From: Psammoneis japonica
Lineage: Eukaryota
DNA: 64,000 nucleotides
Assembly: GCA_008632985.1 (NCBI GenBank)
Contig: QPGO01000011.1
Location: 1 to 64,000, forward strand
Direction of reading: 5' to 3'
Part shown: one piece after another, positions 1 through 64,000 of the stretch
Numbering within the stretch: the first letter of the stretch is position 1
Layout of the letters: every line of letters begins with the position of its first letter
Notes under the pieces: generated by a model
The model's database searches: none
What the model saw: the letters and a program-made list of their open reading frames with translations, nothing else
What the model was told of the DNA's origin: nothing
Program-made: the position numbers and the translations under genes

Positions 1-3000
1 GTTAATGAATCGAAAAATCTGAGAAGAATTGACTTCTTCGTTGCTTTTTCGGTCGAAAGAGCATGACAACAACATCGGCGCACGAGTGTTTTGATGGTTT
101 TTTCGACTCCAGAGCGGCTTTCAAAGCACAGGAAGACTCTCACAAGTGTTGTGAACGAGTGCTGTCGAATGAGGTTGAAGCATTTGTCGCAATGTCTTGA
201 TGGTGTCGCTTCTTGCGTCGAAGCCGCCATTGTCGTTCACAACTTTGAAGTCGGGTGAAAATCGCTTTGTGTTCACATGCATTCTTTGATGATTGAATGA
301 ACATGACATTGTAATTTTAAATCAGTGAATGAATGACAACAGGCGTTTTCACAAGAATCAGCAACAGCTGTTCTCAAGAATCGAACTCGTTCTAAGAAAA
401 CAGGACAGCAGAACTTGTGAATCGTCCGTTGAGCACGCACGTCGAGCTCGAATTTTGCATTCAATGGAAATCAGATTCTTAAGAATTGGCACCCGGATTC
501 TTGAGAATCGGTTTTCACAACTTTTGTCGTGACAGATCTCTCCATGCTGTCCTGCCAGTCTGTCCAACACAAGGGAGTGTGCTCCCCATCTTGTGGGTGT
601 CTGTCATCCTCCCCTGATGAGCAATGCAATGCTCAACAAGAAAAGAAGAGATGATCCGAATAAAAAGAGAGGACTGGAACAGCAGAACAAAGAAGAGCAC
701 CAAAAGAAATGGCCAAGACTTGGTCCGCAAACATGACAACAATCAACGATGACATCCCATCAAGGAACGGGCATGTCGGGAACAAAACATCCATCCCGCG
801 CTCAGTGCATCAGTCTTCGACAAAAAACATCAAAGGCAGTTCCCAACAAATCTTTTGGATGAATTGAGTTGTGCACCAGAGAAGAATTTTGTCAATCCAC
901 AAACAATCGACTGCAACGGGACATTCTGGCAAGTCATCCTGTCACCAAAAATTGTCGGAAGAGATGGGCCAAAGATTGGAAATCCACCATGGCGAGTGAC
1001 ACATTGAAAATGAAGCAATGGCATCCCACCTGGCAAACCAATGCTTCTGCCACACTTTGTGCTGCCCTTGAAAAACACATTGGAGAAACAAAATGCATCA
1101 CAAAGTGCTCAACATCAGAAGAACAGCGACGTGTCGGAGGTGAGCATCGCACAGCATTCAAAAAGTGATCGTCAAGTGAGGCATCTTGGTGGAAGATTGA
1201 GTTCTCAATGGCCTGATGTGTTCCTCTGTGCTGCAGGAATCCCTCCCCTGATCAAAAAATGCAGGATCATCATCGGCAATGGTGGATGGGCCCGGAGCAC
1301 AGTGAAAAGCACAAACAGACGTGACAACGGCCCTGACAACAGAGGAAAGAGATGAAACAGCGGGAGGCAACGAGACTCGGTGGCCCTCTTTCAGGGTCAC
1401 CCCACTTCCATTGGTCTTGATCGGATGAGAGAAGGAATGGCAGCATCGCATGTCCGAAGTTGATGATGGCCAAACCAAAAATCCGAACTGAACAAACTTG
1501 ACAACCAACAAAGCACTGGCAGCGTCCATGAGCAATGGGTGGCAAGCAACTCGGGTGTGACCTTGACAACAGAGGACAGTCCACAACTGGGGTGAATGTG
1601 GCCATCTTTGTGTGGAACAATGGAGTGGCCAGAAACAAAAAACTGCGGGGTCTTGAGCAGGCAGGAGCAGACTTGGCAGGAAGCACCACCGATTCGGAAG
1701 GAATTGCAAGGGATCCCGCATCAATGTCTGTAGATTGCTCACCCGTGGATTCCACAACAGACACAGCAGACTTGATGGTCAAGGAATTGGCACCCGCAGG
1801 ATCCATCCAAGCATCCACAGTGAGTGCATCTTCAACACAAGACACAACAGCAGTGTTGCAGCTGCTGGCAGCAGAGGCGGGATCTGGGCACAACTTGGAC
1901 TCAGCACATGCATGAGAACTCGAAACACTCTTCAATCCATTGGCCACAGCTTGCCCACACTCGTTTGGACCAGGTGAATGAGTTGCCAAGGCCTTGGCAA
2001 AGTCTTCAGGAGCAGGACCTGTGGCAGCAACCGGCGGGGATGCAGAACTTGAGGTTTGAGATGACTTTCCATGTGGAGCATCGGACACATCGTCCCAACA
2101 TGCAAAAGATGGAAAATCCGGATGGAAGAAGAGAAGCACAGTCTCAGCACAGACTGTCATGGCATCGTGACCATCTGAAATTGCCTTGATCATGGCTTTC
2201 TGAAGATTGGCAAGGTTTGGACGAATCAGAGAAGCTTCAGGAGCAGCTGCAAAGTGGGGAGCTTTGTCCACAATTGGACCAATCCGTGCAGATCCTCAGT
2301 CAGCACAGCCTTGGGGATGATGAGGTCATGAACAATCTTGTGATGGAGAGCAGCAACAGCATCGCTCTTGAGGCCTTGAGGAGCAAATCCGTCCAGAAGT
2401 TCTTCGGGAGCAGGCATCTCATTGGAACAAAGGATGTTCAGGTGATGATGGGCATCTGGCAAGAGATGCTGGGGGTTGAATGCAACCAGTGTCAACTTGA
2501 TCTTGGTCAAATCAATGGCGTTTTGATTTTTGTTCACCATGGTTGCGTGGGAAAAAAATCAAATTCCTGCACAGAGCTCTGGCATGTGTTCTACGGTGGT
2601 CGTTTGATCACAAATCGAGAGGTGAAAAAACAGCTGTGACAATGATGATGATTTCAACGAAGAAAAAGTCACCAAATCACACAGCTGGCATTGCAGTGGA
2701 GGAGCACAGAGGAAGAGGAACAGCGCACTGCTGCTCACAACCTTGCAGACTAGCGGCATCGGGACAATCCAATGGACATCTGGGACAGATGACAATCGTG
2801 TGCTAGATGAGAAAGAAAGTGAGCAAAGGAGAGATCATCGGATCTCTCCATGCTGTCCATGCCAGTCTGTCTGACACAAGGGAGTGCACTCCTCATCTCG
2901 GATGTCTGTCGCTGACAAGTGGAGCCACTCATCTGCATCTTCAAAAGTCATCTGTTGAGAAGTTGCGCCAGCACCGTGCATCACAAATGAACACGCTCTT

Positions 3001-4340
3001 AAGATCTTGGCAAAGATTGAGGAAAACCACTGCTGCCATCAGACCTTGCCAACATTTTGTCACTGACAAGTGGAGCCACTCATCTGCATCTTCAAAAGTC
3101 ATCTGTTGAGAAGTTGCGCCAGCGCCGTGCATCACGAATGAACACGCTCTTAAGATCTTGGCAAAGATTGAGGAAAACCACTGCTGCCATCAGACCTTGC
3201 CAACATTTGACCACAATCTGATGATGTGTTTTTTTGTTGGGGTCACCTCTCAACAGACTTGAAGCAGTGACCAAGATTGGCAAGATCAAGAATGATGGTG
3301 TGAGTGCATCAAAGAAGCAACCAAGAGATGGGCGTTGTGCTGCTGCTTTTGCTGCGGGATCAAGCCACACCTGGCAAATGGTTTGGCTGGGCTGCGCACA
3401 TTGCCGTTAAAATGTTGCATGGCCAAGCAAGGCAAAGATGACAAAGAGATGTTGTTTGGCGATGGAGGAAAAAATGCTGCACAGCTGTTTTGCCAGGTCT
3501 GCACATTCAATGAGTGGGGCTCCAGACGCCGCAAAGAAATGGATCGTCCATGAGCTGCTGAACAAAGGTGCAGTCGGCTGTAAAATTTTTGGCAAATGGC
3601 GCTCTTTTCATGGCATCCCATCCTGCACATCTTCAGAATCTAGGGCTTCAACCGTCCTTTCTGAAGTGGCGCAAATGCCCCAACTGCCCTTCAGCATTGG
3701 CGCAAAAACTCCAGCCATTCTTCTGCACCAAAGCTTCAGCCATCCTGTCTGAGGCAGCACAAAGGCTCCAACTGTTCTTTTGCATCAGCGCAAAGGCTCC
3801 AGTGCAATCTGCGACAAGCGGCAGCAGTGCAAAGGTGCCGCAGCACGCCGCCCGTGCATCTGCAAAAACAAACAAGCCACAAGAGCAAGTTGGCGGGCCA
3901 ACTGTGCATCACCCATGCATCATGCATCAACAAAACTCCTGTGGCTTGTGCAAAACACAGGTCATTCTCCTGAGTCATCTGTGTTGTGATGTCAAGAAAC
4001 ATGTGCTGTGGTGTGGTTGCAGGAAAGTGCTGGCGCCGCTGGTGCATCATGACAGTCAAAGTGCTGCTGGCAGCGCGCAATTCTTTAAATGAGCTGGTGG
4101 GGTGACTGCCGCCTCAGCATGGCCCTGCTCACCCACAAGCGCACCACTGCAAAAGAGCAGGCTCTTGGCGCTGACACTGCACATGGCACTGTTGCTGGCA
4201 TGGTGCCATGGTGGCGCAAGTGCAGCAGTGGGCTTTCACATCAAAGGACAGGGAGTGAGCAGTCTTCCCTCCAACACCAAAATGGCAGACAACACAGTCA
4301 TCTTGGCACGGGGAAAAGAACAATTTTTCACCCAGCTCAA
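1..4340. mobile_element. Degenerate, TpA-depleted repeat/transposon relic of unidentified family (may extend beyond window start)
   Basis: No credible protein ORF; six-frame ORFs almost lack Tyr and are Cys/His/Gln-rich. About 16 TA dinucleotides in 4.3 kb by manual scan. Contains internal duplications. Same composition as the piggyBac-like relic at 35.6-38.4 kb. Confidence 0.6.
2907..3208 (+). repeat. 151-bp tandem duplication (2 copies)
   Basis: ctgacaagtggagccactc...ccttgccaacattt starts at 2912 and again at 3063; copies differ at only three CG/CA sites. Confidence 0.95.
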
Positions 4341-4351
4341 AGCAAAATATT

Positions 4352-4509
4352 TGAGGATGGCCGGACTTGAACCGACGACCTGAATGTAGTCACGCGCGAC
4401 ATTGACGTGTTTAGATGAAACTTGAACGCAGGATTGTGGTTGACAAGGTGCTCGAATGACGTACCTTCGGGACTGGAATCCGAAACTCTACCAACTGAGC
4501 TACATCCTC
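4352..4509 (-). tRNA. trnW-CCA: tRNA-Trp(CCA) with an 85-nt GT-AG insert (4464-4380) in the variable loop
   Basis: Minus strand reads GAGGATG TA GCTC AGTTGGTA GAGT T TCGGA TTCCAGT CCCGA AG [insert] GTC GTCGG TTCAAGT CCGGC CATCCTC A. Perfect 7-bp acceptor stem, D-arm, T-arm and A/B boxes. Anticodon at 4476-4474. A TTTT terminator follows at 4347-4344. Confidence 0.9.
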
Positions 4510-4587
4510 ACAACGTTTATCGGTGCTTTTTTTACAATACAAAAGCTAGAAAATGTAAGCGCAGAGCCCGAGTGCGGTGAACCGTGA

Positions 4588-5489
4588 ATGGAACACGCAT
4601 GCATTATTCATGCTGCAACGCAATGGTTACCGAAAGCGCCCTTTCAAGTTGGAAAGTATAGTATGTCAACATCAGGGACTGGCAAGGTCAAGGACCTGTA
4701 TAAAGTATTGAACGTTTCAAGGTATGATAAATAGCAACAGAAAGGACCAAGAAAGTAGTACAATTCGTTCCGTTTCGCACTCAATCGCCCGCCCATTTTT
4801 TCGTTCCTCAACCACTACACTGCCGCACACACAGGACGGCCAGCACCCATGAAATCAAACAAGCTTATCGGAAGCTAGCTTTGGCTCTACATCCTGATAG
4901 ACATGATGGCTGTAGTAACAAGGCCGATGCATTTAAGGCTGCATCGGAGGCATACGATACGTTGTCGGATCATGCAAAACGAACAGCTTACGACAGTGTC
5001 ATGGGCGCTCCAAGAAGAAAGGTCCCGCCCAATTACGGAAAAGTCTATGCACCTCGTCCACCACCAGGATTTAAAATTTACGACACTCAAAAGCATTATG
5101 ATTACCATTATGGCGATGGAATGATGAAGGAAGAAGTGGAGCGTGCCAGGAAACGTGCTCAGGATGCTTCTGGTCGCGATTCGTCATATACTTACCAAAG
5201 CCCACTAGGAAAGGGTTTTACCTTTGGTTCCAACGGAGAAGCAAATTCAAATCCATACTCCAAAGCACCACAGGGTCCACCCCGTATGCGTCAGGATATT
5301 GAATACGAAGAATCACACTTTTACGACATGGATGGTATGGATCGACATCAAACCGCGAAACGGATTATCCGACGAAGAGAAGTCATAAAGGAACGAATGC
5401 AGGAGCGAAGACGAAATCGGCAAAGCGTAGCAAAGTCAGCTGGTGATGTCAATGGACGACAGGAAGCAGGAGGATGTACAGTCATGTGA
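4588..5489 (+). CDS. DnaJ (J-domain) protein with C-terminal CaaX motif; 2 exons (intron 4722-4834); alternative start 4663
   Basis: Spliced reading [32 protein letters not shown]...[13 protein letters not shown] is a J domain with HPD; protein ends in CTVM. Confidence 0.88.
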
Positions 5490-5779
5490 CTTTGACCATT
5501 CGATAGAGAATGCCGGTCATTAGTTGAGGCTCACCCACTACGGCCTGAAGCTACCACCTGCATTCGGAGTGTAGGTCTAATTCAACACTCGCTTCTGCTC
5601 TACCGGTAGCATTTACAATAGACACACACGACATCTGCTGAGACATGCATCCTTATTCACTTAATTCATAATATCTTTACAGCTGTTCTTCAAGAACCAA
5701 ATAGTTCATCTCTTGCCATTACACGCATTGTTGTGTGTAGAGCATCAGCACATCGAAAACACACAATTTACTGCAATTA

Positions 5780-7823
5780 TTACTTTTTGGCAGGTTTTCG
5801 GTTGTGTGTCATGTGCGCCTGAACCAAGGTATTGGCGGCAAGCGCAGCCAACAAGCTCAATTCACCACACAAGGTGGCAGCCGCCACGACTTGTGCCAAC
5901 TTTTTGGAATTGTCGCCCGGCGTTGCTCCGCCTCCCTTGCATCCAATGGTTTCCAGACAAGCCGATTGAGCCGCAAGCGATGTGCCTCCACCGACCGTGC
6001 CGACTTCAATCGAAGGCATGGTACACGAGATCCACAAGTCGCCCATGTCGGTTTCTTCCAGAAGAGTAATGCAATTGGACGACTCGACGTTTTGAGCTGG
6101 ATCTTGACCCGTCGCCAAGAATACTGCCGTGACAATATTGGAAGCGTGAGCGTTGAATCCACCAACAGTACCCGCCATGGCGGATCCAACGAGATTCTTG
6201 TTGATGTTGGTCTCCACCATGGCCTTGACGGTTGTCTTGAGAGTGCTTCGTACAACATCCTTGGGAATGGTAGCCTCGACAACGACAGACTTTCCTCTTC
6301 CTTCAATCCAATTGGTAGCTGCGGCCTTCTTGTCGGTACACATGTTTCCCGAAAGCGCAACAAGAGTCAACGTCGGAAACTCCTTACGCAATAGCTCAAT
6401 GACGGCAAGACTTCCCTTGGAGACCATATTCATACCCATGGCATCACCAGCAAAGCATACCAGTCTCAAGTATACATTCTTGCCTGCAACGGTAGGATTG
6501 CACGACTTGAGTTTCCCAAAGCTCGTCGTACCCTCAAACGCTGTTTGAGACGATTGAAATTTTCTGGCTCTTCACACCACAGCTTGAGCATGGCGGCTTC
6601 TTGGGCAGATTCCATTCGAACACATGGAGCACGAGTAATCCCGTCCCTCAAAATGACAGCCGTGGCTCCGCCGCCTTGGGTGACAGCCTTGGCACCGCGG
6701 TTCGTGGATGCCACCAAGCAACCTTCCGTGGTGGCCATTGGAACGTATACCGATTCTTGATTGAGCGTCAATGGTCCCACCATGCCGACAGGCAGAGGAA
6801 TGTATCCCACGACAATTTCACAATTGGCACCGTGAACCTTGCTATAATCCAGTGATGGTTCTTGAGGAATCTTGTGAATCGCACCTCCTTTTCCCAAATC
6901 ATCGAGTTTTGAGTCGATGGACAGGCGTCGGACAATGACAGCACGGTGTGGGTCGAGTCTTTTCTCCAATTCGTGATCCTTGATTTTCTTTTGCGCTACG
7001 AGTTGTTCAATAGATTCGTTATCCAGTTCGCGGATATCTTTCACTGGAAGCGGGGAAGCTCTGAGGGACGCAGGATCAGAACATACTGGGGCCGACGGTG
7101 CCGGAGGATGCACTTTCTTCTGCTTACAGACAGAGACTGATGCAGTATCCTTGGTGGTGGTGGATCTATAGAAGAAGAAAGATGAGTTGAGTAAAAGTTA
7201 GAAGAATGAGTACTACATTTCTCAGAACAACACGGTTATTTGATGCGGGACCCAAAGCAAAAAAATGGCGGCAATCCAAGACTCCGTAGAATTCACGTAG
7301 AACCTGGTACAAACAAGCAAACTCACCGGTGCGAAGCCCCCTGTTCCGACGATGACGCCTCGTCCATCAATTCATCGGCATCGACAAAGGAAATACCAAA
7401 GAATCCAAAGAAATAGCACAAGCATACAGACCATCCGACAATAAACAGAGGCATGGACGTTGAGTTGTTGATGTACGTCGAAGCATAATTGAATCCAAAG
7501 CCTACAACAGACGCTACAAAAACCACGACGGCTGCGTAGTTCGTCCATTTCAAAATATGCCATCGCGGTTGAGGTCCATCCAATGAACTACTACGAGATC
7601 GGGTACTGACGTTGCTATGACTGCGCGTTACCACGGGACTTGCTGTATCAACCATGTTGCTGCCACTGCTGTTCAGCAACAACATTGAAACGCAGATTGT
7701 AAACAGAACGATAATTCCATAAAGCTGCGTCGACGACAAGTCATCCAATCGTGACAGCGCCGAGTCCAGTTTCATACCGATCGTTGTTGATGGCGGTGGT
7801 GCCATTGTGCTGTACTCATTCAT
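5780..7823 (-). CDS. HMGR: HMG-CoA reductase (class I) with N-terminal membrane anchor; intron 7326-7166; apparent single-base frameshift near 6545
   Basis: Motifs [52 protein letters not shown] and H..HNR; hydrophobic segments in exon 1. Confidence 0.95.
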
Positions 7824-8517
7824 ATTTTGTATTGATTGCGCTTGTTGGTCGATGAATAGCCTTTTTTAAAACAGAATAAGAACATAGACGGAGCGATGGT
7901 TGATGGTTGTGGTTTGTGTTTGGCTCGGTGGCACTGGTTTGCCACGCAACTTTGAAACTGGAGAGGTGGGGGTGGCGATCGGTGCGGTGGAACACGAATA
8001 GTACTAAAGGTACGATAATCTACGTGGAGTGGTGTAAACATCATTCGGGAGAGAATACGTCATTATGGGTATAACACTATAAACAGCTGATTATCTAAAT
8101 AATTAACAATGCGTCTTTATCATGTGTAAGATTGATAGTAAACTTTATCAAGTGTATCCAAATCTATATAGTAAAAATCTCTTTAACGACACTTTCGACC
8201 ACGTCATTGTAAAAAATTCGATACATGCGTGCGTGTGGTCGGAGTCGCGCCAAAATTTGCATGTGTTGTCTGTCTTTGGTGCGTTGTTTTGTCTCGCAAC
8301 TGCCTCAACGCACGACGGCAAAAGCGAGTCACGAGGCACTCTACCATAGGCCCTAGAAACACCACGCTCTGGCGTGCCGTACCGTAGCACCGATGTGACC
8401 CAAGTTGTTGGCAACACGACGACGCTCAGGTGTGGCGGCCGGGGACTGCGACGAAAGAAGGCGGTTCATTGCGGTGCGTGCGTTGATTCGAGCGTTCTCA
8501 GTTCCTGTTCGGTTTTT

Positions 8518-8790
8518 ATGAGCAAAAAGTGAGAAAAGTGCACCATGAGCAAATTCCATCTCCACATTTTTTTGGCATGAGCAAATTCCTTTTTTCGAAT
8601 TTCTACGGAGTTTTGTACTTAGAATCAATACTGTAAAGGAATTTGCTCACAGATTTCGGGGGAAATGTGGAATTTGCTCATGGGTTTATGGAATCTGCTC
8701 ATGGTTTTTTTGTTTTGCTCATGGGTTTATGGAATCTGCTCATGGTTTTTTTGTCTTGCTCATGGACTTATGGAATCTGCTCACAAACTT
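8518..8790. repeat. Inverted plus tandem array of the (T)GCTCATGG motif
   Basis: catgagcaaattcc at about 8544 and 8576 faces ggaatttgctca(c/tgg) at 8638 and 8669. About three tandem ~41-bp units (ttgctcatgggtttatggaatctgctcatggttttttt) lie at 8674-8785. Confidence 0.8.
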
Positions 8791-9731
8791 TCTTCGCTGC
8801 GTTAGCTCATTATGATGCATCATCAAGATTCCTCCTTCAAAGCCACAACGTCTTTGGCGAGTCGCGACCACGTTTTGACCCATTTCCAGGCCCTACTCTC
8901 TACCGGTGCAGTAGAGCATTTGCCCCCCGCTAGAGCTAGAAATATCCAAGAGATGAGCATTGTCGTTCATCTGTCCTTTAAATCAATGTCTTGTGAGTGT
9001 TAATTAGGTAGGTGTTGTTTATGGTATCCCATCTTTGAAAATGGAACTCACTTTTCGTCGTGGAACACCATTGTACTCTGGCAAGTTGAAAGGCGCCGGC
9101 TCTCAGTGATTGGCTCGTCACTATCCGGTTGATGTGGGCATTTAGAAGTAGTTAAAAATACGGGGGTTATTTTTACTAGAACGTGGTGTCACGGAGCTGG
9201 GGCGGAAGAAGCGGCCGAGCACTGGAAGTTGAAGCTGCCCATCTAGGCGCCCTGCCTCCTAGAGTAGACAGATTGTTTGGAGCAACTATTGGCTGAATAG
9301 TGGTGCCAAAGTGAGCAATGTAGAAAACAAGGAAGGTCTCTACGCTCTCTAGCTTGTAGAGAGAGACGGTAGTGTTGGTCAGCAAGTAACGACGGAAGTA
9401 GCTTTTTCACCCACAAATCCAGGCAGTATTTTTTGGAGTAAGTTTTTATCCTCCGGCTCGCTGCAGTTGGAGACTTTAGAGAGAGAGAGCGTATTATAGG
9501 TCTCTTGCATACTTGCCACAGGCTCCCCGTCTCTTACTTGAACAAGTTTCAAAGCAAAATCTACCAATCACATACTATCTAGAGTACCCCGACGACACCT
9601 TCTATCGAAACAACAATGGCGATTCTGCTCCACGAGTTAAATTGACAACAATCCGCGCGGCTCTAATGATCTACTCTCGTATAATACACTACTGTGTCAG
9701 AGAGTATTGCCAGAAGCAATTCTCATTTCTA

Positions 9732-10854
9732 CTACTTGTGTTTGAAATCTGGGGCACGTTTCTCCAAAAAGGCAGACATTCCCTATAAGGACGATGAAAA
9801 GCAAGGACAGACAAACAACCATGAATAACACTGGCGGTACGCAGTATTTACACACTCCAAAAGGAAATCAGAGTCCGACGAATCACAGCACGTTGATCTT
9901 CTCACCTCTTTTTGATCGTGAGTGGCAAAGAGCGAATGAAACAAGCGTCTCTCTAACCGCAATCCCTCCTTGAGCGGCAACTCTAACGCTGCATTGACAG
10001 CTTCTTTGGCCATGATGGTAGACAAGTGACTCTTGGAGGCAATGGTTTTCGCCATGGCCACCGCCTCGTCCACGAGCTCGTCCGATTTGTAAACCTTGGC
10101 AACAAGTCCCGCGTCATGTGCTTGCTGAGCGTTCATCATTTCTCCCGTCAATACCATGTGCATGGCCTTGGCCTTTCCAATGGCGTGAAGCAAGCGCTGG
10201 GTTCCACCAGCACCAGGAATTACGCCTAGATTGATTTCGGGCTGACCAAACTTGGCCGTGTCACTGCATACCATAATGTCACACATCATGGCCAACTCAC
10301 AACCACCACCCAAACAGTAGCCATTCACAGCGGCAATAACAGGTTTTTGGAGCGTCGTAATGTCGGCCCATTGTGCAAACATGTTCTGAAAGCATACGTA
10401 CCAAAAGCATGGGATGAGTATTCCTGTTACAGTATGAAACATAATATACCGACTTAAAAAATAATAATAGATGGAAACACACCTTCCCAAACACTTGATC
10501 AAACGCCTTATCTTTCATTTCTGAAATATCCGCTCCCGCTGCAAAGGCCTTGGTACTTCCGGTAAGAACAGTGCATCCAATCGAATCGTCGGCATCCAGA
10601 GCTTTGGTGGCGTGAATCAAATCATCAAAAAGACCATCACACAAGGCATTCAACGCCTTGGGACGATGTAGCGTAACGATTCCGACACCACGTCCTTGCT
10701 CTCCTTCTGCCGGAGTGCTTGTATCTACCTTGATGTATTCATACTCGGACTTGAGTGCCGACGTGGAAAAGGAACAAACGACTCGAGAAGAAGAACGGCT
10801 TCCATGACGCAAGAACGATCTTGACGCCACAGTTGTAAACACTGGTCTCATCAT
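9732..10854 (-). CDS. ECHS1: Mitochondrial short-chain enoyl-CoA hydratase (crotonase); 3 exons
   Basis: Arg/Ser-rich presequence; motifs RPKALNAL, AFAAGADISEM, GGGCELAMMCD and FGQPEINLGVIPGAGGTQRL. Last exon GMSAFLEKRAPDFKHK*. Introns at about 10482-10388 and 9905-9783. Confidence 0.93.
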
Positions 10855-11622
10855 GGTGTAGATTAAAAATCGTTTAGTTAGGGGGGCGGCTCTTCAGTCA
10901 ATACAACAGCACCACGAAGTGATGGTCTTAGGTGTTTGACAACATCATCACCATCATCGCATCGATCGACGCGACGCGTCGCAGATTTTTCCAAAAGATC
11001 TTTTTGAACGTCACTTTGACGTCACTCCATCCTCAACAAAATAAAATCAAAAGCCAACTCTGGCAATCCATACACACTCATCTCTACTCTACCGGTAGAG
11101 TAGAAACTCTCTAGAGTAGAGAGAGAGAGAAGTAGTAGATAGAGTAGAGAAAGTGCAGATGCAGGACGATGCACATAATTTAGCCACAACTAGTAGCTAG
11201 AGCTCGTGTTGCCGTGAGAACTCGCATCCAAAAACGAAACGTAAACTCCAAACGCAATAGCCATTGTACTTCCATAGCTCAGAACCAAAATGGTTTTTGC
11301 AAAATCATAAGCTTTGGCTCCAGGCTTGCGCGTCCATCAACCGAGAACCGGTGGCAATATCTGAACCTGCTTGCAAAACTCGTAAGTACTTTTCATTCAG
11401 TAGTAGCCCCATTTAGACTACAACTATTCAATCCTTGACTAGAAGGATTCTTCCATACTACCACGAGTAATTGACTATCTGGACCCGCGTGCTTATAAGT
11501 CGCTCGCATTCTCAACGCTAGTCGTGTTGCGAAAGTAATTAAGCTTTGGCGTTGGTTTTCGTTCAGTACCTTTATACAGTTACAATACAGTCTCGTTCTC
11601 AAAGAAAGAAAAATCATTGGGA

Positions 11623-12561
11623 CTACTCCTCGAGAGAACCTTTCAACATGGGACAATCATCTGGAAGGACAATGCTTACTGCGCCGGGAACAAGTTTAAA
11701 GTTGAGCTCCTCCGCAACGATTGGTTCACCATCAAGGTTGCAGGGCAAGTGCGACCCTTCCTTTGATTTCCACGTGACCGACGTGGTCTGATCTCGGACC
11801 AAAAACTTTGGGTCATGATTGTCGTCTACTTCATCAAGCAGCTCCTTTAATACCGTAGCCACGTCCGTAGGGGAAGTCACGCAGGGCTACAAGATCCATC
11901 AGCCCATCATTGATGTAGGCTCCCGGCGCAAGCTGCTGCCCACCTCCCGCCTGACGTCCATTGCAAACGGCGCAAACCGTAATTCGTTCTTGCTCTGTTT
12001 CTCCCTCGGCAGTCGTAACGACTCCAGCGTACGGTGTAAAACCCAGAGCTTGAACGACACCTGAAAGCGTGTAGCTCCTCCGCCCAAAAAGTTTTTGAGT
12101 TCTACCGGTGTGTTGGCTGTGACTTCTGCTCCAAAGCCTCCAGTAGCCATATTGACACAGTACCTGTCGTTATTGATGCAAATGACATCTACAGGACTAG
12201 CCGTTCCGTTCTGGGCGAGTTCTAACGCAGCTTCCAAGTCTTGCGTCGGAACGGTACACCCCGTGCAAAAGTCGTTTGCCGTCCCGAGTGGCAGCAACCC
12301 AATTTCGGGTCGATCTCCTTGAGGTATTCGCATAATGGCATCCACAACTTCATTGATGGTTCCATCTCCACCACCCGCAACGACACGCTGACAACCCTCA
12401 GCGACAGCCTCGCGAACAAGACGTTCCACGTCGCCTCCCTCGTATGTCACTCGTACTTGTACATTGCCACGGCTGCGGGAGGAAGCAATCGCATCACGTA
12501 CTTCAGGTAAACCAGCCTTCTTGCCATTAAGAATAATGCGTATCGGTGTTGTTGACGCCAT
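11623..12561 (-). CDS. yegS: YegS-like lipid kinase (diacylglycerol kinase catalytic family), intronless; apparent frameshifts near 12073 and 11872
   Basis: Motifs [24 protein letters not shown] and [10 protein letters not shown]; the shifted frame reads [24 protein letters not shown]-terminal NLDGEP. Confidence 0.88.
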
Positions 12562-12856
12562 GATGGTATTATTGGGTTTGCAATTTACTCAAATAACAGC
12601 GAACAACAACAGCTGCGTTCAAATTCTTCTCGGAATCTTCTTCTTTTTGCGCCCAAAGATCCCACAAAGATCAACGTGTAGATTTCAGTACAGTACTCTT
12701 CTACGTGAAAGAGCTCGTGGTTAGAAATAAGTGTCACGCCCGAAAAAACTCGTGTTAAATTCGAGCTCGTGGACTGGTGGAGCAAAGACGCGGCTGTACT
12801 GTATTGCTGTTGTTATCGTTCTTAGTCTACTTCTATCATCTACGAGACTACTTATC

Positions 12857-14698
12857 ATGGCGTTTACCTTTGGTACATCATCAGGTGGCAACGGCAACAA
12901 CACGCCCGCCCCAGCTCCCGGAGAAAGCAAGTTCAGTTTTGGTGGTGGATCCACGACGACGGGTGGAGCAGCACCGGCATTCAACTTTGCTGCGCCTACT
13001 GCTTCTGGAGCGCAAGCCAATGCTCCCGCTACTGCAACGACGGCACCTACTCAATTTTCCTTTAGTGGAGGAAGCACCGCTGCTACTTCTACGACGGGAG
13101 GCGATACCAAAGCACCAGCAGTTTCAGCCTTTGGCAATCTAGGTACACCAGCTGCTGCTTCGAGTGGATCGGGAGATGTGACGCCGCCTCATAGCAACAC
13201 GACGGGAGACGCAAACAAGCCACCACCTCTTTTTGGAGGCGGAGGAGCAGCAACAACTACGACACCTGCTACGGGTGCTCCTGCAGGTGGTTTGTTCAAT
13301 TTTGCAGCAAAGACGGATGCTACTGCTCCGACAACTGCTGCAGCACCAGCGGGTGGATTCAATTTTGGAGCAGCTGCGCCAGCAACTAATACGACTACAC
13401 CAGCACCAGCCGATGCCAAGCCTCCCGCAGCTACCGGTGGATTTAGTATTGGTGGAACCTCTGCGGCAGCATCCAAGGACACTCCGGGAGCTACAACTAC
13501 AGCGCCCGCAGCTACTCCGAATTTGTTTGGAGCAGCAGCTACAGCCACAACACCCGCTGCTAAAGCTCCAGCTCCTGCTACTACTACTGCTCCCGCGGCG
13601 GCGGCTGCTACAAATTTGTTTGGAGCAGCAGCGACAACCACTGCACCCGCGGCTGGTACTCCCGCTCCTGCTACTACTACTGCAGCTACTCCCGCCGCTG
13701 CGACGACGAATTTTTTTGGTGCAAAGACAGCCGCGGCACCCGCGGACAGTACTCCAGCTACCACTGGTGGTGCTGCTCCCGCAGCGGCTGCAAATTTGTT
13801 TGGAGCTACAACAGCCGCAGCACCCGCGGCCAGTACTCCAGCAACTACTGCTGCTGCTGCCACTCCGGCAGCGGCTGGCGCTACTCCTCCTGCCCCTACT
13901 GCGGGGGCAGCCACTCCAGCAGCAACTCCGGCACCCGCTACAGGCTTTGCTTTTGGGGCTGCTGGTGGAGCAACTGCTACGCCTGCAACACCCGCAGCAG
14001 CTACAACTCCAACACCAGGAGTTGCTACTCCGGCAACCACCACCACCACGGCACCCGCAGCAGGAGCCGCCGCCACCACCACACCTGCTCCTGCCGTCCA
14101 AACACCCGCTGCTACGACTCGAGAGCCCACCAAATTGGAATACCAAACTCTCACGGTGGAGCAACTTCTCAATAACTTCCAAGCCGAATTGGAAAAAGAC
14201 ACGGTCGCCTACCTCAGTCAAGCCCACCGTGTCGCTCAATACGATGGTATTTTGCGTGATTCTCAAGCCGCTCTGGTTCACTTGACGGCTCAAGCCTCTC
14301 GTCTCTTGGTGCAACAACGCGACATGGAAGGCACGCTCAAGGGCATTGATGCTCTTCAATCGGAATTGGAACGCTCCATGCAAGACTTGGAAACGGCGGT
14401 CGATGACGTGTTTGCGGCTCAATCCGGTCTCATGCCTCAAGACGGCGACATTGAACGGGAACGGACCTATGTGACGGCCAAGACGCTGGAACAACGCTTG
14501 TCCGTCATGGATGAAGCACTCCAGAATGCGTCCAATGATTTGAGTGCCGCTCAAGAACAAGTGGTTGAAAACAAAGAAGTGGCGACCGTGTTGCGAATCA
14601 TGAATCAACACCAAGATGCGCTGACCAAGTTGGAACATGCGACGCGTGCCATGGAAAATGACATTACGCAAATTGCAGCCGCCATGGGCAATTACTAG
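12857..14698 (+). CDS. NUP62: FG-repeat nucleoporin Nsp1/Nup62
   Basis: Starts MAFTFG; FxFG and NLFG repeats in Ala/Thr/Pro spacers; C-terminal coiled coil (TVEQLLNNF...ERERTY...IMNQHQDAL) of the Nsp1_C type. Confidence 0.9.
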   Translation: MAFTFGTSSGGNGNNTPAPAPGESKFSFGGGSTTTGGAAPAFNFAAPTASGAQANAPATATTAPTQFSFSGGSTAATSTTGGDTKAPAVSAFGNLGTPAAASSGSGDVTPPHSNTTGDANKPPPLFGGGGAATTTTPATGAPAGGLFNFAAKTDATAPTTAAAPAGGFNFGAAAPATNTTTPAPADAKPPAATGGFSIGGTSAAASKDTPGATTTAPAATPNLFGAAATATTPAAKAPAPATTTAPAAAAATNLFGAAATTTAPAAGTPAPATTTAATPAAATTNFFGAKTAAAPADSTPATTGGAAPAAAANLFGATTAAAPAASTPATTAAAATPAAAGATPPAPTAGAATPAATPAPATGFAFGAAGGATATPATPAAATTPTPGVATPATTTTTAPAAGAAATTTPAPAVQTPAATTREPTKLEYQTLTVEQLLNNFQAELEKDTVAYLSQAHRVAQYDGILRDSQAALVHLTAQASRLLVQQRDMEGTLKGIDALQSELERSMQDLETAVDDVFAAQSGLMPQDGDIERERTYVTAKTLEQRLSVMDEALQNASNDLSAAQEQVVENKEVATVLRIMNQHQDALTKLEHATRAMENDITQIAAAMGNY

Positions 14699-15191
14699 AG
14701 AGCGTGTTTTGTAATTGTTGAGAGAGGGTATATGATTTAGGTGAGAGAGGAGAAAATGGGGATTGCAGTAGATTGAGTAGCTAGTATATTTCAAAATATA
14801 GATTGTTGAAATACTGCGAGTGAGTGATTCGGGTGTAGTGTTAGATGTAGTCTATGCTAGCTATAGAAAAATATGTACTATAGCTAGAAGAGGTCGCGTA
14901 GCTTGTATGCATTTTAAGTTCGTGCTCTTTTATCGGTTGAGTCCTCTAATACATCAACGGTCTCGAGTGAATCAAGGGGTGTGGTGTAGTTTATATCAAC
15001 CGTTGAATTGACTTGGGTGGCTGAGTTTTTGATTTCGATTGTCTATAGAGAATGAAGAAGCAACGCGTAATAAAGTAGATTATGCTTCTTGTTTAGATAG
15101 AGTGAGAGAAGGTACAACACTACGAAAAGACAATTGTTTGCCTTTAGAGTTTAAAAACACTGCTCTACCATGATGATATAATCACACATTC

Positions 15192-16178
15192 TCAAGACTG
15201 TTTCTTTCTCTTTTTCTTGTCCTTTTCCGGACTCACCATTTCTTCATCCGTCTTGGGTCGAAGCCGCTCGGGGAGTAATTCTTGATCCAATACCGTCTCC
15301 TGATTTTGCAGAGCAACATATTGCAAGTCTGGATAAAAGTCTTGTAAATCCGGCAAGGTTTTGCGTCGTTTGCGATGATGAAGAGAGTCGTCATCGTCAT
15401 CGTCGTCGTTATTTGGAGTAGGAGAAGAGTCCTGTTTGGCTGCTACAACCTTTTCTTGATTTGTCTCATCGGATGGCTCGTTTTCCTTGTTTTCGTCGCG
15501 TGTTGTTTTTGATTCGGGTGTTGCTGGTGCAATAACTGTCTCTTGAGGAGCCATTTCGTGGGCTACAGACTTGGAAGGAGACTGAACGACGGTATGTTGA
15601 GCAGTAGTATGCGTAAGGACTTGTTGAGTCTGAGCCATACGCTGTTGATGTTGTTGTTGCTGTTGTTGCAGTAAGTTGTGTTGGTGCCACAAGAGCAATT
15701 GCTGTGATGGTGACATGAAGGGTGGTACTAAAACAGGTGATCCATGTGGTGGCGACGTCTGAGCCTGTCTTGACGGGCTTGGAAAAAATACCGCTGGAGT
15801 TCCAGTAGTATTCATGGGTGATGGAGTGACAAGTGGTTGAGGCCATTGAGCCATACCTGCATGGGGAATTGGAAACGATGCTGTCGTTGCTGTCGTCCTG
15901 ATGTGTGGAGGAAATACAGTAGCAACAGAAGTGGGTTGGCTCATTGCTGTTGCTGGATTGACGGGTGCAACAGTGCTGCTTTGTAATGCGGGAGGGTTGC
16001 TGGCGTTACTGACAGGCTTATCGTCCATGCAGTTTGCAGCAGTACGGCTTGACGAGTCTGCTTGCATTGAGTCACTCTTTTCCTTTTCCACAGTAGTAGA
16101 AGTCTTATCCTGTGTTGGTTGAGACATGATGATGGATACAAGATCAAAGGAATGACGAGTCGCAAGCATGACACTCAT
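15192..16178 (-). CDS. Hypothetical low-complexity protein (Pro/Gln/Thr-rich, basic NLS-like motifs); start uncertain
   Basis: Long open frame with poly-Q, an acidic run, RKRRK and KKKRKK; no recognised domain. Confidence 0.6.
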   Translation of the reverse strand: MSVMLATRHSFDLVSIIMSQPTQDKTSTTVEKEKSDSMQADSSSRTAANCMDDKPVSNASNPPALQSSTVAPVNPATAMSQPTSVATVFPPHIRTTATTASFPIPHAGMAQWPQPLVTPSPMNTTGTPAVFFPSPSRQAQTSPPHGSPVLVPPFMSPSQQLLLWHQHNLLQQQQQQHQQRMAQTQQVLTHTTAQHTVVQSPSKSVAHEMAPQETVIAPATPESKTTRDENKENEPSDETNQEKVVAAKQDSSPTPNNDDDDDDDSLHHRKRRKTLPDLQDFYPDLQYVALQNQETVLDQELLPERLRPKTDEEMVSPEKDKKKRKKQS

Positions 16179-16422
16179 TTCTTTTATGGTGATGAGTGAG
16201 CTTTGGTGCACAAGATGCCGATTTTCGCTGGCGCGCCAAAAAAATGTGGGCAGAAAACAGTCATCAGTATTCTGTCTGTGTCTGGCACCAACATTCACTT
16301 CTGAAGAAAATAGATGGACAAACTAATTAGGAAACGGCACAAGTGACATTCCACATTCCCAGCCATTTTCGCGCATCTTCACGAGCTCTGCACTCTCTCT
16401 TCTCTCAATTTTTTGCATCACC

Positions 16423-17903
16423 ATGACGACCGCCGCATCCAGTAGTAGCAGCAGCACGGATGCTTCGTCGTTTGACACGGAGTCCTTCTTTTTGTTGGAA
16501 ACAGAATCGACCGACTTGCAGCAAGAGACGTTATTGGAATGCTTGCCGTTTTTGATAGAATTGAAAACGTTGCCTCAAGATCAGATTGAGCATCTGCAGC
16601 AAGTGGGACTGCTGCAACCCGACAATACAGAACAACTGTGTCTAGTCAAGGCCAAGCATTCTGCGTATTTGTCACGTCCATTAGTTTCACATTTGAATCA
16701 CTCTTTTGTCAGTTTGGATGCAAGTCGGCCGTGGATCTTGTATTGGACCGTGCACGGACTCGATCTCATGAATCAACTCGAACGTGTGGATTCGAATATT
16801 CTCAATGGCATCGTCTCGACATTGGAAGCGTGCTGGAATGGTATGACAGTCATGACGATTGACGACGAAATAGCATCGTCACCCATGCAAGAAGGCGGTG
16901 GATTTGGCGGAGGACCGGGACAAATCGCGCACTGTGCACCCACGTATGCGGCCGTCATGGTGCTGGCCATTTTGATTTCCGTCGAAACGAGCCGATCAAT
17001 GCACTCGCACTGCTACAGAAAATTCGAATGCCACTCTATCATTGGTTTCTGACGCTGAAGCGACAAGACGGGGGGTATTGTATGCATCAGGATGGAGAAG
17101 TGGATGTACGAGCCACCTACACCATGTTGGCGTGTGCGTCTCTGCTGAATCTACCCACTCGGTACTTGGTGAACGATGCAACTATTCATTTTGTACTGGA
17201 TTGTCAAACCTATGAGGGTGGTTTTGGAGGAGAACCCTACAATGAAGCTCATGGCGGATATACCTATTGTGCTGTGGCGGCGTTGGAATTGGTCAATGCC
17301 ACGAGCAAAATTAGAAACCTTCATCAATTGCGCACGTGGCTGGCACAACGCCAAATGTCTGTCGAGGGGGGCTTTCAGGGACGGGCCAACAAGCTAGTGG
17401 ATGGATGTTATAGTTTCTGGCAAGGGGCTGGAATGACTATATTGTCTCGTTATTTTGATTCAAATACGAATAAGGCAACAGCAAAGCAGCCGCGTGATGA
17501 TGCAAGTGGTGGTGGTTATGATCCGAATCAAGACTATTGGTTGCGACCACCACAAGAAACGAGCAGCGGCAGCAGCAGCAGCACTACCCATGATGAGTTG
17601 AATGTCTTGTACAGTCAGGACAAGTTGCAACGGTATATTCTAACGTGTGCTCAAGACGTACGGGGTGGACTCCGAGACAAGCCGTCCAAACCACGCGACT
17701 TTTATCATACCTGTTACAACTTGTCGGGATTGTCCGTGGCGCAGCATTATGGCAATAGGAACTTGGGAACGCTTTCGTACGGCCATCCAATTCACAGTCG
17801 AGTAGCCAAAACGCACTTGTGCTTCAACATTCGTGTCGATCGGCTTGAGCAAGCTTTACCGCACTTTTATCCGAATCAAAAACAACAACAGCAGCACGCT
17901 TGA
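16423..17903 (+). CDS. FNTB: Protein farnesyltransferase beta subunit; apparent frameshift near 16985
   Basis: Motifs LDASRPWILYW, GGFGGGPGQIAHCAPTYAAV, GEVDVRATY, EAHGGYTYC, FQGRANKLVDGCYSFWQ and GGLRDKPSKPRDFYHTCY. Confidence 0.93.
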
Positions 17904-18093
17904 GTTTTGTAGGGAAAATGGGAAAACGCGTAATTTCATGAATAATGATCATGTAAAAAATCTTTCACTGTGCTTGTGGATATCTCATTTAACGTTAGTA
18001 TCCATAAGCGTAAAGAAATAGTGCATGCTAGAGTGGACTCTAGTCACGCTTCTCCGCTCCCGTACTCTTCCCATTGGCTGAATAGCCATGCTC

Positions 18094-21000
18094 CTATCGC
18101 GCTAGCACGAGACTCGAAAAAGTAGCCAATAGAACTGCCAGCAATGAAAACGATGTCCATGACTGAGAAGAGGAGACATCAATAGGAGGCGGATTCGTTC
18201 CTGGCGAATCGGTAGGGCGTGCTCCAGGTGCACTAGTCGCGGTCGGCAATCCTCCGGGGGAGTCGGTGGGGCTTGCGCCGGGTGCATTAGTGGCCGTCGG
18301 AGATCCGCCCGGCGAGACGTTGGGATTCGAGGTGGCGGTACTCTCTCCGGAAGACACAGGGTCGGGAATTTCTTCGTTTGGTACACTATCAAACAAGTCA
18401 AACGCCGTAAAGACCGTGTCAAAGTAACGACGATCTGGACAAATATCGTCAAAGTCTTCTGCTTCCTTGACTCCCATCCACTCAGAAATGCCTGTCCAAA
18501 TCTGACTCCATGATGTGGTAGGGATTAAACGCCCTCTACCAATGTTAATGTTGCTTGTCTCAGATAGGTCGGTGGGGTACGTGCCCAAGATTCTGCCACC
18601 CTTTACGGCGCCTCCCAATAAAAAGTAGTTCCCGCCCCAACCATGATCCGTTCCGTCTCGACTGTTCATTGTAAGAGTCCTGCCAAACTCGGACGTTTGA
18701 ACTACAACAGTATCTTCCCAGAGACCCATTGCCTTTAATTCGTTGACGAGACTGGTAATGCCGGCATTGACTTCTTTGAAGCGATCCGCCAGCTCTACCT
18801 TTAGGTCGGCATGCGCATCAAAGGAGCTCGATACTTCCACATAAAACACGTCTGCGTTGGAGCCTCTCGCTTCGCGTGTCTGCATCATCCTTGATACAAT
18901 CTCAAACGAACGTTCCAAATCCGTCTCCCCGAACGCAGTATTTAAATTCGTGCCGGACAAGGTCGAATCAAGCAATTCGTTCTTGTACAACGCCTGAATT
19001 AATGATGAAGACCACGTCTGAGCCATGAATCCACTATCGTGGGTCGTGGCATTGTTGAGATCATGTATAGCTTCCAACATGGCGGCGCGACTCATACTTG
19101 ACGGGGCTTGAGGTATAAATCGGGGGACTCCATTCTTGCTCAAGACAAACGGAGCTGTGTATTGTCCACCCGGAGCGCCAGCCAACATGCTTGACGAAGC
19201 GTCCAGAGAAACCGATTCCGTAGACCTTCCACTTCTTTCCAGAGCGTCCGTCAGACGACCAAGTACACCGACACCAGCAGCGTGGTGGAAGGAGTTCACA
19301 GCTCTAACTTCAAATTGCTGCGTATTGTGTGCGAATAGCTGTGTTGGCGTGTTCCTAGCGTAGTTTGATTTCGTGGACGGCTTGCCAAGTACACCGGTGT
19401 TGGCAAAGAAAAGTAAAGAGTTTTCCTTGTACAGATCTTGTACGATTGGGAGTTCCTCATGGACACCAAAGGTGTCACAGTTCGCCTGTCCGCTACCATC
19501 AATAGAAAGCAGATTCTCGGGTAGCAGGTGTGCGGGGTTTCGAATCTCTGCATAATGCGTGTAAACGTCCACTTCCCCGCTGCTGGCGGAGCATTCATTG
19601 GGAACGAGCATATTAAAAGAGTCACACCCACCCTTAAACATAAGGACGATTATCGCCTTGTAGTCAGCGTCAGGTGCTACGGAGTCCGACACCGGAGGCA
19701 AACTTTCGCCACTGAAAGACAAAGTATTTGTGGTGTGAAACTCTGGCGTGGATGTCAATAATTGTTGAGATATGCGTAATGCCGCGCCTTCTCCTTGTTT
19801 CGACATGACCACATCATACACTGACGCGATTCGTGACCTACTTGCAGCATTTAGTCTCCCAGATGTAAGTAAAGCTGCCAGTTCATCGACAACTTCTCGT
19901 GAAGTTTTGCCCGAGGGTTTGAAACTCAACAAACCCGCTGCTTTGCTAAACAGGCCATCATCTCGACAATTCCCAAATCCAACCGGTGGGTTGGTATAGA
20001 AACCAACTCCGCTTAGCCGGCGAACTGCCCCATCCGAGAAATAGCAGTTGGAGAGTCCGTACTTGACTAATGATTGCATCACGTTCAGAATCCCGATGGT
20101 ATGGGGCATGTCAAGAACTTGAGCCTCGGGAGCAACAAGGGACGCTCGCGACACCGGTCCTTCGGGGACAAACTCAGGCAAAAAGAATGAGAAAACTGAT
20201 TTGTGCTCGTGCGCCATTTGCCCAATGAACTGATCCAAGTCATTAAAGATTGCAAGTGGGTTTTCCCCTCTTTTGCCATTGTCAATCATCTTAAATTCCA
20301 TCCCACGCATCAATCCGACGACTCTTAGTAACGGCTCTCGGATGGAACCAGAGGAAGGATCAGCGTCAAGGATTACGGATCGCGCTTCGCGGTCCAGAAC
20401 TATCGATGCCAAGGTCGAAGCAAGATCACCGTACTTGCTTGTCCCAAAAGACATTCCACCGGACTGGTACTGACCACTACGAAACGCCTCGGAGCAAGAT
20501 TTGACGTATCGAGGGCTTGCATTTGAAATGCCAAACCGTTGGATGAGCCGAACGCAGAGAAACGGTGGGGTGTTGTCATGTGTGAAGAAATGTTGCAATG
20601 TAGCCTCTGTCTCATACATTGCGTCACGGACCGTGGCTTCTAGTGTGAGCAAGCTCAAAAAGTGAACTGGATTCCTGAACGAGAATCCGGTTCGCTGTCC
20701 GCCTTCATCGAGAAGAAAGACAGTAGATTTCACATTCTTCAGAAATAATGTACGCCCGGTCCTGTCCACCACCTCAAAAATCGTGTTACTGTCCAATGAT
20801 TCCCCCATTCTATGGACTGTGAAGCCGTTGGCGGAGGTAGCTGTATAAACCCCGGCATCAAAGGAGCTGGGATCTGGAGCACCAATATGCAGAGAAAGAA
20901 GAATGACCTTAGCATTTGACGGCAGACTCTTGAACACGGCAGTTTCGTCAACGGATGTTTTACAGAAGCAGTTCACCCCTTCAATAACCTCACACCCACC

Positions 21001-24000
21001 GCAATTGTCCATGGCTTCCTTCGGATACAACGAATTAGTCCAAGAAACTCCAAAGAAATTTTGACTTTCACCACGTACATGAAGTTCCATGAAACCACTT
21101 TCGTTCGAGGTCTGCATAAGTTTCAGTTCACCTTCAGGGTTTACTATGACATGGATCGCGCAGGGTGCGAATCCCCAACGATAGAGACGGTCCTTCCTCC
21201 TCTCGCTTGCTCCAACATCTAAAGAACGAAGCTCGCAAGCGGTACTGCTTGCAGAAGCGCACCTTGAGATTTGAGTATCGAGACGTACGCGCTCTCCTTG
21301 ATAATGCGAAATAGAGGCAGCTTTCCTTGAATCTGCTGCTTTGCAGCAGACCGATGAGGCAAGAGGAAGCAAAGGATTCCCGCATATAAGTGACGGGTTT
21401 TTTGTGAATGTTGATAGGAGCATTGCATCGGGAAAAAAGGGATGTTCGACACATGGTGAACGAACGTATTCGTAGAACACCCCAGACGTGACTTCAACGA
21501 CGCGAACCGTGTCCACAAGGCACTCAGTACCGAAACAATCGAGATTTCTGTCGAGCACAATTTCGTTCCTAAACTCGCATCCTCCGCCCCTGTCGCTGCA
21601 TAGCACGGCAAATAATGGTGATTTGCTAAGCGTGAACCGTTCTGTGTAATACGGAGGATTGTTCTGAAGTTCGGGCAGTGGAGATCTTCCCAGCAGTCTA
21701 TACGTGGCTCCCTTCTTAAGAAAATGCATCTTTGGTAGGTCAACGCACAATGGATATCCGTCGCCGACATATCCTCCGTACAAGTTAGTTTTTGGAAAAG
21801 GATCGCGCCATTCTGGAACGATCTTCATTGGATCCAGCCTATTTCCATTGTACAAATCCTCATAGTTTCCCCGTTTGGCTTGTTGCGTAAATCCCGTCCA
21901 GGCTCGAGCGAACGAAAGTATATCTGTGTTTGTATAAACTGATTTGGTTTCATTTCTATCATCGAGCTTGAGTGTGCCATCGTCGTTCAGAAGTACCAGG
22001 CCCGTAGTGAAGAGTTGCATTATCTCTCGCGCAAAGTTTTCGTCAGCAAATTCAAAACGAGAGAATCTCTTGAAAGTGTACGCGGACGATTTCGAATTCA
22101 AGAACGAAAGATTCTCGGCCATCAATGGCGAGTAGCTGCTTTCTCGCAGTATATCGTAAAAATTGCCAAAAGCGTTCCGAACCAGCAGATCGTAGAACTG
22201 AAGAAAAACCTCGGTGAAACGATGTTCCGCTCGAATCGACGGCGTGGCGATGACAAGGATTTGGCTGAGGGCCCAGGCCATGCGCTGCCGTAGCTGATCC
22301 TCCCCGTCCAATGACACCATCGTCCAAACGATCTCGCGTTGCCGTGACAGCCTCAAGGAAAAGGAAGTGCCTCTCATTGGATTATCAAATGTGACTTGAA
22401 AGTTATCACCGCTGCGTTCATCGTTGGCAACTTCACCAGCGCTTCCGCAAATCAGAGCTACAGTGCCCGTATTGCCCGAGTTGGAGCTGTAGTATTCAGC
22501 AACCGCTTCATTTTGAAGCATTTCTGGCAAATCCTGAATACTCAAAATGTCACCAACACGCCCAACAAACTCAAAGTTTCCATAGTTGGAATCCCAACGA
22601 CTCATACCATGACTTAACGTACCATCAACAGGGTGTGTAGAAGGATAAGTTAAGGTAGACGATCCGGCATCAAGCCATTTCGTAATGGGGTTGGGACGTC
22701 CTTCGATTGCGGCCTCCCTGTTTCCTGGGTGAGAGTTGAGTCGCGTCCTACAAGTGCAACGGAACATGAATACTGAGCACAATTCCAAAAGAGAAGGTCT
22801 ACAAAGATAGACATCCAGCCTACCAGTACGTCACATCCCACACGGAGAGATGCTCTGGGTGGACATGTGTCCAACAATCACGTCCCTGCAAAAAGTACAC
22901 ACGAACTACACGGTGAGATGTCATGGAAATGGAGGGAGGGAAGACAATATTGAAGGAAGCTCACAATTTGGATTTCAATGCTGACATCCTTGTCGAAGTC
23001 ATCGCATTGAATATGAGGAACTCGGGGAAATGTTAAGTCTCGAAGAAACGGGTTCACATCCACAGAAGTCGCAAATAGTCGTTGAAGCGCCGCGAGAGTT
23101 TGTGCTCCGAGCTGCGTTGGGCTATCGCACACTTTTCTAGGTTGCCGTTCCCATCGACTACGTACCCCCGGCGTACAAGGGTGAGGAACGGCATAATCAA
23201 ATTCTTCTTGCTTCACTTGCAGTCCTTGAATTGCATAAACGTATCGGTTCGTCAGGTTTTGCAATATGAGTAGATTCTCATCATCCAACTCAATGGCCGT
23301 ATCTGGAACGACGTTCACACCACATGCATTGGTATGATTGCTAAAGACGCAGGAATCAAAATTTTGAAAGGTACGAGGAACGTTAGAGCATCGAGTCATT
23401 CCATTCGTATCCTCCATTGTAACACCCCCACCATCGGTGAGAGGCGATTCAAGACTATTTTCTTGCAGGACAAGCCTCGGGTCCCACTGAAGAAGTCCCG
23501 CTGTTGAATGAAACATGAATATTGGGGGATCGAAATCCTCCGACTGACTGGGAATTTCGTTGCATATCGCAAGACCTTGCATCCCGTCCGATAATATGAA
23601 CTGGTCGTCCCTTTGGAGTTTACCCCCGTTTTGCCACTGGTCAATCGGCGACAGTGACTCATCGCCTGTAACACTTAACACATATTGCCCCATATGAGCT
23701 TCATGCCCTGCAAAGCTCAGAACTGGATTGCCTTCTCTAATCTGTTCGCATGTTCCATCTGGATTGCCGGGATAGGGTTTTGTTTTCAGGAAGAATTTCC
23801 CCCCTGACCACGTCTGTGGAAATCTGCACACCTGATAAGCATAGTTGGAGTCCCAAAATGGGAACCTTCGACGCATTTCCGCCCTGTTCCATGTCATTGT
23901 GTCTACGATTGTACGAGCGTGCCCATCAACCATTAAAATATAAGGCCCTGCTGGAACTTCGGACCCTCTGTTGTTGTAGGTAAAGGTGGTATTCTGAGCA

Positions 24001-24911
24001 TAGACATAGCCCGACGGAGCCCCGTCTATGCTGTACTTGTCGCTACTCGTGAAAACAAATCTACGCCACCGGGAATTCTTATCACACGGATGATCCGACC
24101 TGCCCATTGGTTGAGAATATGTAAACTTCAACGACAAGAGAAAGGCAAGGAGTGAGAATCATGGCCAATTCTATCATATTGAACGCCTCTTGCAATATAA
24201 ACTTACTCTCGGGTTGAGTCGCTTTCGAAAGTATTCACGATGACTTGTGAGTGGTATTTCCATTTGATGCTTGACCCATTCAGCTTCACTTTTGAATGCC
24301 CAGTCACTGCTTAAATCTTTCGGTGTTGTTCCAAATGTTGTCATTTCCAAGAACCTAGCTCGCTGTTCTATTTCACTCGTTGTGTAAGCAAAAGAAGACA
24401 AGCGATACCTCGAAAGTGGGTTATCAAGGGGTGGCAGAATGACGGAACAAGCTCCGCCTGAGCACTTGATCCCGTTCCTAAAAACATTTGTGGGTGCATA
24501 GGATCCTGCTGCAACTTCCCAATCGTATCCATAATAGCTCCTTGCCAATGGCACAACAGCAGTAACCCGGTCACGATCTTGGTTGGTGGTAATAATTGTG
24601 AGTGTACAGAGCTTTTCATATGGTCGAATCCGATGGTGTCCACTACTGATATTTGCAGTCGACCCCACCGCTGGACATTCCGTATCTGAAGATGGATCTG
24701 GAGTGACGCATTTCTTTTCCAGAAGCAAATCTTGATCCTGCTCTCTCTTCTCAACCGCACCTTCTCCAACCAAACGGCAAAAAGATCCTAAGCAGCAGTC
24801 ACTGTCTTGATGGCATATATCGGGATTAGAACACCCATCAGCAGCCAAAGAAATTACATTTTGATCTGTGAGAACAAACACCGCGAGAAGCACTCGATAC
24901 GCCACCGCCAT
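18094..24911 (-). CDS. Very large secreted/surface protein with DUF1800 and DUF1501 domains, multi-exon
   Basis: Signal peptide MAVAYRVLLAVFVL. DUF1800-like motifs RARFLEMTTFG, DQLRQRMAWALSQI and DENFAREIMQLF. DUF1501-like motifs GGCDSFNMLVP, SEFGRTL and GTDHGWGGNYF. Pro/Thr linker and hydrophobic C-terminus. Exon boundaries at 22.8-24.2 kb are approximate. Confidence 0.85.
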
Positions 24912-25505
24912 GACGAATTTCTCACTCGAATCGTATGCCTTTCGCCTTTCCTGGGTAACGAGCAAATGAACGATTGAAATGTCAAAAACGCAACACGTCT
25001 TTGCGCTGTTTTGAGTTTTTGAGAATCTTTTAGAATCATCCCCCGCGCGATTTTGCAAGAACAGTACATTTTTTACGGTTCTACGGCAATGTGAAATTTT
25101 CAAAAAATTGAAATCGTTTTTCATTTCTTTGATCGTCTAAGGGCTTGTATGCTAACATAAAATATACAGGTCTCTGCTTAGGAATATACCGGTATAATAA
25201 TTTTTATCTATTGAAAATGTGTAGTGTAGTGTATTTGTTTTATATAGCGAAATGTACCTCGAACATTGTCCACCCAACGAGGATACTGGAATAAATCTAC
25301 GTACTACTGTAAGGCACAACTAACACGCATCTGCTATTGTATGTATGGAATCTCCAAATCTCGAGCCTGCTATCGGTAAGGTTATGCAAATCTCGCATCT
25401 ATCGATCGCATCCCTCGCCCCTCGCTCGACACTTTGAACTTAACTTTTAACAATGCGATGAAGTAAGTGAAACTGTGCAATCGCTGGTCTCACTGTAATT
25501 GAAAA

Positions 25506-26381
25506 ATGGATCGTCCATCTGATGAAGGAGACAAGTTGGAAGGGCCATCGTCGTCTGTGGCTAGCAATTATGGGAGTACACAAGACGGGTTTGTTGATGA
25601 CGATAGCGCACCATTCTCACTCGGTGAAGAAGAATCATCAACACTGAATAAGCTCGTTCCTCCATCGACCACCATCACGGAGCATTTAGGAAAGCATCGT
25701 CAGTACTGGAGAGACATTATATTGGGCGTGAATGATGGTCTTATATCTACGTTTTTACTGGTAGCTGGAGTATCCGGTGGAGGCTTGTCTTCAATTGATA
25801 TTTTGCTGACGGGAATTGCAGGAGGACTAGCAGGTGCCGTCAGTATGTTTGCCGGAGAATTCATTGCAACGAAATCACAAGATGAGGTGCTGAGGGGAGA
25901 AATTGCTTTAGAAAAGAGTCATGTGTACTCTCATCGAAGAGAAGAAGTACAGGAATTGAATGAATTATTGAGCTTGATTGGAATTACGAGCGAGAACCAA
26001 CCGGACTTACGAGACGACCTTGTGAAATACTATGAGAGCAATCCAGAAGCGCTCTTGAAAATTATGGTGGCGCTCGAATTTGGAGTAGTAGAAGAAGAAC
26101 GGCGATCACCATGGCTGGCTGGTATGACGTCATGTGTATGCTTCTTTTTCGGATCACTCCCATCCATCATTCCGTTTGCGCTTACGGACGTTCCATCGAT
26201 TGGCCTTGCCTGGGCAGCCATTGTGACGGGCATGGCACTTTTGAGTGTAGGAGCCATCAAGACATGGGCAACTAGGGGATCACTGCTTATAGCATCTATG
26301 GAAAACTTGCTTGTTGGAGCGGTTGGAGGTGGCTTTGCATACGGAGTGGGCCGCCTGTTTGACCAAATAGTGAATGACTAG
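25506..26381 (+). CDS. VIT1/CCC1 family vacuolar Fe/Mn transporter
   Basis: Motifs RDIILGVNDGL and AGAVSMFAGEF; five hydrophobic segments. Confidence 0.9.
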   Translation: MDRPSDEGDKLEGPSSSVASNYGSTQDGFVDDDSAPFSLGEEESSTLNKLVPPSTTITEHLGKHRQYWRDIILGVNDGLISTFLLVAGVSGGGLSSIDILLTGIAGGLAGAVSMFAGEFIATKSQDEVLRGEIALEKSHVYSHRREEVQELNELLSLIGITSENQPDLRDDLVKYYESNPEALLKIMVALEFGVVEEERRSPWLAGMTSCVCFFFGSLPSIIPFALTDVPSIGLAWAAIVTGMALLSVGAIKTWATRGSLLIASMENLLVGAVGGGFAYGVGRLFDQIVND

Positions 26382-26398
26382 AGAGGATTATCCCTACA

Positions 26399-28586
26399 TT
26401 ATTTCAGGTTGCGCCAATGCTCCGGAAACAAGTCATCTCGAAACTCGACTGGGTGGCGAAAAGCATTGAATAAATGCTGGTCGCTAGTGTATGGCTTGTT
26501 GAAATATCGAATTGAATGCCTCGGAAAGTTTGTGACGAATCGTGGGAGACCCTTCCGATGCCACTTTGTTTTAGACCGAAACGATGATTGGAGAATTCGG
26601 ACCGTGTACGTGTCGGGATCGCCATCCTGGCCAATCACTGCGCATGGCCAGTAGGCTCCATCAAAGCTATCTTCGTAGTCTCCCGTGTATCTATTGCCGT
26701 CGCTTGTGGAGTATCGTCCAAGTATTTTACGGTCCGGCAGATTCTCCCACGTTTTGCCAGGCTTATACCCGTCCCACCAGTTGTCATTCTCCCTGTCGAA
26801 CGTTGTCGGCCAAAAGAGACACCCCGTCAAGAGATTTGTATGCTCTGCTATCCTGCGCAAGTCATGTGATACCAGCAAATCTAAAGGCTCCTCCTTTTCG
26901 TTGAGCTCCGTTGGTGAAACATACGAGTGGAATACGTCGTTGTCCACTGGAGGCGACCACGTCGCGACATGGTCATCCCAAGCCTCTTCCCAACCACTCC
27001 CATAGTCCATAAAAATCTCTTCACCCTCTTCAATGTCTCGGGTAGCGAATACTTCGATTGACAAGCCCCTCTCCTTTGACTGTTCTAAATCTTCCAGGGA
27101 CATTTCGAGAAATGAGTTCGTTCTGTTGGAGTCCCAACCCGATGCCCATCTGTATTCTGCGTTGGGACCCTTCCCTCCGCAGTCTTGCTTGCGTCGAAAA
27201 CTACAATGGTTGATCAGCATCGCATTCGTGATTGGGCACATGAGCATGGAGCTTTGACTGTGACCAAAGCAATAATTCATGAGAAGCTGGTATGGCTTCA
27301 CATTGGGATCATCCGAATCTACTTTCATTCGAAGAACTTCTTTATTCGTCATGTGCAGCATTGGAGCGGGTACAATGATCTCTCCTTTTGAAACAAATCG
27401 TTTTGCCATTGCACCTTGACCGGCGTGGTCAAGTGTACTTGGCCTCGGCGCGATTGTGTCAACACACATTCCGTTTTCTTGAATCCATTCTACGGTTCTT
27501 GGAGTCGTCCCGATATCCCTCGCGAGACGAATTTTTATTTCTTTCTCATCGTTCATTGGAAGATGTGTCATGATCTTCTTCAAGGACAAGTAGGTCGTAG
27601 GGAGTAAAGACGACGCTTTCTTGTTGTATGCTTCCACTTCCTTGCTTACATTGTATACAATATCATCTGTTAACGCCATGACAGAGCACGGATGAGCTGT
27701 GCCAACAAAGCAATCATGAATTCCACAAGGACCACCCTTACTTACCAAAAAGTGATATTCGCTTGTCTCTTTCTTCGCCCATCAAATTGTGCGCACTTCT
27801 GAATTTTAACAGATCTCTCCAAGTTTTGGTAACAACCGTGGCAGCAACATCGAAGTCGCCGTTACGTGCGATGTATCTTGACCAATCCGGCGAATTCTTG
27901 TCAATTGGTCCACAGTGACCATAATTGAGAAAGAGTTCTTCACCCGCTTGAACGTCTCTCTTCACAGTTATCTCCCTTCCCCTGTGATACGAAAAGGCGC
28001 CGACACCAGGATCGATACTGCGATTCTGAAGCATCCCATCGTTGTATGCGCGATGAGAGGGGTTCTTGATGCTCAAAGACTGCAATATGCAATGATGGTT
28101 TGGTAGCTCGCTAAACGTGATCTTGAAATCGACTGCCCTGCCGCCTTCAAGCTTAAGCTGGTCAGCAACTCCCCTTCCCCACCAGTATTCGCCAAACTCA
28201 TCCAACCAGGCCCATCGTGATTCTTGTACAGCATCTGGCTCATCTGATGTAGGCCTGGAATAGTCAAGTACAGGAATACTCAAACCATCAACTGCTCTTA
28301 CAATTACATCATTCTTCGACAACGTCTTTGTGGTATAGATCCCCATACTTGAAATGCCAACGACCGAAGACTCCGCCATGTAAACAGTGCAGGTGTTGCC
28401 TGTTTCTTGTTCCCCTCTGCTTTTGTTCAGCTTTTTCCCTGTGCCCGTTTTGCTCATTTTATCTTTTGCAAACCACTTGTAGTAAAAGAAGGAAAGCTCA
28501 AGCATCAAAACCAAAACAATCAATGTCATTGCCCACATCTGGCTGCGCCCATTGCTGCTGCTACCGTTCGCTTTTCTGGCCATCAT
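26399..28586 (-). CDS. Secretory double-SET-domain protein, paralog 1 (intron 27745-27667)
   Basis: N-terminal TM segment; SET-like motif pairs PNHHC...[14 protein letters not shown] and LINHC...RDIEEGEEIFMDYG; conserved C-terminus PYTSDQHL..AFRHP. Confidence 0.8.
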
Positions 28587-28848
28587 CGTAGAGCTTTAGT
28601 CAAAAGGTAAGTAATGGACGGAAATGATAACCTCCAACACGAAGCTGCTCAGTGGTTAGCAGAGATTATGCCCTACTTCTCGAGCGTTCCAACGCATTTT
28701 TGGTCCGTTGAGATGGGATTCGGCGAGGACTCGTGTGTAAATAATGGCGCGACCAATATCTTTTAAGTTGCAGTCGTGTGTCAGTAATATAATATCTACA
28801 AAGCGTAATACTTATAATGAAAATTTAGTGATTTGCGCCGCAGTCGTC

Positions 28849-31076
28849 TCACTTTTTCAAGTTCCTCCACAGCTCCGGAAACAAATCGTCTCTGAATTCA
28901 ACCGGATGCCGAAAGGCACGGAGCAAATGCTGATCGCTAGTGTATGGTTTGTTGAAATAACGAATCGAATTTCGTGGAAAATGAGTAACGAAACGTGGTA
29001 GATCTTGTTCATTCCACAAAGTCCATCGACCGAAATGAGATTGCAGAATTTGAACCGTATACGTGTCAGCATCCACATCCCTATCAACAACATTACAAGG
29101 CCAATATGATCCGTCATATTGGTTCACATAGTCTGCATCATACATCTCTCCATCGTTGGTTGAATATCGCCGTAGAATTTCTTTGTCACTCAATTCCAGC
29201 CAAGATCTTTCCCCGTCTGCCAACCACCAGACATCTTCATCTGTGTCGAAGGACGTAGGCCAGAAAATGCAACCGGTGTAGAGATTAGTATGTTCCTCTT
29301 GCTCTCGCAAGTCGTGTGACACCAGCAACTGCAAAGGTCCTTCCTTTTCGTTGAGCTCTGTTGGTGAAATATAAGAACGAAATAATTCGTCATGCATCGG
29401 AGGCGACCATGTTGCAACATGATTGTCCCAAGCTTGTTCCCAACCAAGTCCATAGTCCATAAAGATCTCTTCACCCTCTTCAATGTCTCGGGTAGCGAAT
29501 ACTTCAATGGACAAACCCCTGTCTTTTGATCGTTGAAGCTCCGAGATTGACTTCTTCAGAAACGATTTTGTATTGTTGAAGTCCCAACCCGACGCCCAAC
29601 GGTACTCCGCGTTTGGACCTATCCCTCCACACTCTTTCTTTCGTCGAAAACTACAATGGTTGATCAGCATTGCATTCGTGATTGGGCATAGAAGCAAGGA
29701 GCTTTGGCTGTGACCAAAGCAATAATTCATGAGAAGTTGGTACTGCTTCACATCGGGGTCCTCCGTGTCCACGTTCATCCGCAGAGCTTCTCTATCCGTG
29801 ATATGTAGCATTGGAGCGGGTACAATAATCTCTCCTTTCCGCACGGATCTTTTCGCAGTTGCACCTTGACCGGCGTGATCAAGTTTACTTGGGCGCGGTA
29901 AAATGGTGTCTGCGCACATTCCATTTTCTTCCAGCCACTGCACTGTCCGTGGAGTCGACCCAATCTCTCGCGCTATCCTTTTTGTGACTTCCTTTTTATC
30001 TGCTCCTGTTAAATTTGTCATGATATGTTTCAATGAGTCATAGGTGGATGGCATGAGCGACGCGGCTTTCTCATTATAACTCTCGATCTCCTTGCTCACA
30101 CTGTAGATAATGTCATCTTTAATGAGCGAGAAATAGCAATGGGCGGCGACGGTACGTTAGAAAAGAGATTGCATCTTGATCGAGCAAATAATCAACAGAA
30201 TTCGCCCGTACCAAAAAGTTTAATTTGTTTCTCTCTCTCCTTGCCTTTCAATGCATCCACATTTTTATATTCAGAGAGTTCCCCCCACGTCTTTATCGCT
30301 GCCTTTGTGGCAATGCTATAGTCTTTGTAGCCTTTTACGTATACACCCCAATCTGGTTCATAGTGCTGTTCCTTTTGCCCACAATACCCATAGTTCAAAA
30401 ATAGCTCCTCGGCAGCTTCTACGTCTCTGTGAACATATACTTCTCTTCCCATGTGATACGAAAACGCTCCAATACCTGGATCACTGCTTCGATTCAATAG
30501 TCCATCGTTGTATGATTTTCGGGAGGGATGTTTTAGAAACATGTTACTTAAAATGCAATGATGATTCGGAAATTCCCCAAAGGTAATCCTGAAATCAATT
30601 GCCTTTTCCCCTTCCATCTTCATCTGAGCCGCTATATTTTTCTCCCACCAAAATTCTTGGAAAAGCTTGATATATGCGGAGCGAGCTTTCTGAACAGATT
30701 TCGGCTCATTCTTGATTGGTGTACGAGCGTCAATGACAGGAATACTCAGGCCATCAGCAGATTCAACAATGACATCTCCTTTACGCAGGTCTCTTCCGGT
30801 ATAGATGGCCATGGTTTGAATTCCATGTACCGAAGACGGGGCCAAATACACGGCACAGCTACTTGCATCTTCGCTTTTGCCTACCCCTTTGTCGTGATGT
30901 CGCAAACTCTCGCGTAATGCAACTTTCCCCGAAACAACAACGCTGCCTGGAACGCCACCTTCCTGTCTGTACCACGAGTACGAAAACAGTGCTAGTTGCA
31001 CCCACAAGACAAGTAGGACCAAGAACTTTATACGATTGTTGGTGAGACTGAGTTGGATGTTGTTGCCCTGATCCAT
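28849..31076 (-). CDS. Secretory double-SET-domain protein, paralog 2 (intron 30211-30117)
   Basis: Same architecture and intron position as paralog 1; the C-terminal halves are highly similar at the DNA level. Confidence 0.8.
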
Positions 31077-31251
31077 GACGCTGACACCACCTGACAAGTC
31101 CCCCCCCTCAAGATGTACGCTCCTTTTTGATTGGATTAAAAGGTAAATAGAATGTATGGATTAAAAGGGCACTCAGGCGCAGCTATGCTGAACATAGGCA
31201 GCAGCAATTACCCTAGAGTTGCGTTATTTATGAGAGATTGATTGATGAAGG

Positions 31252-31408
31252 GAAGCAAAATCCAAAATGTGGCGGCATAAACACGCCGATCGCAGATGCG
31301 GCTGTTGTTTAGACGGCTGGCGAGTCGGAAGAGAAGCAACATCCAAAATGTGGCGGCATAAACACGCCGATCGCAGATGTGGCTGTTGTTTAGACGGCTG
31401 GCGAGTCG
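31252..31408 (+). repeat. 81-bp-period tandem duplication in a divergent intergenic region
   Basis: tccaaaatgtggcggcataaacacgccgatcgcagatg...cgagtcg at 31261 and 31342. Confidence 0.92.
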
Positions 31409-31652
31409 CGTGTCGCCAAGCGCGACCTAATTCGTCCAATCCACGAGAAAATGTATGAGACTTTAACGGAACCGGGACCAAAGATAGATTTTAAAATACA
31501 CGAGGACATAAATAAGTCGACGTCAGTTTTCTCGAAATTTGAGAATTCCGACAAATTCCGAAAATCAAAAATCGCATCTGTTTTCACTTTCCCACTAACT
31601 TGCCACGCCGTTGCTGTTGTTATCGTCCGCCGCGTTCTTGTGGAAGAGAAGA

Positions 31653-34007
31653 ATGGTGTTCTGCAGGAGAAGGCGCCACGGTACTACGATATACGTTGCT
31701 ACATTGTTGCTCCTTTTTGTGCAGTTTGATGTCTCTGGCGGGTTTTCGCATAGAAAATTCCCGACACAAAAGTCACAATTTCGTCGCTTCAGACATGCTG
31801 AGGCAATGACACGAATTCTGCCCAGCCAATTTTCACTCCATATACTGTGCGCAGTTGATCAACGGCAGGACGAGAAATGTGTAAAACGTCTCGACGGTAT
31901 CGACAGCTCAGGAAAGTCATTCTTCAGTGACTGGCGTAGTGCAGCTGCTTCGTGTTTGCTTCTCGTTCTAATGAGTCTCACCACCGACGCATGTTGGGCG
32001 GCGCAAGAAGGCACTGGGTCTCCATCCATGAGGTACTGGGATATTATGAAGCATGGTCCAACGGAACTAGTAACTCAAGCCAACGAGGGCTTGGTAGATT
32101 ACGCCGTAAGAACTGTCAACACGAGTAAGTACCGTATTGTATGTCCTAGTGACTGCGCACAGGTGTTGCTTGTTACGGTACGTTTCCTCAAACATTTCCT
32201 CATCATAAATTCTCTACTTCAAAAAGTGTACTATGACAATTCGGGCGGTGCCTATTTTGAGCCACAGGACTTCTATTCTCGTTGGAAATTCGTGAGGAAT
32301 TTCGCAAGGGACAAACACAAGGATCCGGCAGTGGCAAAGTTCAGTCAAAGAAACAACGTCCCTGCTGATATTGCTTTTGACAGCCGCGAGAATGCCGTTC
32401 GGGGCCTCAAGTGGCTTATATCTACCATCAATGACCCATTCAGCAAGTATCTGACACGAGATGAGTTGAGACAGGAGCTTCAAGTGAGTGACAATCATGG
32501 TTTTTTAGGTTTGGGAGCAATTGTTGAACCACCTGCCTTGAATCAGAAAGCTCCAATCTGGGGCCCCTTGGGACAGCAACCTTTGGCAGCTCAAGTCCTA
32601 CAGAAACAACTAGTCTACGCAAACAAGAAACAGCCACCCCTCTTGTCGATAACTCAAGCATCAAATCTACCAATGGTCACAGCTGTCTGTCCGGATTCAC
32701 CGGCGGAACGATCGGGAGTGATTGTAGGAGATCGAATAGTCGCTGTAGGGAGCGACAATTTTCTTGGTCAAACTCGTACTGCAGTGACAAAAGCCTTGCA
32801 ATCTCGATACAATGCCGAGAATTACATTGGTTATCCGGAAGTTACAATAGCCAAGCCGCTTGTCGTAGCTGCTGACAACAAGGAGACAAGCGAGGTCGAG
32901 GAGGAGGTGTTGATTGGATACCGACTTTCCCGAGTGAAATTGCCTACCACTCTCGTGGAACCATTTCACCTGTATCCAACTCCAGAGGGTGTTACATCGG
33001 GTGGGGACGCCATTGTTCACTACGAGCTACTCACACCGCAAGACTCCATCTTCGATCGTCCAGAGACCTCCTTGTCGACTCACGAACGTGTGGGGTATAT
33101 TCGATTAACACGGTTTTCGCGGGCCTCCACGGCCGGATATCTTCACGCTGTATCCGAATTGGAGGCAGCTGGTGCTCAATCTTACATTATTGATTTGCGG
33201 AACAACTATGGTGGCATTATACAGGAAGCAATGCTGACTGCATCCACATTGTTACGCGACCCGCACTTGATCCTATGTTATACCATGAACAACCGAGGCG
33301 GCTTCATGCCCCATGAAGTAGCAGAGTTTATTTTGGATGAACGGTTTCCTGGGTATCTTTTATCAAGTGAGTCAAAGAGTGTTACCCTGAATCAAGTGAA
33401 ACGAGAATCGCCCGAATTCTTGGACAAGGACGGCGGATTTAAGTTTGTCCCGCCTAGTTCGTATGCAAGTCTCCATGAGCAATCAGTGAAACGCGGAATT
33501 CATATAGCCACAAGCATGACAGCAGCATCTTCCGCAACTGCTAGTCAGCGGAATGTGGCCTTGCCATTTTCTTCGCCGTTGAATACACAAGCAGCGCAAA
33601 TGCGAGCACAAAAGAAAGTTGTGATCCTCATCAATGAAGGCACCGCCTCGTCGGCGGAAGTTTTTGCATCGGCCTTGCGCGACAATGGCAGGACCGCTGC
33701 CCTAGTAGGAGCAAAGTCGTATGGAAAGGGGCTCATACAGCACACGTTTCCAATGCCAGATGGCGGGGGACTTCGACTGACTGTTGCTGAATACCTAACA
33801 CCTACACTTCAGCATGTAACTCACGTCGGCAATGCCAGATTCGACAGGACAACCGGAGAATGGGTTGGGGGTGGTATTCGACCAGATATTAGTTGCGACA
33901 GCAGACAAGGGATACCCAGCGACATTGGGGCGGATTTGTGTGTGGGAGTCGCGCTGGATGCCCTTGAAGATGCCGCATCACCATTGGGCGATGGCGGTTC
34001 AATCTAA
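31653..34007 (+). CDS. C-terminal processing peptidase (S41A, CtpA-like), probably plastid/thylakoid targeted; in-frame intron 32125-32226; start uncertain
   Basis: Motifs DPFSKYL, PDZ-like GLG...SPAERSGVIVGDRI, GYIRLTRFS, IIDLRNNYGG, catalytic TASSAE and SYGKGLIQ. Confidence 0.88.
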   Translation: MVFCRRRRHGTTIYVATLLLLFVQFDVSGGFSHRKFPTQKSQFRRFRHAEAMTRILPSQFSLHILCAVDQRQDEKCVKRLDGIDSSGKSFFSDWRSAAASCLLLVLMSLTTDACWAAQEGTGSPSMRYWDIMKHGPTELVTQANEGLVDYAVRTVNTSKYRIVCPSDCAQVLLVTVRFLKHFLIINSLLQKVYYDNSGGAYFEPQDFYSRWKFVRNFARDKHKDPAVAKFSQRNNVPADIAFDSRENAVRGLKWLISTINDPFSKYLTRDELRQELQVSDNHGFLGLGAIVEPPALNQKAPIWGPLGQQPLAAQVLQKQLVYANKKQPPLLSITQASNLPMVTAVCPDSPAERSGVIVGDRIVAVGSDNFLGQTRTAVTKALQSRYNAENYIGYPEVTIAKPLVVAADNKETSEVEEEVLIGYRLSRVKLPTTLVEPFHLYPTPEGVTSGGDAIVHYELLTPQDSIFDRPETSLSTHERVGYIRLTRFSRASTAGYLHAVSELEAAGAQSYIIDLRNNYGGIIQEAMLTASTLLRDPHLILCYTMNNRGGFMPHEVAEFILDERFPGYLLSSESKSVTLNQVKRESPEFLDKDGGFKFVPPSSYASLHEQSVKRGIHIATSMTAASSATASQRNVALPFSSPLNTQAAQMRAQKKVVILINEGTASSAEVFASALRDNGRTAALVGAKSYGKGLIQHTFPMPDGGGLRLTVAEYLTPTLQHVTHVGNARFDRTTGEWVGGGIRPDISCDSRQGIPSDIGADLCVGVALDALEDAASPLGDGGSI

Positions 34008-34658
34008 GGGACGACGCGATTACTTCACATTAGTCTTTTCTTTTGTGAGCATAGCTTTCAAAGCGTGTACCCCCAAGCCATAAATTTTGGGGCGATTGAG
34101 TCCGTGGTACTGTCTTTGTGGCGGAACTAGCCTTTCCGGCAACTAGAGGCCCCGGATGCTCAACGTGTTCTGGTTTCGACTCTCATGTCGATTATAACCG
34201 TAGACGAACTGCTGCTTTCACACTTTGCAGTCATGTCGACCACTGTTTAATGTTTCAGATTGAAATAGTAGTACAGTTCATGCAACACCAGGACTGGTGT
34301 AGCCTTCTCGTGCAAGGTTTAATACTCTCTAGAGTGGGAGCGTCGGCAGCTGGGATTCCTGCGTCCGAGCATTTGCGGAAGTACAAACTGGAACGTGCTG
34401 GTCTGAGACGGGTAGATCTGGACTACAATACTAGCTATAAGAACTCATGATTCTTTCAAAGTCTTAGTAGCATTGGGATCCTTGGTAGCAGTGTGCTTCT
34501 ATTGGACCTGCACCGAATAGGGCGAAATTCTAATGGATGAATGCATGTACTATCGCTAATCAACATGGTGCATCATGCCCACCAGCGCACTTCGGTTTCA
34601 GCCGTCACCGCTACCGCAATGCAGCTTGTGGTTTGGCAGTCTCCTTTCTGGTGCCATA

Positions 34659-34727
34659 GATTGCATTATAATAGCTTTTTTGATCGTCAGCCAGATTGCA
34701 TTACAATAACTTTTTTGATCGTCAGCC
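34659..34727 (+). repeat. Short direct repeat (about 35 bp, 2 copies)
   Basis: gattgcattataatagcttttttgatcgtcagcc followed by gattgcattacaataacttttttgatcgtcagcc. Confidence 0.85.
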
Positions 34728-34828
34728 GTTCGAGTTGAGCGCAATTCGTTTCGATGTTCTCGCAAGAGAGTCCAGAGTAAACATTGTCATTTTCCGTTCA
34801 AGTAACACAAGCCCTACACTTTTCTACA

Positions 34829-35578
34829 TTATTCCTCCTTTTTCTTTCCAATCAAGAAGAGAGCCGCATCTTTCTTGGGCTGCCATTCATGAACAATCTC
34901 GAAACCAGTCTTCTGCATCGAATCCTTGAGCTCACTCGTGGTAAAACAATTGACTTGAGGAGCAATACCAAAGAATTTGGCGACCGGAAAGAGCGATTTC
35001 ATAAAGAACCGCGTCGATGCTCCCATGTCGGAAATACAAATCGTGCTGGTTACAAAATGCCCTCCGGGTTTTAACCAGGAATGAACTCTCCTCATGGCTG
35101 CTTCCTTGTCGTTCAACAAATGAAGAATACTCATGCCCAAAACAACGTCTTGACTCTCACGAGGCAACTCTAATTCATCAATGGACGTTGCCTTGAATTC
35201 GATATTCTTAACTCCCGCCTTGTCTGCCTTTTCTTGGGCAATCTCAATCATGCGAGGCGAAATGTCTGTGGCAAGAATCTTGGCAACATAGGGACTGTGA
35301 ATGATGGAGGTACCGCCAGTACCACAGCCAAATTCAAGAACAGAATCGGTTGGTTTCATGTAGGACTGGGTGATTTTTAGCTTCTTCTGATAGGCTTCTT
35401 CATCTTTGATGGGGCTCTTACTGTAGTTATCCGCGAATCTGTCCCATAATTTGGCGGTCCGCTCTGTATCCTTGGTATTCGTCATGACGGTTCTTGAAAA
35501 ATTTCGTGGTGCAGCGGAAAGGGATTTAACTGGAGAAGAAATCAATCCAACAATGAAAATACTTGATCTCGGCTTCAT
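34829..35578 (-). CDS. Class I SAM-dependent methyltransferase with N-terminal targeting peptide, intronless
   Basis: Motifs VLEFGCGTG, ATDISPRMIEIA, ILHLL and LKPGGHFV. Confidence 0.9.
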   Translation of the reverse strand: MKPRSSIFIVGLISSPVKSLSAAPRNFSRTVMTNTKDTERTAKLWDRFADNYSKSPIKDEEAYQKKLKITQSYMKPTDSVLEFGCGTGGTSIIHSPYVAKILATDISPRMIEIAQEKADKAGVKNIEFKATSIDELELPRESQDVVLGMSILHLLNDKEAAMRRVHSWLKPGGHFVTSTICISDMGASTRFFMKSLFPVAKFFGIAPQVNCFTTSELKDSMQKTGFEIVHEWQPKKDAALFLIGKKKEE

Positions 35579-35644
35579 GTGTTTTGTTTTATGAGAGTGT
35601 GTGATGGACTACTGATGGGTCGATCTTATTTTGAAAGAACATTA

Positions 35645-38430
35645 TTTTGAACATCCGATGGTGCGACGACACGCGAAGCCCGTGGAATTCCAAGATCGCG
35701 AACACTGCCGAACTTCCCTGCACAGTCGAACAGTGCGACTGATGAGCTCAACAGCCGCAACGTGATGCACACGGTGCTGACCCACCCAACCGACACAGGC
35801 TGCTGCCACCACACCAGCGGCGACTGCCGACAATCCAACAGCAAATCCCAACCCTCCCTCCTCCAACAACACTCCACCAGTGCCTGACACTCCTGCTCCT
35901 GTTGCAACAAATGCTCCTCGGTCCTGATCACGCAGGCAATGACCGTTTTGGAAATTGGTGGACAACTTTGTGGAAGACGAGCACTCAACCAACGCCGGAC
36001 AACGACCAACTTCTCAAAGATGGCAGAGGGGGGCGATGCTGGCATCCAGGAGAACAACAGTGGCTTCTTGGGCCAGCACAGATTAAATCATCTTTGCAGA
36101 TTCCTGTTCTGCATTGTTTGGCACCATCAAAGAAAATGAGAGCGCCAAGCTGTGGTTTGTCGACAATGCCAACTCTTTGTTTGCCAGAATGGACGCACAA
36201 CAGGTCAGTGATGCCAAGAGCCACAGCAGCATTGTCTTCACCATTGTGATGGAGGATGCATGCTGACAAAATGATGCTCTTCATTTGAAAAGAAAATTTG
36301 GGGTTGGGTGTTGTGTTTGAGAAACTCCAGCACTGAAAATTGTGGGTGGGGGGCAAGTGGCAAAAAAATGCATGTGCAAAGCTTTTGTTTCCAAATCAAA
36401 TTGCAAGTGGGGCACCTTGTTGTTGTCTCTTGCATTGTCATGTGTTGCTGCTCCCTGCATTGCATGCAATGCCTTGGTGCTGCATGCTGGCCCATCATTT
36501 TCTGTCTTTGCACCAATTTGTTGCATCAGAGCTCATTGACAGTGCTGCCAATGTCATTGCTGTGTTGCAGCAGCATTGTTTTTTGCTCCATTTCAAACAT
36601 CAGTGCTGACATCATGGGAATTGTGAGGATGCACACCAACAACAAATTGCTCTCCATTGTTCAGAAAGAATGTTTGGAAACACACAATGTGTTTGAGAGA
36701 AGCTTTGACTGTTGATGAGTGGCAACAAAGATGCAGCCAGCAGCTCAGCTTTTTTAGCATCAAAATGAGTTGCAGTGCACTGTTGTCTGTTGTGTTGCTG
36801 CTGGAGTTTTTGTGGCACAAGAATCTGGAGAGAATGGCGACAGACACAGCACTGCCCCAAGCCAGAGCAGTGCATGTGCAGCAGAAGACAGACAAGCAAA
36901 TTGCTGATGAAACCAGTGGTTGTCATGCTTCATTGTGCTTGATGCACATTTTAGATGTCTGTGCCATTGGACACAAATGAGATCAGCAGATGTTCACCTT
37001 GTTTTCTTTGATCTGTTTGGTGCAAGAAGCAACGTGGCTGCTGGCGCCACCCAGGGCTCTGTGAGCTGGTGCCCTCCAGAGATGCATCATCAGAGTTGAG
37101 TGCAAGCCCAGAGATGACCATGCCGCTGTCAATGTTTGTGTTGCCAACATTGCCAAAGATGGCAGTTTTGCACTGAAAAGCAAAAAACAGCAGCACAAAA
37201 AGCAATTGTGAGGGTCAGCAGAGAGAATGTGAACGCAGACAAAAAGGACAATCTGACACAACAGAGCAATGGTGCTGTGATGCATGCATGTGCACATGCC
37301 CACTTGTTTGATGCTCCACTGGATTCTGTCCTGCAGTCAATGAAAATGACAACACAGACTCTGTTGTTGCCAGTTGCTTGGCTGTGCTTGTCACCATGAA
37401 ATGAGCACACCGATGCAGTGAGTCACAAAGTGAAAACAACAACAAACTGCTCCAAGCCACCATCACAGTGCACCTTGGCTGCCATGTTGACAATCTCTCC
37501 ATGTGACATCAAGGTGCTGTCAACTGCAATGACTCTAAATGGCAACATGCCACAATCTCAGTTGTCTTTTTGTTGGGTGCTGCACTGCACTGACACAAAA
37601 AATGTGCACATGTTGCTGTGGCAAACCAAAAATTGAGACCACCACACAGAAATTTCCAGCACAGTGTCTCCAGGATGGACAACGCCAAGGAGTTGTCACA
37701 CTGGAGAGTTTGTTGCCAACACTTTGTCATTGGATGCGGGAGCAGCACACTCAAGGGTTCATCAGCACCAGATTGAGGAAGTCAGAATGAGAGCTGACCT
37801 TGAGTTGCAGGTGCTTGACATCTTCCAACCCAAAGCAGCAAAGGAGTGCTCTGACACTTGCAGAAAGATTGATCTCTACAATCGGAGCTGCAGGAAAGAC
37901 AACCTGCAGATCAAATGGAAGAAGTTGGGCACCCTGGACTGGCCCATCCATGTGAATTTCTCAGTCTTTCTTGGCATGGTTGTCATTGACACATGGTGGA
38001 GAGTGTGTGCAACAGTTGCAACAATGGCGGTTGCACAGTGTGTGAAAAGGACTTCTGTGAGTTTCTTGTGGAAGAGTCAATTGACAATGGCTCATCTGCC
38101 CTGCCGCAAGTCACTGCTCATTGAAACTCTTCTTCTGCATCTGCTGGTGTCTGTCAGTGGACAGATTGCTGGTGGGTGGAACAGACAATCATTTGACACC
38201 AACCAAGAAGCACAGAAAGCCCAGGCATGGAGCAGTTGCCAATTGCTTCTTGTTGCAGGGTGCCTGCAGGGTGCCTGCAGGGTGTGTGGTGAAAGACAGC
38301 CCACATCTGTTTGCTGTGCAAGCAGATGGCTCCAGATGGATGAGAGATGTTTTTGTGCACAACCAGGAAGGGGGAAAACTGCTTTGCCATTCATGCCGCT
38401 GACAAACACAGTTCATGTACATCTTGGTAA
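35645..38430 (+). mobile_element. TpA-depleted block containing a degenerate piggyBac-like transposase relic (about 37650-38410, plus strand)
   Basis: QPKAAKECSDTCRKIDLYNRSCRKDNLQIKWKKLGTLDWPIHVNFSVFLGMVVIDTW resembles, from recall, the piggyBac-type Y..xG.ID.HN..R...W...DxW block. It is followed by a frameshifted Cys-rich tail (QGACRVC...C...CFAIHAADKH). Five TA in 2.8 kb. Confidence 0.7.
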
Positions 38431-38988
38431 AGTCTCATTTAGGTTCTGCATGTTTTGTTGCCTTTGCCGCTTGTAGAGCGGCGGTTGCATCGTCGTCATG
38501 GTGAGGACAGATTTTGAGCACGCTCTGGTGTCTGCTTTTCTACACGTTGTGTCTGTCTGTCTAGATTTTACTACCTCAATTGAGGTCAATTGAGGAAAAT
38601 CCCGGTAGACTCTCTAGACACTCTACTCCAGAGTTCCCCTCTCTAGGGTTAGCAGTCACAATGGCGGCTCTTGAAATAATGACGAACCGTAGCACCGCCG
38701 GTTGGTCAACATCAGGTGCCTCAAGTTTGATTATTGTTAAAAGTTGGTCCTTGATGATTCCTGCCGTTGTCGTTGCGTCAAAAATTTGAAGCGTGCGATC
38801 CATCAGAGTGTTCTGCGGCTAGCGGATTCAGCAGATGGATGACCCGGTCCCTGGTGAAAGCTTCCGCGCCATTCCACCTCAATGCCATGCATTGTACCTA
38901 ACCCACAGGTTCTAATGCGCTGCATTAACACACAGCGCATTCGACTAGTAGACAATGCATCCACAATGCAGTTTCCCTGGACGCGTCT

Positions 38989-41376
38989 TCATCGCTTCAG
39001 GTTCTTCCAGTTGTTTGGGAAAATGTCATTTGGAATGCCAACATGGTGCCGGAAGGCTCCATCTAAATGCATGTCACTTGTGTATGGTTTATTGAAAAAC
39101 CTAATGGACGACCTAGGATACTCGGTCACAAATCGAGGGAGACCGCTGATGTACCACGCAGCTTGGTCGTGATGATCAGAACCTAGAATGCGTACAATGT
39201 ATGTCGAACTACGACGCCTGTGTTTGCGAATCACAGAACAGGGCCAATAAGCACCATTGAACTTGTCTCGGTAGTCTGCATCGTATGTATTTCCAGCTTG
39301 AGAACTGTATCGATCAAGCAAAGTATGATCACTGAAGTTAGTCCAATTCGGTTCCGTGCGATTCCATCTTTCATGCTTGTCAAAGTCTGTTTCCGAAAAG
39401 ATGCAACCCGTGAAGAGATTTGTGTGCGTTTGCGTCTTTCTCATATCACCACTCATCAATGATTCAGGTATTTCATATTGTTCATTAAGTTTCGTTGGTG
39501 AAACGTAGGACGAGGAGTGATTTGACGGTGGTTTCCATTGCTCAACATGCTTCGCCCATGCCTGTTCCCAATCCTTTCCGTAGTCAATAAAAATTTCATC
39601 GCTAGGCTGAATGTCTCGAGTCGCCACGATTTCCATAGACAAGCCACGCTCCCTCTGCTCAGCGATCTCATCTATTGTCATTTGAAGCCACTTGTCCGTT
39701 TTTGGATCCCACCCGGTTGCCCACCGAAGTATTGCGTTTGGACCGTCTGCCCCACACTCGCTCTTTTCGTTGCTACAATGATTGATGAGCATTACATTTG
39801 TTATCGGACAGAGAAGAAGGCTGCTTTCATTGTGGCCAAAGCAGTAATTCATGAGAAGTTGGTAAGAAGTTGGGCCGGTATGGTTGGTGTGGCTCAACCG
39901 CATCACGTCTTTATCCACAACTTGCAACAACGGGGCTGGTGATATAACTTCTCCCTTGGCTAGAAAGCGTTGTGAAATTGCACCTTGACCTGCATGTGGG
40001 AGCGAGCTTGGACCGGCAATAATATTATCAACACACAGACCGTTTTCTTTTATCCATTCTGTGCTCCTCGGAGTGCTGTCGAGCTCGCGAGCAATCCGTT
40101 TTGCAATGTCTTTGTCTGAAGAAGATTCATCAAAAGGCGACATGACATGACGAAGCTCCTCATATGTTTTAGGAAATACGGATGCTGACTTAGTGTTAGA
40201 TTCATTCAACATGGCCCGAGATTTCGATACCATTCGATCTACAAAACAAAGGGTTAGCGACGACACGTCCTGCGATGACACCAATACCGTAAACTCTTTG
40301 AAAGAGAATTCATCAGACTTACCAAGACTTTCTTTCGTCTTTTCACCATGACGAAGCTGCTGACTAGAAGACAAAGTCAAATTCTTCCACATCTCTCTTG
40401 CGACGATTGCAGCAGCCTTGTAGTCGTTTTTAGTCAAGACGAAATCCTCCCAGATGGGTGGGTCATGCATCTCCCGATCATCCTTACAGGGTGTCCCATA
40501 GTTGAGTAACAGTTCTTCTCCCGCCTCAACATCTCTTTTTACAACAATTTCTCGGCCAATGTGATAGGAAAATTCTCCTGTTCCTGGATCACCAGCGCTG
40601 CGGTTGACAAACATGTCGTTGTATGGTCGGACCGTCGGATTTTTGATGTCGATTGATCGAAGCAAACAGTGGTGATTTGGCAGTTGACTAAACGTCATCT
40701 TTAAATCCACGACAGTGTGACCCTCCCACATTAACTGATCAGAAACACCACGGCCCCACCAATATTCGTTAAAGAGGTTATGCCATTGTTTTCGCGCTTG
40801 TCGCAATTTGTCGCTATCGTCATCAAATTCAATGTAGTAGTCGATTACGGGGACGCTTAATCCATCCGAAACGTTCACAATGACGGATCCCTTGGTCAAA
40901 TTCTTAACCGTGTAGATTCCCATACTCTTTACATCTCGTTGCGACGAGGGAGCCATATACACTGTACATTGGTTCGTGCTATAATCGACGTTGCTGGTTG
41001 ATATCGACCGGTTTTCCTTGCTGAACGCGTCTTCACTGCGTGATGCGGTCTGGTTGAGGTTGTTCGTGCTCAATTCGGCATCACTGTTTGATGCTGACCT
41101 GTTGCTCAAGATGAACGAGACAACACTGGATGTTGTCGACCGGTTGTTAGTGCTGAAATCGTTTCTTGCGGCTGGGGTCGGTGCTACTCCAGCGTGGTCA
41201 CGAGATGCATTGTGTTCACTGGCCCAACGCGACACGAAGAAGACCCCCACAAGAGACCATGCTAATAAAATGAAAAAGAACACTGCATAGCGATTTGGGG
41301 GGACTTTCCACATTGCTCGGGTTTTGGTGGCTGAACAATGCGGATGTATGATTCCTCTCTGAGCCATTGACGCCAT
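38989..41376 (-). CDS. Secretory double-SET-domain protein, paralog 3 (in-frame intron 40322-40239)
   Basis: N-terminal TM segment, N-x-S/T-rich stem, PNHHC...GEELLLNYG and LINHC...DEIFIDYG; intron at the same phase-1 site as paralogs 1 and 2. Confidence 0.82.
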   Translation of the reverse strand: MASMAQRGIIHPHCSATKTRAMWKVPPNRYAVFFFILLAWSLVGVFFVSRWASEHNASRDHAGVAPTPAARNDFSTNNRSTTSSVVSFILSNRSASNSDAELSTNNLNQTASRSEDAFSKENRSISTSNVDYSTNQCTVYMAPSSQRDVKSMGIYTVKNLTKGSVIVNVSDGLSVPVIDYYIEFDDDSDKLRQARKQWHNLFNEYWWGRGVSDQLMWEGHTVVDLKMTFSQLPNHHCLLRSIDIKNPTVRPYNDMFVNRSAGDPGTGEFSYHIGREIVVKRDVEAGEELLLNYGTPCKDDREMHDPPIWEDFVLTKNDYKAAAIVAREMWKNLTLSSSQQLRHGEKTKESLGKSDEFSFKEFTVLVSSQDVSSLTLCFVDRMVSKSRAMLNESNTKSASVFPKTYEELRHVMSPFDESSSDKDIAKRIARELDSTPRSTEWIKENGLCVDNIIAGPSSLPHAGQGAISQRFLAKGEVISPAPLLQVVDKDVMRLSHTNHTGPTSYQLLMNYCFGHNESSLLLCPITNVMLINHCSNEKSECGADGPNAILRWATGWDPKTDKWLQMTIDEIAEQRERGLSMEIVATRDIQPSDEIFIDYGKDWEQAWAKHVEQWKPPSNHSSSYVSPTKLNEQYEIPESLMSGDMRKTQTHTNLFTGCIFSETDFDKHERWNRTEPNWTNFSDHTLLDRYSSQAGNTYDADYRDKFNGAYWPCSVIRKHRRRSSTYIVRILGSDHHDQAAWYISGLPRFVTEYPRSSIRFFNKPYTSDMHLDGAFRHHVGIPNDIFPNNWKNLKR

Positions 41377-41464
41377 TCATTTTTTCGATCGTGTGTCGTG
41401 TGCTTATAGAAGACGGGACTCGTTCCTTGCCCGCGAGTCCCGCCAAATCGTGACTAAAAATAAA

Positions 41465-42890
41465 TTTCGCGCCGGCTCCAAACAACTGCCTCCGTGCTCC
41501 GGCGTCTCCTCTCGTGAACTTGAGATCCAGAACGATGAGACGCAGCAGTCGCATGTTGTGCACCCAAAAGCAAGTCGATCGGGAATGTTGAAGGGCACTT
41601 GGCCTGTGAAGTGCAACAGAAAAGGCGCAAGGTGGCAGCACTTCTTCCCCCATCTTCTCCCTTGGTGTTGACATGCTGGCTGTTGCTCTGCTGCAGAGCA
41701 AAGAGTTTTCCATTGGCTGGGGCTGCCACCTGCCTCGATGTGTGCTCAGATCCCAGACACAACTGCACTTCAGACTTCATCTGCTGCTCCTCACATGACA
41801 CAAAATGATTCTTGATGTGATCCCGTGGCTCAAGTTTCTGAGCAGATCAGTTGACTGGAGCTGTGGTGCAATTGGTCTGATTGCTTGGATGTCATGGGCT
41901 GCTTTGACATGCTGCTTAGAGTCACAACATGCTGCTGCACACAGCCTGGATGGACAATCAGTTCAAAGAATTTTGAGCAACAGCTGCTGACAAGAAACAC
42001 AAGAGCAAGAGCCAGCGCACTGCTGCTGTTGGCACTTGCCAGCGGGATGTCATCTGGACATGCTCAGAATGAAGCAAAGGTGGGACAATCTCTTCTGAGA
42101 GTTTGTTGTTTGGGCAGATTGAGACCCTTGGCAATTCAAGAATGGACTGCTTTGCATGAGGACAAGGCTCATGCCAAAAAGGATGGCTGATGCAAGCTGA
42201 GTGTGGCGGGCCAAAAATGCCAAGCTGGGCAAATGAACAAGAGGACAGTCGCTGGACAGATGCCTGCCAACAACCTGGATTCCTGTGTCCTGTGGAAACA
42301 AATGCTCCACAGGAGCACTGCAAAAATGAAGGTTGACTGTCGTGGTGTGCTCTGCTCTCAAAAAGAATTTCAACACCATTCCAAAAGAGTTTGGAGATCT
42401 TGTTGGAGCAAAAAATGAAGCCCCAGATCATTGGCCATCTGCAGGATCTGGCAATCATCAAGACAGAGCAGGGCAATGCAACTCCACAATTGTGGACAGG
42501 GGCCAGAGAGAAATTGTCATCACACAGCACACAATGATGTGAAAGTGACATTTTCATTGCGATGTTCGATTGGTTCCTTTTCTTTTGAGAAGCAGACATG
42601 CTGCATCAATTTTTCCCCTTCTTCTTCAAATCAAATCAACACTTTTGCACAGCTTCAGAAGTCACAAAATCTGGAAAGCCATGTCGCTGTGCTGCGTCAG
42701 CTGTGGATTTGGTTCCGCTCGAGGAGCCACCGAAGATTCCATGGTGGATCACATTGTGGGGTGCATGGCATTGAAGTTAGGATGGGACACCAGCACTGTG
42801 CGCATTGCAATGATTGTCCACGTTCAAACGGACATGGTCGTCGCATGTCATCCTTTGAGCATCTTTTGGAGCCTCTTGAGAGCTCTCACG
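41465..42890. mobile_element. TpA- and CpG-depleted degenerate block, probable transposon relic
   Basis: Two TA (both TTAG) in about 1.4 kb; no credible ORF; family not recognised. Confidence 0.5.
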
Positions 42891-43121
42891 GCTATGATGG
42901 ATGTGAGGAGTTTCACTGATTGAGCCAAGATGATTCATGCAGTGTACACATCAAGTTGTGTGGTAGCTCCTCACAACACTGATGACGAGTATAGGTGAAA
43001 GGTGCCGCACCTAGGAAAAGGTCCAAGTTCTAAGAAGCGGTTAGCAAAGTTAGATCCTATCCCAAAGCTTAAGCCAAATTCAAAAATTGCCCCATTCCCG
43101 AACCTTGCCCCTATAATACGA

Positions 43122-45059
43122 TTAACCTTGCTTGCGATTTTTCCATTGTTCCGGGAAGATTTCATCGCGAAGGTGGATTGGGTGACGAAAAACGCCATTC
43201 AAATGCATGTCGCTCGTGTACATATCATTGAAGTATCGAATGGAGCTCCTTGGATAGTTTGTAACAAAGCGTGGAAGCTCCTCTTCTTCCGAATCGTCCG
43301 AGCCATCAATCCAAACCGTGTACGTAGATTCGTCCGGACTGTCACTACGAATGACTGAGCAAGGCCAGAAGGCGTTGTCCACTTCTGGAACATCGTCCGC
43401 AACACGGTAGAGGTCACCCGTGTTGGTGGCGTAGCGATCGAGGATATCGGCATCGTCAAGGCTTCGCCAGGTAGGGTCCGCACTGCGTTCTTGGTGATCA
43501 TACTCGGTTTGCCAATAGCGGCAGCCAGTGAAAATGCTGGGATGTTCCGTGTACTTCTTCCTCAAATCTCCTGTAACGAAATCCTCATGAATTGGCCCTC
43601 CCCGTTGATTCAGTTCAGCAGCAGAGAGCATGCTGGATGGCTCGGGAGGATTCCATTTCTCCACGTGCGCTTTCCAAGCTTCCTCCCATGCCACTCCATA
43701 GTCGACGAAGATTTCTTCTCCCTGTTTGATATCTCGGGTAGCTACGACTTCGAGTGCCAAACCTCTGGTTGGTTGGCTGGCAAGTTCTTTGAGAGTCATT
43801 TCACGCCATTGATCTGAGTTTGGATCCCATCCAGACGACCAACGATACTCCGCGTTCGGGGTACAGTCATCGCTGGTGCGTTCACTGCAATGGTTGATGA
43901 GGATTGCATTGGTGAGCGGACACATCAAGAGACTACTCTCCCCATGACCAATGCAATAGTTCAGCAACAGCTGAGCGGTAGGTTCGCCATTGTTGGGTAC
44001 AAATTGAGAACATCCTTGTTGAGAATATGGAGAGTTGGAACCGGTACAACCATTTCACCCTTTCAATGGACCGTTGTGCCATAGCGCCTTGTCCTGCATG
44101 AGGGATAGTGCTTGGTCCTGGAATAATATGATCCATACAGTATCCATTCTCCTTGATCCACTCGACACTTCTCCTGGATGTTCCATGCTCACGCGCTAGA
44201 TGGATCGCCATTTCGTCGGCATCAAAGGACGGAGTCATGTTTGCAATTGCCTGCAAATCACGGTAGGATGTCGGAAGAACCGAAGCTGCCAATTCATTCT
44301 GCTCGATTGCATCGTTCTTGATGTTGGTGATTAAATCATCAAATTCCTTGTGAGCTTCTTCGGTCTTTTCGTGTCCTTGGAGTCGCTGCCACGTCTTGGC
44401 AACGATATCGCTAGCCATTTCAATGTGCGTTCGCTTGAGCACGGCATCACGAAAGTCACCCGTAGTCTCTGTGGGAGGGATCTCTTCACACTTTCCGTAA
44501 TTGAGAAAGAGTTCTTCTCCAGCCTCAACGTCTCTAGTAACAAAAAAGTCCTTGCCCTTGTAATAGGAAAAGGCGCCTGCACCAGGGTGAAAGTGCTTGT
44601 GGTCCTCGTCTCTCCCAGCAAAGTCGTCGTGAGGTTTATACTTGGGATTGCGATAGTCAATGGAATCCAAGATGCAATGGTGGTTGGGCAAGGCTCCAAA
44701 CATGATTTGATAGTCAGTCGCCGTCGCTGCCTCCCACCCGGCTTGATCCCAAACGCCTCGACCCCACCAGTATGAATTAAAGAGGCCGACCCAATCATGC
44801 CCGTACTGGTCTTCATCGTCTGTAAAGATATAATCCACCACGATAATACTCGGTCCATCAGGTGCTTGCAAGAGATTGGTATTTTCAGGCATATCCTTGA
44901 CAGTGTACAATCCAAAGCCGTTGACTTTCTCTACGGAAGATGGGCCATGTAAATCGTACACGAATTATCATCCTTATTGGGAGCGTCGCTTGATTGAGCA
45001 AGCAGCGGTTGAAGAAGCAAAGCGATGGAGAGCAGAGCCCAAGAAGAAGATAGAATCAT
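43122..45059 (-). CDS. Secreted double-SET-domain protein, paralog 4; apparent frameshifts near 44945, 44060 and 43990
   Basis: Signal peptide [22 protein letters not shown] followed by CTIYMA; PNHHC...[14 protein letters not shown]...GEEIFVDYG; lacks the intron shared by paralogs 1-3. Confidence 0.78.
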
Positions 45060-45513
45060 GGTGTTGTTTGTTCAATGAATTGATCATTGTGTGATCTCAT
45101 ACGGTGTAGCGCAATGGTATTACGAATACTGTAGAGGTGCAGTCTTGTTGGCGATAACCGTTGGATTGGGGCCGTTTGCCGTTTTCCGTTGAGAAGAGGC
45201 GGGAGAATACGTTGAGCGTGCGTTGAGGGTTCCAAGAACCAAGCCAAGAACCACCGCATACGCCGGCGTGTGAGTCGCGAACCGCGACCTAGATGGTGAA
45301 CGACAGCGACAGACGACCACCACATGCGTTGAACGAATGGACGGACGACAGCCGGACAGAAACTTTTTTCCGGGTTTCAATGTGACACTACGGTGGTGGC
45401 AGTACATTCTCTACATGCAAACTTTCTACACGAATTCATGATACTAGCAGGGCATTCAAATCGCCAGCGACAACAGCACGCACGAAACCGAGTGCTCAGC
45501 ACCTTTCTCGACC

Positions 45514-47477
45514 ATGGCGTTATCTGCCGCTGTCATGAGGCCCTCGGCCGGTCGAAGAGCCCACCACTGCCGTCTTCTAACCCTGCTCCTCATAGCAATG
45601 GTAGTAAGATCCACCGCAAAGGAGGAGGAGTCGCTTCAGCGTCGTTCTTCAAATGGTTTGTTGTGACCGTGATGCTGTGTGCGGTATCTTTTTACTTTGG
45701 ATTGGCTCTGGGAATGCACGGGTGTCACAGTGAGCAGCAACCTACTTCTGTTCAGGAATCGGCAGCAGATCGTGTCCTGAATGCCGTATCGAGCTTGGGC
45801 AAGAAGAATCGGTTTCCCAAGACGGTTCAGTCGTGGGCGGTCGGGATGTCCCGTGTAAGCAAGTCTGCGTTTGTAGACGAGCTCGACATTGGGTTGCCCA
45901 TGGACAAGCCCGACCCAAAAGACAATAACGACGTTTTGATTCTGTATAATCACAAAAGGCCTTACCCGACCAGCAGAAGGACGACAGTCAATTTATGGAA
46001 AACGAAATTCCTCAGCTCAGTCCCAAAGACGCCATGAAGAATTGCCACTCGCTCAAACTCGTCTTGACTGGGATGGGAGACAGAAATCAGTGTATTGCAC
46101 TCATGGGCAACTGGGAGGACTACGCAATTAAGAAGTACATGAGATTGCCACAAAAAGGAGAACTAGCGGCCAGGCATCCGTTGCGTCACGTCAGCCAATC
46201 GCACAATTCCAAGAACCAACCCATGAGAATACCCGACTCCAAAACGACTCAGTACTTTTGGAGCTCGATTCTTCAATCATACTTTGCCAACCTAGATCAT
46301 ATGTTGTCGTCGATTAAGCCTTGGCGGACAAAGTTGCTGTTCAGAACACCGTCGTTGTCATGGTATGCAACCAGGGACAGTCGGACTTGCTCATGAACTT
46401 TGTGTGCAACGCCAAGGCAAAGGACTCGATACCAGTCAAGTGCTGCTTTTTGCTACTGACCGAGAAACCAAGGATTTGGCTGAAGGACTTGGGCTTACCG
46501 TGTTTTATGACGCAACCGTGAGTGCTGCATACCGTCTGTACACGTCAACAACTTGTCTTGCGATGATCAATTCTTTCTCAACTTTGGCCTTTTGTTCTCT
46601 ATGCTTCCAACTCGACGTAGCTCTTTGGGGACACCTCGTCCCAGGCGGCTCTGCGCTATGGAGACAAACGCTTTACCGACATGATGTTGGCCAAGGTCTA
46701 TTGTGTTCAATTGCTCAACATGTTGGGATATCACATTTTGTTTCAAGACGTGGATGTCGTTTGGTTCAAGAATCCCGTCGATTTCTTCTTGGATCAGGGC
46801 GAAAAGTACGATTTGTATTTTCAAGACGATGGTGCTCGTACGGCGCGGTATGCTCCCTACTCGCCAAACACTGGCTTTTATTTTGTACGACACAATGAAC
46901 GGAGTCAATACTTTTTGTCGAGTTTCCTCCGAAGTGCCGATATGATTCTTTTGTCGGGAAGTCATCAATCGGCGCTCAATCAAGTCTTGGCTCATCACGC
47001 CTCCTGGAGAGGTCTTCGCGTCAAGGTGTTTTCACGCGGCGAAAGCAACTTTCCCGGAGGCTACAACTACCATCAGATATCGAGGAAGTGGATGAAGGAA
47101 TATTTTCAGGGCAAGCATGATCCATACAGTTAAGTCGCGGACTTTGCCATCCACCTGCAACCGCGCCGCGTATCACACACGTTTTGTTTTCTGACCATCT
47201 CTTTCTTGTTTTGTTTCTAGTATTCCATATGAGCTGGACGTACAACAAGGAAAACAAGATTTTGTTCTTTAAGCAAATGGAGGAGTGGTATTTGAATCCT
47301 CAGTGCCTTGACAAGACCGCGGAGAAGATTCTCTTTGAAGCACAAACGACGTCTACACTGGAAGAAGCGTGTTGCGCAAAAGAAGCCTTATTTTCCTGCC
47401 ATTATCGCGACAAGCCAAGCAAGCATCCCTGCAAGGACAGCCCGCCTATTGACGAGGGAAAGCCGTCATTTTGGTGA
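45514..47477 (+). CDS. Nucleotide-diphospho-sugar transferase (GT77-like), paralog 1; introns 46518-46620 and about 47129-47220; several apparent frameshifts
   Basis: Type II TM anchor; FQDVDVVWFKNP (DxD), YFQDDG, PNTGFYFVR, HQ and FHMSWT; collinear with 50019-51858. Confidence 0.82.
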
Positions 47478-48166
47478 AATGACAACCATAGCGAATCAGT
47501 CTTGTGACTGTAGTGTGCATGCCGTATGGTGTTGTCCTGGTTTGGAAAGAAGCTGTATCAAATCTTAGGGAACTGACGCCTGTCTGTAGACTGTGAACTG
47601 AGAAAGGTTGCCAATGGCGTACCCTACTTCCTTTTCCTCGTTTCGAAAGATACACGCTGCGGCCTCCCTACTCGCTAGAGAAATAATTCACAAAAATCGA
47701 TCCACCTTTCACTGAGAAATTAATAGAAAGAAATCTAGGTTAGTCAATTTGTTTTGAGAAGCAAGATCCTGTCGACGAAATGCTCTGCGATTACGAGAAC
47801 TTTCGCCATATAAGAACAATAGCTGTGGGAGGATTAACTTGGAGACACGACAAGTGGGATTTATGATTGACAACTGTACTGCCGATCCATATTGCTACCG
47901 TATGCAATATATGTGGCATCACTGGCCTTTTGAACTCAATCAGTGCTATCCTTATTGAAGGAAAAGCGGTACTGTAGCCATCATTTAGGGTGAAGGTTTC
48001 GCATGGGCTGTAGCTATTCTGGTGAGCTTGAAATGTTGCCGCGAGCCACAACCGAAGGTTTGTCGTTGGCAGGTGCTACTATCAAACATGTTTTGAAACG
48101 ACTTTAGGGGCATTGTTCATGCTACTAGAGTACCATACAAGCACATCAAGCTTGTGCTCTAAGAAG

Positions 48167-49716
48167 CTATTTTTGAACTCGGATGGCGAGCAGAAAGTAA
48201 TCCTTCACATTTGCTTGAGACTCAACAAAGACAGTGTACGTTGCTGATCCCTTTACTTGTTTAGCAATACAAGTTCCAGAGGGAATGTCTTCTGTTAAAG
48301 ATGCCTTGACCTGCACCCGCTTCACCGCTCCCGCCGGTCCCACCTCCAACACTGCCTCGGCTTTTGACTTGCAATGTATAAAGACGCTGGCCTGCTCGTC
48401 TCTCGATAAAGCAAAATCAACTTTTGACTTCTCCCCTGGCTTGAGATACAGGAGCTTACCGTTTGCCTACTAGCGTCACTGTTGCCCTGCTCCATCAAGA
48501 CCCTGTCGAAATCAGACCCGACACCGCCAAAGTTACGAAGAAGTCCTTTGGGATCCACCAGTTCTTCCAGTCTCTTCTTTGACGTTCCCGAATCAATTTC
48601 CACCTTGGCGGCCGTTCTCGGATCTAGAAACTTTCGAATAATGACCCACGAGTATGAGAAAAAGTACGGTGCGTTGATAATGACAATTCGGTTCAGAACT
48701 TCGGGGAAACAGTCGACCGCCGGCATTATGCCCTTGAGCAACGCCAGGGTTCGTGAGTTGATTGTACTCGCCGCAAGTCCCTTCAGGTTGACCACTACGA
48801 GCAATTCGCATCTTGCATTTCTGTTTTTGCTTTTAGCTCTTTCGACTTGCATCTTTACAGCGGTCGTGAGCGCGTACCAAACGTAAAATATCAATCGTTC
48901 TTCCGGTTTCACGAGGCAATCCATCCCCTCAATGCTAAATCTCTCGGCCAAAAAGTAGACAACCGGACAGCCATTTCTGCTGATTCCCGAGAAAACAAAA
49001 GGAAATTGGGATAAAAAGACAGTCACAGGACATCCAAGAGCAGCGTCAATGTCCTTGTAAAAGTCGGCGCCTTTACCTTGTAAAAAGCAATCCGCGTGAC
49101 TGCCAATCATATCCAAGGTTTGGTCCGGATCAAACTGTCGAGCTCTTAAACAGCGACAAAGTGCATATGGCTCTTCTTCAACTGTACTGTAAACGTGTAC
49201 TATCTCTCGATGGGTTTGGTAGTTCGGTTGTTTGAGTCTCGCACGGAACTCGAGGCAACTCTTGATTTCAGTTTCAGAGAGTTCTCCTGGATAACCGGCC
49301 AAATGTGGAGTGCCCTCATCTGCTTGGGTCAGAGCTTCACGGATAATCTTAGTAGACTTTCCAGATTCCTTATTGGTCTTGAGTGTTTCCGGAACATCCA
49401 TAAGAATAGACTTTGGTGGGTGAGGGTCGGGCACTCGTGCTGGTGCGTACTGAAACCGAGTAGTGTTGTCGCTAACGAGTTGTTCGCGGGTACTGAGAAA
49501 GATTGTTTTAGCCATATTTTCCTGCTCCTCTCTCGACAGATTCTCAAAGTCAGATTCGGACTGGATTGCACTGAAATAATACATTGACGATCTCTTGTTA
49601 TCTGGTGAAACTGGTGTGTTCTGTTCATCGCGTGTTGCCGTCGCACCTACTACTTCTTCTTCCTTGCTTTCGACATCATCGCCTTGTCTTTTACGTAGAC
49701 AACACAACTTTATCAT
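48167..49716 (-). CDS. Sec14/CRAL-TRIO lipid-binding protein; apparent frameshift near 48455 joining a beta-rich C-terminus
   Basis: Motifs LCRCLRARQFD, FPEVLNRIVIINAPYFFSYSWVIIRKFLDPRTAAKV and LLRNFGG; N-terminal MIKLCC. Confidence 0.87.
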
Positions 49717-50018
49717 CGTTTTGCTTTGTATGCTGCGCTCATACAGTGTTTAGGGGCAATGATAGTACTGTACGTCAGCGGCGTGCCATCAATGATCATC
49801 GTCAAAAGTCAGAAGCGATTGACTTCAAGAAAAATGAGGCACATGAAGAACTTTTAAAATAATTATATACGAATATATTATTGACGTATGTCATAACACA
49901 AATTCAACAGTAACTAATAATCGATATAGTACCGGATAATTTCAATAGTGAATATCTTCCGCATCGTCTATGAATATACATAAGCTGGGAAAACACACAC
50001 AAAAAAACCAGCGCTGCA

Positions 50019-51858
50019 CCATGGCGGCTTCGTCTTTTATTCAACGACCTAGAAACAATGGGATGAGCAGTCGCCATACAAAGAGGAGCTCTTCTGCAAG
50101 CAGTATTCGTACCATTGCGTTTTGTCTGGTGACTGGTTTTATTGGCTTTTATGCGGGTGTACTTTGGGGTATGCAGATGGGGCATACAAGCAACACTGAA
50201 ACAACGACAAACTCTGATCCGATTGCAAGTGCAGCCAATCCAATACAGCAACGAGTTATCACGCAACAACAGAAACCAAAGGGTTCTGATACCGGTACGA
50301 GTCGTTTCTCACCAGGAACTGCAAAAACTGTGTATGGAGCAACGCGAGTGAATCGCCTGGACTTTGCTAAGAAATTTGACATGGGAGTACCGCTCGATCC
50401 ATCTCAGCCGGGCAACAACGAAGTCTTGATTCTGCACAACCGTGCATCAAAGCCACAGGTTCCTGGCGTTGATAGTGTGTCAGGCAATGGTCCTCCTCCT
50501 CTGCTCTCGGTCGACCAAGCGACAAAGTCCTGTGATAACTTGCACGTTGTATTGACCGATTACAACCCCAAGCGAAAGCAATGTATTGCAGTTATGGGAC
50601 AGTATGAAGCTTTTCATATTCAAAAGTGGATGAGATTGCCCTTGGAAAAGAAGCCAATCGACTCGTCTGTGCCACTCCGACTGGTAAACCGTGGTGCGCA
50701 GCAAAACGGTGGCAAGTCAACCAACCCTCCAACCAGAGAACAAACCAAACAGTACTGGGAAATCCTTCAGACTTATCTATCTGCTCTGGATGACGTCTTG
50801 GCAAAACTAAAACCATTGGCTGAAAAGGTTGCAATTAACAATACGGTCATTGTCATGGTGTGCAATATGGGTCAATCCGAGCTCTTGCTAAACTTTGCTT
50901 GCTCGGCAAGGGCAAAGGGATTGGATACTTCGCATGTTCTTGTCTTTGCAACAGATGAAGAGACTTTGCAGCTTGCTCAAGGAATCGGTCTTACTGCCTT
51001 TTATGATGAAATTGTAAGTGGCGTGAGGTAATGGTTATCTGAATCTTCTTACTTTCTCTGATGCAAACGCTGACATGTGATTGTACTTTGCGTCGGTTGC
51101 AGAACTTTAAGCGCATGCCCTCGGGCGCGGCTCGGGTATATTTGGATCGAAACTTTGCCGCCATGATGATGGCCAAGGTATTTTGCGTTCAAATGGTCAG
51201 CATGTTGGGTTATGACGTGTTGTTCCAAGATGTTGATGTCATTTGGTACAGCAATCCTCTCGAATACTTTCACGATACCACCCACCCGAACTATGGATTT
51301 GATATTTACTTTCAGGATGATGGAAACCACGCCTTGTTTTATGCACCCTATTCTGCCAACACGGGAATGTACTATATGCGTCAAAACGACAGAACGCAGT
51401 ACTTTATGAATTCCTTTTTACTAGCTGGCGACCTGATTCTATCGACAAAGAGTCATCAGATTGCTCTTATTGCGCTACTGAATGAACACGCAAGTATGTA
51501 CGGTCTAAAGGTCAAGATCCAGAGTCGGGACGAAGATGAATTTCCTGGCGGATTTCACTACCATCGACGAAAAGCGTACATGAAGGAACTTGTTGAAGGA
51601 ACAAAGACGCCGTATATCTTCCACATGTCGTGGACAAAGAACAAGGACAACAAACTGCTCTTTATGCGTCAAATGGGAATGTGGTACTTGCAAGACAAAT
51701 GCATCGCCAAGACTGCCGAGAATATTGGATCGACAAGCTTGGTGGATGCATGTTGCCTGGCTGAACCCAACGTATCGTGCCATTACAGTGACAAGCCGAG
51801 CAAAATCCCGTGCAAAGACAGTCCGCCCATTGATCAAGGCCGCCCCTCGTGGTGGTAG
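50019..51858 (+). CDS. Nucleotide-diphospho-sugar transferase (GT77-like), paralog 2; intron 51014-51102
   Basis: Type II TM anchor; motifs LFQDVDVIW, FQDDG, ANTGMYY, SHQ and FHMSWT. Confidence 0.87.
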
Positions 51859-52434
51859 AGAACCGCGTGATCATAATTGGATAACGTGATATCTACTAAC
51901 GGTAGGGCCATCTAGAGTACTGTGTCGTGATATATTCGTGTTCTTGCAAATGAACCGCTCTACTTCATCGAGAATACCCAGAATGAATAGAAGAGACTGT
52001 CTGCTATTTCTCAAGAGGTCCGTGCCTTGTGACATTCGCCGTCAGCATTGCTTACCTTATTGTTCGTGTAGTTGCTGGTAGTTGTTGCGTTACTGTACAT
52101 ACAGTAGACTATGTTCTATGTTGTGTCTGATTTGATAGTTGCTTGCGGCGCTGCGGGGTCAATTTTTGAAAATTTGGGTGTTCGCAGGTGCATTCAATTA
52201 TTCGTTACTGAAGGATAAAAACGTTTGTCAATTCATCCCTCAGAGCTCGCTCAGAGCGGCGATCGCCATGAGACCACAGCAGGATAGATGAGGCGGACAG
52301 CATAGAAGTAGCAACGGCGAGCGAGTCTCACACCCTTTATCTCTTAATATGATACATGGTTTGGAGAACGTTCAATGTTCACATGGTTATTCCTGGCTTT
52401 TGTAACGTTGCCTCCTTGGAGCACCGAATCATCC

Positions 52435-53361
52435 ATGTGGAAGTGTTGTTTCTTAAAGTGCTGCAGCGATGAAACACCTCGGTTGGAGCAATGGCACGAT
52501 GAAATGAAGCACGCAATTGAGCACGCGAGCTTTCTAGATCAGGATTTTTGCAGGAGCTTGCTGTTTGAAGGCGATGATTCGGCGATTGACAAGGAGAAAC
52601 AATTGGAATGGTTGCTCGGCGACAGCATCGCATCGCACGAAAGCGACAAGATTGTTGTACTGAAAGGGCTGCCTCAAAGGCCGTTCTATAAAGAACTAGC
52701 CAATCGCCTAGCGTTGTGTTCTGCACAAGAGGTCAGTGACGAGAAGAACTTGCTTTCTCTGTCGGGTCCATGCTCACCTCGGACACCGCACTTGGTTCCT
52801 GCTGCCGACATGGGCATGTCAGAGACAATACGAAAGCTGCCGTCCTCTTTACCGTCAACACCAATGTCTGTTTTCAAGTGGCTGAAGGAAGTACGCGAGG
52901 ACGGGATAATGTACATGCTTGGAATGCGACAGACTATAGGAACCTTGAGTGATTCGTACCTGCTCCCGCCAAAACAAAAAGACCTGTTGGATGCAGCATG
53001 CAGGATTCATAGGCCTTGTTCCAAAAGTATGTTGACCGTGGCAGCAAGAGCAAGAGCTAAGCACGCACACCGAGGTAGCCGAGACCAGTTTTTTGGCGTC
53101 GTAAAGGGAGGAGAAAAAGAGCAGAATGTAGAGTCATTCCGTTTGGTACAGAAATTGCTGAAGGAAGCGGTATGGATTAATATTCACACGTTTGGTGGTC
53201 TAGATGGCACACCTGTACTGGAAGTTCGTATTCTATCTGGATATGGAGCACGATGGAAAGCGGACTGGTTTTCGAACAGGGTGCAACCGTCAGATGTTGA
53301 GTTTCGCGGATTCCTCGAGCCACAAATGGCCAGTGGACATGAACTGAAGTGGCGACACTGA
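52435..53361 (+). CDS. Conserved hypothetical protein with C-terminal LTVAARARAKH...GYGARW...FRGFLEP...GHELKWRH domain; start may be 52375
   Basis: Intact 328-codon ORF. The C-terminus resembles, from recall, that of plant ASCH-domain-associated proteins. Confidence 0.75.
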   Translation: MWKCCFLKCCSDETPRLEQWHDEMKHAIEHASFLDQDFCRSLLFEGDDSAIDKEKQLEWLLGDSIASHESDKIVVLKGLPQRPFYKELANRLALCSAQEVSDEKNLLSLSGPCSPRTPHLVPAADMGMSETIRKLPSSLPSTPMSVFKWLKEVREDGIMYMLGMRQTIGTLSDSYLLPPKQKDLLDAACRIHRPCSKSMLTVAARARAKHAHRGSRDQFFGVVKGGEKEQNVESFRLVQKLLKEAVWINIHTFGGLDGTPVLEVRILSGYGARWKADWFSNRVQPSDVEFRGFLEPQMASGHELKWRH

Positions 53362-53599
53362 CACTTTAGGTGTAACAGTACCTGTAAAGGAGGCTATAGT
53401 AGAGCTACTTCTACGGGTAGTAGGGCTACTACACAAACTCGACCTACCCCATACCCTCCCACCCCGTGAAAGATGCTACTAAATATTTTTACGTTTTGCT
53501 CGTCCGTCATCCGTGTTCGCGTCGTCAATGTTGGCAATTGAGGAGGAATCGGGGTACAGTGGTCTCTTGTCCCCAGTGGTAAAAAGACTCCTCTATTTG

Positions 53600-55720
53600 G
53601 TGATTCCTCCTCAAACTTTCAATTCGAGTGATTTTCTTTTTGCGTTTCACCACAACTCACCCACACTCACCTGTTGTCATTGCCTTTGGCAGAGTGTGAA
53701 TGGGCCCAACACCTCCCCAGCAGAGGTGCATGACTTTGTTGACTCCTTCATTGATCAATTTGACAAAAATGAGTGAGCACTGAAGGAATGTCATCCCTGG
53801 AAATTCATTCTGGTTTGTGAGCCACAATGCAAGGAGAGAACAAGAGAAACACACACACACACTCCCGACATGTGACATCAAGGACAGCCCAATGATGAAA
53901 CAAAAACCCAGTGTGATGTGGACACTGCCCTTTCTCAATGCCAGTGCCACCAAGCAAAGTGAAGAGGTTCTGAAACATCTTGCAACAAAGTGAAAGTGCG
54001 CAGCTGTCTAGCAAGATCAGGAGCCAAAAAGAACTGTCTGCTCCAGAAATGGGGTTCCAGCGGAATGAGCAACAATGCAGCCTTCTTTTGCTGCTGTGAC
54101 AGGTGTGCAGAATGTGCGTGGTTGTTAAAAAGCAAATGTCCAGAGAAGCAGCTGTTGCTGGAGAGCATGAGAAATCCAAGTTGTTCTCTTCAGTGCATGA
54201 AAAAATGTTCTGGTGTGTTCAGGGCAGAGACAAATCTTGACAAGGACAGCCAGCAGGTTGGAAGAAAATTGCTTGGAGTGCTGCTTGCTGCTCTGTGTTG
54301 GTCACAGTTAAAGAAGCACATCTGGGTGCTGGGACACAACCTCCAAAGAAGCCTGTTTGGCGATGATCTTCTCATGTGGAGTTTCCTTCAGATGCTGCCA
54401 GAGACAACAAAGATGTGCCATGCTTCTCATCAAGAGAGGTTGGGATCAAGGGCACCGATGTCACAAGCTGTGCTCCACTTGCTTGCAGCACAGCCAGAAG
54501 TGAGATGCATCAAATGGAAGACAACATCAAAAGGACATTGATTTGTGAGAGAGCAAGACATTTCCAAGGTCCTCACCAAGATTTGAGCTGACAATGCTGC
54601 AAGCACAACAAGAAGTGCAGAACAATGCAGTGTTGCAGAGCCTGGCGCATCTGCTGTGGCAAAACTTGCACCTGTGTGCTGAGAGGAACAAGAGCTCTTG
54701 ACTTGATGGTGTCACTTCCCACACCAGCACGACTGCAGTCTGTGAAGGATCTGAAGAGCAAGCAGTGCTCCTCTGTGGCCAGCCCAGCTCAAACCCTGCT
54801 GCTGTTGTTCTACCTGCAGCATCTGCCACAAGAACAAGGAGCAGCAAAGTCAAAGCACATCAGTCAAATGATGGAAGGCGACAGAACATTGCCAGGGGCA
54901 GCACTTTGGTGGTTGTCTCATGCTCTTCCTGTTCTGTTTGCACAATGCATGCTGGCATCTGACCAAGCAAGCATCTTCCACATCAGATGAAGATGTCTGC
55001 AATGCAGTGAGAAAGAGCATGGAGTGTGGACTTGCCATGATGCCCCTCTTCAAGTTGACAAGTGTGGTGTCATCCAGAGCAAGAAGCTGTGAGAGACACA
55101 CAGGCATGCTCAATGCTCAAAATGAAAGCAACCCCAAAAACTCCAAACACTCTTTGAGGCACGACCAGTGATCGCCAATTGACTGAAGCGATCAAGTCAA
55201 ACCACTTTTCTTGCACACAACCCCAAGAATCTGTGTTCCCTTGCACTTCATGGCTTGCTGGCACACGTTTTTCAAGTCACGACTCATGCTCTTGTGCCTT
55301 TTGCAGCACAGCAGCCACAGCTGCCTTGCAAAAACCAAGCAAGATCACAACCCACAGGTGTCAGGGCCACCATGTCAGGATCATCAAAGCTGATGCCAAA
55401 GAAACAATGAAGCAAACCTTCTGTCACTTGCCATGCTCTTCTCAAGGAAAGTGAGCTTTGTGGCCTTGCTGCGAGCAGTGCGAGTGGCAGCTGGTGCTTT
55501 GCACTGATGAACACACGGGACTGAGAAAGAGAGAACGAAAGAGCAGCCCCCAAATGAGGACATCATCACCTGATGACATGGCCAAGCAGCTGCAGACAAA
55601 TAGATGCATCAAGAGAAAGTCCATTCAGAAACCACCGAAATTGGGTGACTCCCTCAACCGGTGCGGCCACAGTGCACCTCTCCACAGACTGCTCGCTCGG
55701 CCTTTTTGCCGAACCGTCTG
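53600..55720. mobile_element. TpA- and CpG-depleted degenerate block, probable transposon relic
   Basis: Five TA in about 2.1 kb; ORFs nearly Tyr-free and Cys/His-rich; family not recognised. Confidence 0.5.
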
Positions 55721-55906
55721 CCCTCCTGTATGTGACGCGAGAAAACACCTGCGCGCTGCTGCGCATGAACACAGTACGTACTTGTACTTCAGTCGTACGT
55801 AGATAGAATACCACGCATATTCGTACTCGTAGCTTTCTACTCTAGGTACACCATACAGATTGCCCGCGAGCGATCAGCCAATCTGCGGCGTTGCGCTGTG
55901 TCAACC

Positions 55907-56738
55907 ATGGCGGCCTCTCAAAGCCTATCAAAGACGATTCAAGCTGGTTTGGGGCGGGCATTAAGAGAAACTGGTGCTGCCCTCAAACTTGCGGGTGGTG
56001 TCGAGGTAAGATGAAGCTTGAGCATCATTCAGGTGACGTTCGTACTGAGGAAACGTAGAAATGTACGGGCTTGTTGTCAGACAGACCCTCACTTTTTTTT
56101 TTCTGTGACAGATCATCTCGAGACATCGACCACTCATGACGTTCTATGGTGCCAAGCCCTTTGTCACCAATGATACATTTATCGCTCCATCCGCGTCAGT
56201 GATTGGAAATGTCACAAACTGGGACGAATCGAGTGTGTGGTACGGTGCAGTGGTTCGCGCAGATTCCTCTCACGGTATCACAATTGGTTTCTCCTCCAAT
56301 GTTCAAGACGGCGCTGTAGTGTCTACCTTGGGCGAGTCAGAATCCCTGGAAACCGGCTTTCCACCAACTACTCATATTGGCCACTATGTTAGTGTCGGTA
56401 CTGGCTCTGTCTTGATTAGTTGCCGAATTGATGACTTGGTTGAGATTGGAGACAAGTGCACAATCTTGGAAGGAGCAATCGTGGAGTCGAACGTTATTCT
56501 CGAGCCAGGCACAGTGGTTCCGGCATATGGTCGTATCCCTGCTGGACAAAAGTGGGGCGGTAACCCTGCACAATACATTGCCGATCTGACAGACGACGAA
56601 AAGGGGCACATCCAGGCGAAAGCGGAAGAAATTCATGTCCAGGCGAAGGAGCACCTGTTGGAATTCTTGCCTTATGGTTTTTCGTATGTGCAGTTGGAAG
56701 ATTTGGAAGCGAAGGGAGCGGAAGCAAAGCAAGGTTGA
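55907..56738 (+). CDS. Mitochondrial gamma-carbonic anhydrase-like protein (complex I associated); intron 56006-56111
   Basis: Exon 1 contains LGRALRETGAAL; exon 2 contains SRHR, FIAPSASVIGNV, SVWYGAVVRAD, hexapeptide repeats and WGGNPA. Confidence 0.92.
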
Positions 56739-57110
56739 GGTATTGTTTCATACCTACCTTAAGCTACTCGAGGACAGCGACAGCCGCTCCTTGTTGCTGT
56801 CGCCTGTCGCCTCTCTCTCTTTTCATTATTTTAAAATTAAAACTCATGACCCTCACTAGAGTTTGTTTACTTTATACCATTACATATGCAGCCGAGAGAT
56901 ACGGTGCACCTCCGCAAGCAGTACCGTAGACATCGCAGTTGTTCAAGTACGACATCGCCGTCTTCCGGGGCAACATGATCCTGCCGCACGCACGAAGGGC
57001 AGATCTCTCATCGCTCTGCGCGGCGCTGCGGGTGGGCGATGATGCCTGATGATGCCGATGCGGCCGATTATTTTCTCTCGCACAGTAAGTAGGGCCCCAC
57101 ATCAAACAAG

Positions 57111-57833
57111 ATGCTCCTTGTACGTTTCTTGTCTTTCTGTTTAGCCTGTTTTTTGCATCGAATGGATGCTATAGAAGATCCTGACGTCGTTCCCAAGGAA
57201 TGGCCGCAAGCTTTTAACGTCACTTTTTTTACCAACATAGTTTCAGAACAACACGCACGAAACAGAAGCGATATTGATACGAGGCGCCCAATAAAGTCAA
57301 AGTTATTTTACGACTATGCAAACTACAAGTCCCAACGAATCCAGCATGGAGCTGGTTCCTACGAGTGTATCCATTTTTACAACACGCTCGACGAGTGCAC
57401 GCTGATCATGAAACCCACTGGTATGTTTCGCCTGTTGCCGAGCAGCAATCAGGATGCACTAGATTGCTGCCTCGACTTGTCAGCTGTTACTTGCCCTCCG
57501 CCAACGTGGCCTGTTTCGGCAGCAGAGGGTCGTGAATACGTTGGAGACGAAGTTGAGAAAGTATCTGGAGTCATGGCTCATCATTGGAGATGGCCAATGG
57601 GAGAAGGGTCATATTCGCATTACTTTCAGGACATTGAAACGAATCTGCCTGTTAAATGGACCTTCCCTGCGGCTAACGGGAGACAGGATTTCTATTTCAT
57701 TGCTGGATCCTTCTTATTTGGTCCTCAGGATGGCACATTGTTTGAATTGCCAAGTCCGTGCACGAAATGCCCGGAAGAACCAGTATCATTGTCGTACAAG
57801 CATAATCGCTCCGGGGAAGAAGTCAAAGAGTAG
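57111..57833 (+). CDS. Secreted/lysosomal-type uncharacterised protein, possibly ependymin-related
   Basis: Signal peptide; pattern P..WP..F, LFYDY, CC...PP.W and F.LP..C. Confidence 0.7.
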   Translation: MLLVRFLSFCLACFLHRMDAIEDPDVVPKEWPQAFNVTFFTNIVSEQHARNRSDIDTRRPIKSKLFYDYANYKSQRIQHGAGSYECIHFYNTLDECTLIMKPTGMFRLLPSSNQDALDCCLDLSAVTCPPPTWPVSAAEGREYVGDEVEKVSGVMAHHWRWPMGEGSYSHYFQDIETNLPVKWTFPAANGRQDFYFIAGSFLFGPQDGTLFELPSPCTKCPEEPVSLSYKHNRSGEEVKE

Positions 57834-57906
57834 ACGTCCTTTACTCTACTTCGTGCTTTAGTATTTACATCCTGGAGGTATTTCGGTAGTGGTCCTGGTT
57901 ATGATG

Positions 57907-58566
57907 TTAAGCAGAACGTGACGCAATGATTGACGCTAGATTGTCGACGTGTTTCTCGTTTGCAACTGCAGCCGCGTCTGCTTCCCCCATAACTCGAGCG
58001 AACAGTCTAGCGCACTGTGTTCTTTGAACGGAAAACTTGGAAAGAAATTCAGACTTCATGGAAGCGTCGTACAGGTTGCTTTGGTTCATCTTGGTTTGCA
58101 GCTCGAGTACGCGTTTGATGCTGCTCTCTCGGCTTCGTCGTTTGGCCTCCACGAGGAACGGGACCGAGAGGTATTCCAAGCCACGGTAGTGACCAGATCC
58201 CCTGTTTATTTCTTCGAGCTTCATTCTCGTTGCTGGACAAATGACTCTATCTTTCTTGATGAACTTGGGCACTGATCGACATGCTTTGTACGTTTCTGTC
58301 AAGGCAGAGGAGTAGCGAAGAGCGTCGTTGTGGCCCTCTCTGAAGAAAATACCATCTGAAATATCTTTGGTATTCTGGGTGAAGTTTTCATAGTCCGAGT
58401 CCTGCCACCATATGGCCCTCTTTTCGCTATCGCTCATTTCACTTGAAGGTACCAGTAGTGGTCCAATGACTTGAGTCTTGACTTCTGAAAGCCCACCAAC
58501 CTCCTCGAATCGAAGTCGTTTCTCTGGTTTCTTTTTTATCCCACCTTTTGGGGGCTGCCAACACAT
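57907..58566 (-). CDS. Diatom-type hypothetical protein (RGLE family)
   Basis: Pattern RLRF...IWWQDSDY...RGLE...VLELQ...ARLFARVMGEADA, shared with 60518-61502. Confidence 0.75.
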   Translation of the reverse strand: MCWQPPKGGIKKKPEKRLRFEEVGGLSEVKTQVIGPLLVPSSEMSDSEKRAIWWQDSDYENFTQNTKDISDGIFFREGHNDALRYSSALTETYKACRSVPKFIKKDRVICPATRMKLEEINRGSGHYRGLEYLSVPFLVEAKRRSRESSIKRVLELQTKMNQSNLYDASMKSEFLSKFSVQRTQCARLFARVMGEADAAAVANEKHVDNLASIIASRSA

Positions 58567-59898
58567 CGTCCTTGTACCGGTAGTTTGCCACCCGTCAACT
58601 CTTTGTTTGAGAACAGCGACTGGACTAGAACTGGTGTAGACTGTAGATCAAGCGGATAATAAATGGATTTTGCGAATACGGTAGTCGTATCGAGAGTTTG
58701 TGGCGGTCTTGGTTGGGGCCATCAATAGTCATTTCGCATAAATAGCAACCTGCAGAAGTCGCGTTGACTCGACGTGAAATGGATGGATGAGAAAAGTCCA
58801 AGGCCATATCTTGATTCAAAGTGTTTCTGTCCTACTCTTGCAACTGTCAATAATGGTCATTCTGCATAAATACTGATGTTAGTCGTCACCGTTGAAAATA
58901 GTCATTTCTAGGGATTTATGACTGTTGATACTTTTTGGGTTGGAGGTCATCTTGCACCGTTGCCGATCGTTTGCGTTTGTAAAAATAATGGACCAACGCA
59001 AGTTGCAAAATCCGAAATCAAAATCACGTCAGAATCAACGACGTTCCTTTTGCTCTACCGGTACGTCTGTTGTGTGCCACGTTTCTCGTCTGCGTCGGAG
59101 TCCTTGCATTGTATCCAAACACTCTTTCACCGCCCGCCTTCGTTAATTCTAGTTTAGATTCCACTGAATGTATTATCGCGCCCAAGAACTTCTATTCCAG
59201 TTGCCAATGAATGGACAATCGCGCGTCTCTTTTCGCTTCATTGGTGCTCCTCTCAAGGTGCGAATGAGCAAACAAAAAAGTTGGCTTGGCTCCCAATGAT
59301 GTCGAAAGCATTAAAAGACATGTACTAAATTGTCAACGAAGCGGCTGGTATCGACCAAGTTCCTAGAAGCGGAAGAGGCCGCAGTGCCGTCCGTTCTAAC
59401 CTTCCGAGAGAGAACCAAGTGCGCTTGTCCAACAACATTGTTTCCTTGAAATTGCTCACAGTGACTTTCTCTGCCGTCACGATGAAGTGCGAATACAGAG
59501 CTTCTTTTGCTTTGTCGAATCTTCGTATCGCGAGACTCCAGAGGTGGATGGGATTCGCTGGCACCTCTCTCGGTTTTCCTGTCGGAACACATGCCCAGAG
59601 AAACGAAGATGCAAACAGTTCACATTATTCATTTGAGGTGCACCTCAATATCAGATAGGAAGGGCTTGTGTCGAGGTAGCGGAGTGCCGTAGGGGGTAAA
59701 AGGGCACTTCGATCAGGCAAGGAGTGCGTGCGTTGTAAGAACTGCGCCAACCGATCTCTTGAAGAAGCACTGCCATCATAATACCGGTACAAGTCTCACA
59801 CATGATAAAACTAGAGATTGACGGTCACAATCAGTTAACCCATGCTTGTGCTTTCCGTTGACGTTCACCAATCAGTGGTGGCAGATCCATGCGGCTTT

Positions 59899-60180
59899 TC
59901 AGAGAGCAATTCTCAGCCAAATTCTTTCGTGTATATAATAAATCAAAACCTTAGCAATGAACTCGAAGAATCCAATCTGAAGGGCAGTCCCAACTTCTCC
60001 AGTTACAATCAAAGCAATCGTAACTGTTGTGAGCGTCGCCAACAGCCTCCAAGTGAGGCCTTTGGCAAGCGACCGAGTGTGCGACTCCTCGTGCTTTGCT
60101 GCCACCGCGTCGGTTTTCATCAAGGCGAAACTACCTTGAGGTTCAGGTGAAGCAGATGTTAGTTCGGTGTCAGTCTTCAT
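59899..60180 (-). CDS. DUF2061 small membrane protein
   Basis: ESHTRSLAKGLTWRLLAT...YYIHERIW signature. Confidence 0.85.
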   Translation of the reverse strand: MKTDTELTSASPEPQGSFALMKTDAVAAKHEESHTRSLAKGLTWRLLATLTTVTIALIVTGEVGTALQIGFFEFIAKVLIYYIHERIWLRIAL

Positions 60181-60517
60181 TCTAATATTAGCACCACTCT
60201 ACCGCAAGTTGGTTCAGCGGTCGCTGCACCATCGCGAGTGCTACGAGCGTCCTCGTCGCTCATCGCGGCTCAGTCGATCGCGCAAGACACGGACGCGTTA
60301 ACGGTAGGGCCCTACGCGTCGGTGGTCCGCGCGCATGATGCAGATGGGCGAGATGACAGAATCGCAAATCTGAACTCTCTACTCTATCTTCTAAAGTAGC
60401 CAGAGTAGAGTACTGTAGAGTCTCTCTACTCTGGAGAGAGAAGGATAGAATTTTTAGCATCGTCTTGCCTTAGTTGATGAGAATTAGATGTAACTACCGC
60501 ACTAATACTTTCAACTG

Positions 60518-61502
60518 CTATGCTTCTGCGCATGTCTCCTGCTCGGATGTGCCGGAGAAATTAGCTTCGTCACAATTCGACACAAATACCACATCATCAG
60601 GAACATCATCTGTAGCTGCCTCGTCTGCTTGCGCCATTCTCTGTGCAAACATAGTCGCCGTTCTGTAAAAAGAAAATCGTTTGTGAGATTATATCGGAAG
60701 CAAACACACGGTAGTAACGCCAAAAGACAACTTGTGCGTACCTTGAACAATTTTGTGAAACTCTACAGAGATATTCTTCTTTGGAAGCGACATCGAGGCA
60801 GTTTATCTTTGCCAATCGTTTCTGAGCTCGTAAAACACTCGCTACTGTGTAGTGCCTATTCTCACGTAGCTGGTTCATCACGTCGGCGGCAACATATCGC
60901 TCCAAACCACGACGGCATCTGCCACGAGCACTCCATTGTTTCAGAAGAAGCATGTCTGGCTCTGAACTGCGTCTGTCCAAGCATTGTTCCTCTTGACTAT
61001 CTCCTGATAGTGAATCATCATCGGTGGTACTGATGCATCCCGGGACTTCGTCATCTGTCTCACGGCAACACTCGTCAAATACTCTTCTCATGACACGTGC
61101 GTAGGCATGCGGTCTCGGGTCACGCGCATCGTGCTTCTGCAAGTCTTTTGCTGCCAAGCGAGCATTGAGTCTAATCGACGACAGCTCTTGCCCTGAGTAG
61201 TAGAGTTGCCCCTTTTCTTCTGCAGTCATTTCCGAAATTGGCTTACCCTCCAAGACGCTGACATGTTCTGTCACCTCATCGTTTCGTTCATCGTTCTGGG
61301 AAAAGTGTACGCGAGGACGACGCTTTCTTTCAGATGCTGCTTGCTCGCATACACCACCATTGTCGCGTCTTCTGCCAGCATCCTCCTTCTCGTAAGTCGG
61401 TCTCTTTGAGGTACGCGCGGCATTGTCGAGAGACAAGTGCTCTATTTCGACCCCTCCTGCTTTGTCTTCTACGAATTCGTTTACCAGTATTATCATTTTC
61501 AT
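60518..61502 (-). CDS. Diatom-type hypothetical protein (RGLE family); intron at about 60741-60663
   Basis: RVHF...LYYS...RRGLE...VLRAQ; after the GTACGC..CAG intron it reads TATMFAQRMAQADEAA, matching the C-terminal motif of 57907-58566. Confidence 0.75.
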
Positions 61503-61793
61503 CGTGATGTCGAAGAAGGTATTGTCGCTTCTTGTGTTTGCGGATAATGGGAATGAGAATAGCGATGCTCACAATAAATGTTACTCAAGCTTTTTTTGAC
61601 GCATTCGCGTATTCTTGTTCTTTAGGTGTTTGGTCTTTTCGTCCTTGAATAAATGTTCCGCAACCTTTATTGACAACGTGTTCGCGTATTCTTGTTCTGT
61701 CCCGTCTTGAGTCTTGGGGTGACCAAACACGAATCAGATCGCGGATGTCACACGAGTCACGTGCGCGCGCGGCATATTGATGTGGTGAAGCAA

Positions 61794-61958
61794 ACCCGGA
61801 TGTCGCGCAAGACGTCGCGTAAAAGAACCCGGATGTCGCAAGGACGTCGCGTAAAAGATCCCGGATGTCGCAAGGACGTCGCGTCATAGAACCCGGATGT
61901 CGCAAGGACGTCGCGTCAAAGAACCCGGATGTCGCAAAGGCGTCGCGTCGAATCCCGG
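61794..61958 (+). repeat. CpG-rich 32-bp minisatellite, about 5 copies
   Basis: Unit acccggatgtcgcaaggacgtcgcgtaaaaga repeated with few substitutions. Confidence 0.95.
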
Positions 61959-62152
61959 AGACACGGGATTCTGAATTCCGTCATCACGCATTTCGTTTTC
62001 TCAGCAAGTCAGTAACAGGTAACAGCAGAAGACTAACGCCTTATGCATGCAGCCTTGCTCACTGAAGTACATCGCTATTCCCCACTATTCATCATTGAAT
62101 CTATCGTTTGCTTCTTCTTAAAGGTTATCGGGTTGGTGTCAGTAGTGAGAAA

Positions 62153-62620
62153 ATGGCGCCCCTTGCAATGATTCGCCACTTTCTGGTTGTCCCAGTGATA
62201 ATGATACATGTGTCGCTGCAGTCCAATGTAGTAGGGGCTCTTTCTTCGTTGTCTGAAGCTCGTAGCAAGTGCAAGTCCCAACATACCATTTCAAGACGAA
62301 GCGTGATAAAGACCAGCGCAGTGGCTACTCTTTTTAGCGCAACTTTGTGCGGTGCTGTCCCGGTTCAAGCATTGAAGGAGAAGAATGAAGCTCTTTGTGG
62401 AACTGGTTTTTTCACCAACATAGCCCAGTACAGATGCACAGACATTGGGAACATTTTGGATGAAGGCAAAACCTCCAGCTTGACGTCAGAAGAAACGAGC
62501 GCCACCGACTCTCTGCTGTCAAAATTCAATTTGAAGGGTGGAACGCCCAGCTCTGATGATGGCGAAAGCGTTCAACAAACAAATGAAGCGCCGGGAGATA
62601 AAGCAAGCAAGGAAACATGA
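62153..62620 (+). CDS. Probable plastid thylakoid-lumen protein (signal peptide, transit peptide and Tat motif)
   Basis: Hydrophobic signal, ISRRSV twin-Arg, hydrophobic stretch ending VQA; mature part begins LKEKNEALCGTGFF. Confidence 0.7.
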   Translation: MAPLAMIRHFLVVPVIMIHVSLQSNVVGALSSLSEARSKCKSQHTISRRSVIKTSAVATLFSATLCGAVPVQALKEKNEALCGTGFFTNIAQYRCTDIGNILDEGKTSSLTSEETSATDSLLSKFNLKGGTPSSDDGESVQQTNEAPGDKASKET

Positions 62621-62693
62621 GCTACACATGCATCACAGCATGATATCTTGACTCTCTCGTGTTCATCTTTTTAGACGCTACGCTACTGTACTC

Positions 62694-63440
62694 TCAATCT
62701 CCATCTTCTTGTTCAATGTTTCGGTTATTCAAACTGTTTCTGCCACGACTTCTCTGTCCAAAATCGATGTCTCCTGCAATGAATCTTTCTCGACACAAGG
62801 GGCACTCGCTGTGTTTTATTAACCAATTTTGGATGCATTCCTTATGAAACAAATGGTTGCATAAAGGACTACTGGAGTATCCGACAACGACGCCACTCTC
62901 AAATTCATTCAAGCAAATCGAGCAATCCAATTTACGAAGGGTGTTTTCGCTTGAAAGGGGCCCAATGGTTTTTTGTTTCGTAAACGATACCATGTCGAGT
63001 TCACGATCCTCTTTGCTGTCGTCAACGCTACTATGGCTAGCTTCAGAAAACTGAGCTTCGGCAAAAGTCTTAACAGCAAGATTCTTTTCAATGAACTTCA
63101 ACCTATTGGCTTCTCGTTCTTCTTTTGTTAATCCATCATTAGGCTCAGTTTCTTCGAAATTTTCAACACGGTATTCGATTCCTCTTCGCCTTGGCGCAAC
63201 AAGCTTCCTTCCGAGACATGCGCAAAAGACCGCGACAAAGGCAATACCAAAACCAGCAACAAAACAGGCTTGCCAAATAGCAAACGACGCTCCATCCTTG
63301 TCGAAATTATTGCTGGAGCCAAGTGTGGGGTCAACTTGGTTGTTTAGATTCGAAGCTGGTTCTCCCAAAGCTCGAACGTCTATTCGCAGTAGACGAACGG
63401 AACGATCATGCTCGCGACGGATCATAGCGGATCGCGGCAC
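62694..63440 (-). CDS. Transmembrane RING-H2 E3 ligase (ATL-like); 5' end unresolved, probably further upstream
   Basis: TM segment followed by CSIC...CNHLFHKEC..W...CPLC. Confidence 0.85.
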   Translation of the reverse strand: MPRSAMIRREHDRSVRLLRIDVRALGEPASNLNNQVDPTLGSSNNFDKDGASFAIWQACFVAGFGIAFVAVFCACLGRKLVAPRRRGIEYRVENFEETEPNDGLTKEEREANRLKFIEKNLAVKTFAEAQFSEASHSSVDDSKEDRELDMVSFTKQKTIGPLSSENTLRKLDCSICLNEFESGVVVGYSSSPLCNHLFHKECIQNWLIKHSECPLCRERFIAGDIDFGQRSRGRNSLNNRNIEQEDGD

Positions 63441-64000
63441 ACGCGCGTTTCTCTCCTAACCTCAATAGCGGGTTGCAGTCGGCAAAGATACGTTCGTTAG
63501 TCACCAACGTTCTTTTCGCGAAAAAGCTGTCTTTAACTAATAAGCATCTGCCATTTCATGCAACTACTCCTCGTCGGACCTCTGTCCAGTTCCTGATTCT
63601 GCTCAAGCAAAAATTCCGCAAATTTCAAAGCGTCTGTCTGCCTCAAAATTTCAAAAATCGATTTCGAAATGTCAATAGCATATTCAGCCTTTTTTCATCT
63701 CCTGCTGTGATGCAACTTTGATATCTTGGAACGGATGAGACCAGCATTACCTGAGCAGTAACTCTCTAGAGAGTAGGCGTTTCCGCGCTCAGCTGCTCCA
63801 TCCAATCAAATCCTTCGTGTTACTTTTTTTCTCTAGAGGAGCGACCGCAGCGAAATTGACCACGTCGGCAGCGCTGTAAGGCTTTTCACAGACCCTACAC
63901 AGCTTCTGTTTGGTATAACAGCGAGCAAAAATTCTGACTCGCACCATTATTTGTGGAGACCATGAAAACCGATTCGTAAAGTATAAGGCTATCTATTTCT

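Follow-up and report, generated by a model that had tools for sequence, protein, structure and literature searches.

Within a 64,000-nucleotide stretch of a contig from the diatom Psammoneis japonica (hereafter the window), we characterized four blocks that contain almost no TpA dinucleotides and that apparently consist of non-coding, multi-copy or foreign DNA lying amid ordinary diatom genes. Similarity searches with genes beside the blocks likewise indicate a diatom host. Block 1 (1..4348) is truncated by the start of the window. An intron-containing tRNA gene on the minus strand (4352..4509; Rfam RF00005, 44.6 bits), which ARAGORN missed, has its 3' end 4 nucleotides from the right edge of this block and marks the end of the TA-free zone. 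Block 2 (35643..38418) and block 4 (53594..55729) cover 2.8 kb and 2.1 kb, respectively, and each retains five or six TA. Block 3 (41461..42890) retains two or three in 1.4 kb and begins 85 nucleotides upstream of the ATG at which a SET-domain gene starts; on the right it ends somewhere in 42778-42893.

The TA counts made by hand in the original prediction (16 in 1-4340, 5 in 35645-38416, 2 in 41465-42890, 5 in 53600-55720 and none in 663-1730) were reproduced exactly. Relative to the expectation from base composition, the observed/expected ratio (o/e) of TA is 0.058, 0.027, 0.022 and 0.037 in blocks 1 to 4, whereas five flanking stretches have ratios of 0.55-0.63. If TA were as frequent in the blocks as in the flanks (2289 in 53,310 nucleotides), approximately 459 TA would be expected in their 10,690 nucleotides, as opposed to the 31 present when boundary TAs are included. 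Runs without TA are 309-1070 nucleotides long within the blocks, and the longest elsewhere in the window is 220 nucleotides. This last run belongs to a GC-rich FG-nucleoporin gene. The block boundaries are as sharp as had been claimed, with normal TA density regained within tens of bases at 4348, 35643, 38418, 41461, 53594 and 55729. TG and CA are likewise as abundant as claimed, with o/e values of 1.68-2.01 and 1.63-1.86 in the blocks versus approximately 1.17 in the flanks, and G+C content is hardly shifted (0.49 in the blocks versus 0.475).

CpG is also scarce in the blocks, where its o/e is 0.21-0.51 (0.51 in block 1, 0.25 in block 2 and 0.21 in block 4) compared to 0.94-1.08 in the flanks. 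The original prediction had laid little stress on this depletion. All 19 of the sub-blocks into which we divided the blocks have a TA o/e of 0-0.10, while CG o/e in the same sub-blocks spans 0.08-1.00. Because the erasure of TA is uniform and the loss of CpG ranges from none to 90%, the two losses are separable processes. Positions 1-660 of block 1 keep CpG at an o/e of 1.00 with a TA o/e of 0.10, and positions 35643-36060 of block 2 retain CpG (o/e 0.81) though TA has been erased; the TA-free zone reaches past the CpG-depleted zone. The block cores have a CG o/e of 0.08-0.5, which is the pattern expected of methylated-CpG decay, and the CpG-depleted parts of the blocks are presumably methylated. 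That diatom transposable elements carry CG methylation by DNMT5a is documented (PMC9998398); the original prediction had named DNMT5 in this role.

Per kilobase, approximately 40 TA and 33 CG have been lost and 72 TG plus CA gained, and the total of 2337 TG plus CA agrees within 1% with the 2349 predicted from the lost TA and the lost CG. This composition can be accounted for only if, in addition to the decay of CpG, TpA was rewritten as TpG or CpA. A simulation in which flank DNA was mutated by TA>TG/CA changes with a preference for TAY, together with 62% CG>TG/CA changes, matches all 16 dinucleotide ratios, including secondary shifts such as the rise of GpC and the fall of ApT and of CC/GG. 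Read from the composition and from the small repeats described below, the direction of change would be from TpA toward TpG and CpA.

The simulation also depends on sequence context. Over the 12 dinucleotides that are not directly targeted, the RMSD is 0.049 with a TAY preference, 0.078 with equal rates, 0.114 with a TAR preference and 0.092 for unchanged DNA. Surviving TAs are mostly in YTAR (19 of 27, where 4.2 are expected; context test, G=53, 9 df), and none of the 27 is in RTAY, where 8.5 are expected. The excess of TG is mostly TGC (730 over a base of 392) and TGT, and the contexts of the products give a chi-square of 44.6 for the TAY preference, 83.2 for equal rates and 168.4 for the reverse preference. 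Given an ancestral sequence like the present flanks, which this preference presupposes, A in 5'-TAY-3' mutates roughly four times faster than A in 5'-TAR-3'.

Block 1 contains internal repeats, all on the plus strand. The copies of a 151-nucleotide tandem duplication (2907..3208) are 98% identical, and all three differences between them are CpG/CpA. They show no TG/CA doublets and have a surviving TTAA in common, which places the duplication after the loss of TA. A hidden repeat with an 88-nucleotide period (3640..3803; 3640-3715 versus 3728-3803) has a DNA identity of 72%, but this rises to 96% once the sequence is recoded as purines and pyrimidines; the 18 transitions and 3 transversions include two TG/CA doublets. 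Two further doublets are found between a dispersed repeat (533..608) and its partner at 2839-2913, which differ by 11 transitions and no transversions. Such a doublet marks an ancestral CG or TA that was resolved separately in each copy. Summed over the internal repeats, the differences comprise 32 transitions and only 3 transversions, and TG/CA doublets occur four times; the ratio among the differences listed for the flanks is 14:8 (Fisher p=0.015). Of the 21 positions at which the copies of the oldest repeat differ, 14 are not in CG/TA-type columns; either transitions were raised more generally, or this repeat is simply old.

The TA-poor pattern recurs in k-mer contigs from public reads (run X1), which come from the same single sample and study and hence fall short of the independent short reads that had been envisaged. 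Because contigs covering the blocks were assembled from reads, the pattern is in the reads and not in the assembly alone. The X1 contigs show one difference from the window over 35200-36645, one over 37176-38395, and 10 differences plus 4 gaps over 47838-55199, and the depth of those matching the blocks (59-69) is close to that of the flanks (57-64). For block 2, read-contig depths of 1.6-3.5 times the flanks also occur, and there are partial contig matches of 85-95%; these two observations alone suggest several copies, and block 2 appears to be multi-copy. Other copies are TA-poor too, as six loose contig ends from X1 (counted by eye) contain 1 TA in 163 letters where approximately 7 are expected, and no unmutated master copy of block 2 was present among the X1 contig ends examined. 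Among the 40 listed of the 154 differences between contigs and window, those of the CG/TA<->TG/CA class account for 10 of 16 difference events in the blocks and 6 of 21 in the flanks (p=0.05). In addition, an X2 contig that overlaps block 3 runs on into sequence with 3 TA and 3 CG in 60 letters. One 30-letter end, compared by eye, agrees in register at 24 of 30 positions, and all six differences are transitions, including TA versus CA, CG versus TG, CG versus CA and a TG/CA doublet.

The blocks had been described as transposon-like and as silenced repeats. The extra depth and the partial contig matches agree with a repeated nature; the transposon-like one gained nothing from our searches. The 126 ORFs searched have no significant match in Pfam, and neither a reverse transcriptase nor any other retroelement domain is among them. 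Searches with three ORFs returned no homologue of the 341-aa ORF and none of the 215-aa ORF; for the 279-aa ORF they returned no relative among viruses. A search for terminal repeats was likewise negative. ORF lengths are near chance, with TGA being almost the sole remaining stop.

A second, targeted process that converts TpA to TpG or CpA had been postulated for this locus as a possibly undescribed one. The bookkeeping, the simulation and the transition-biased repeats support the process itself, but it can no longer be called undescribed. Two viral inserts in Bigelowiella natans acquired 231 new mutations, of which 230 were A>G or T>C, all of these at TpA (Mettrop et al., bioRxiv 10.64898/2026.01.13.699255).

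We consider it probable that two mutational processes, both yielding TpG and CpA, rewrote the blocks at the DNA level, with adenine deamination as the likeliest chemistry. The first would be a targeted, near-saturating transition process that turned TpA on both strands into TpG or CpA and erased approximately 95% of the TpA; it was confined to the blocks, stopping no more than tens of bases from where they end. The second would be the ordinary decay of methylated CpG to TpG or CpA in the presumably methylated parts. Adenine deamination was a candidate in the original prediction and is still the leading one; adenine in DNA would be converted enzymatically to hypoxanthine, which would be copied as G at the next replication. 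A plausible enzyme is a deaminase of the ADAT2/TadA type, which in its natural tRNA target likewise meets U 5' of the edited A, and it may be directed to chromatin that is silenced or foreign. The conversion may have occurred in place at this locus and may still be active. Since C>T changes would regenerate TA, and only 27-31 TA stand beside approximately 2340 TG plus CA, we infer that the conversion either continues or ended only a very short time ago.

TpA is palindromic, such that A>G on one strand equals T>C on the other and the preference for TAY equals one for RTA. The thymine of TpA could thus have been modified, by hydroxylation of the 5hmU or base-J type, with mispairing or excision repair then giving C. 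Base J and 5hmU are reported to occur at TpA in kinetoplastids and dinoflagellates. However, we know of no T-hydroxylating enzyme and no 5hmU/base-J type base in diatoms, and 5hmU:A pairs are not strongly mutagenic, which makes this route unlikely.

About as unlikely is A-to-I editing of retroelement RNA by an ADAR- or ADAT-like enzyme before reverse transcription, in which copies would have integrated already hypermutated. Sharp block edges would then match the ends of elements and other copies would be TA-poor as well. However, editing of RNA predicts TA>TG on the sense strand only, and the blocks contain 1138 TG and 1201 CA that are randomly interspersed in each block with no strand patches (runs-test z of 0.13 to -0.95, similar to 8 control stretches). 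The conversion acts on both strands. The lack of a retroelement domain among the 126 ORFs also speaks against this origin, as does the TAR context of the surviving TAs, since the 3' base favoured by ADAR is G. Such enzymes do favour U 5' of the edited A; in B. natans the mutations arose in culture in DNA that was already integrated (bioRxiv 10.64898/2026.01.13.699255).

The original prediction also offered Pol-eta-like error-prone patch repair triggered by T:G mismatches from 5mC deamination. TpA loss and CpG decay share the same blocks, and Pol eta is prone to A>G errors at A:T pairs. Its hotspot is the WA motif, yet the other dinucleotides concerned are essentially the same in blocks and flanks (o/e of AA 1.17 versus 1.14, TT 1.17 versus 1.11, AT 0.89 versus 0.95), and scattered repair patches would hardly give near-complete loss of one dinucleotide. 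The mismatch trigger is unneeded and conflicts with the CpG-intact segments at 1-660 and 35643-36060, in which TA is equally erased; the stretches that lost CpG and those that lost TpA do not coincide. We therefore regard Pol eta as a poor fit and very unlikely.

An equally faint prospect is that the elements, or a donor such as a virus, were TA-free and CpG-poor from the start. The TA-poor copies among the read contigs and the missing TA-rich master of block 2 would agree with this. However, blastn found no similarity of the blocks to each other, and an inherited common composition is unlikely for four mutually unrelated sequences. To our knowledge no genome has a TA o/e near 0.04, and tyrosine cannot be encoded without TA. 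Moreover, the copies differ by TG/CA doublets and nearly always by transitions, converted flank-like DNA gives the whole dinucleotide profile, and the X2 contig continues from block 3 into sequence that bears TA and CG.

A sequencing or assembly artefact, such as a misread modified base at TpA or polishing errors in methylated DNA, is the least credible account: one sample is behind all data, with platform and library not on record, but k-mer contigs from the raw run match the blocks with one difference per 1.2-1.4 kb at flank-like depth, strand-dependent misreading would produce CA/TG conflicts at each former TA, broken contigs and halved depth, and evolutionary traces, namely a duplication that postdates the erasure and differences that are allelic or paralogous, speak for real sequence.

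The sole report of TpA-specific A:T>G:C hypermutation so far is a 2026 preprint that deals with a single rhizarian alga. If a diatom carries a saturated footprint of it, the phenomenon would not be the curiosity of one species, and one of the most important groups of marine primary producers would have a genome-defence or mutational system of this kind. Candidate enzymes are narrowed down by the preference of TAY over TAR, by the even use of strands and by the fact that the loss of TpA does not depend on the decay of methylated CpG. Blocks of this kind are stripped of codons for tyrosine and of two stop codons out of three, which results in long spurious ORFs and evasion of homology searches; many diatom repeats and viral inserts could thereby stay hidden from annotation. 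A natural DNA adenine deaminase would also interest builders of base editors. As a speculative extension, diatoms might possess a still active defence, guided by chromatin or RNA, that edits adenine in invading or repeated DNA and so rids it of TpA, the same system as in Bigelowiella, run by an ADAT2/TadA-like deaminase that keeps its U-A-pyrimidine tRNA-loop specificity on DNA. If true, the system would be ancient in the SAR supergroup or have spread horizontally; as an adenine base editor of natural origin, it would also be the true mirror image of fungal RIP.

Among known systems, methylated-CpG decay of the kind expected in diatom elements methylated by DNMT5 (PMC9998398) accounts, in the block cores, for CpG o/e values of 0.08-0.5 and for some of the surplus TG/CA. 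It is unable to remove TpA, however, and the TA-free zone is also wider than the CpG-depleted zone.

RIP in ascomycete fungi converts CpA to TpA by C>T changes, and the DNA becomes AT-rich and TpA-rich. The blocks share with it transition hypermutation, here of apparently repeated or foreign DNA, sharp borders, a dinucleotide context and a ruined target sequence. The direction is opposite, with TpA destroyed and G+C unchanged. RIP had been discounted at the outset on the grounds that it makes TpA, and we likewise reject it, given the near absence of TpA, the surplus of CpA and a G+C of 0.49 versus 0.475.

APOBEC3 acts on retroviral cDNA and ADAR on viral or repeat dsRNA, and both leave a one-strand signature. 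The process proposed here would resemble them as an enzymatic deamination directed against foreign nucleic acid with a one-base 5' context, which for ADAR is a preferred U. Unlike them, it hits both strands evenly and its 3' preference is for a pyrimidine rather than G; the control-like runs-test values are not those of editing on a single-stranded intermediate. WA mutagenesis of the Pol-eta type is likewise not seen in the AA ratio.

ADAT2/ADAT3 and TadA deaminate A34 of tRNA, 3' of the conserved U33, and in bacterial Arg tRNA the next base is C, giving U-A-C. This substrate fits the TAY preference, with C above T, that we infer for the blocks. We know of no activity of diatom ADAT2 on DNA, and no deaminase gene lies in this window; ADAT2/TadA is thus a lead for the mechanism and not a claim of membership. 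DNA editing by the amphioxus and trypanosome ADAT2 is cited in the B. natans study (bioRxiv 10.64898/2026.01.13.699255).

That study followed mutation-accumulation lines with integrated giant-virus (NCLDV) and virophage DNA and found TpA-poor, CpA+TpG-rich clusters genome-wide, many of them unannotated (Mettrop et al.). A regional de novo mutation rate approximately 1000 times the usual one is among the marks of this kind of hypermutation. Its footprints are defined by a Rho_TpA no higher than 0.43 together with a Rho_CpA+TpG of at least 1.52 in consecutive 1-kb windows, and the four blocks pass both thresholds (TA o/e 0.02-0.06, TG and CA o/e 1.6-2.0 over 1.4-4.3 kb). As in B. natans, TpA alone is targeted, here judged by composition, either strand can be hit so that TpG and CpA both arise, and the process keeps to particular regions. 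The mean TpA frequency of low-TpA CDS in B. natans is 0.0018, compared to approximately 0.0026-0.0029 in the blocks (28-31 TA in ~10.7 kb). The host here is a diatom (Stramenopiles) rather than a chlorarachniophyte (Rhizaria), and the targets are short (1.4 to >4.3 kb), unclassifiable blocks rather than recognisable viral inserts. Erasure in the blocks is near-saturated, whereas the NCLDV region of B. natans retains a Rho_TpA of 0.45. CpG is co-depleted here, while the available text of the preprint mentions neither CpG nor flanking context. The mutations of B. natans were observed directly and those of the blocks are known from composition. Our literature search found no diatom report of TpA-restricted hypermutation. 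By analogy, TpA conversion in the blocks would be the same kind of event as that in the integrated viral DNA of B. natans, for which TpA-restricted hypermutation has already been reported; what is new here is the lineage.

Four sharply bounded blocks of the window are nearly devoid of TpA: 1-4348 (block 1, cut by the window start), 35643-38418 (block 2), 41461-42890 (block 3, whose right edge falls between 42778 and 42893) and 53594-55729 (block 4). The original prediction counted 16, 5, 2 and 5 TA in the four intervals it delimited and none in 663-1730, and our recount gave exactly these numbers. The observed/expected ratio (o/e) of TA is 0.02-0.06 in the blocks compared with 0.55-0.63 in five flanking stretches. 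The whole window carries 2320 TA, only 31 of them in the blocks (10,690 nucleotides), where approximately 459 would be expected at the flank frequency, and the longest TA-free run is 1070 nucleotides within the blocks versus 220 elsewhere. At each block edge, normal TA density is regained within tens of bases. TG and CA reach 1.6-2.0 times expectation in the blocks, and CpG is also reduced (o/e 0.21-0.51 versus about 1.0 outside), with G+C unaltered. Apart from the blocks, TA is scarce only within an Nsp1-like FG-nucleoporin gene (12731-14794, GC 0.59), which has TA gaps of 220 and 197 nucleotides and contains long ORFs overlapping on opposite strands. CpG is normal there, so its scarcity of TA is a compositional effect and not hypermutation.

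Several features suggest that the block sequence is a product of conversion rather than native in composition. Each kilobase of block lacks approximately 40 TA and 33 CG and holds a surplus of 72 TG plus CA. A model built from flank tetranucleotide frequencies predicts 2349 TG plus CA in the blocks, and 2337 are observed. When flank DNA was altered in simulation by changing TA, together with 62% of CG, to TG or CA, the result matched the shifts of all 16 dinucleotides and also yielded secondary shifts (GpC up; ApT and CC/GG down). When the repeats within block 1 were compared with one another, we counted 32 transitions and 3 transversions, against a ratio of 14:8 for the listed flank differences (p=0.015). 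The repeat differences include four adjacent TG/CA double differences, as would arise from an ancestral CG or TA resolved independently in two copies, and in one old repeat many transitions fall outside CG and TA contexts. A 151-nucleotide tandem duplication in block 1 has no such doublets, just three CpG/CpA differences and a surviving TTAA common to both copies, and is therefore younger than the TA erasure, with CpG decay continuing since. Another repeat in block 1, with a period of 88 nucleotides (3640-3803), was missed by blastn; it has 72% identity as DNA and 96% after recoding to purines and pyrimidines, which removes all transitions. Such recoding may be generally useful for repeat families blurred by transition hypermutation.

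Contigs assembled from one public sequencing run (X1), made from the only sample in which this DNA was found, match blocks 2 and 4 nearly letter for letter at flank depth, and thus the TA-poor pattern of these blocks is present in the reads themselves, all reads behind our comparisons coming from one sample. Strand-dependent misreading of a modified base would break the read contigs and halve their depth, and their near-identity at flank depth argues against it. Among the 40 of 154 differences between window and read contigs that were listed, exchanges between CG or TA and TG or CA account for 10 of 16 events inside the blocks and 6 of 21 in the flanks. One contig from a second run (X2) overlaps block 3 and runs on into sequence that bears TA and CG. 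Over 30 letters of this contig compared by eye, a very small sample, every difference from the window is a transition (TA/CA, CG/TG and CG/CA).

TpA loss is independent of CpG loss, because TA is erased evenly (o/e 0-0.10 in 19 of 19 sub-blocks) while the CpG o/e of sub-blocks varies widely, from 1.00 (1-660) and 0.81 (35643-36060) down to 0.08. The TA-free end at 41461-41760 has likewise kept its CpG. The simplest explanation for the reduction of CpG is the established decay of CpG methylated by DNMT5 in diatom repeats (PMC9998398).

TG and CA are equally frequent in the blocks (1138:1201) and randomly interspersed, and a search of the blocks for kataegis-like strand patches found none. This balance points to a process that, over time, strikes either strand of duplex DNA. 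Surviving TA are mostly YTAR (19 of 27, comprising nine TTAA, six CTAA/TTAG and four CTAG) and never RTAY, and the TG surplus is concentrated in TGC and TGT. If the ancestral sequence was flank-like, rates of approximately 2.7 events per site where a pyrimidine follows TA (TAY) and 0.62 where a purine follows (TAR) account for the surviving TA, the conversion products and the whole dinucleotide profile; equal rates agree less well, and the opposite preference far less well. We take the process to be still active, or to have ceased very recently, since ordinary C>T mutation would regenerate TA and yet the blocks hold only some 30 TA against 2340 TG/CA.

The most likely route is adenine deamination of DNA at TpA. 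It would be catalyzed by a deaminase of the ADAT2/TadA type, steered to silenced or foreign chromatin and acting in place at this locus. The U33-A34-C35 of its tRNA substrate resembles the U-A-pyrimidine context favored in the conversion of block TA. Modification of thymine is a less probable alternative, compatible with the data because TpA is palindromic. Polymerase error at WA motifs, as expected of the Pol-eta-like repair put forward as a candidate in the original prediction, is disfavored by the unaltered frequencies of AA, TT and AT in the blocks. Editing of a single RNA or cDNA strand is likewise difficult to reconcile with TG and CA that are equally common and randomly mixed. GC-biased gene conversion would neither stay limited to TpA nor remove CpG.

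The blocks had been described as transposon-like. Block 2, at least, appears to belong to a multi-copy family, since read contigs there reach 1.6-3.5 times the depth of the flanks and numerous read contigs match portions of the blocks at 85-95%. However, the description is unproven, as no significant Pfam match, homologue or terminal repeat was found. The other copies glimpsed in the read contigs are likewise TA-poor. We detected no nucleotide similarity among the four blocks with blastn, and after purine/pyrimidine recoding nothing between blocks, or between blocks and the rest of the window, rose above shuffles, the sole repeats recovered being within block 1. A search for direct or inverted repeats at the block termini found none. 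Pfam searches of 126 stop-to-stop block ORFs of at least 60 amino acids gave chance-level matches only (best E 0.004-0.005). For a 341-amino-acid ORF, a word-indexed search and a full HMMER scan of 1.84 billion representatives returned zero matches, and an Atlas search returned none that was usable. A homologue search with the 215-amino-acid ORF of block 3 was empty, and the 279-amino-acid ORF of block 2 had no relative among viral contigs. Weak blastp matches among block ORFs (30% over 63-70 amino acids, E 1e-5 to 5e-4, with composition correction off) may stem from composition. Run X2 yielded no contig that covers block 2 or block 4, which says nothing on silence.

Because TpA is erased, Tyr codons, TAA and TAG are all but gone from the blocks. 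The stops on both strands are 511 TGA versus 49 TAA and TAG, and in the long block ORFs Tyr makes up 0-0.7% of residues and Cys 3-8%. Dinucleotide shuffles yield equally long ORFs for three of the four blocks; since shuffled sequences without TAA and TAG reach about the same lengths, ORF length is no evidence of coding. In DNA of this kind, gene finders would predict long Cys/His-rich ORFs that are spurious.

The flanks contain dense, ordinary, intron-poor eukaryotic genes, among them HMG-CoA reductase, enoyl-CoA hydratase, DAG kinase, prenyltransferase, VIT1, a CRAL-TRIO protein, the FG nucleoporin, a SET-domain array and an S41 protease whose organism-named matches are all from diatoms, none above 60% identity. 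By these matches the host is a diatom. The blocks occupy intergenic space, with block 2 stopping 67 nucleotides and block 3 85 nucleotides upstream of a start codon. A tRNA gene on the reverse strand (4352-4509; Rfam 44.6 bits; missed by ARAGORN) must have a long intron, as it spans 158 nucleotides. Its 3' end lies 4 nucleotides from the edge of block 1, possibly a sign that the block 1 element inserted next to a tRNA gene. The SET-domain array consists of at least seven ORFs, all on the reverse strand (26399-31097, 38989-41376 and 43122-44961; Pfam E 1e-11 to 2e-4). One SET gene is flanked by blocks 2 and 3, and we detected no similarity of the blocks to the array genes. X2 contigs skip two introns that start with GTAAGT and end with AG, at 40239-40322 (reverse strand, 84 nucleotides) and 51014-51102 (forward strand, 89 nucleotides), so this run, which is not on record as RNA, looks cDNA-derived. 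The 84-nucleotide intron is in frame, and the 795-amino-acid ORF of the SET gene therefore reads through it. DUF1800 and DUF1501, usually encoded by two adjacent genes in Planctomycetes-type bacteria, are fused in a single 1564-amino-acid ORF (18094-22788, reverse strand), possibly a gene fusion that the diatom acquired from bacteria. HMG-CoA reductase (5780-7113, reverse strand) is spread across two neighboring ORFs, 5780-6469 and 6466-7113, that are in different frames, which may reflect an intron, a frameshift or an assembly error.

Hypermutation of this kind was very recently described in the chlorarachniophyte Bigelowiella natans (preprint, bioRxiv 10.64898/2026.01.13.699255; statements here concern its accessible part). 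In mutation-accumulation lines, 230 of 231 new mutations in integrated giant-virus and virophage regions were A>G or T>C, each of the 230 at TpA, and mutation rates in the viral regions were approximately 1000-fold over the genome. The same preprint reports 124 clusters of TpA-poor, CpA- and TpG-rich windows and 324 low-TpA coding sequences enriched for DDE and reverse-transcriptase domains, and proposes an ADAT2-like adenosine deaminase as the enzyme; its accessible text makes no mention of diatoms, CpG or flanking context. Our literature searches turned up no account of TpA erasure in a diatom. The original prediction of an 'inverse RIP' converting TpA to TpG or CpA in silenced repeats is largely right in kind, as such a process exists, but in light of the B. 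natans preprint it is no longer undescribed. The diatom blocks lie within the cluster thresholds in the accessible part of that preprint, and their depletion is even stronger. They represent the same kind of hypermutation in a new major lineage, and what they add is this lineage, near-saturation, independence from CpG decay and a preference for TAY.

Follow-up and report, generated by a model that had tools for sequence, protein, structure and literature searches.

A candidate spliceosomal-type intron in the variable loop of a tRNA-Trp(CCA) gene from the diatom Psammoneis japonica

The minus strand of a 64,000-nt stretch of DNA from the diatom Psammoneis japonica (contig QPGO01000011.1, positions 1 to 64,000; hereafter the window) holds a nuclear tRNA-Trp(CCA) gene at 4509..4352, the strand having been absent from an earlier note on this DNA. 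This gene is interrupted by an insert of 85 nt between tRNA positions 45 and 46. Judging from the sequence, the most likely reading, which is put forward tentatively, is that of a real tRNA-Trp(CCA) gene carrying an acquired spliceosomal-type GT-AG intron at 45/46, with a disabled gene copy ranked as a close second. The spliceosomal interpretation offered in the earlier note is partly supported. The further proposal, that an RNA polymerase III (Pol III) transcript yields this tRNA-Trp only once the spliceosome has cut an mRNA-type intron out of its variable loop, seems possible but more doubtful.

The introns of tRNAs and those of mRNAs are the textbook pair of separate splicing systems. If the spliceosome removes the insert, the gene would reveal a new route to making a tRNA and would carry the first spliceosomal intron in any tRNA gene; none was found in the literature searched. 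Such a tRNA would add the most abundant class of small RNAs to the few hosts other than mRNA (U6, U1, U2, U5 and rDNA) in which spliceosomal introns are found, and would tie translation capacity to the activity of the spliceosome. It would also offer a case in nature on which to test whether introns are gained via reverse splicing into abundant RNAs, and a warning that tRNA finders undercount protist genes. Should the gene be no more than a disabled copy, it would count as a commonplace oddity.

Structure, detection and neighbourhood of the gene

The features of the locus, and of its divergent neighbour, are as follows.

4352..4509, minus strand: interrupted tRNA-Trp(CCA) gene, entire (158 nt; Rfam RF00005, and ARAGORN after in-silico removal of the insert)
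4465..4509, minus strand: 5' exon, tRNA positions 1-45 (45 nt; cmscan alignment)
4474..4476, minus strand: anticodon CCA (direct reading, cmscan alignment and ARAGORN)
4459..4467, minus strand: candidate 5' splice site AAG/GTACGT (7/9 matches to the U1-complementary consensus)
4380..4464, minus strand: insert, candidate spliceosomal-type intron (85 nt, GTACGT...ATTCAG; cmscan insertion)
4380..4385, minus strand: ATTCAG, 3' end of the insert, which stands in for the 3' strand of the anticodon stem when ARAGORN -i parses the gene
4377..4384, minus strand: candidate 3' splice site TTCAG/GTC (direct reading)
4352..4379, minus strand: 3' exon, tRNA positions 46-73 (28 nt; cmscan, ARAGORN and alignment with relatives)
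4344..4347, minus strand: TTTT run, expected Pol III terminator, 5 nt past the discriminator base (direct reading)
4663..5489, plus strand: DnaJ gene, divergent neighbour (Pfam DnaJ match from profile position 27; both exons read)

The 5' exon comprises the 5' strand of the acceptor stem, the D arm with an A-box-like element (TAGCTCAGTTGG), the full anticodon arm and, from the variable loop, A44-G45. The 3' exon continues with G46-U47-C48, the T arm with a B-box-like element (GGTTCAAGTCC), the 3' strand of the acceptor stem and the discriminator A73 at position 4352. Against the Rfam tRNA model RF00005, the gene scores 44.6 bits, the gathering score being 29, with E 3e-6 when the entire window is searched. 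The alignment covers model positions 1-71 of 71, with a single long insertion between positions 44 and 45 of the model (cmscan). This full-model score above the curated threshold, reached despite the 85-nt insertion, gives the gene its class (RF00005, Trp, eukaryotic cytosolic type); the loss in covariance-model score is about 20 bits relative to the 61-70 bits of the intact tRNAs in L010 and L011. In the Rfam scan of the window with E up to 1, only the tRNA-Trp locus was matched, hence no second split tRNA, and no family other than tRNA was matched in the region.

With its default settings, ARAGORN calls no tRNA in the window. On the exons joined by script, it calls a tRNA-Trp(cca) with a regular cloverleaf, whose drawing displays the anticodon CCA, the G1-C72 pair and the discriminator A73, a combination that we take to be the identity features of tRNA-Trp. 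The earlier note had described a split tRNA-Trp with intact halves broken at 45/46, on which the full-model alignment and direct reading agree, and had held that removal of the insert restores the standard AGGTC variable loop; the call on the joined exons is a regular tRNA-Trp. Its suggestion that standard finders could miss such genes holds for default ARAGORN, which is blind to this one, but not for Infernal/Rfam, which detects it.

The interrupted tRNA was compared with 11 related tRNA-Trp genes, none of them known as a close relative. These relatives share 43 invariant columns, 42 of which are kept here; the exception, U25, preserves the pairing with G10. In the anticodon arm and where the variable loop begins, the sequence matches that of 11/11 relatives without a difference, and these relatives also all possess A73. 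All stems of the interrupted tRNA pair, and box-like elements and a TTTT are present, the insertion being the only lesion. The TTTT at 4347-4344 would presumably act as a Pol III terminator, as judged from its position; in 9/9 metagenome relatives, a T run is likewise located no farther than about 25 nt from where the tRNA ends.

The ATG of the DnaJ gene, at 4663, lies 153 nt from the 5' end of the tRNA, and the gene contains a 113-nt GT-AG intron (4722-4834) that serves as a comparison intron. There is no sign of a host coding gene around the tRNA, the open reading frames (ORFs) on both strands of 1-4400 encoding implausible, low-complexity peptides; the only one of them that was scanned, 1270-2271, has no Pfam match. 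A scan for bacterial promoters and terminators was irrelevant to this eukaryotic DNA.

Intron-like features of the insert

The insert displays GT..AG ends at both junctions (AAG/GTACGT...TTCAG/GTC) and lies at the sole AG/GT of the tRNA. However, AGGT is found at both exon/insert junctions, allowing five cut registers that all give an identical product. Because of this repeat, the GT and AG ends are automatic, and therefore evidence comes only from donor positions +3 to +6 and from the insertion site.

The comparison set consists of eight candidate mRNA introns of the window, two supported by homology and six by ORF joining alone; they were retained from automatic ORF-joining lists that were mostly noise. 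The donor of the insert matches the U1-complementary consensus at 7/9 positions, versus 4-7 in these candidates, and hence equals their best. Its length (85 nt versus 81-172 nt) and GC content (0.47 versus 0.39-0.49) also lie within their range. The resemblance of the insert ends to the mRNA introns of the window and the typical intron length, both put forward in the earlier note, were thus borne out, and a sequence check likewise revealed no TTTT inside the insert, as it had stated.

Its mention of branch-like words stands only in part. Between 10 and 50 nt upstream of the acceptor, the sole yTnAy word is TTCAT at -37, whereas CTNAC is absent, CTAAAC does not fit it and the words are poor. 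A yTnAy word is also absent from two of the eight comparison introns. Ahead of the acceptor, the insert has a pyrimidine content of 0.55, and all eight candidates are higher (0.60-0.80). The weak branch motif and this pyrimidine content count weakly against a spliceosomal intron. So, in prediction, would the pairing of the donor with the 3' part of the insert in a fold constrained to the cloverleaf.

The chance expectation was estimated by placing random 85-nt pieces of the window randomly in this tRNA, with 200,000 trials per setting. GT..AG ends arose in some register in 0.6-5.1% of these simulated insertions, and GT..AG ends together with at least 7/9 U1-type donor matches in 0.007-0.15%.

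Alternative readings of the insert

The main competitor of a spliceosomal-type intron is a tRNA-Trp pseudogene, a serious possibility nearly on the level of the preferred reading. Here, 85 nt of unrelated DNA would have been inserted by repair or transposition, duplicating or using AGGT, while another, intronless gene would serve the cell; the GT-AG ends and the decent donor would be accidental, and the copy would not yet have decayed. The AGGT direct repeat, which yields GT..AG for free, is equally expected from a 4-bp target-site duplication or from microhomology repair, and the weak branch motif and pyrimidine tract fit an accidental origin of the ends. By contrast, a landing at AG/GT with a comparable donor is found in at most 0.15% of the simulated random insertions, and the stems, conserved loop bases, box-like elements and terminator are all intact.

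The relatives weigh on the side of the pseudogene. All 11 are intronless, which, as far as these sequences go, lends no conservation support to an intron. Furthermore, U25 and U26 of the interrupted tRNA differ from the C25 and R26 of 11/11 relatives, a difference that could represent early decay. A metagenome scan with an anticodon-arm pattern fitting both forms, interrupted and intact, retrieved nine loci, 9/9 of which are intronless and none of which is syntenic with the window. Other eukaryotes of the metagenome set carry two to three tRNA-Trp copies (L004/L005; L002/L008/L009), which makes a second copy conceivable here too. Conversely, single-copy isoacceptors are plausible, and, as a sole copy, this tRNA-Trp would have to be functional. 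A gapped pattern allowing an insert of 63-123 nt gave no match in genome_contigs, and a pattern requiring a purine after AAGGT gave none in either genome_contigs or viral_contigs. Two matches of the gapped pattern in viral_contigs were tRNA arrays in which the T loop of the next tRNA satisfied the pattern, and are not introns.

The DNA around and within the insert bears on the pseudogene in both directions. The 3' flank is repeat-bearing, with a diverged second copy of 4269-4347 present elsewhere and a 151-bp tandem repeat at 2907-3208. The insert itself is single-copy: the 64-kb window holds no second copy, and in the 657,387 contigs from the DNA run of this organism, searched at a likeness of at least 80% with a filter that may drop records, only the contig of this locus covers the insert, although the same search picked up the diverged 79-nt repeat next to it. 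The insert lacks terminal inverted repeats, with only a subterminal imperfect 7-bp pairing, and shows no excess of structure. Public reads of this organism also yielded an independent contig of 2248 nt (depth about 51), which covers 4150-4710 and with it the entire insert. Four substitutions and one indel separate this contig from the window; the insert holds two of the substitutions and the exons hold none, a contrast that speaks against a disabled copy in numbers too small for significance. The insert is real DNA and is not brand new. No contig joint skipping the insert was found over 4150-4710, although a paralogue lacking the insert would align over no more than 45 + 28 nt and so could escape.

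A tRNA intron removed by protein enzymes and joined by a ligase is unlikely. It could be an 87-nt intron at the canonical site 37/38 (...TCCAG/TCCCGAAGG...GACTAC/ATTCAG...), cut by the ruler mechanism of the endonuclease, or an intron at 45/46 cut by an endonuclease of relaxed specificity, as in red algae. Indeed, when introns are allowed (-i), ARAGORN calls a tRNA-Trp that is interrupted at 37/38 by 87 nt. However, this parse drops U38 to G45, though the bases directly following G37 here are identical in 11/11 relatives. It substitutes for them a stem of U.G, a C/A mismatch, G-C, G.U and A-U, leaves a variable loop of 3 nt and, in constrained folds, reaches -28.7 versus -36.5 kcal/mol for the native cloverleaf, that is, 7.8 worse.

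At 45/46, the objection to an endonuclease is that the bulge-helix-bulge (BHB) motif is lacking. The strict motif (4-bp helix, 3-nt bulges with the cut, flanking helices) is found in 0/5 registers; the best register forms 3/4 pairs, with 0-2 of 5 pairs in its flanking helices. In a relaxed scan, the only full helix is of 3 bp (GAA/UUC), and no configuration has both flanking helices of at least 2 bp. These folding tests, strict and relaxed, agree with the earlier note, for which a BHB motif at the junctions was the point to check. Ectopic nuclear tRNA introns are nevertheless known in the algae Cyanidioschyzon merolae and Chondrus crispus and in the Guillardia theta nucleomorph (PMC3728597; PMC13578239). 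According to the extracts of these papers, they resemble the diatom case in breaking a eukaryotic tRNA away from 37/38, in an alga, and in defeating standard finders. They are, however, described as BHB-like and presumed to be substrates of the tRNA splicing endonuclease, whereas the diatom insert has GT-AG ends and a U1-complementary donor.

Retention of the insert, giving a tRNA or tRNA-like RNA with a giant variable-region arm, or a tRNA-like RNA of non-translational function, is very improbable. The variable region is the site of the extra arm of class II tRNAs, and under an enforced cloverleaf the insert closes at its own base (GUA-GUCA with UGAC-UAC). However, it is no better folded than its shuffles (z 0.12, with 109/200 folding equally well or better), nor is the whole precursor to any marked extent (z -0.86), and only the tRNA model of Rfam matches the region. 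To our knowledge, no tRNA variable arm approaches 85 nt, a length exceeding that of known tRNAs by far. By eye, no box C/D words (UGAUGA, CUGA) are present in the insert.

Finally, an assembly or sequencing artefact is scarcely credible: the assembly may contain indel errors, but the insert is also present in the independent read-derived contig, which spans gene and insert at depth, and is therefore no assembly artefact. The possible errors are suggested by a frame shift near 6514-6559 in the HMG-CoA reductase gene of the window, whose product shares 83-89% identity with its counterparts in Nitzschia, Fistulifera and Pseudo-nitzschia and so bears out the earlier note, which had taken the DNA to be that of a diatom.

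Proposed maturation, origin and comparison with known systems

For the spliceosomal-type intron, we infer every step of the maturation of the tRNA. RNA polymerase III, directed by the intact A and B boxes, would transcribe the gene as far as the TTTT at 4347-4344, with the TTTT-free intron being no obstacle; alternatively, the transcript could arise by divergent Pol II read-through from the DnaJ promoter. U1 would pair with AAG/GUACGU, and the spliceosome would excise the 85 nt as a lariat, linking G45 with G46. The tRNA would then be completed by RNase P, RNase Z and the CCA-adding enzyme. As to its origin, the intron would most likely have been reverse-spliced into an abundant RNA that was then reverse-transcribed and recombined into the genome, a route proposed for the U6 introns of fungi; another process targeting protosplice sites may be envisaged as well.

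For the U6 intron of fission yeast, splicing has been established. More broadly, spliceosomal introns are known in the Pol III-transcribed U6 gene, in U1, U2 and U5 genes and in rDNA, and the abundance of the RNA has been considered a possible determinant (PMC5855946, in extract). The mRNA-type introns include those of the U6 genes of Schizosaccharomyces pombe and other fungi and of the Rhodotorula U1, U2 and U5 genes (Tani and Ohshima 1989, 1991; Takahashi 1993, 1996; via PMC5855946); for the other U6 introns, the extract calls for experimental validation (PMC5855946). As described there, these cases share with the tRNA-Trp gene a GT-AG intron within a small, abundant, structured non-coding RNA gene. 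They also share the Pol III transcription of the U6 host, species-specific insertions, the lack of BHB motifs and a proposed origin by reverse splicing. Unlike the snRNA hosts, a tRNA is no component of the spliceosome and is served by an intron machinery dedicated to tRNAs, and splicing of the candidate tRNA-Trp intron is a proposal.

The nuclear rDNA of ascomycetes also contains spliceosomal introns (Bhattacharya et al. 2000, cited in PMC5855946), and, going by this citation, such introns are therefore not restricted to mRNA. As in the tRNA-Trp gene, a spliceosomal-type intron lies there in a stable-RNA gene outside RNA polymerase II. The host differs, however, being an rRNA (Pol I) of lichen-forming fungi with many insertion sites.

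Introners, transposons that make spliceosomal introns on insertion, are reported from Thalassiosira oceanica, likewise a diatom, and from Parmales (PMC9860276, PMC12130899). The extracts of these papers do not mention tRNA; those of two papers on diatom tRNAs (PMC8975779, PMC4247016) contain nothing on tRNA-Trp or on spliceosomal tRNA introns. As they are described, introners resemble the present insert in being short, in being flanked by a short direct repeat from which bases of the splice sites are drawn, and in occurring in marine algae, including a diatom. They differ from it in being multi-copy, often with terminal inverted repeats, whereas the tRNA-Trp insert is a single copy, both in the window and among the DNA-run contigs at the likeness searched, and is without such repeats. 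The 4-nt AGGT direct repeat is present, but is expected of any intron at an AG/GT site. A further, 8-nt repeat, GTTCAAGT, is common to the insert and the T loop, with a chance estimate of roughly 1 in 12.

The interrupted gene and its insertion site

The region holds a single tRNA gene, on the minus strand, which the Rfam tRNA model matches over its full length (4509..4352, 44.6 bits, for a gathering score of 29) with one long insertion between model positions 44 and 45. Direct reading gives four parts, followed by a T-run:

4509-4465, minus strand, 5' exon (tRNA positions 1-45)
4476-4474, minus strand, anticodon CCA
4464-4380, minus strand, insert of 85 nt
4379-4352, minus strand, 3' exon (tRNA positions 46-73)
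4347-4344, minus strand, TTTT run beginning 5 nt past the gene end

The discriminator base is A. In default mode, ARAGORN reports no tRNA in the whole window; once the 85 nt have been removed by script, it recognises tRNA-Trp(cca) as a regular cloverleaf in which all four stems pair. The full-length Rfam match and this cloverleaf bear out the claim of the earlier note that both tRNA halves are intact. The note was also right that the insert lacks any TTTT and that standard finders could miss such a gene, default ARAGORN being blank where the Rfam model detects it. As AGGT is present at both borders of the insert, five cut registers are possible.

The gene was compared with nine tRNA-Trp genes from metagenome contigs, found with a search pattern that admitted interrupted and uninterrupted forms, and with two further genes taken from giant-virus-like contigs. 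All 11 are uninterrupted. In every one of them, G37 is directly followed by U38-C39-C40-C41-G42-A43-A44-G45-G46-U47, as in the window tRNA, and this shared sequence places the insertion at 45/46, the site that had been read from the sequence alone. The window tRNA keeps 42 of the 43 alignment columns that are invariant in the relatives, the exception being U25, still paired with G10; position 26 is U, versus A or G in the relatives. The anticodon arm (C28 to A44) is identical in all 12 genes and the A31/C39 mismatch at the base of the anticodon stem (window 4479 and 4471) is found in all of them, so it is a family trait and not damage. The flanks of the nine metagenome loci have nothing in common with the window.

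Two observations concern the relatives themselves. Tight tRNA gene arrays on viral-collection contigs of 59 kb and 134 kb (L010 1-552 and L011 274-496) include a eukaryote-type tRNA-Trp whose anticodon arm is the same as that of the diatom gene. In L001, the metagenome relative closest to the window 5' exon by BLAST, CCA directly follows the tRNA-Trp discriminator base in the DNA (minus strand), which may reflect chance or an encoded CCA end.

Ends and composition of the insert

The GT and AG ends are uninformative since the AGGT repeat supplies them, and a 4-bp target-site duplication would produce such a repeat too. The informative features are the location of the insert at the only AG/GT of the tRNA and a donor that also fits at +3, +5 and +6. 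Insertion was simulated with random 85-nt pieces of the window placed at random sites in this tRNA, each insertion creating a duplication of 0, 2 or 4 nt (200,000 trials per setting). GT..AG ends arose in some register in 0.6%, 2.4% and 5.1% of the trials, and together with R at +3 and G at +5 in 0.06-0.46%; GT..AG with at least seven of nine U1 matches arose in 0.007%, 0.08% and 0.15%. Such low frequencies make blind insertion a poor explanation of the insert ends, although the locus was itself picked from many scanned windows. The observation is confirmed and statistically odd.

The insert was also compared with the eight candidate mRNA introns of the window. Two are supported by homology, whereas the only basis for the other six is that one or two possible GT-AG segments join long ORFs in frame:

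4722-4834, DnaJ intron (J-domain continuity)
7326-7166, HMG-CoA reductase intron (tblastn with diatom proteins)

Table. The insert and the eight candidate mRNA introns of the window (feature; insert; candidates).
Length; 85 nt; 81-172 nt
GC; 0.47; 0.39-0.49
Donor; GTACGT; GTATGA, GTGAGT, GTAAGT, GTACGG, GTAAGT, GTATGA, GTAATT, GTGGGC
Matches to U1-type donor consensus (of 9); 7 (AAG/GTACGT); 4-7
Pyrimidine content before acceptor; 0.55; 0.60-0.80
yTnAy word in range; TTCAT at -37 only; 6/8
TTTT inside; none; 5/8

The donor equals the best of the window, and size and composition fit, with a mediocre 3' half. Among the mRNA-like features previously ascribed to the insert, donor and length therefore hold, whereas the branch words are weak, TTCAT being the sole yTnAy.

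No second copy of the insert exists in the window and no other contig piece of the organism's DNA run covers it at 80% likeness or more, in a search that did pick up a diverged 79-nt repeat adjoining the gene (4269-4347). As the insert also lacks a terminal inverted repeat, it is probably not part of any introner or MITE family that is still active. Introners, whose target-site duplications measure 3-9 bp (PMC9860276), have been described from a diatom and from Parmales (PMC12130899). The insert contains no Rfam match, its fold is no more stable than that of shuffles (z 0.12) and it does not resemble an independent structured RNA.

Competing explanations

A spliceosomal-type intron in a tRNA gene is, tentatively and on sequence features, the best single explanation. 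Intact exons, a protosplice site, a U1-complementary donor, an intron-like size, no bulge-helix-bulge motif (BHB), a putative terminator and presence in two DNA versions are all observed. Pol III would transcribe the gene from intact box-like elements, pushed about 85 nt further apart by the insert; alternatively, Pol II transcribing divergently from the DnaJ promoter might run through it, the DnaJ ATG lying on the opposite strand, 153 nt from the tRNA 5' end. U1 would then bind the donor, lariat splicing would join G45 to G46 and normal tRNA end processing would follow. Precedents include an mRNA-type intron in Pol III-transcribed U6 genes and spliceosomal introns in U1, U2, U5 and rDNA, for which reverse splicing into abundant RNAs has been suggested as origin (PMC5855946). 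No report of a spliceosomal intron in any tRNA gene was found in a limited literature search, and a 2026 review of algal tRNA genes describes none, 'spliceosom' being absent from its text. The spliceosomal interpretation is plausible, with mechanistic precedent, and unproven; if true, it would extend a known kind of intron to a new class of host.

Its strong mundane rival is a disabled tRNA-Trp copy, a reading almost as likely. Two or three tRNA-Trp genes are present in relatives from the metagenome set, and where a gene family has several copies, an insertion in one of them can become fixed by drift, spliced or not. U25 and U26 may mark the onset of decay. The insertion itself is the sole lesion.

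An endonuclease-type intron is improbable. The BHB folding check called for earlier looked for a 4-bp helix with a 3-nt bulge behind each strand, the cut lying between the second and third bulge bases, and finds this helix in none of the five registers (best 3/4 pairs, with flanking helices of only 0-2 pairs out of 5). A relaxed scan (helix length 3-5 bp, cut 1-3 nt past each strand, bulge size 2-4 nt) yields a 3-bp GAA/UUC as sole fully paired helix and no configuration with both flanking helices of at least 2 bp. The insert thus differs from the non-canonical tRNA introns known in eukaryotes, from red algae and a cryptophyte nucleomorph, which are described as BHB-like (PMC13578239). With introns allowed, ARAGORN instead places an intron of 87 nt at 37/38, the canonical site, and ATTCAG at the insert end then serves as substitute anticodon-stem strand. 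This parse discards eight conserved bases; its anticodon stem contains two G.U pairs and one mismatch, its variable loop has 3 nt, and under constraint its fold is less stable than that of the native cloverleaf by 7.8 kcal/mol (-28.7 vs -36.5 kcal/mol). It is retained as a minor alternative.

Retention of the insert as a giant arm is very unlikely, and an artefact is hardly credible, as a read-derived contig carries the whole insert. This 2248-nt contig, assembled at a depth of about 51 from the organism's public reads, covers 4150-4710 unbroken and differs from the window by substitutions at 4204, 4208, 4420 and 4434 and by one extra G after 4184. Two substitutions lie in the insert and none in the exons, counts too small for a test. 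The insert is common to two DNA versions (alleles, strains or assemblies) and is therefore not an assembly artefact.

Genomic setting

The window is nuclear DNA of the diatom. It is gene-dense, with a GC content of about 48%, and carries eukaryotic genes, among them those for DnaJ, HMG-CoA reductase, an Nsp1-like nucleoporin and SET-domain proteins; the HMG-CoA reductase fragment shows 83-89% identity with proteins named from Nitzschia, Fistulifera, Pseudo-nitzschia and Odontella. A second copy of the 79 nt just past the tRNA T-run, diverged by 7 substitutions and 11 gap letters, lies on a 641-nt contig from the same DNA run with no tRNA beside it; the 3' flank of the gene is therefore repeat-bearing DNA. 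A 151-bp unit occurs twice in tandem at 2907-3208 (98% identity), within a 4-kb stretch (1-4300) devoid of a convincing coding frame on both strands.

The HMG-CoA reductase frame moves by one base at 6514-6559 (minus strand), without an intron; tblastn pieces from four diatom homologues overlap there in two frames, which reflects either an assembly indel error or a real frameshift. DUF1800 and DUF1501 domains, usually encoded by two adjacent bacterial genes, are combined in a single 1564-aa ORF (18094-22788, minus strand), possibly a gene fusion of bacterial origin in the diatom nucleus. Finally, three SET-domain ORFs lie within 15 kb on the minus strand (26399-27748, 28849-30099 and 38989-41376) and possibly form a local gene family.
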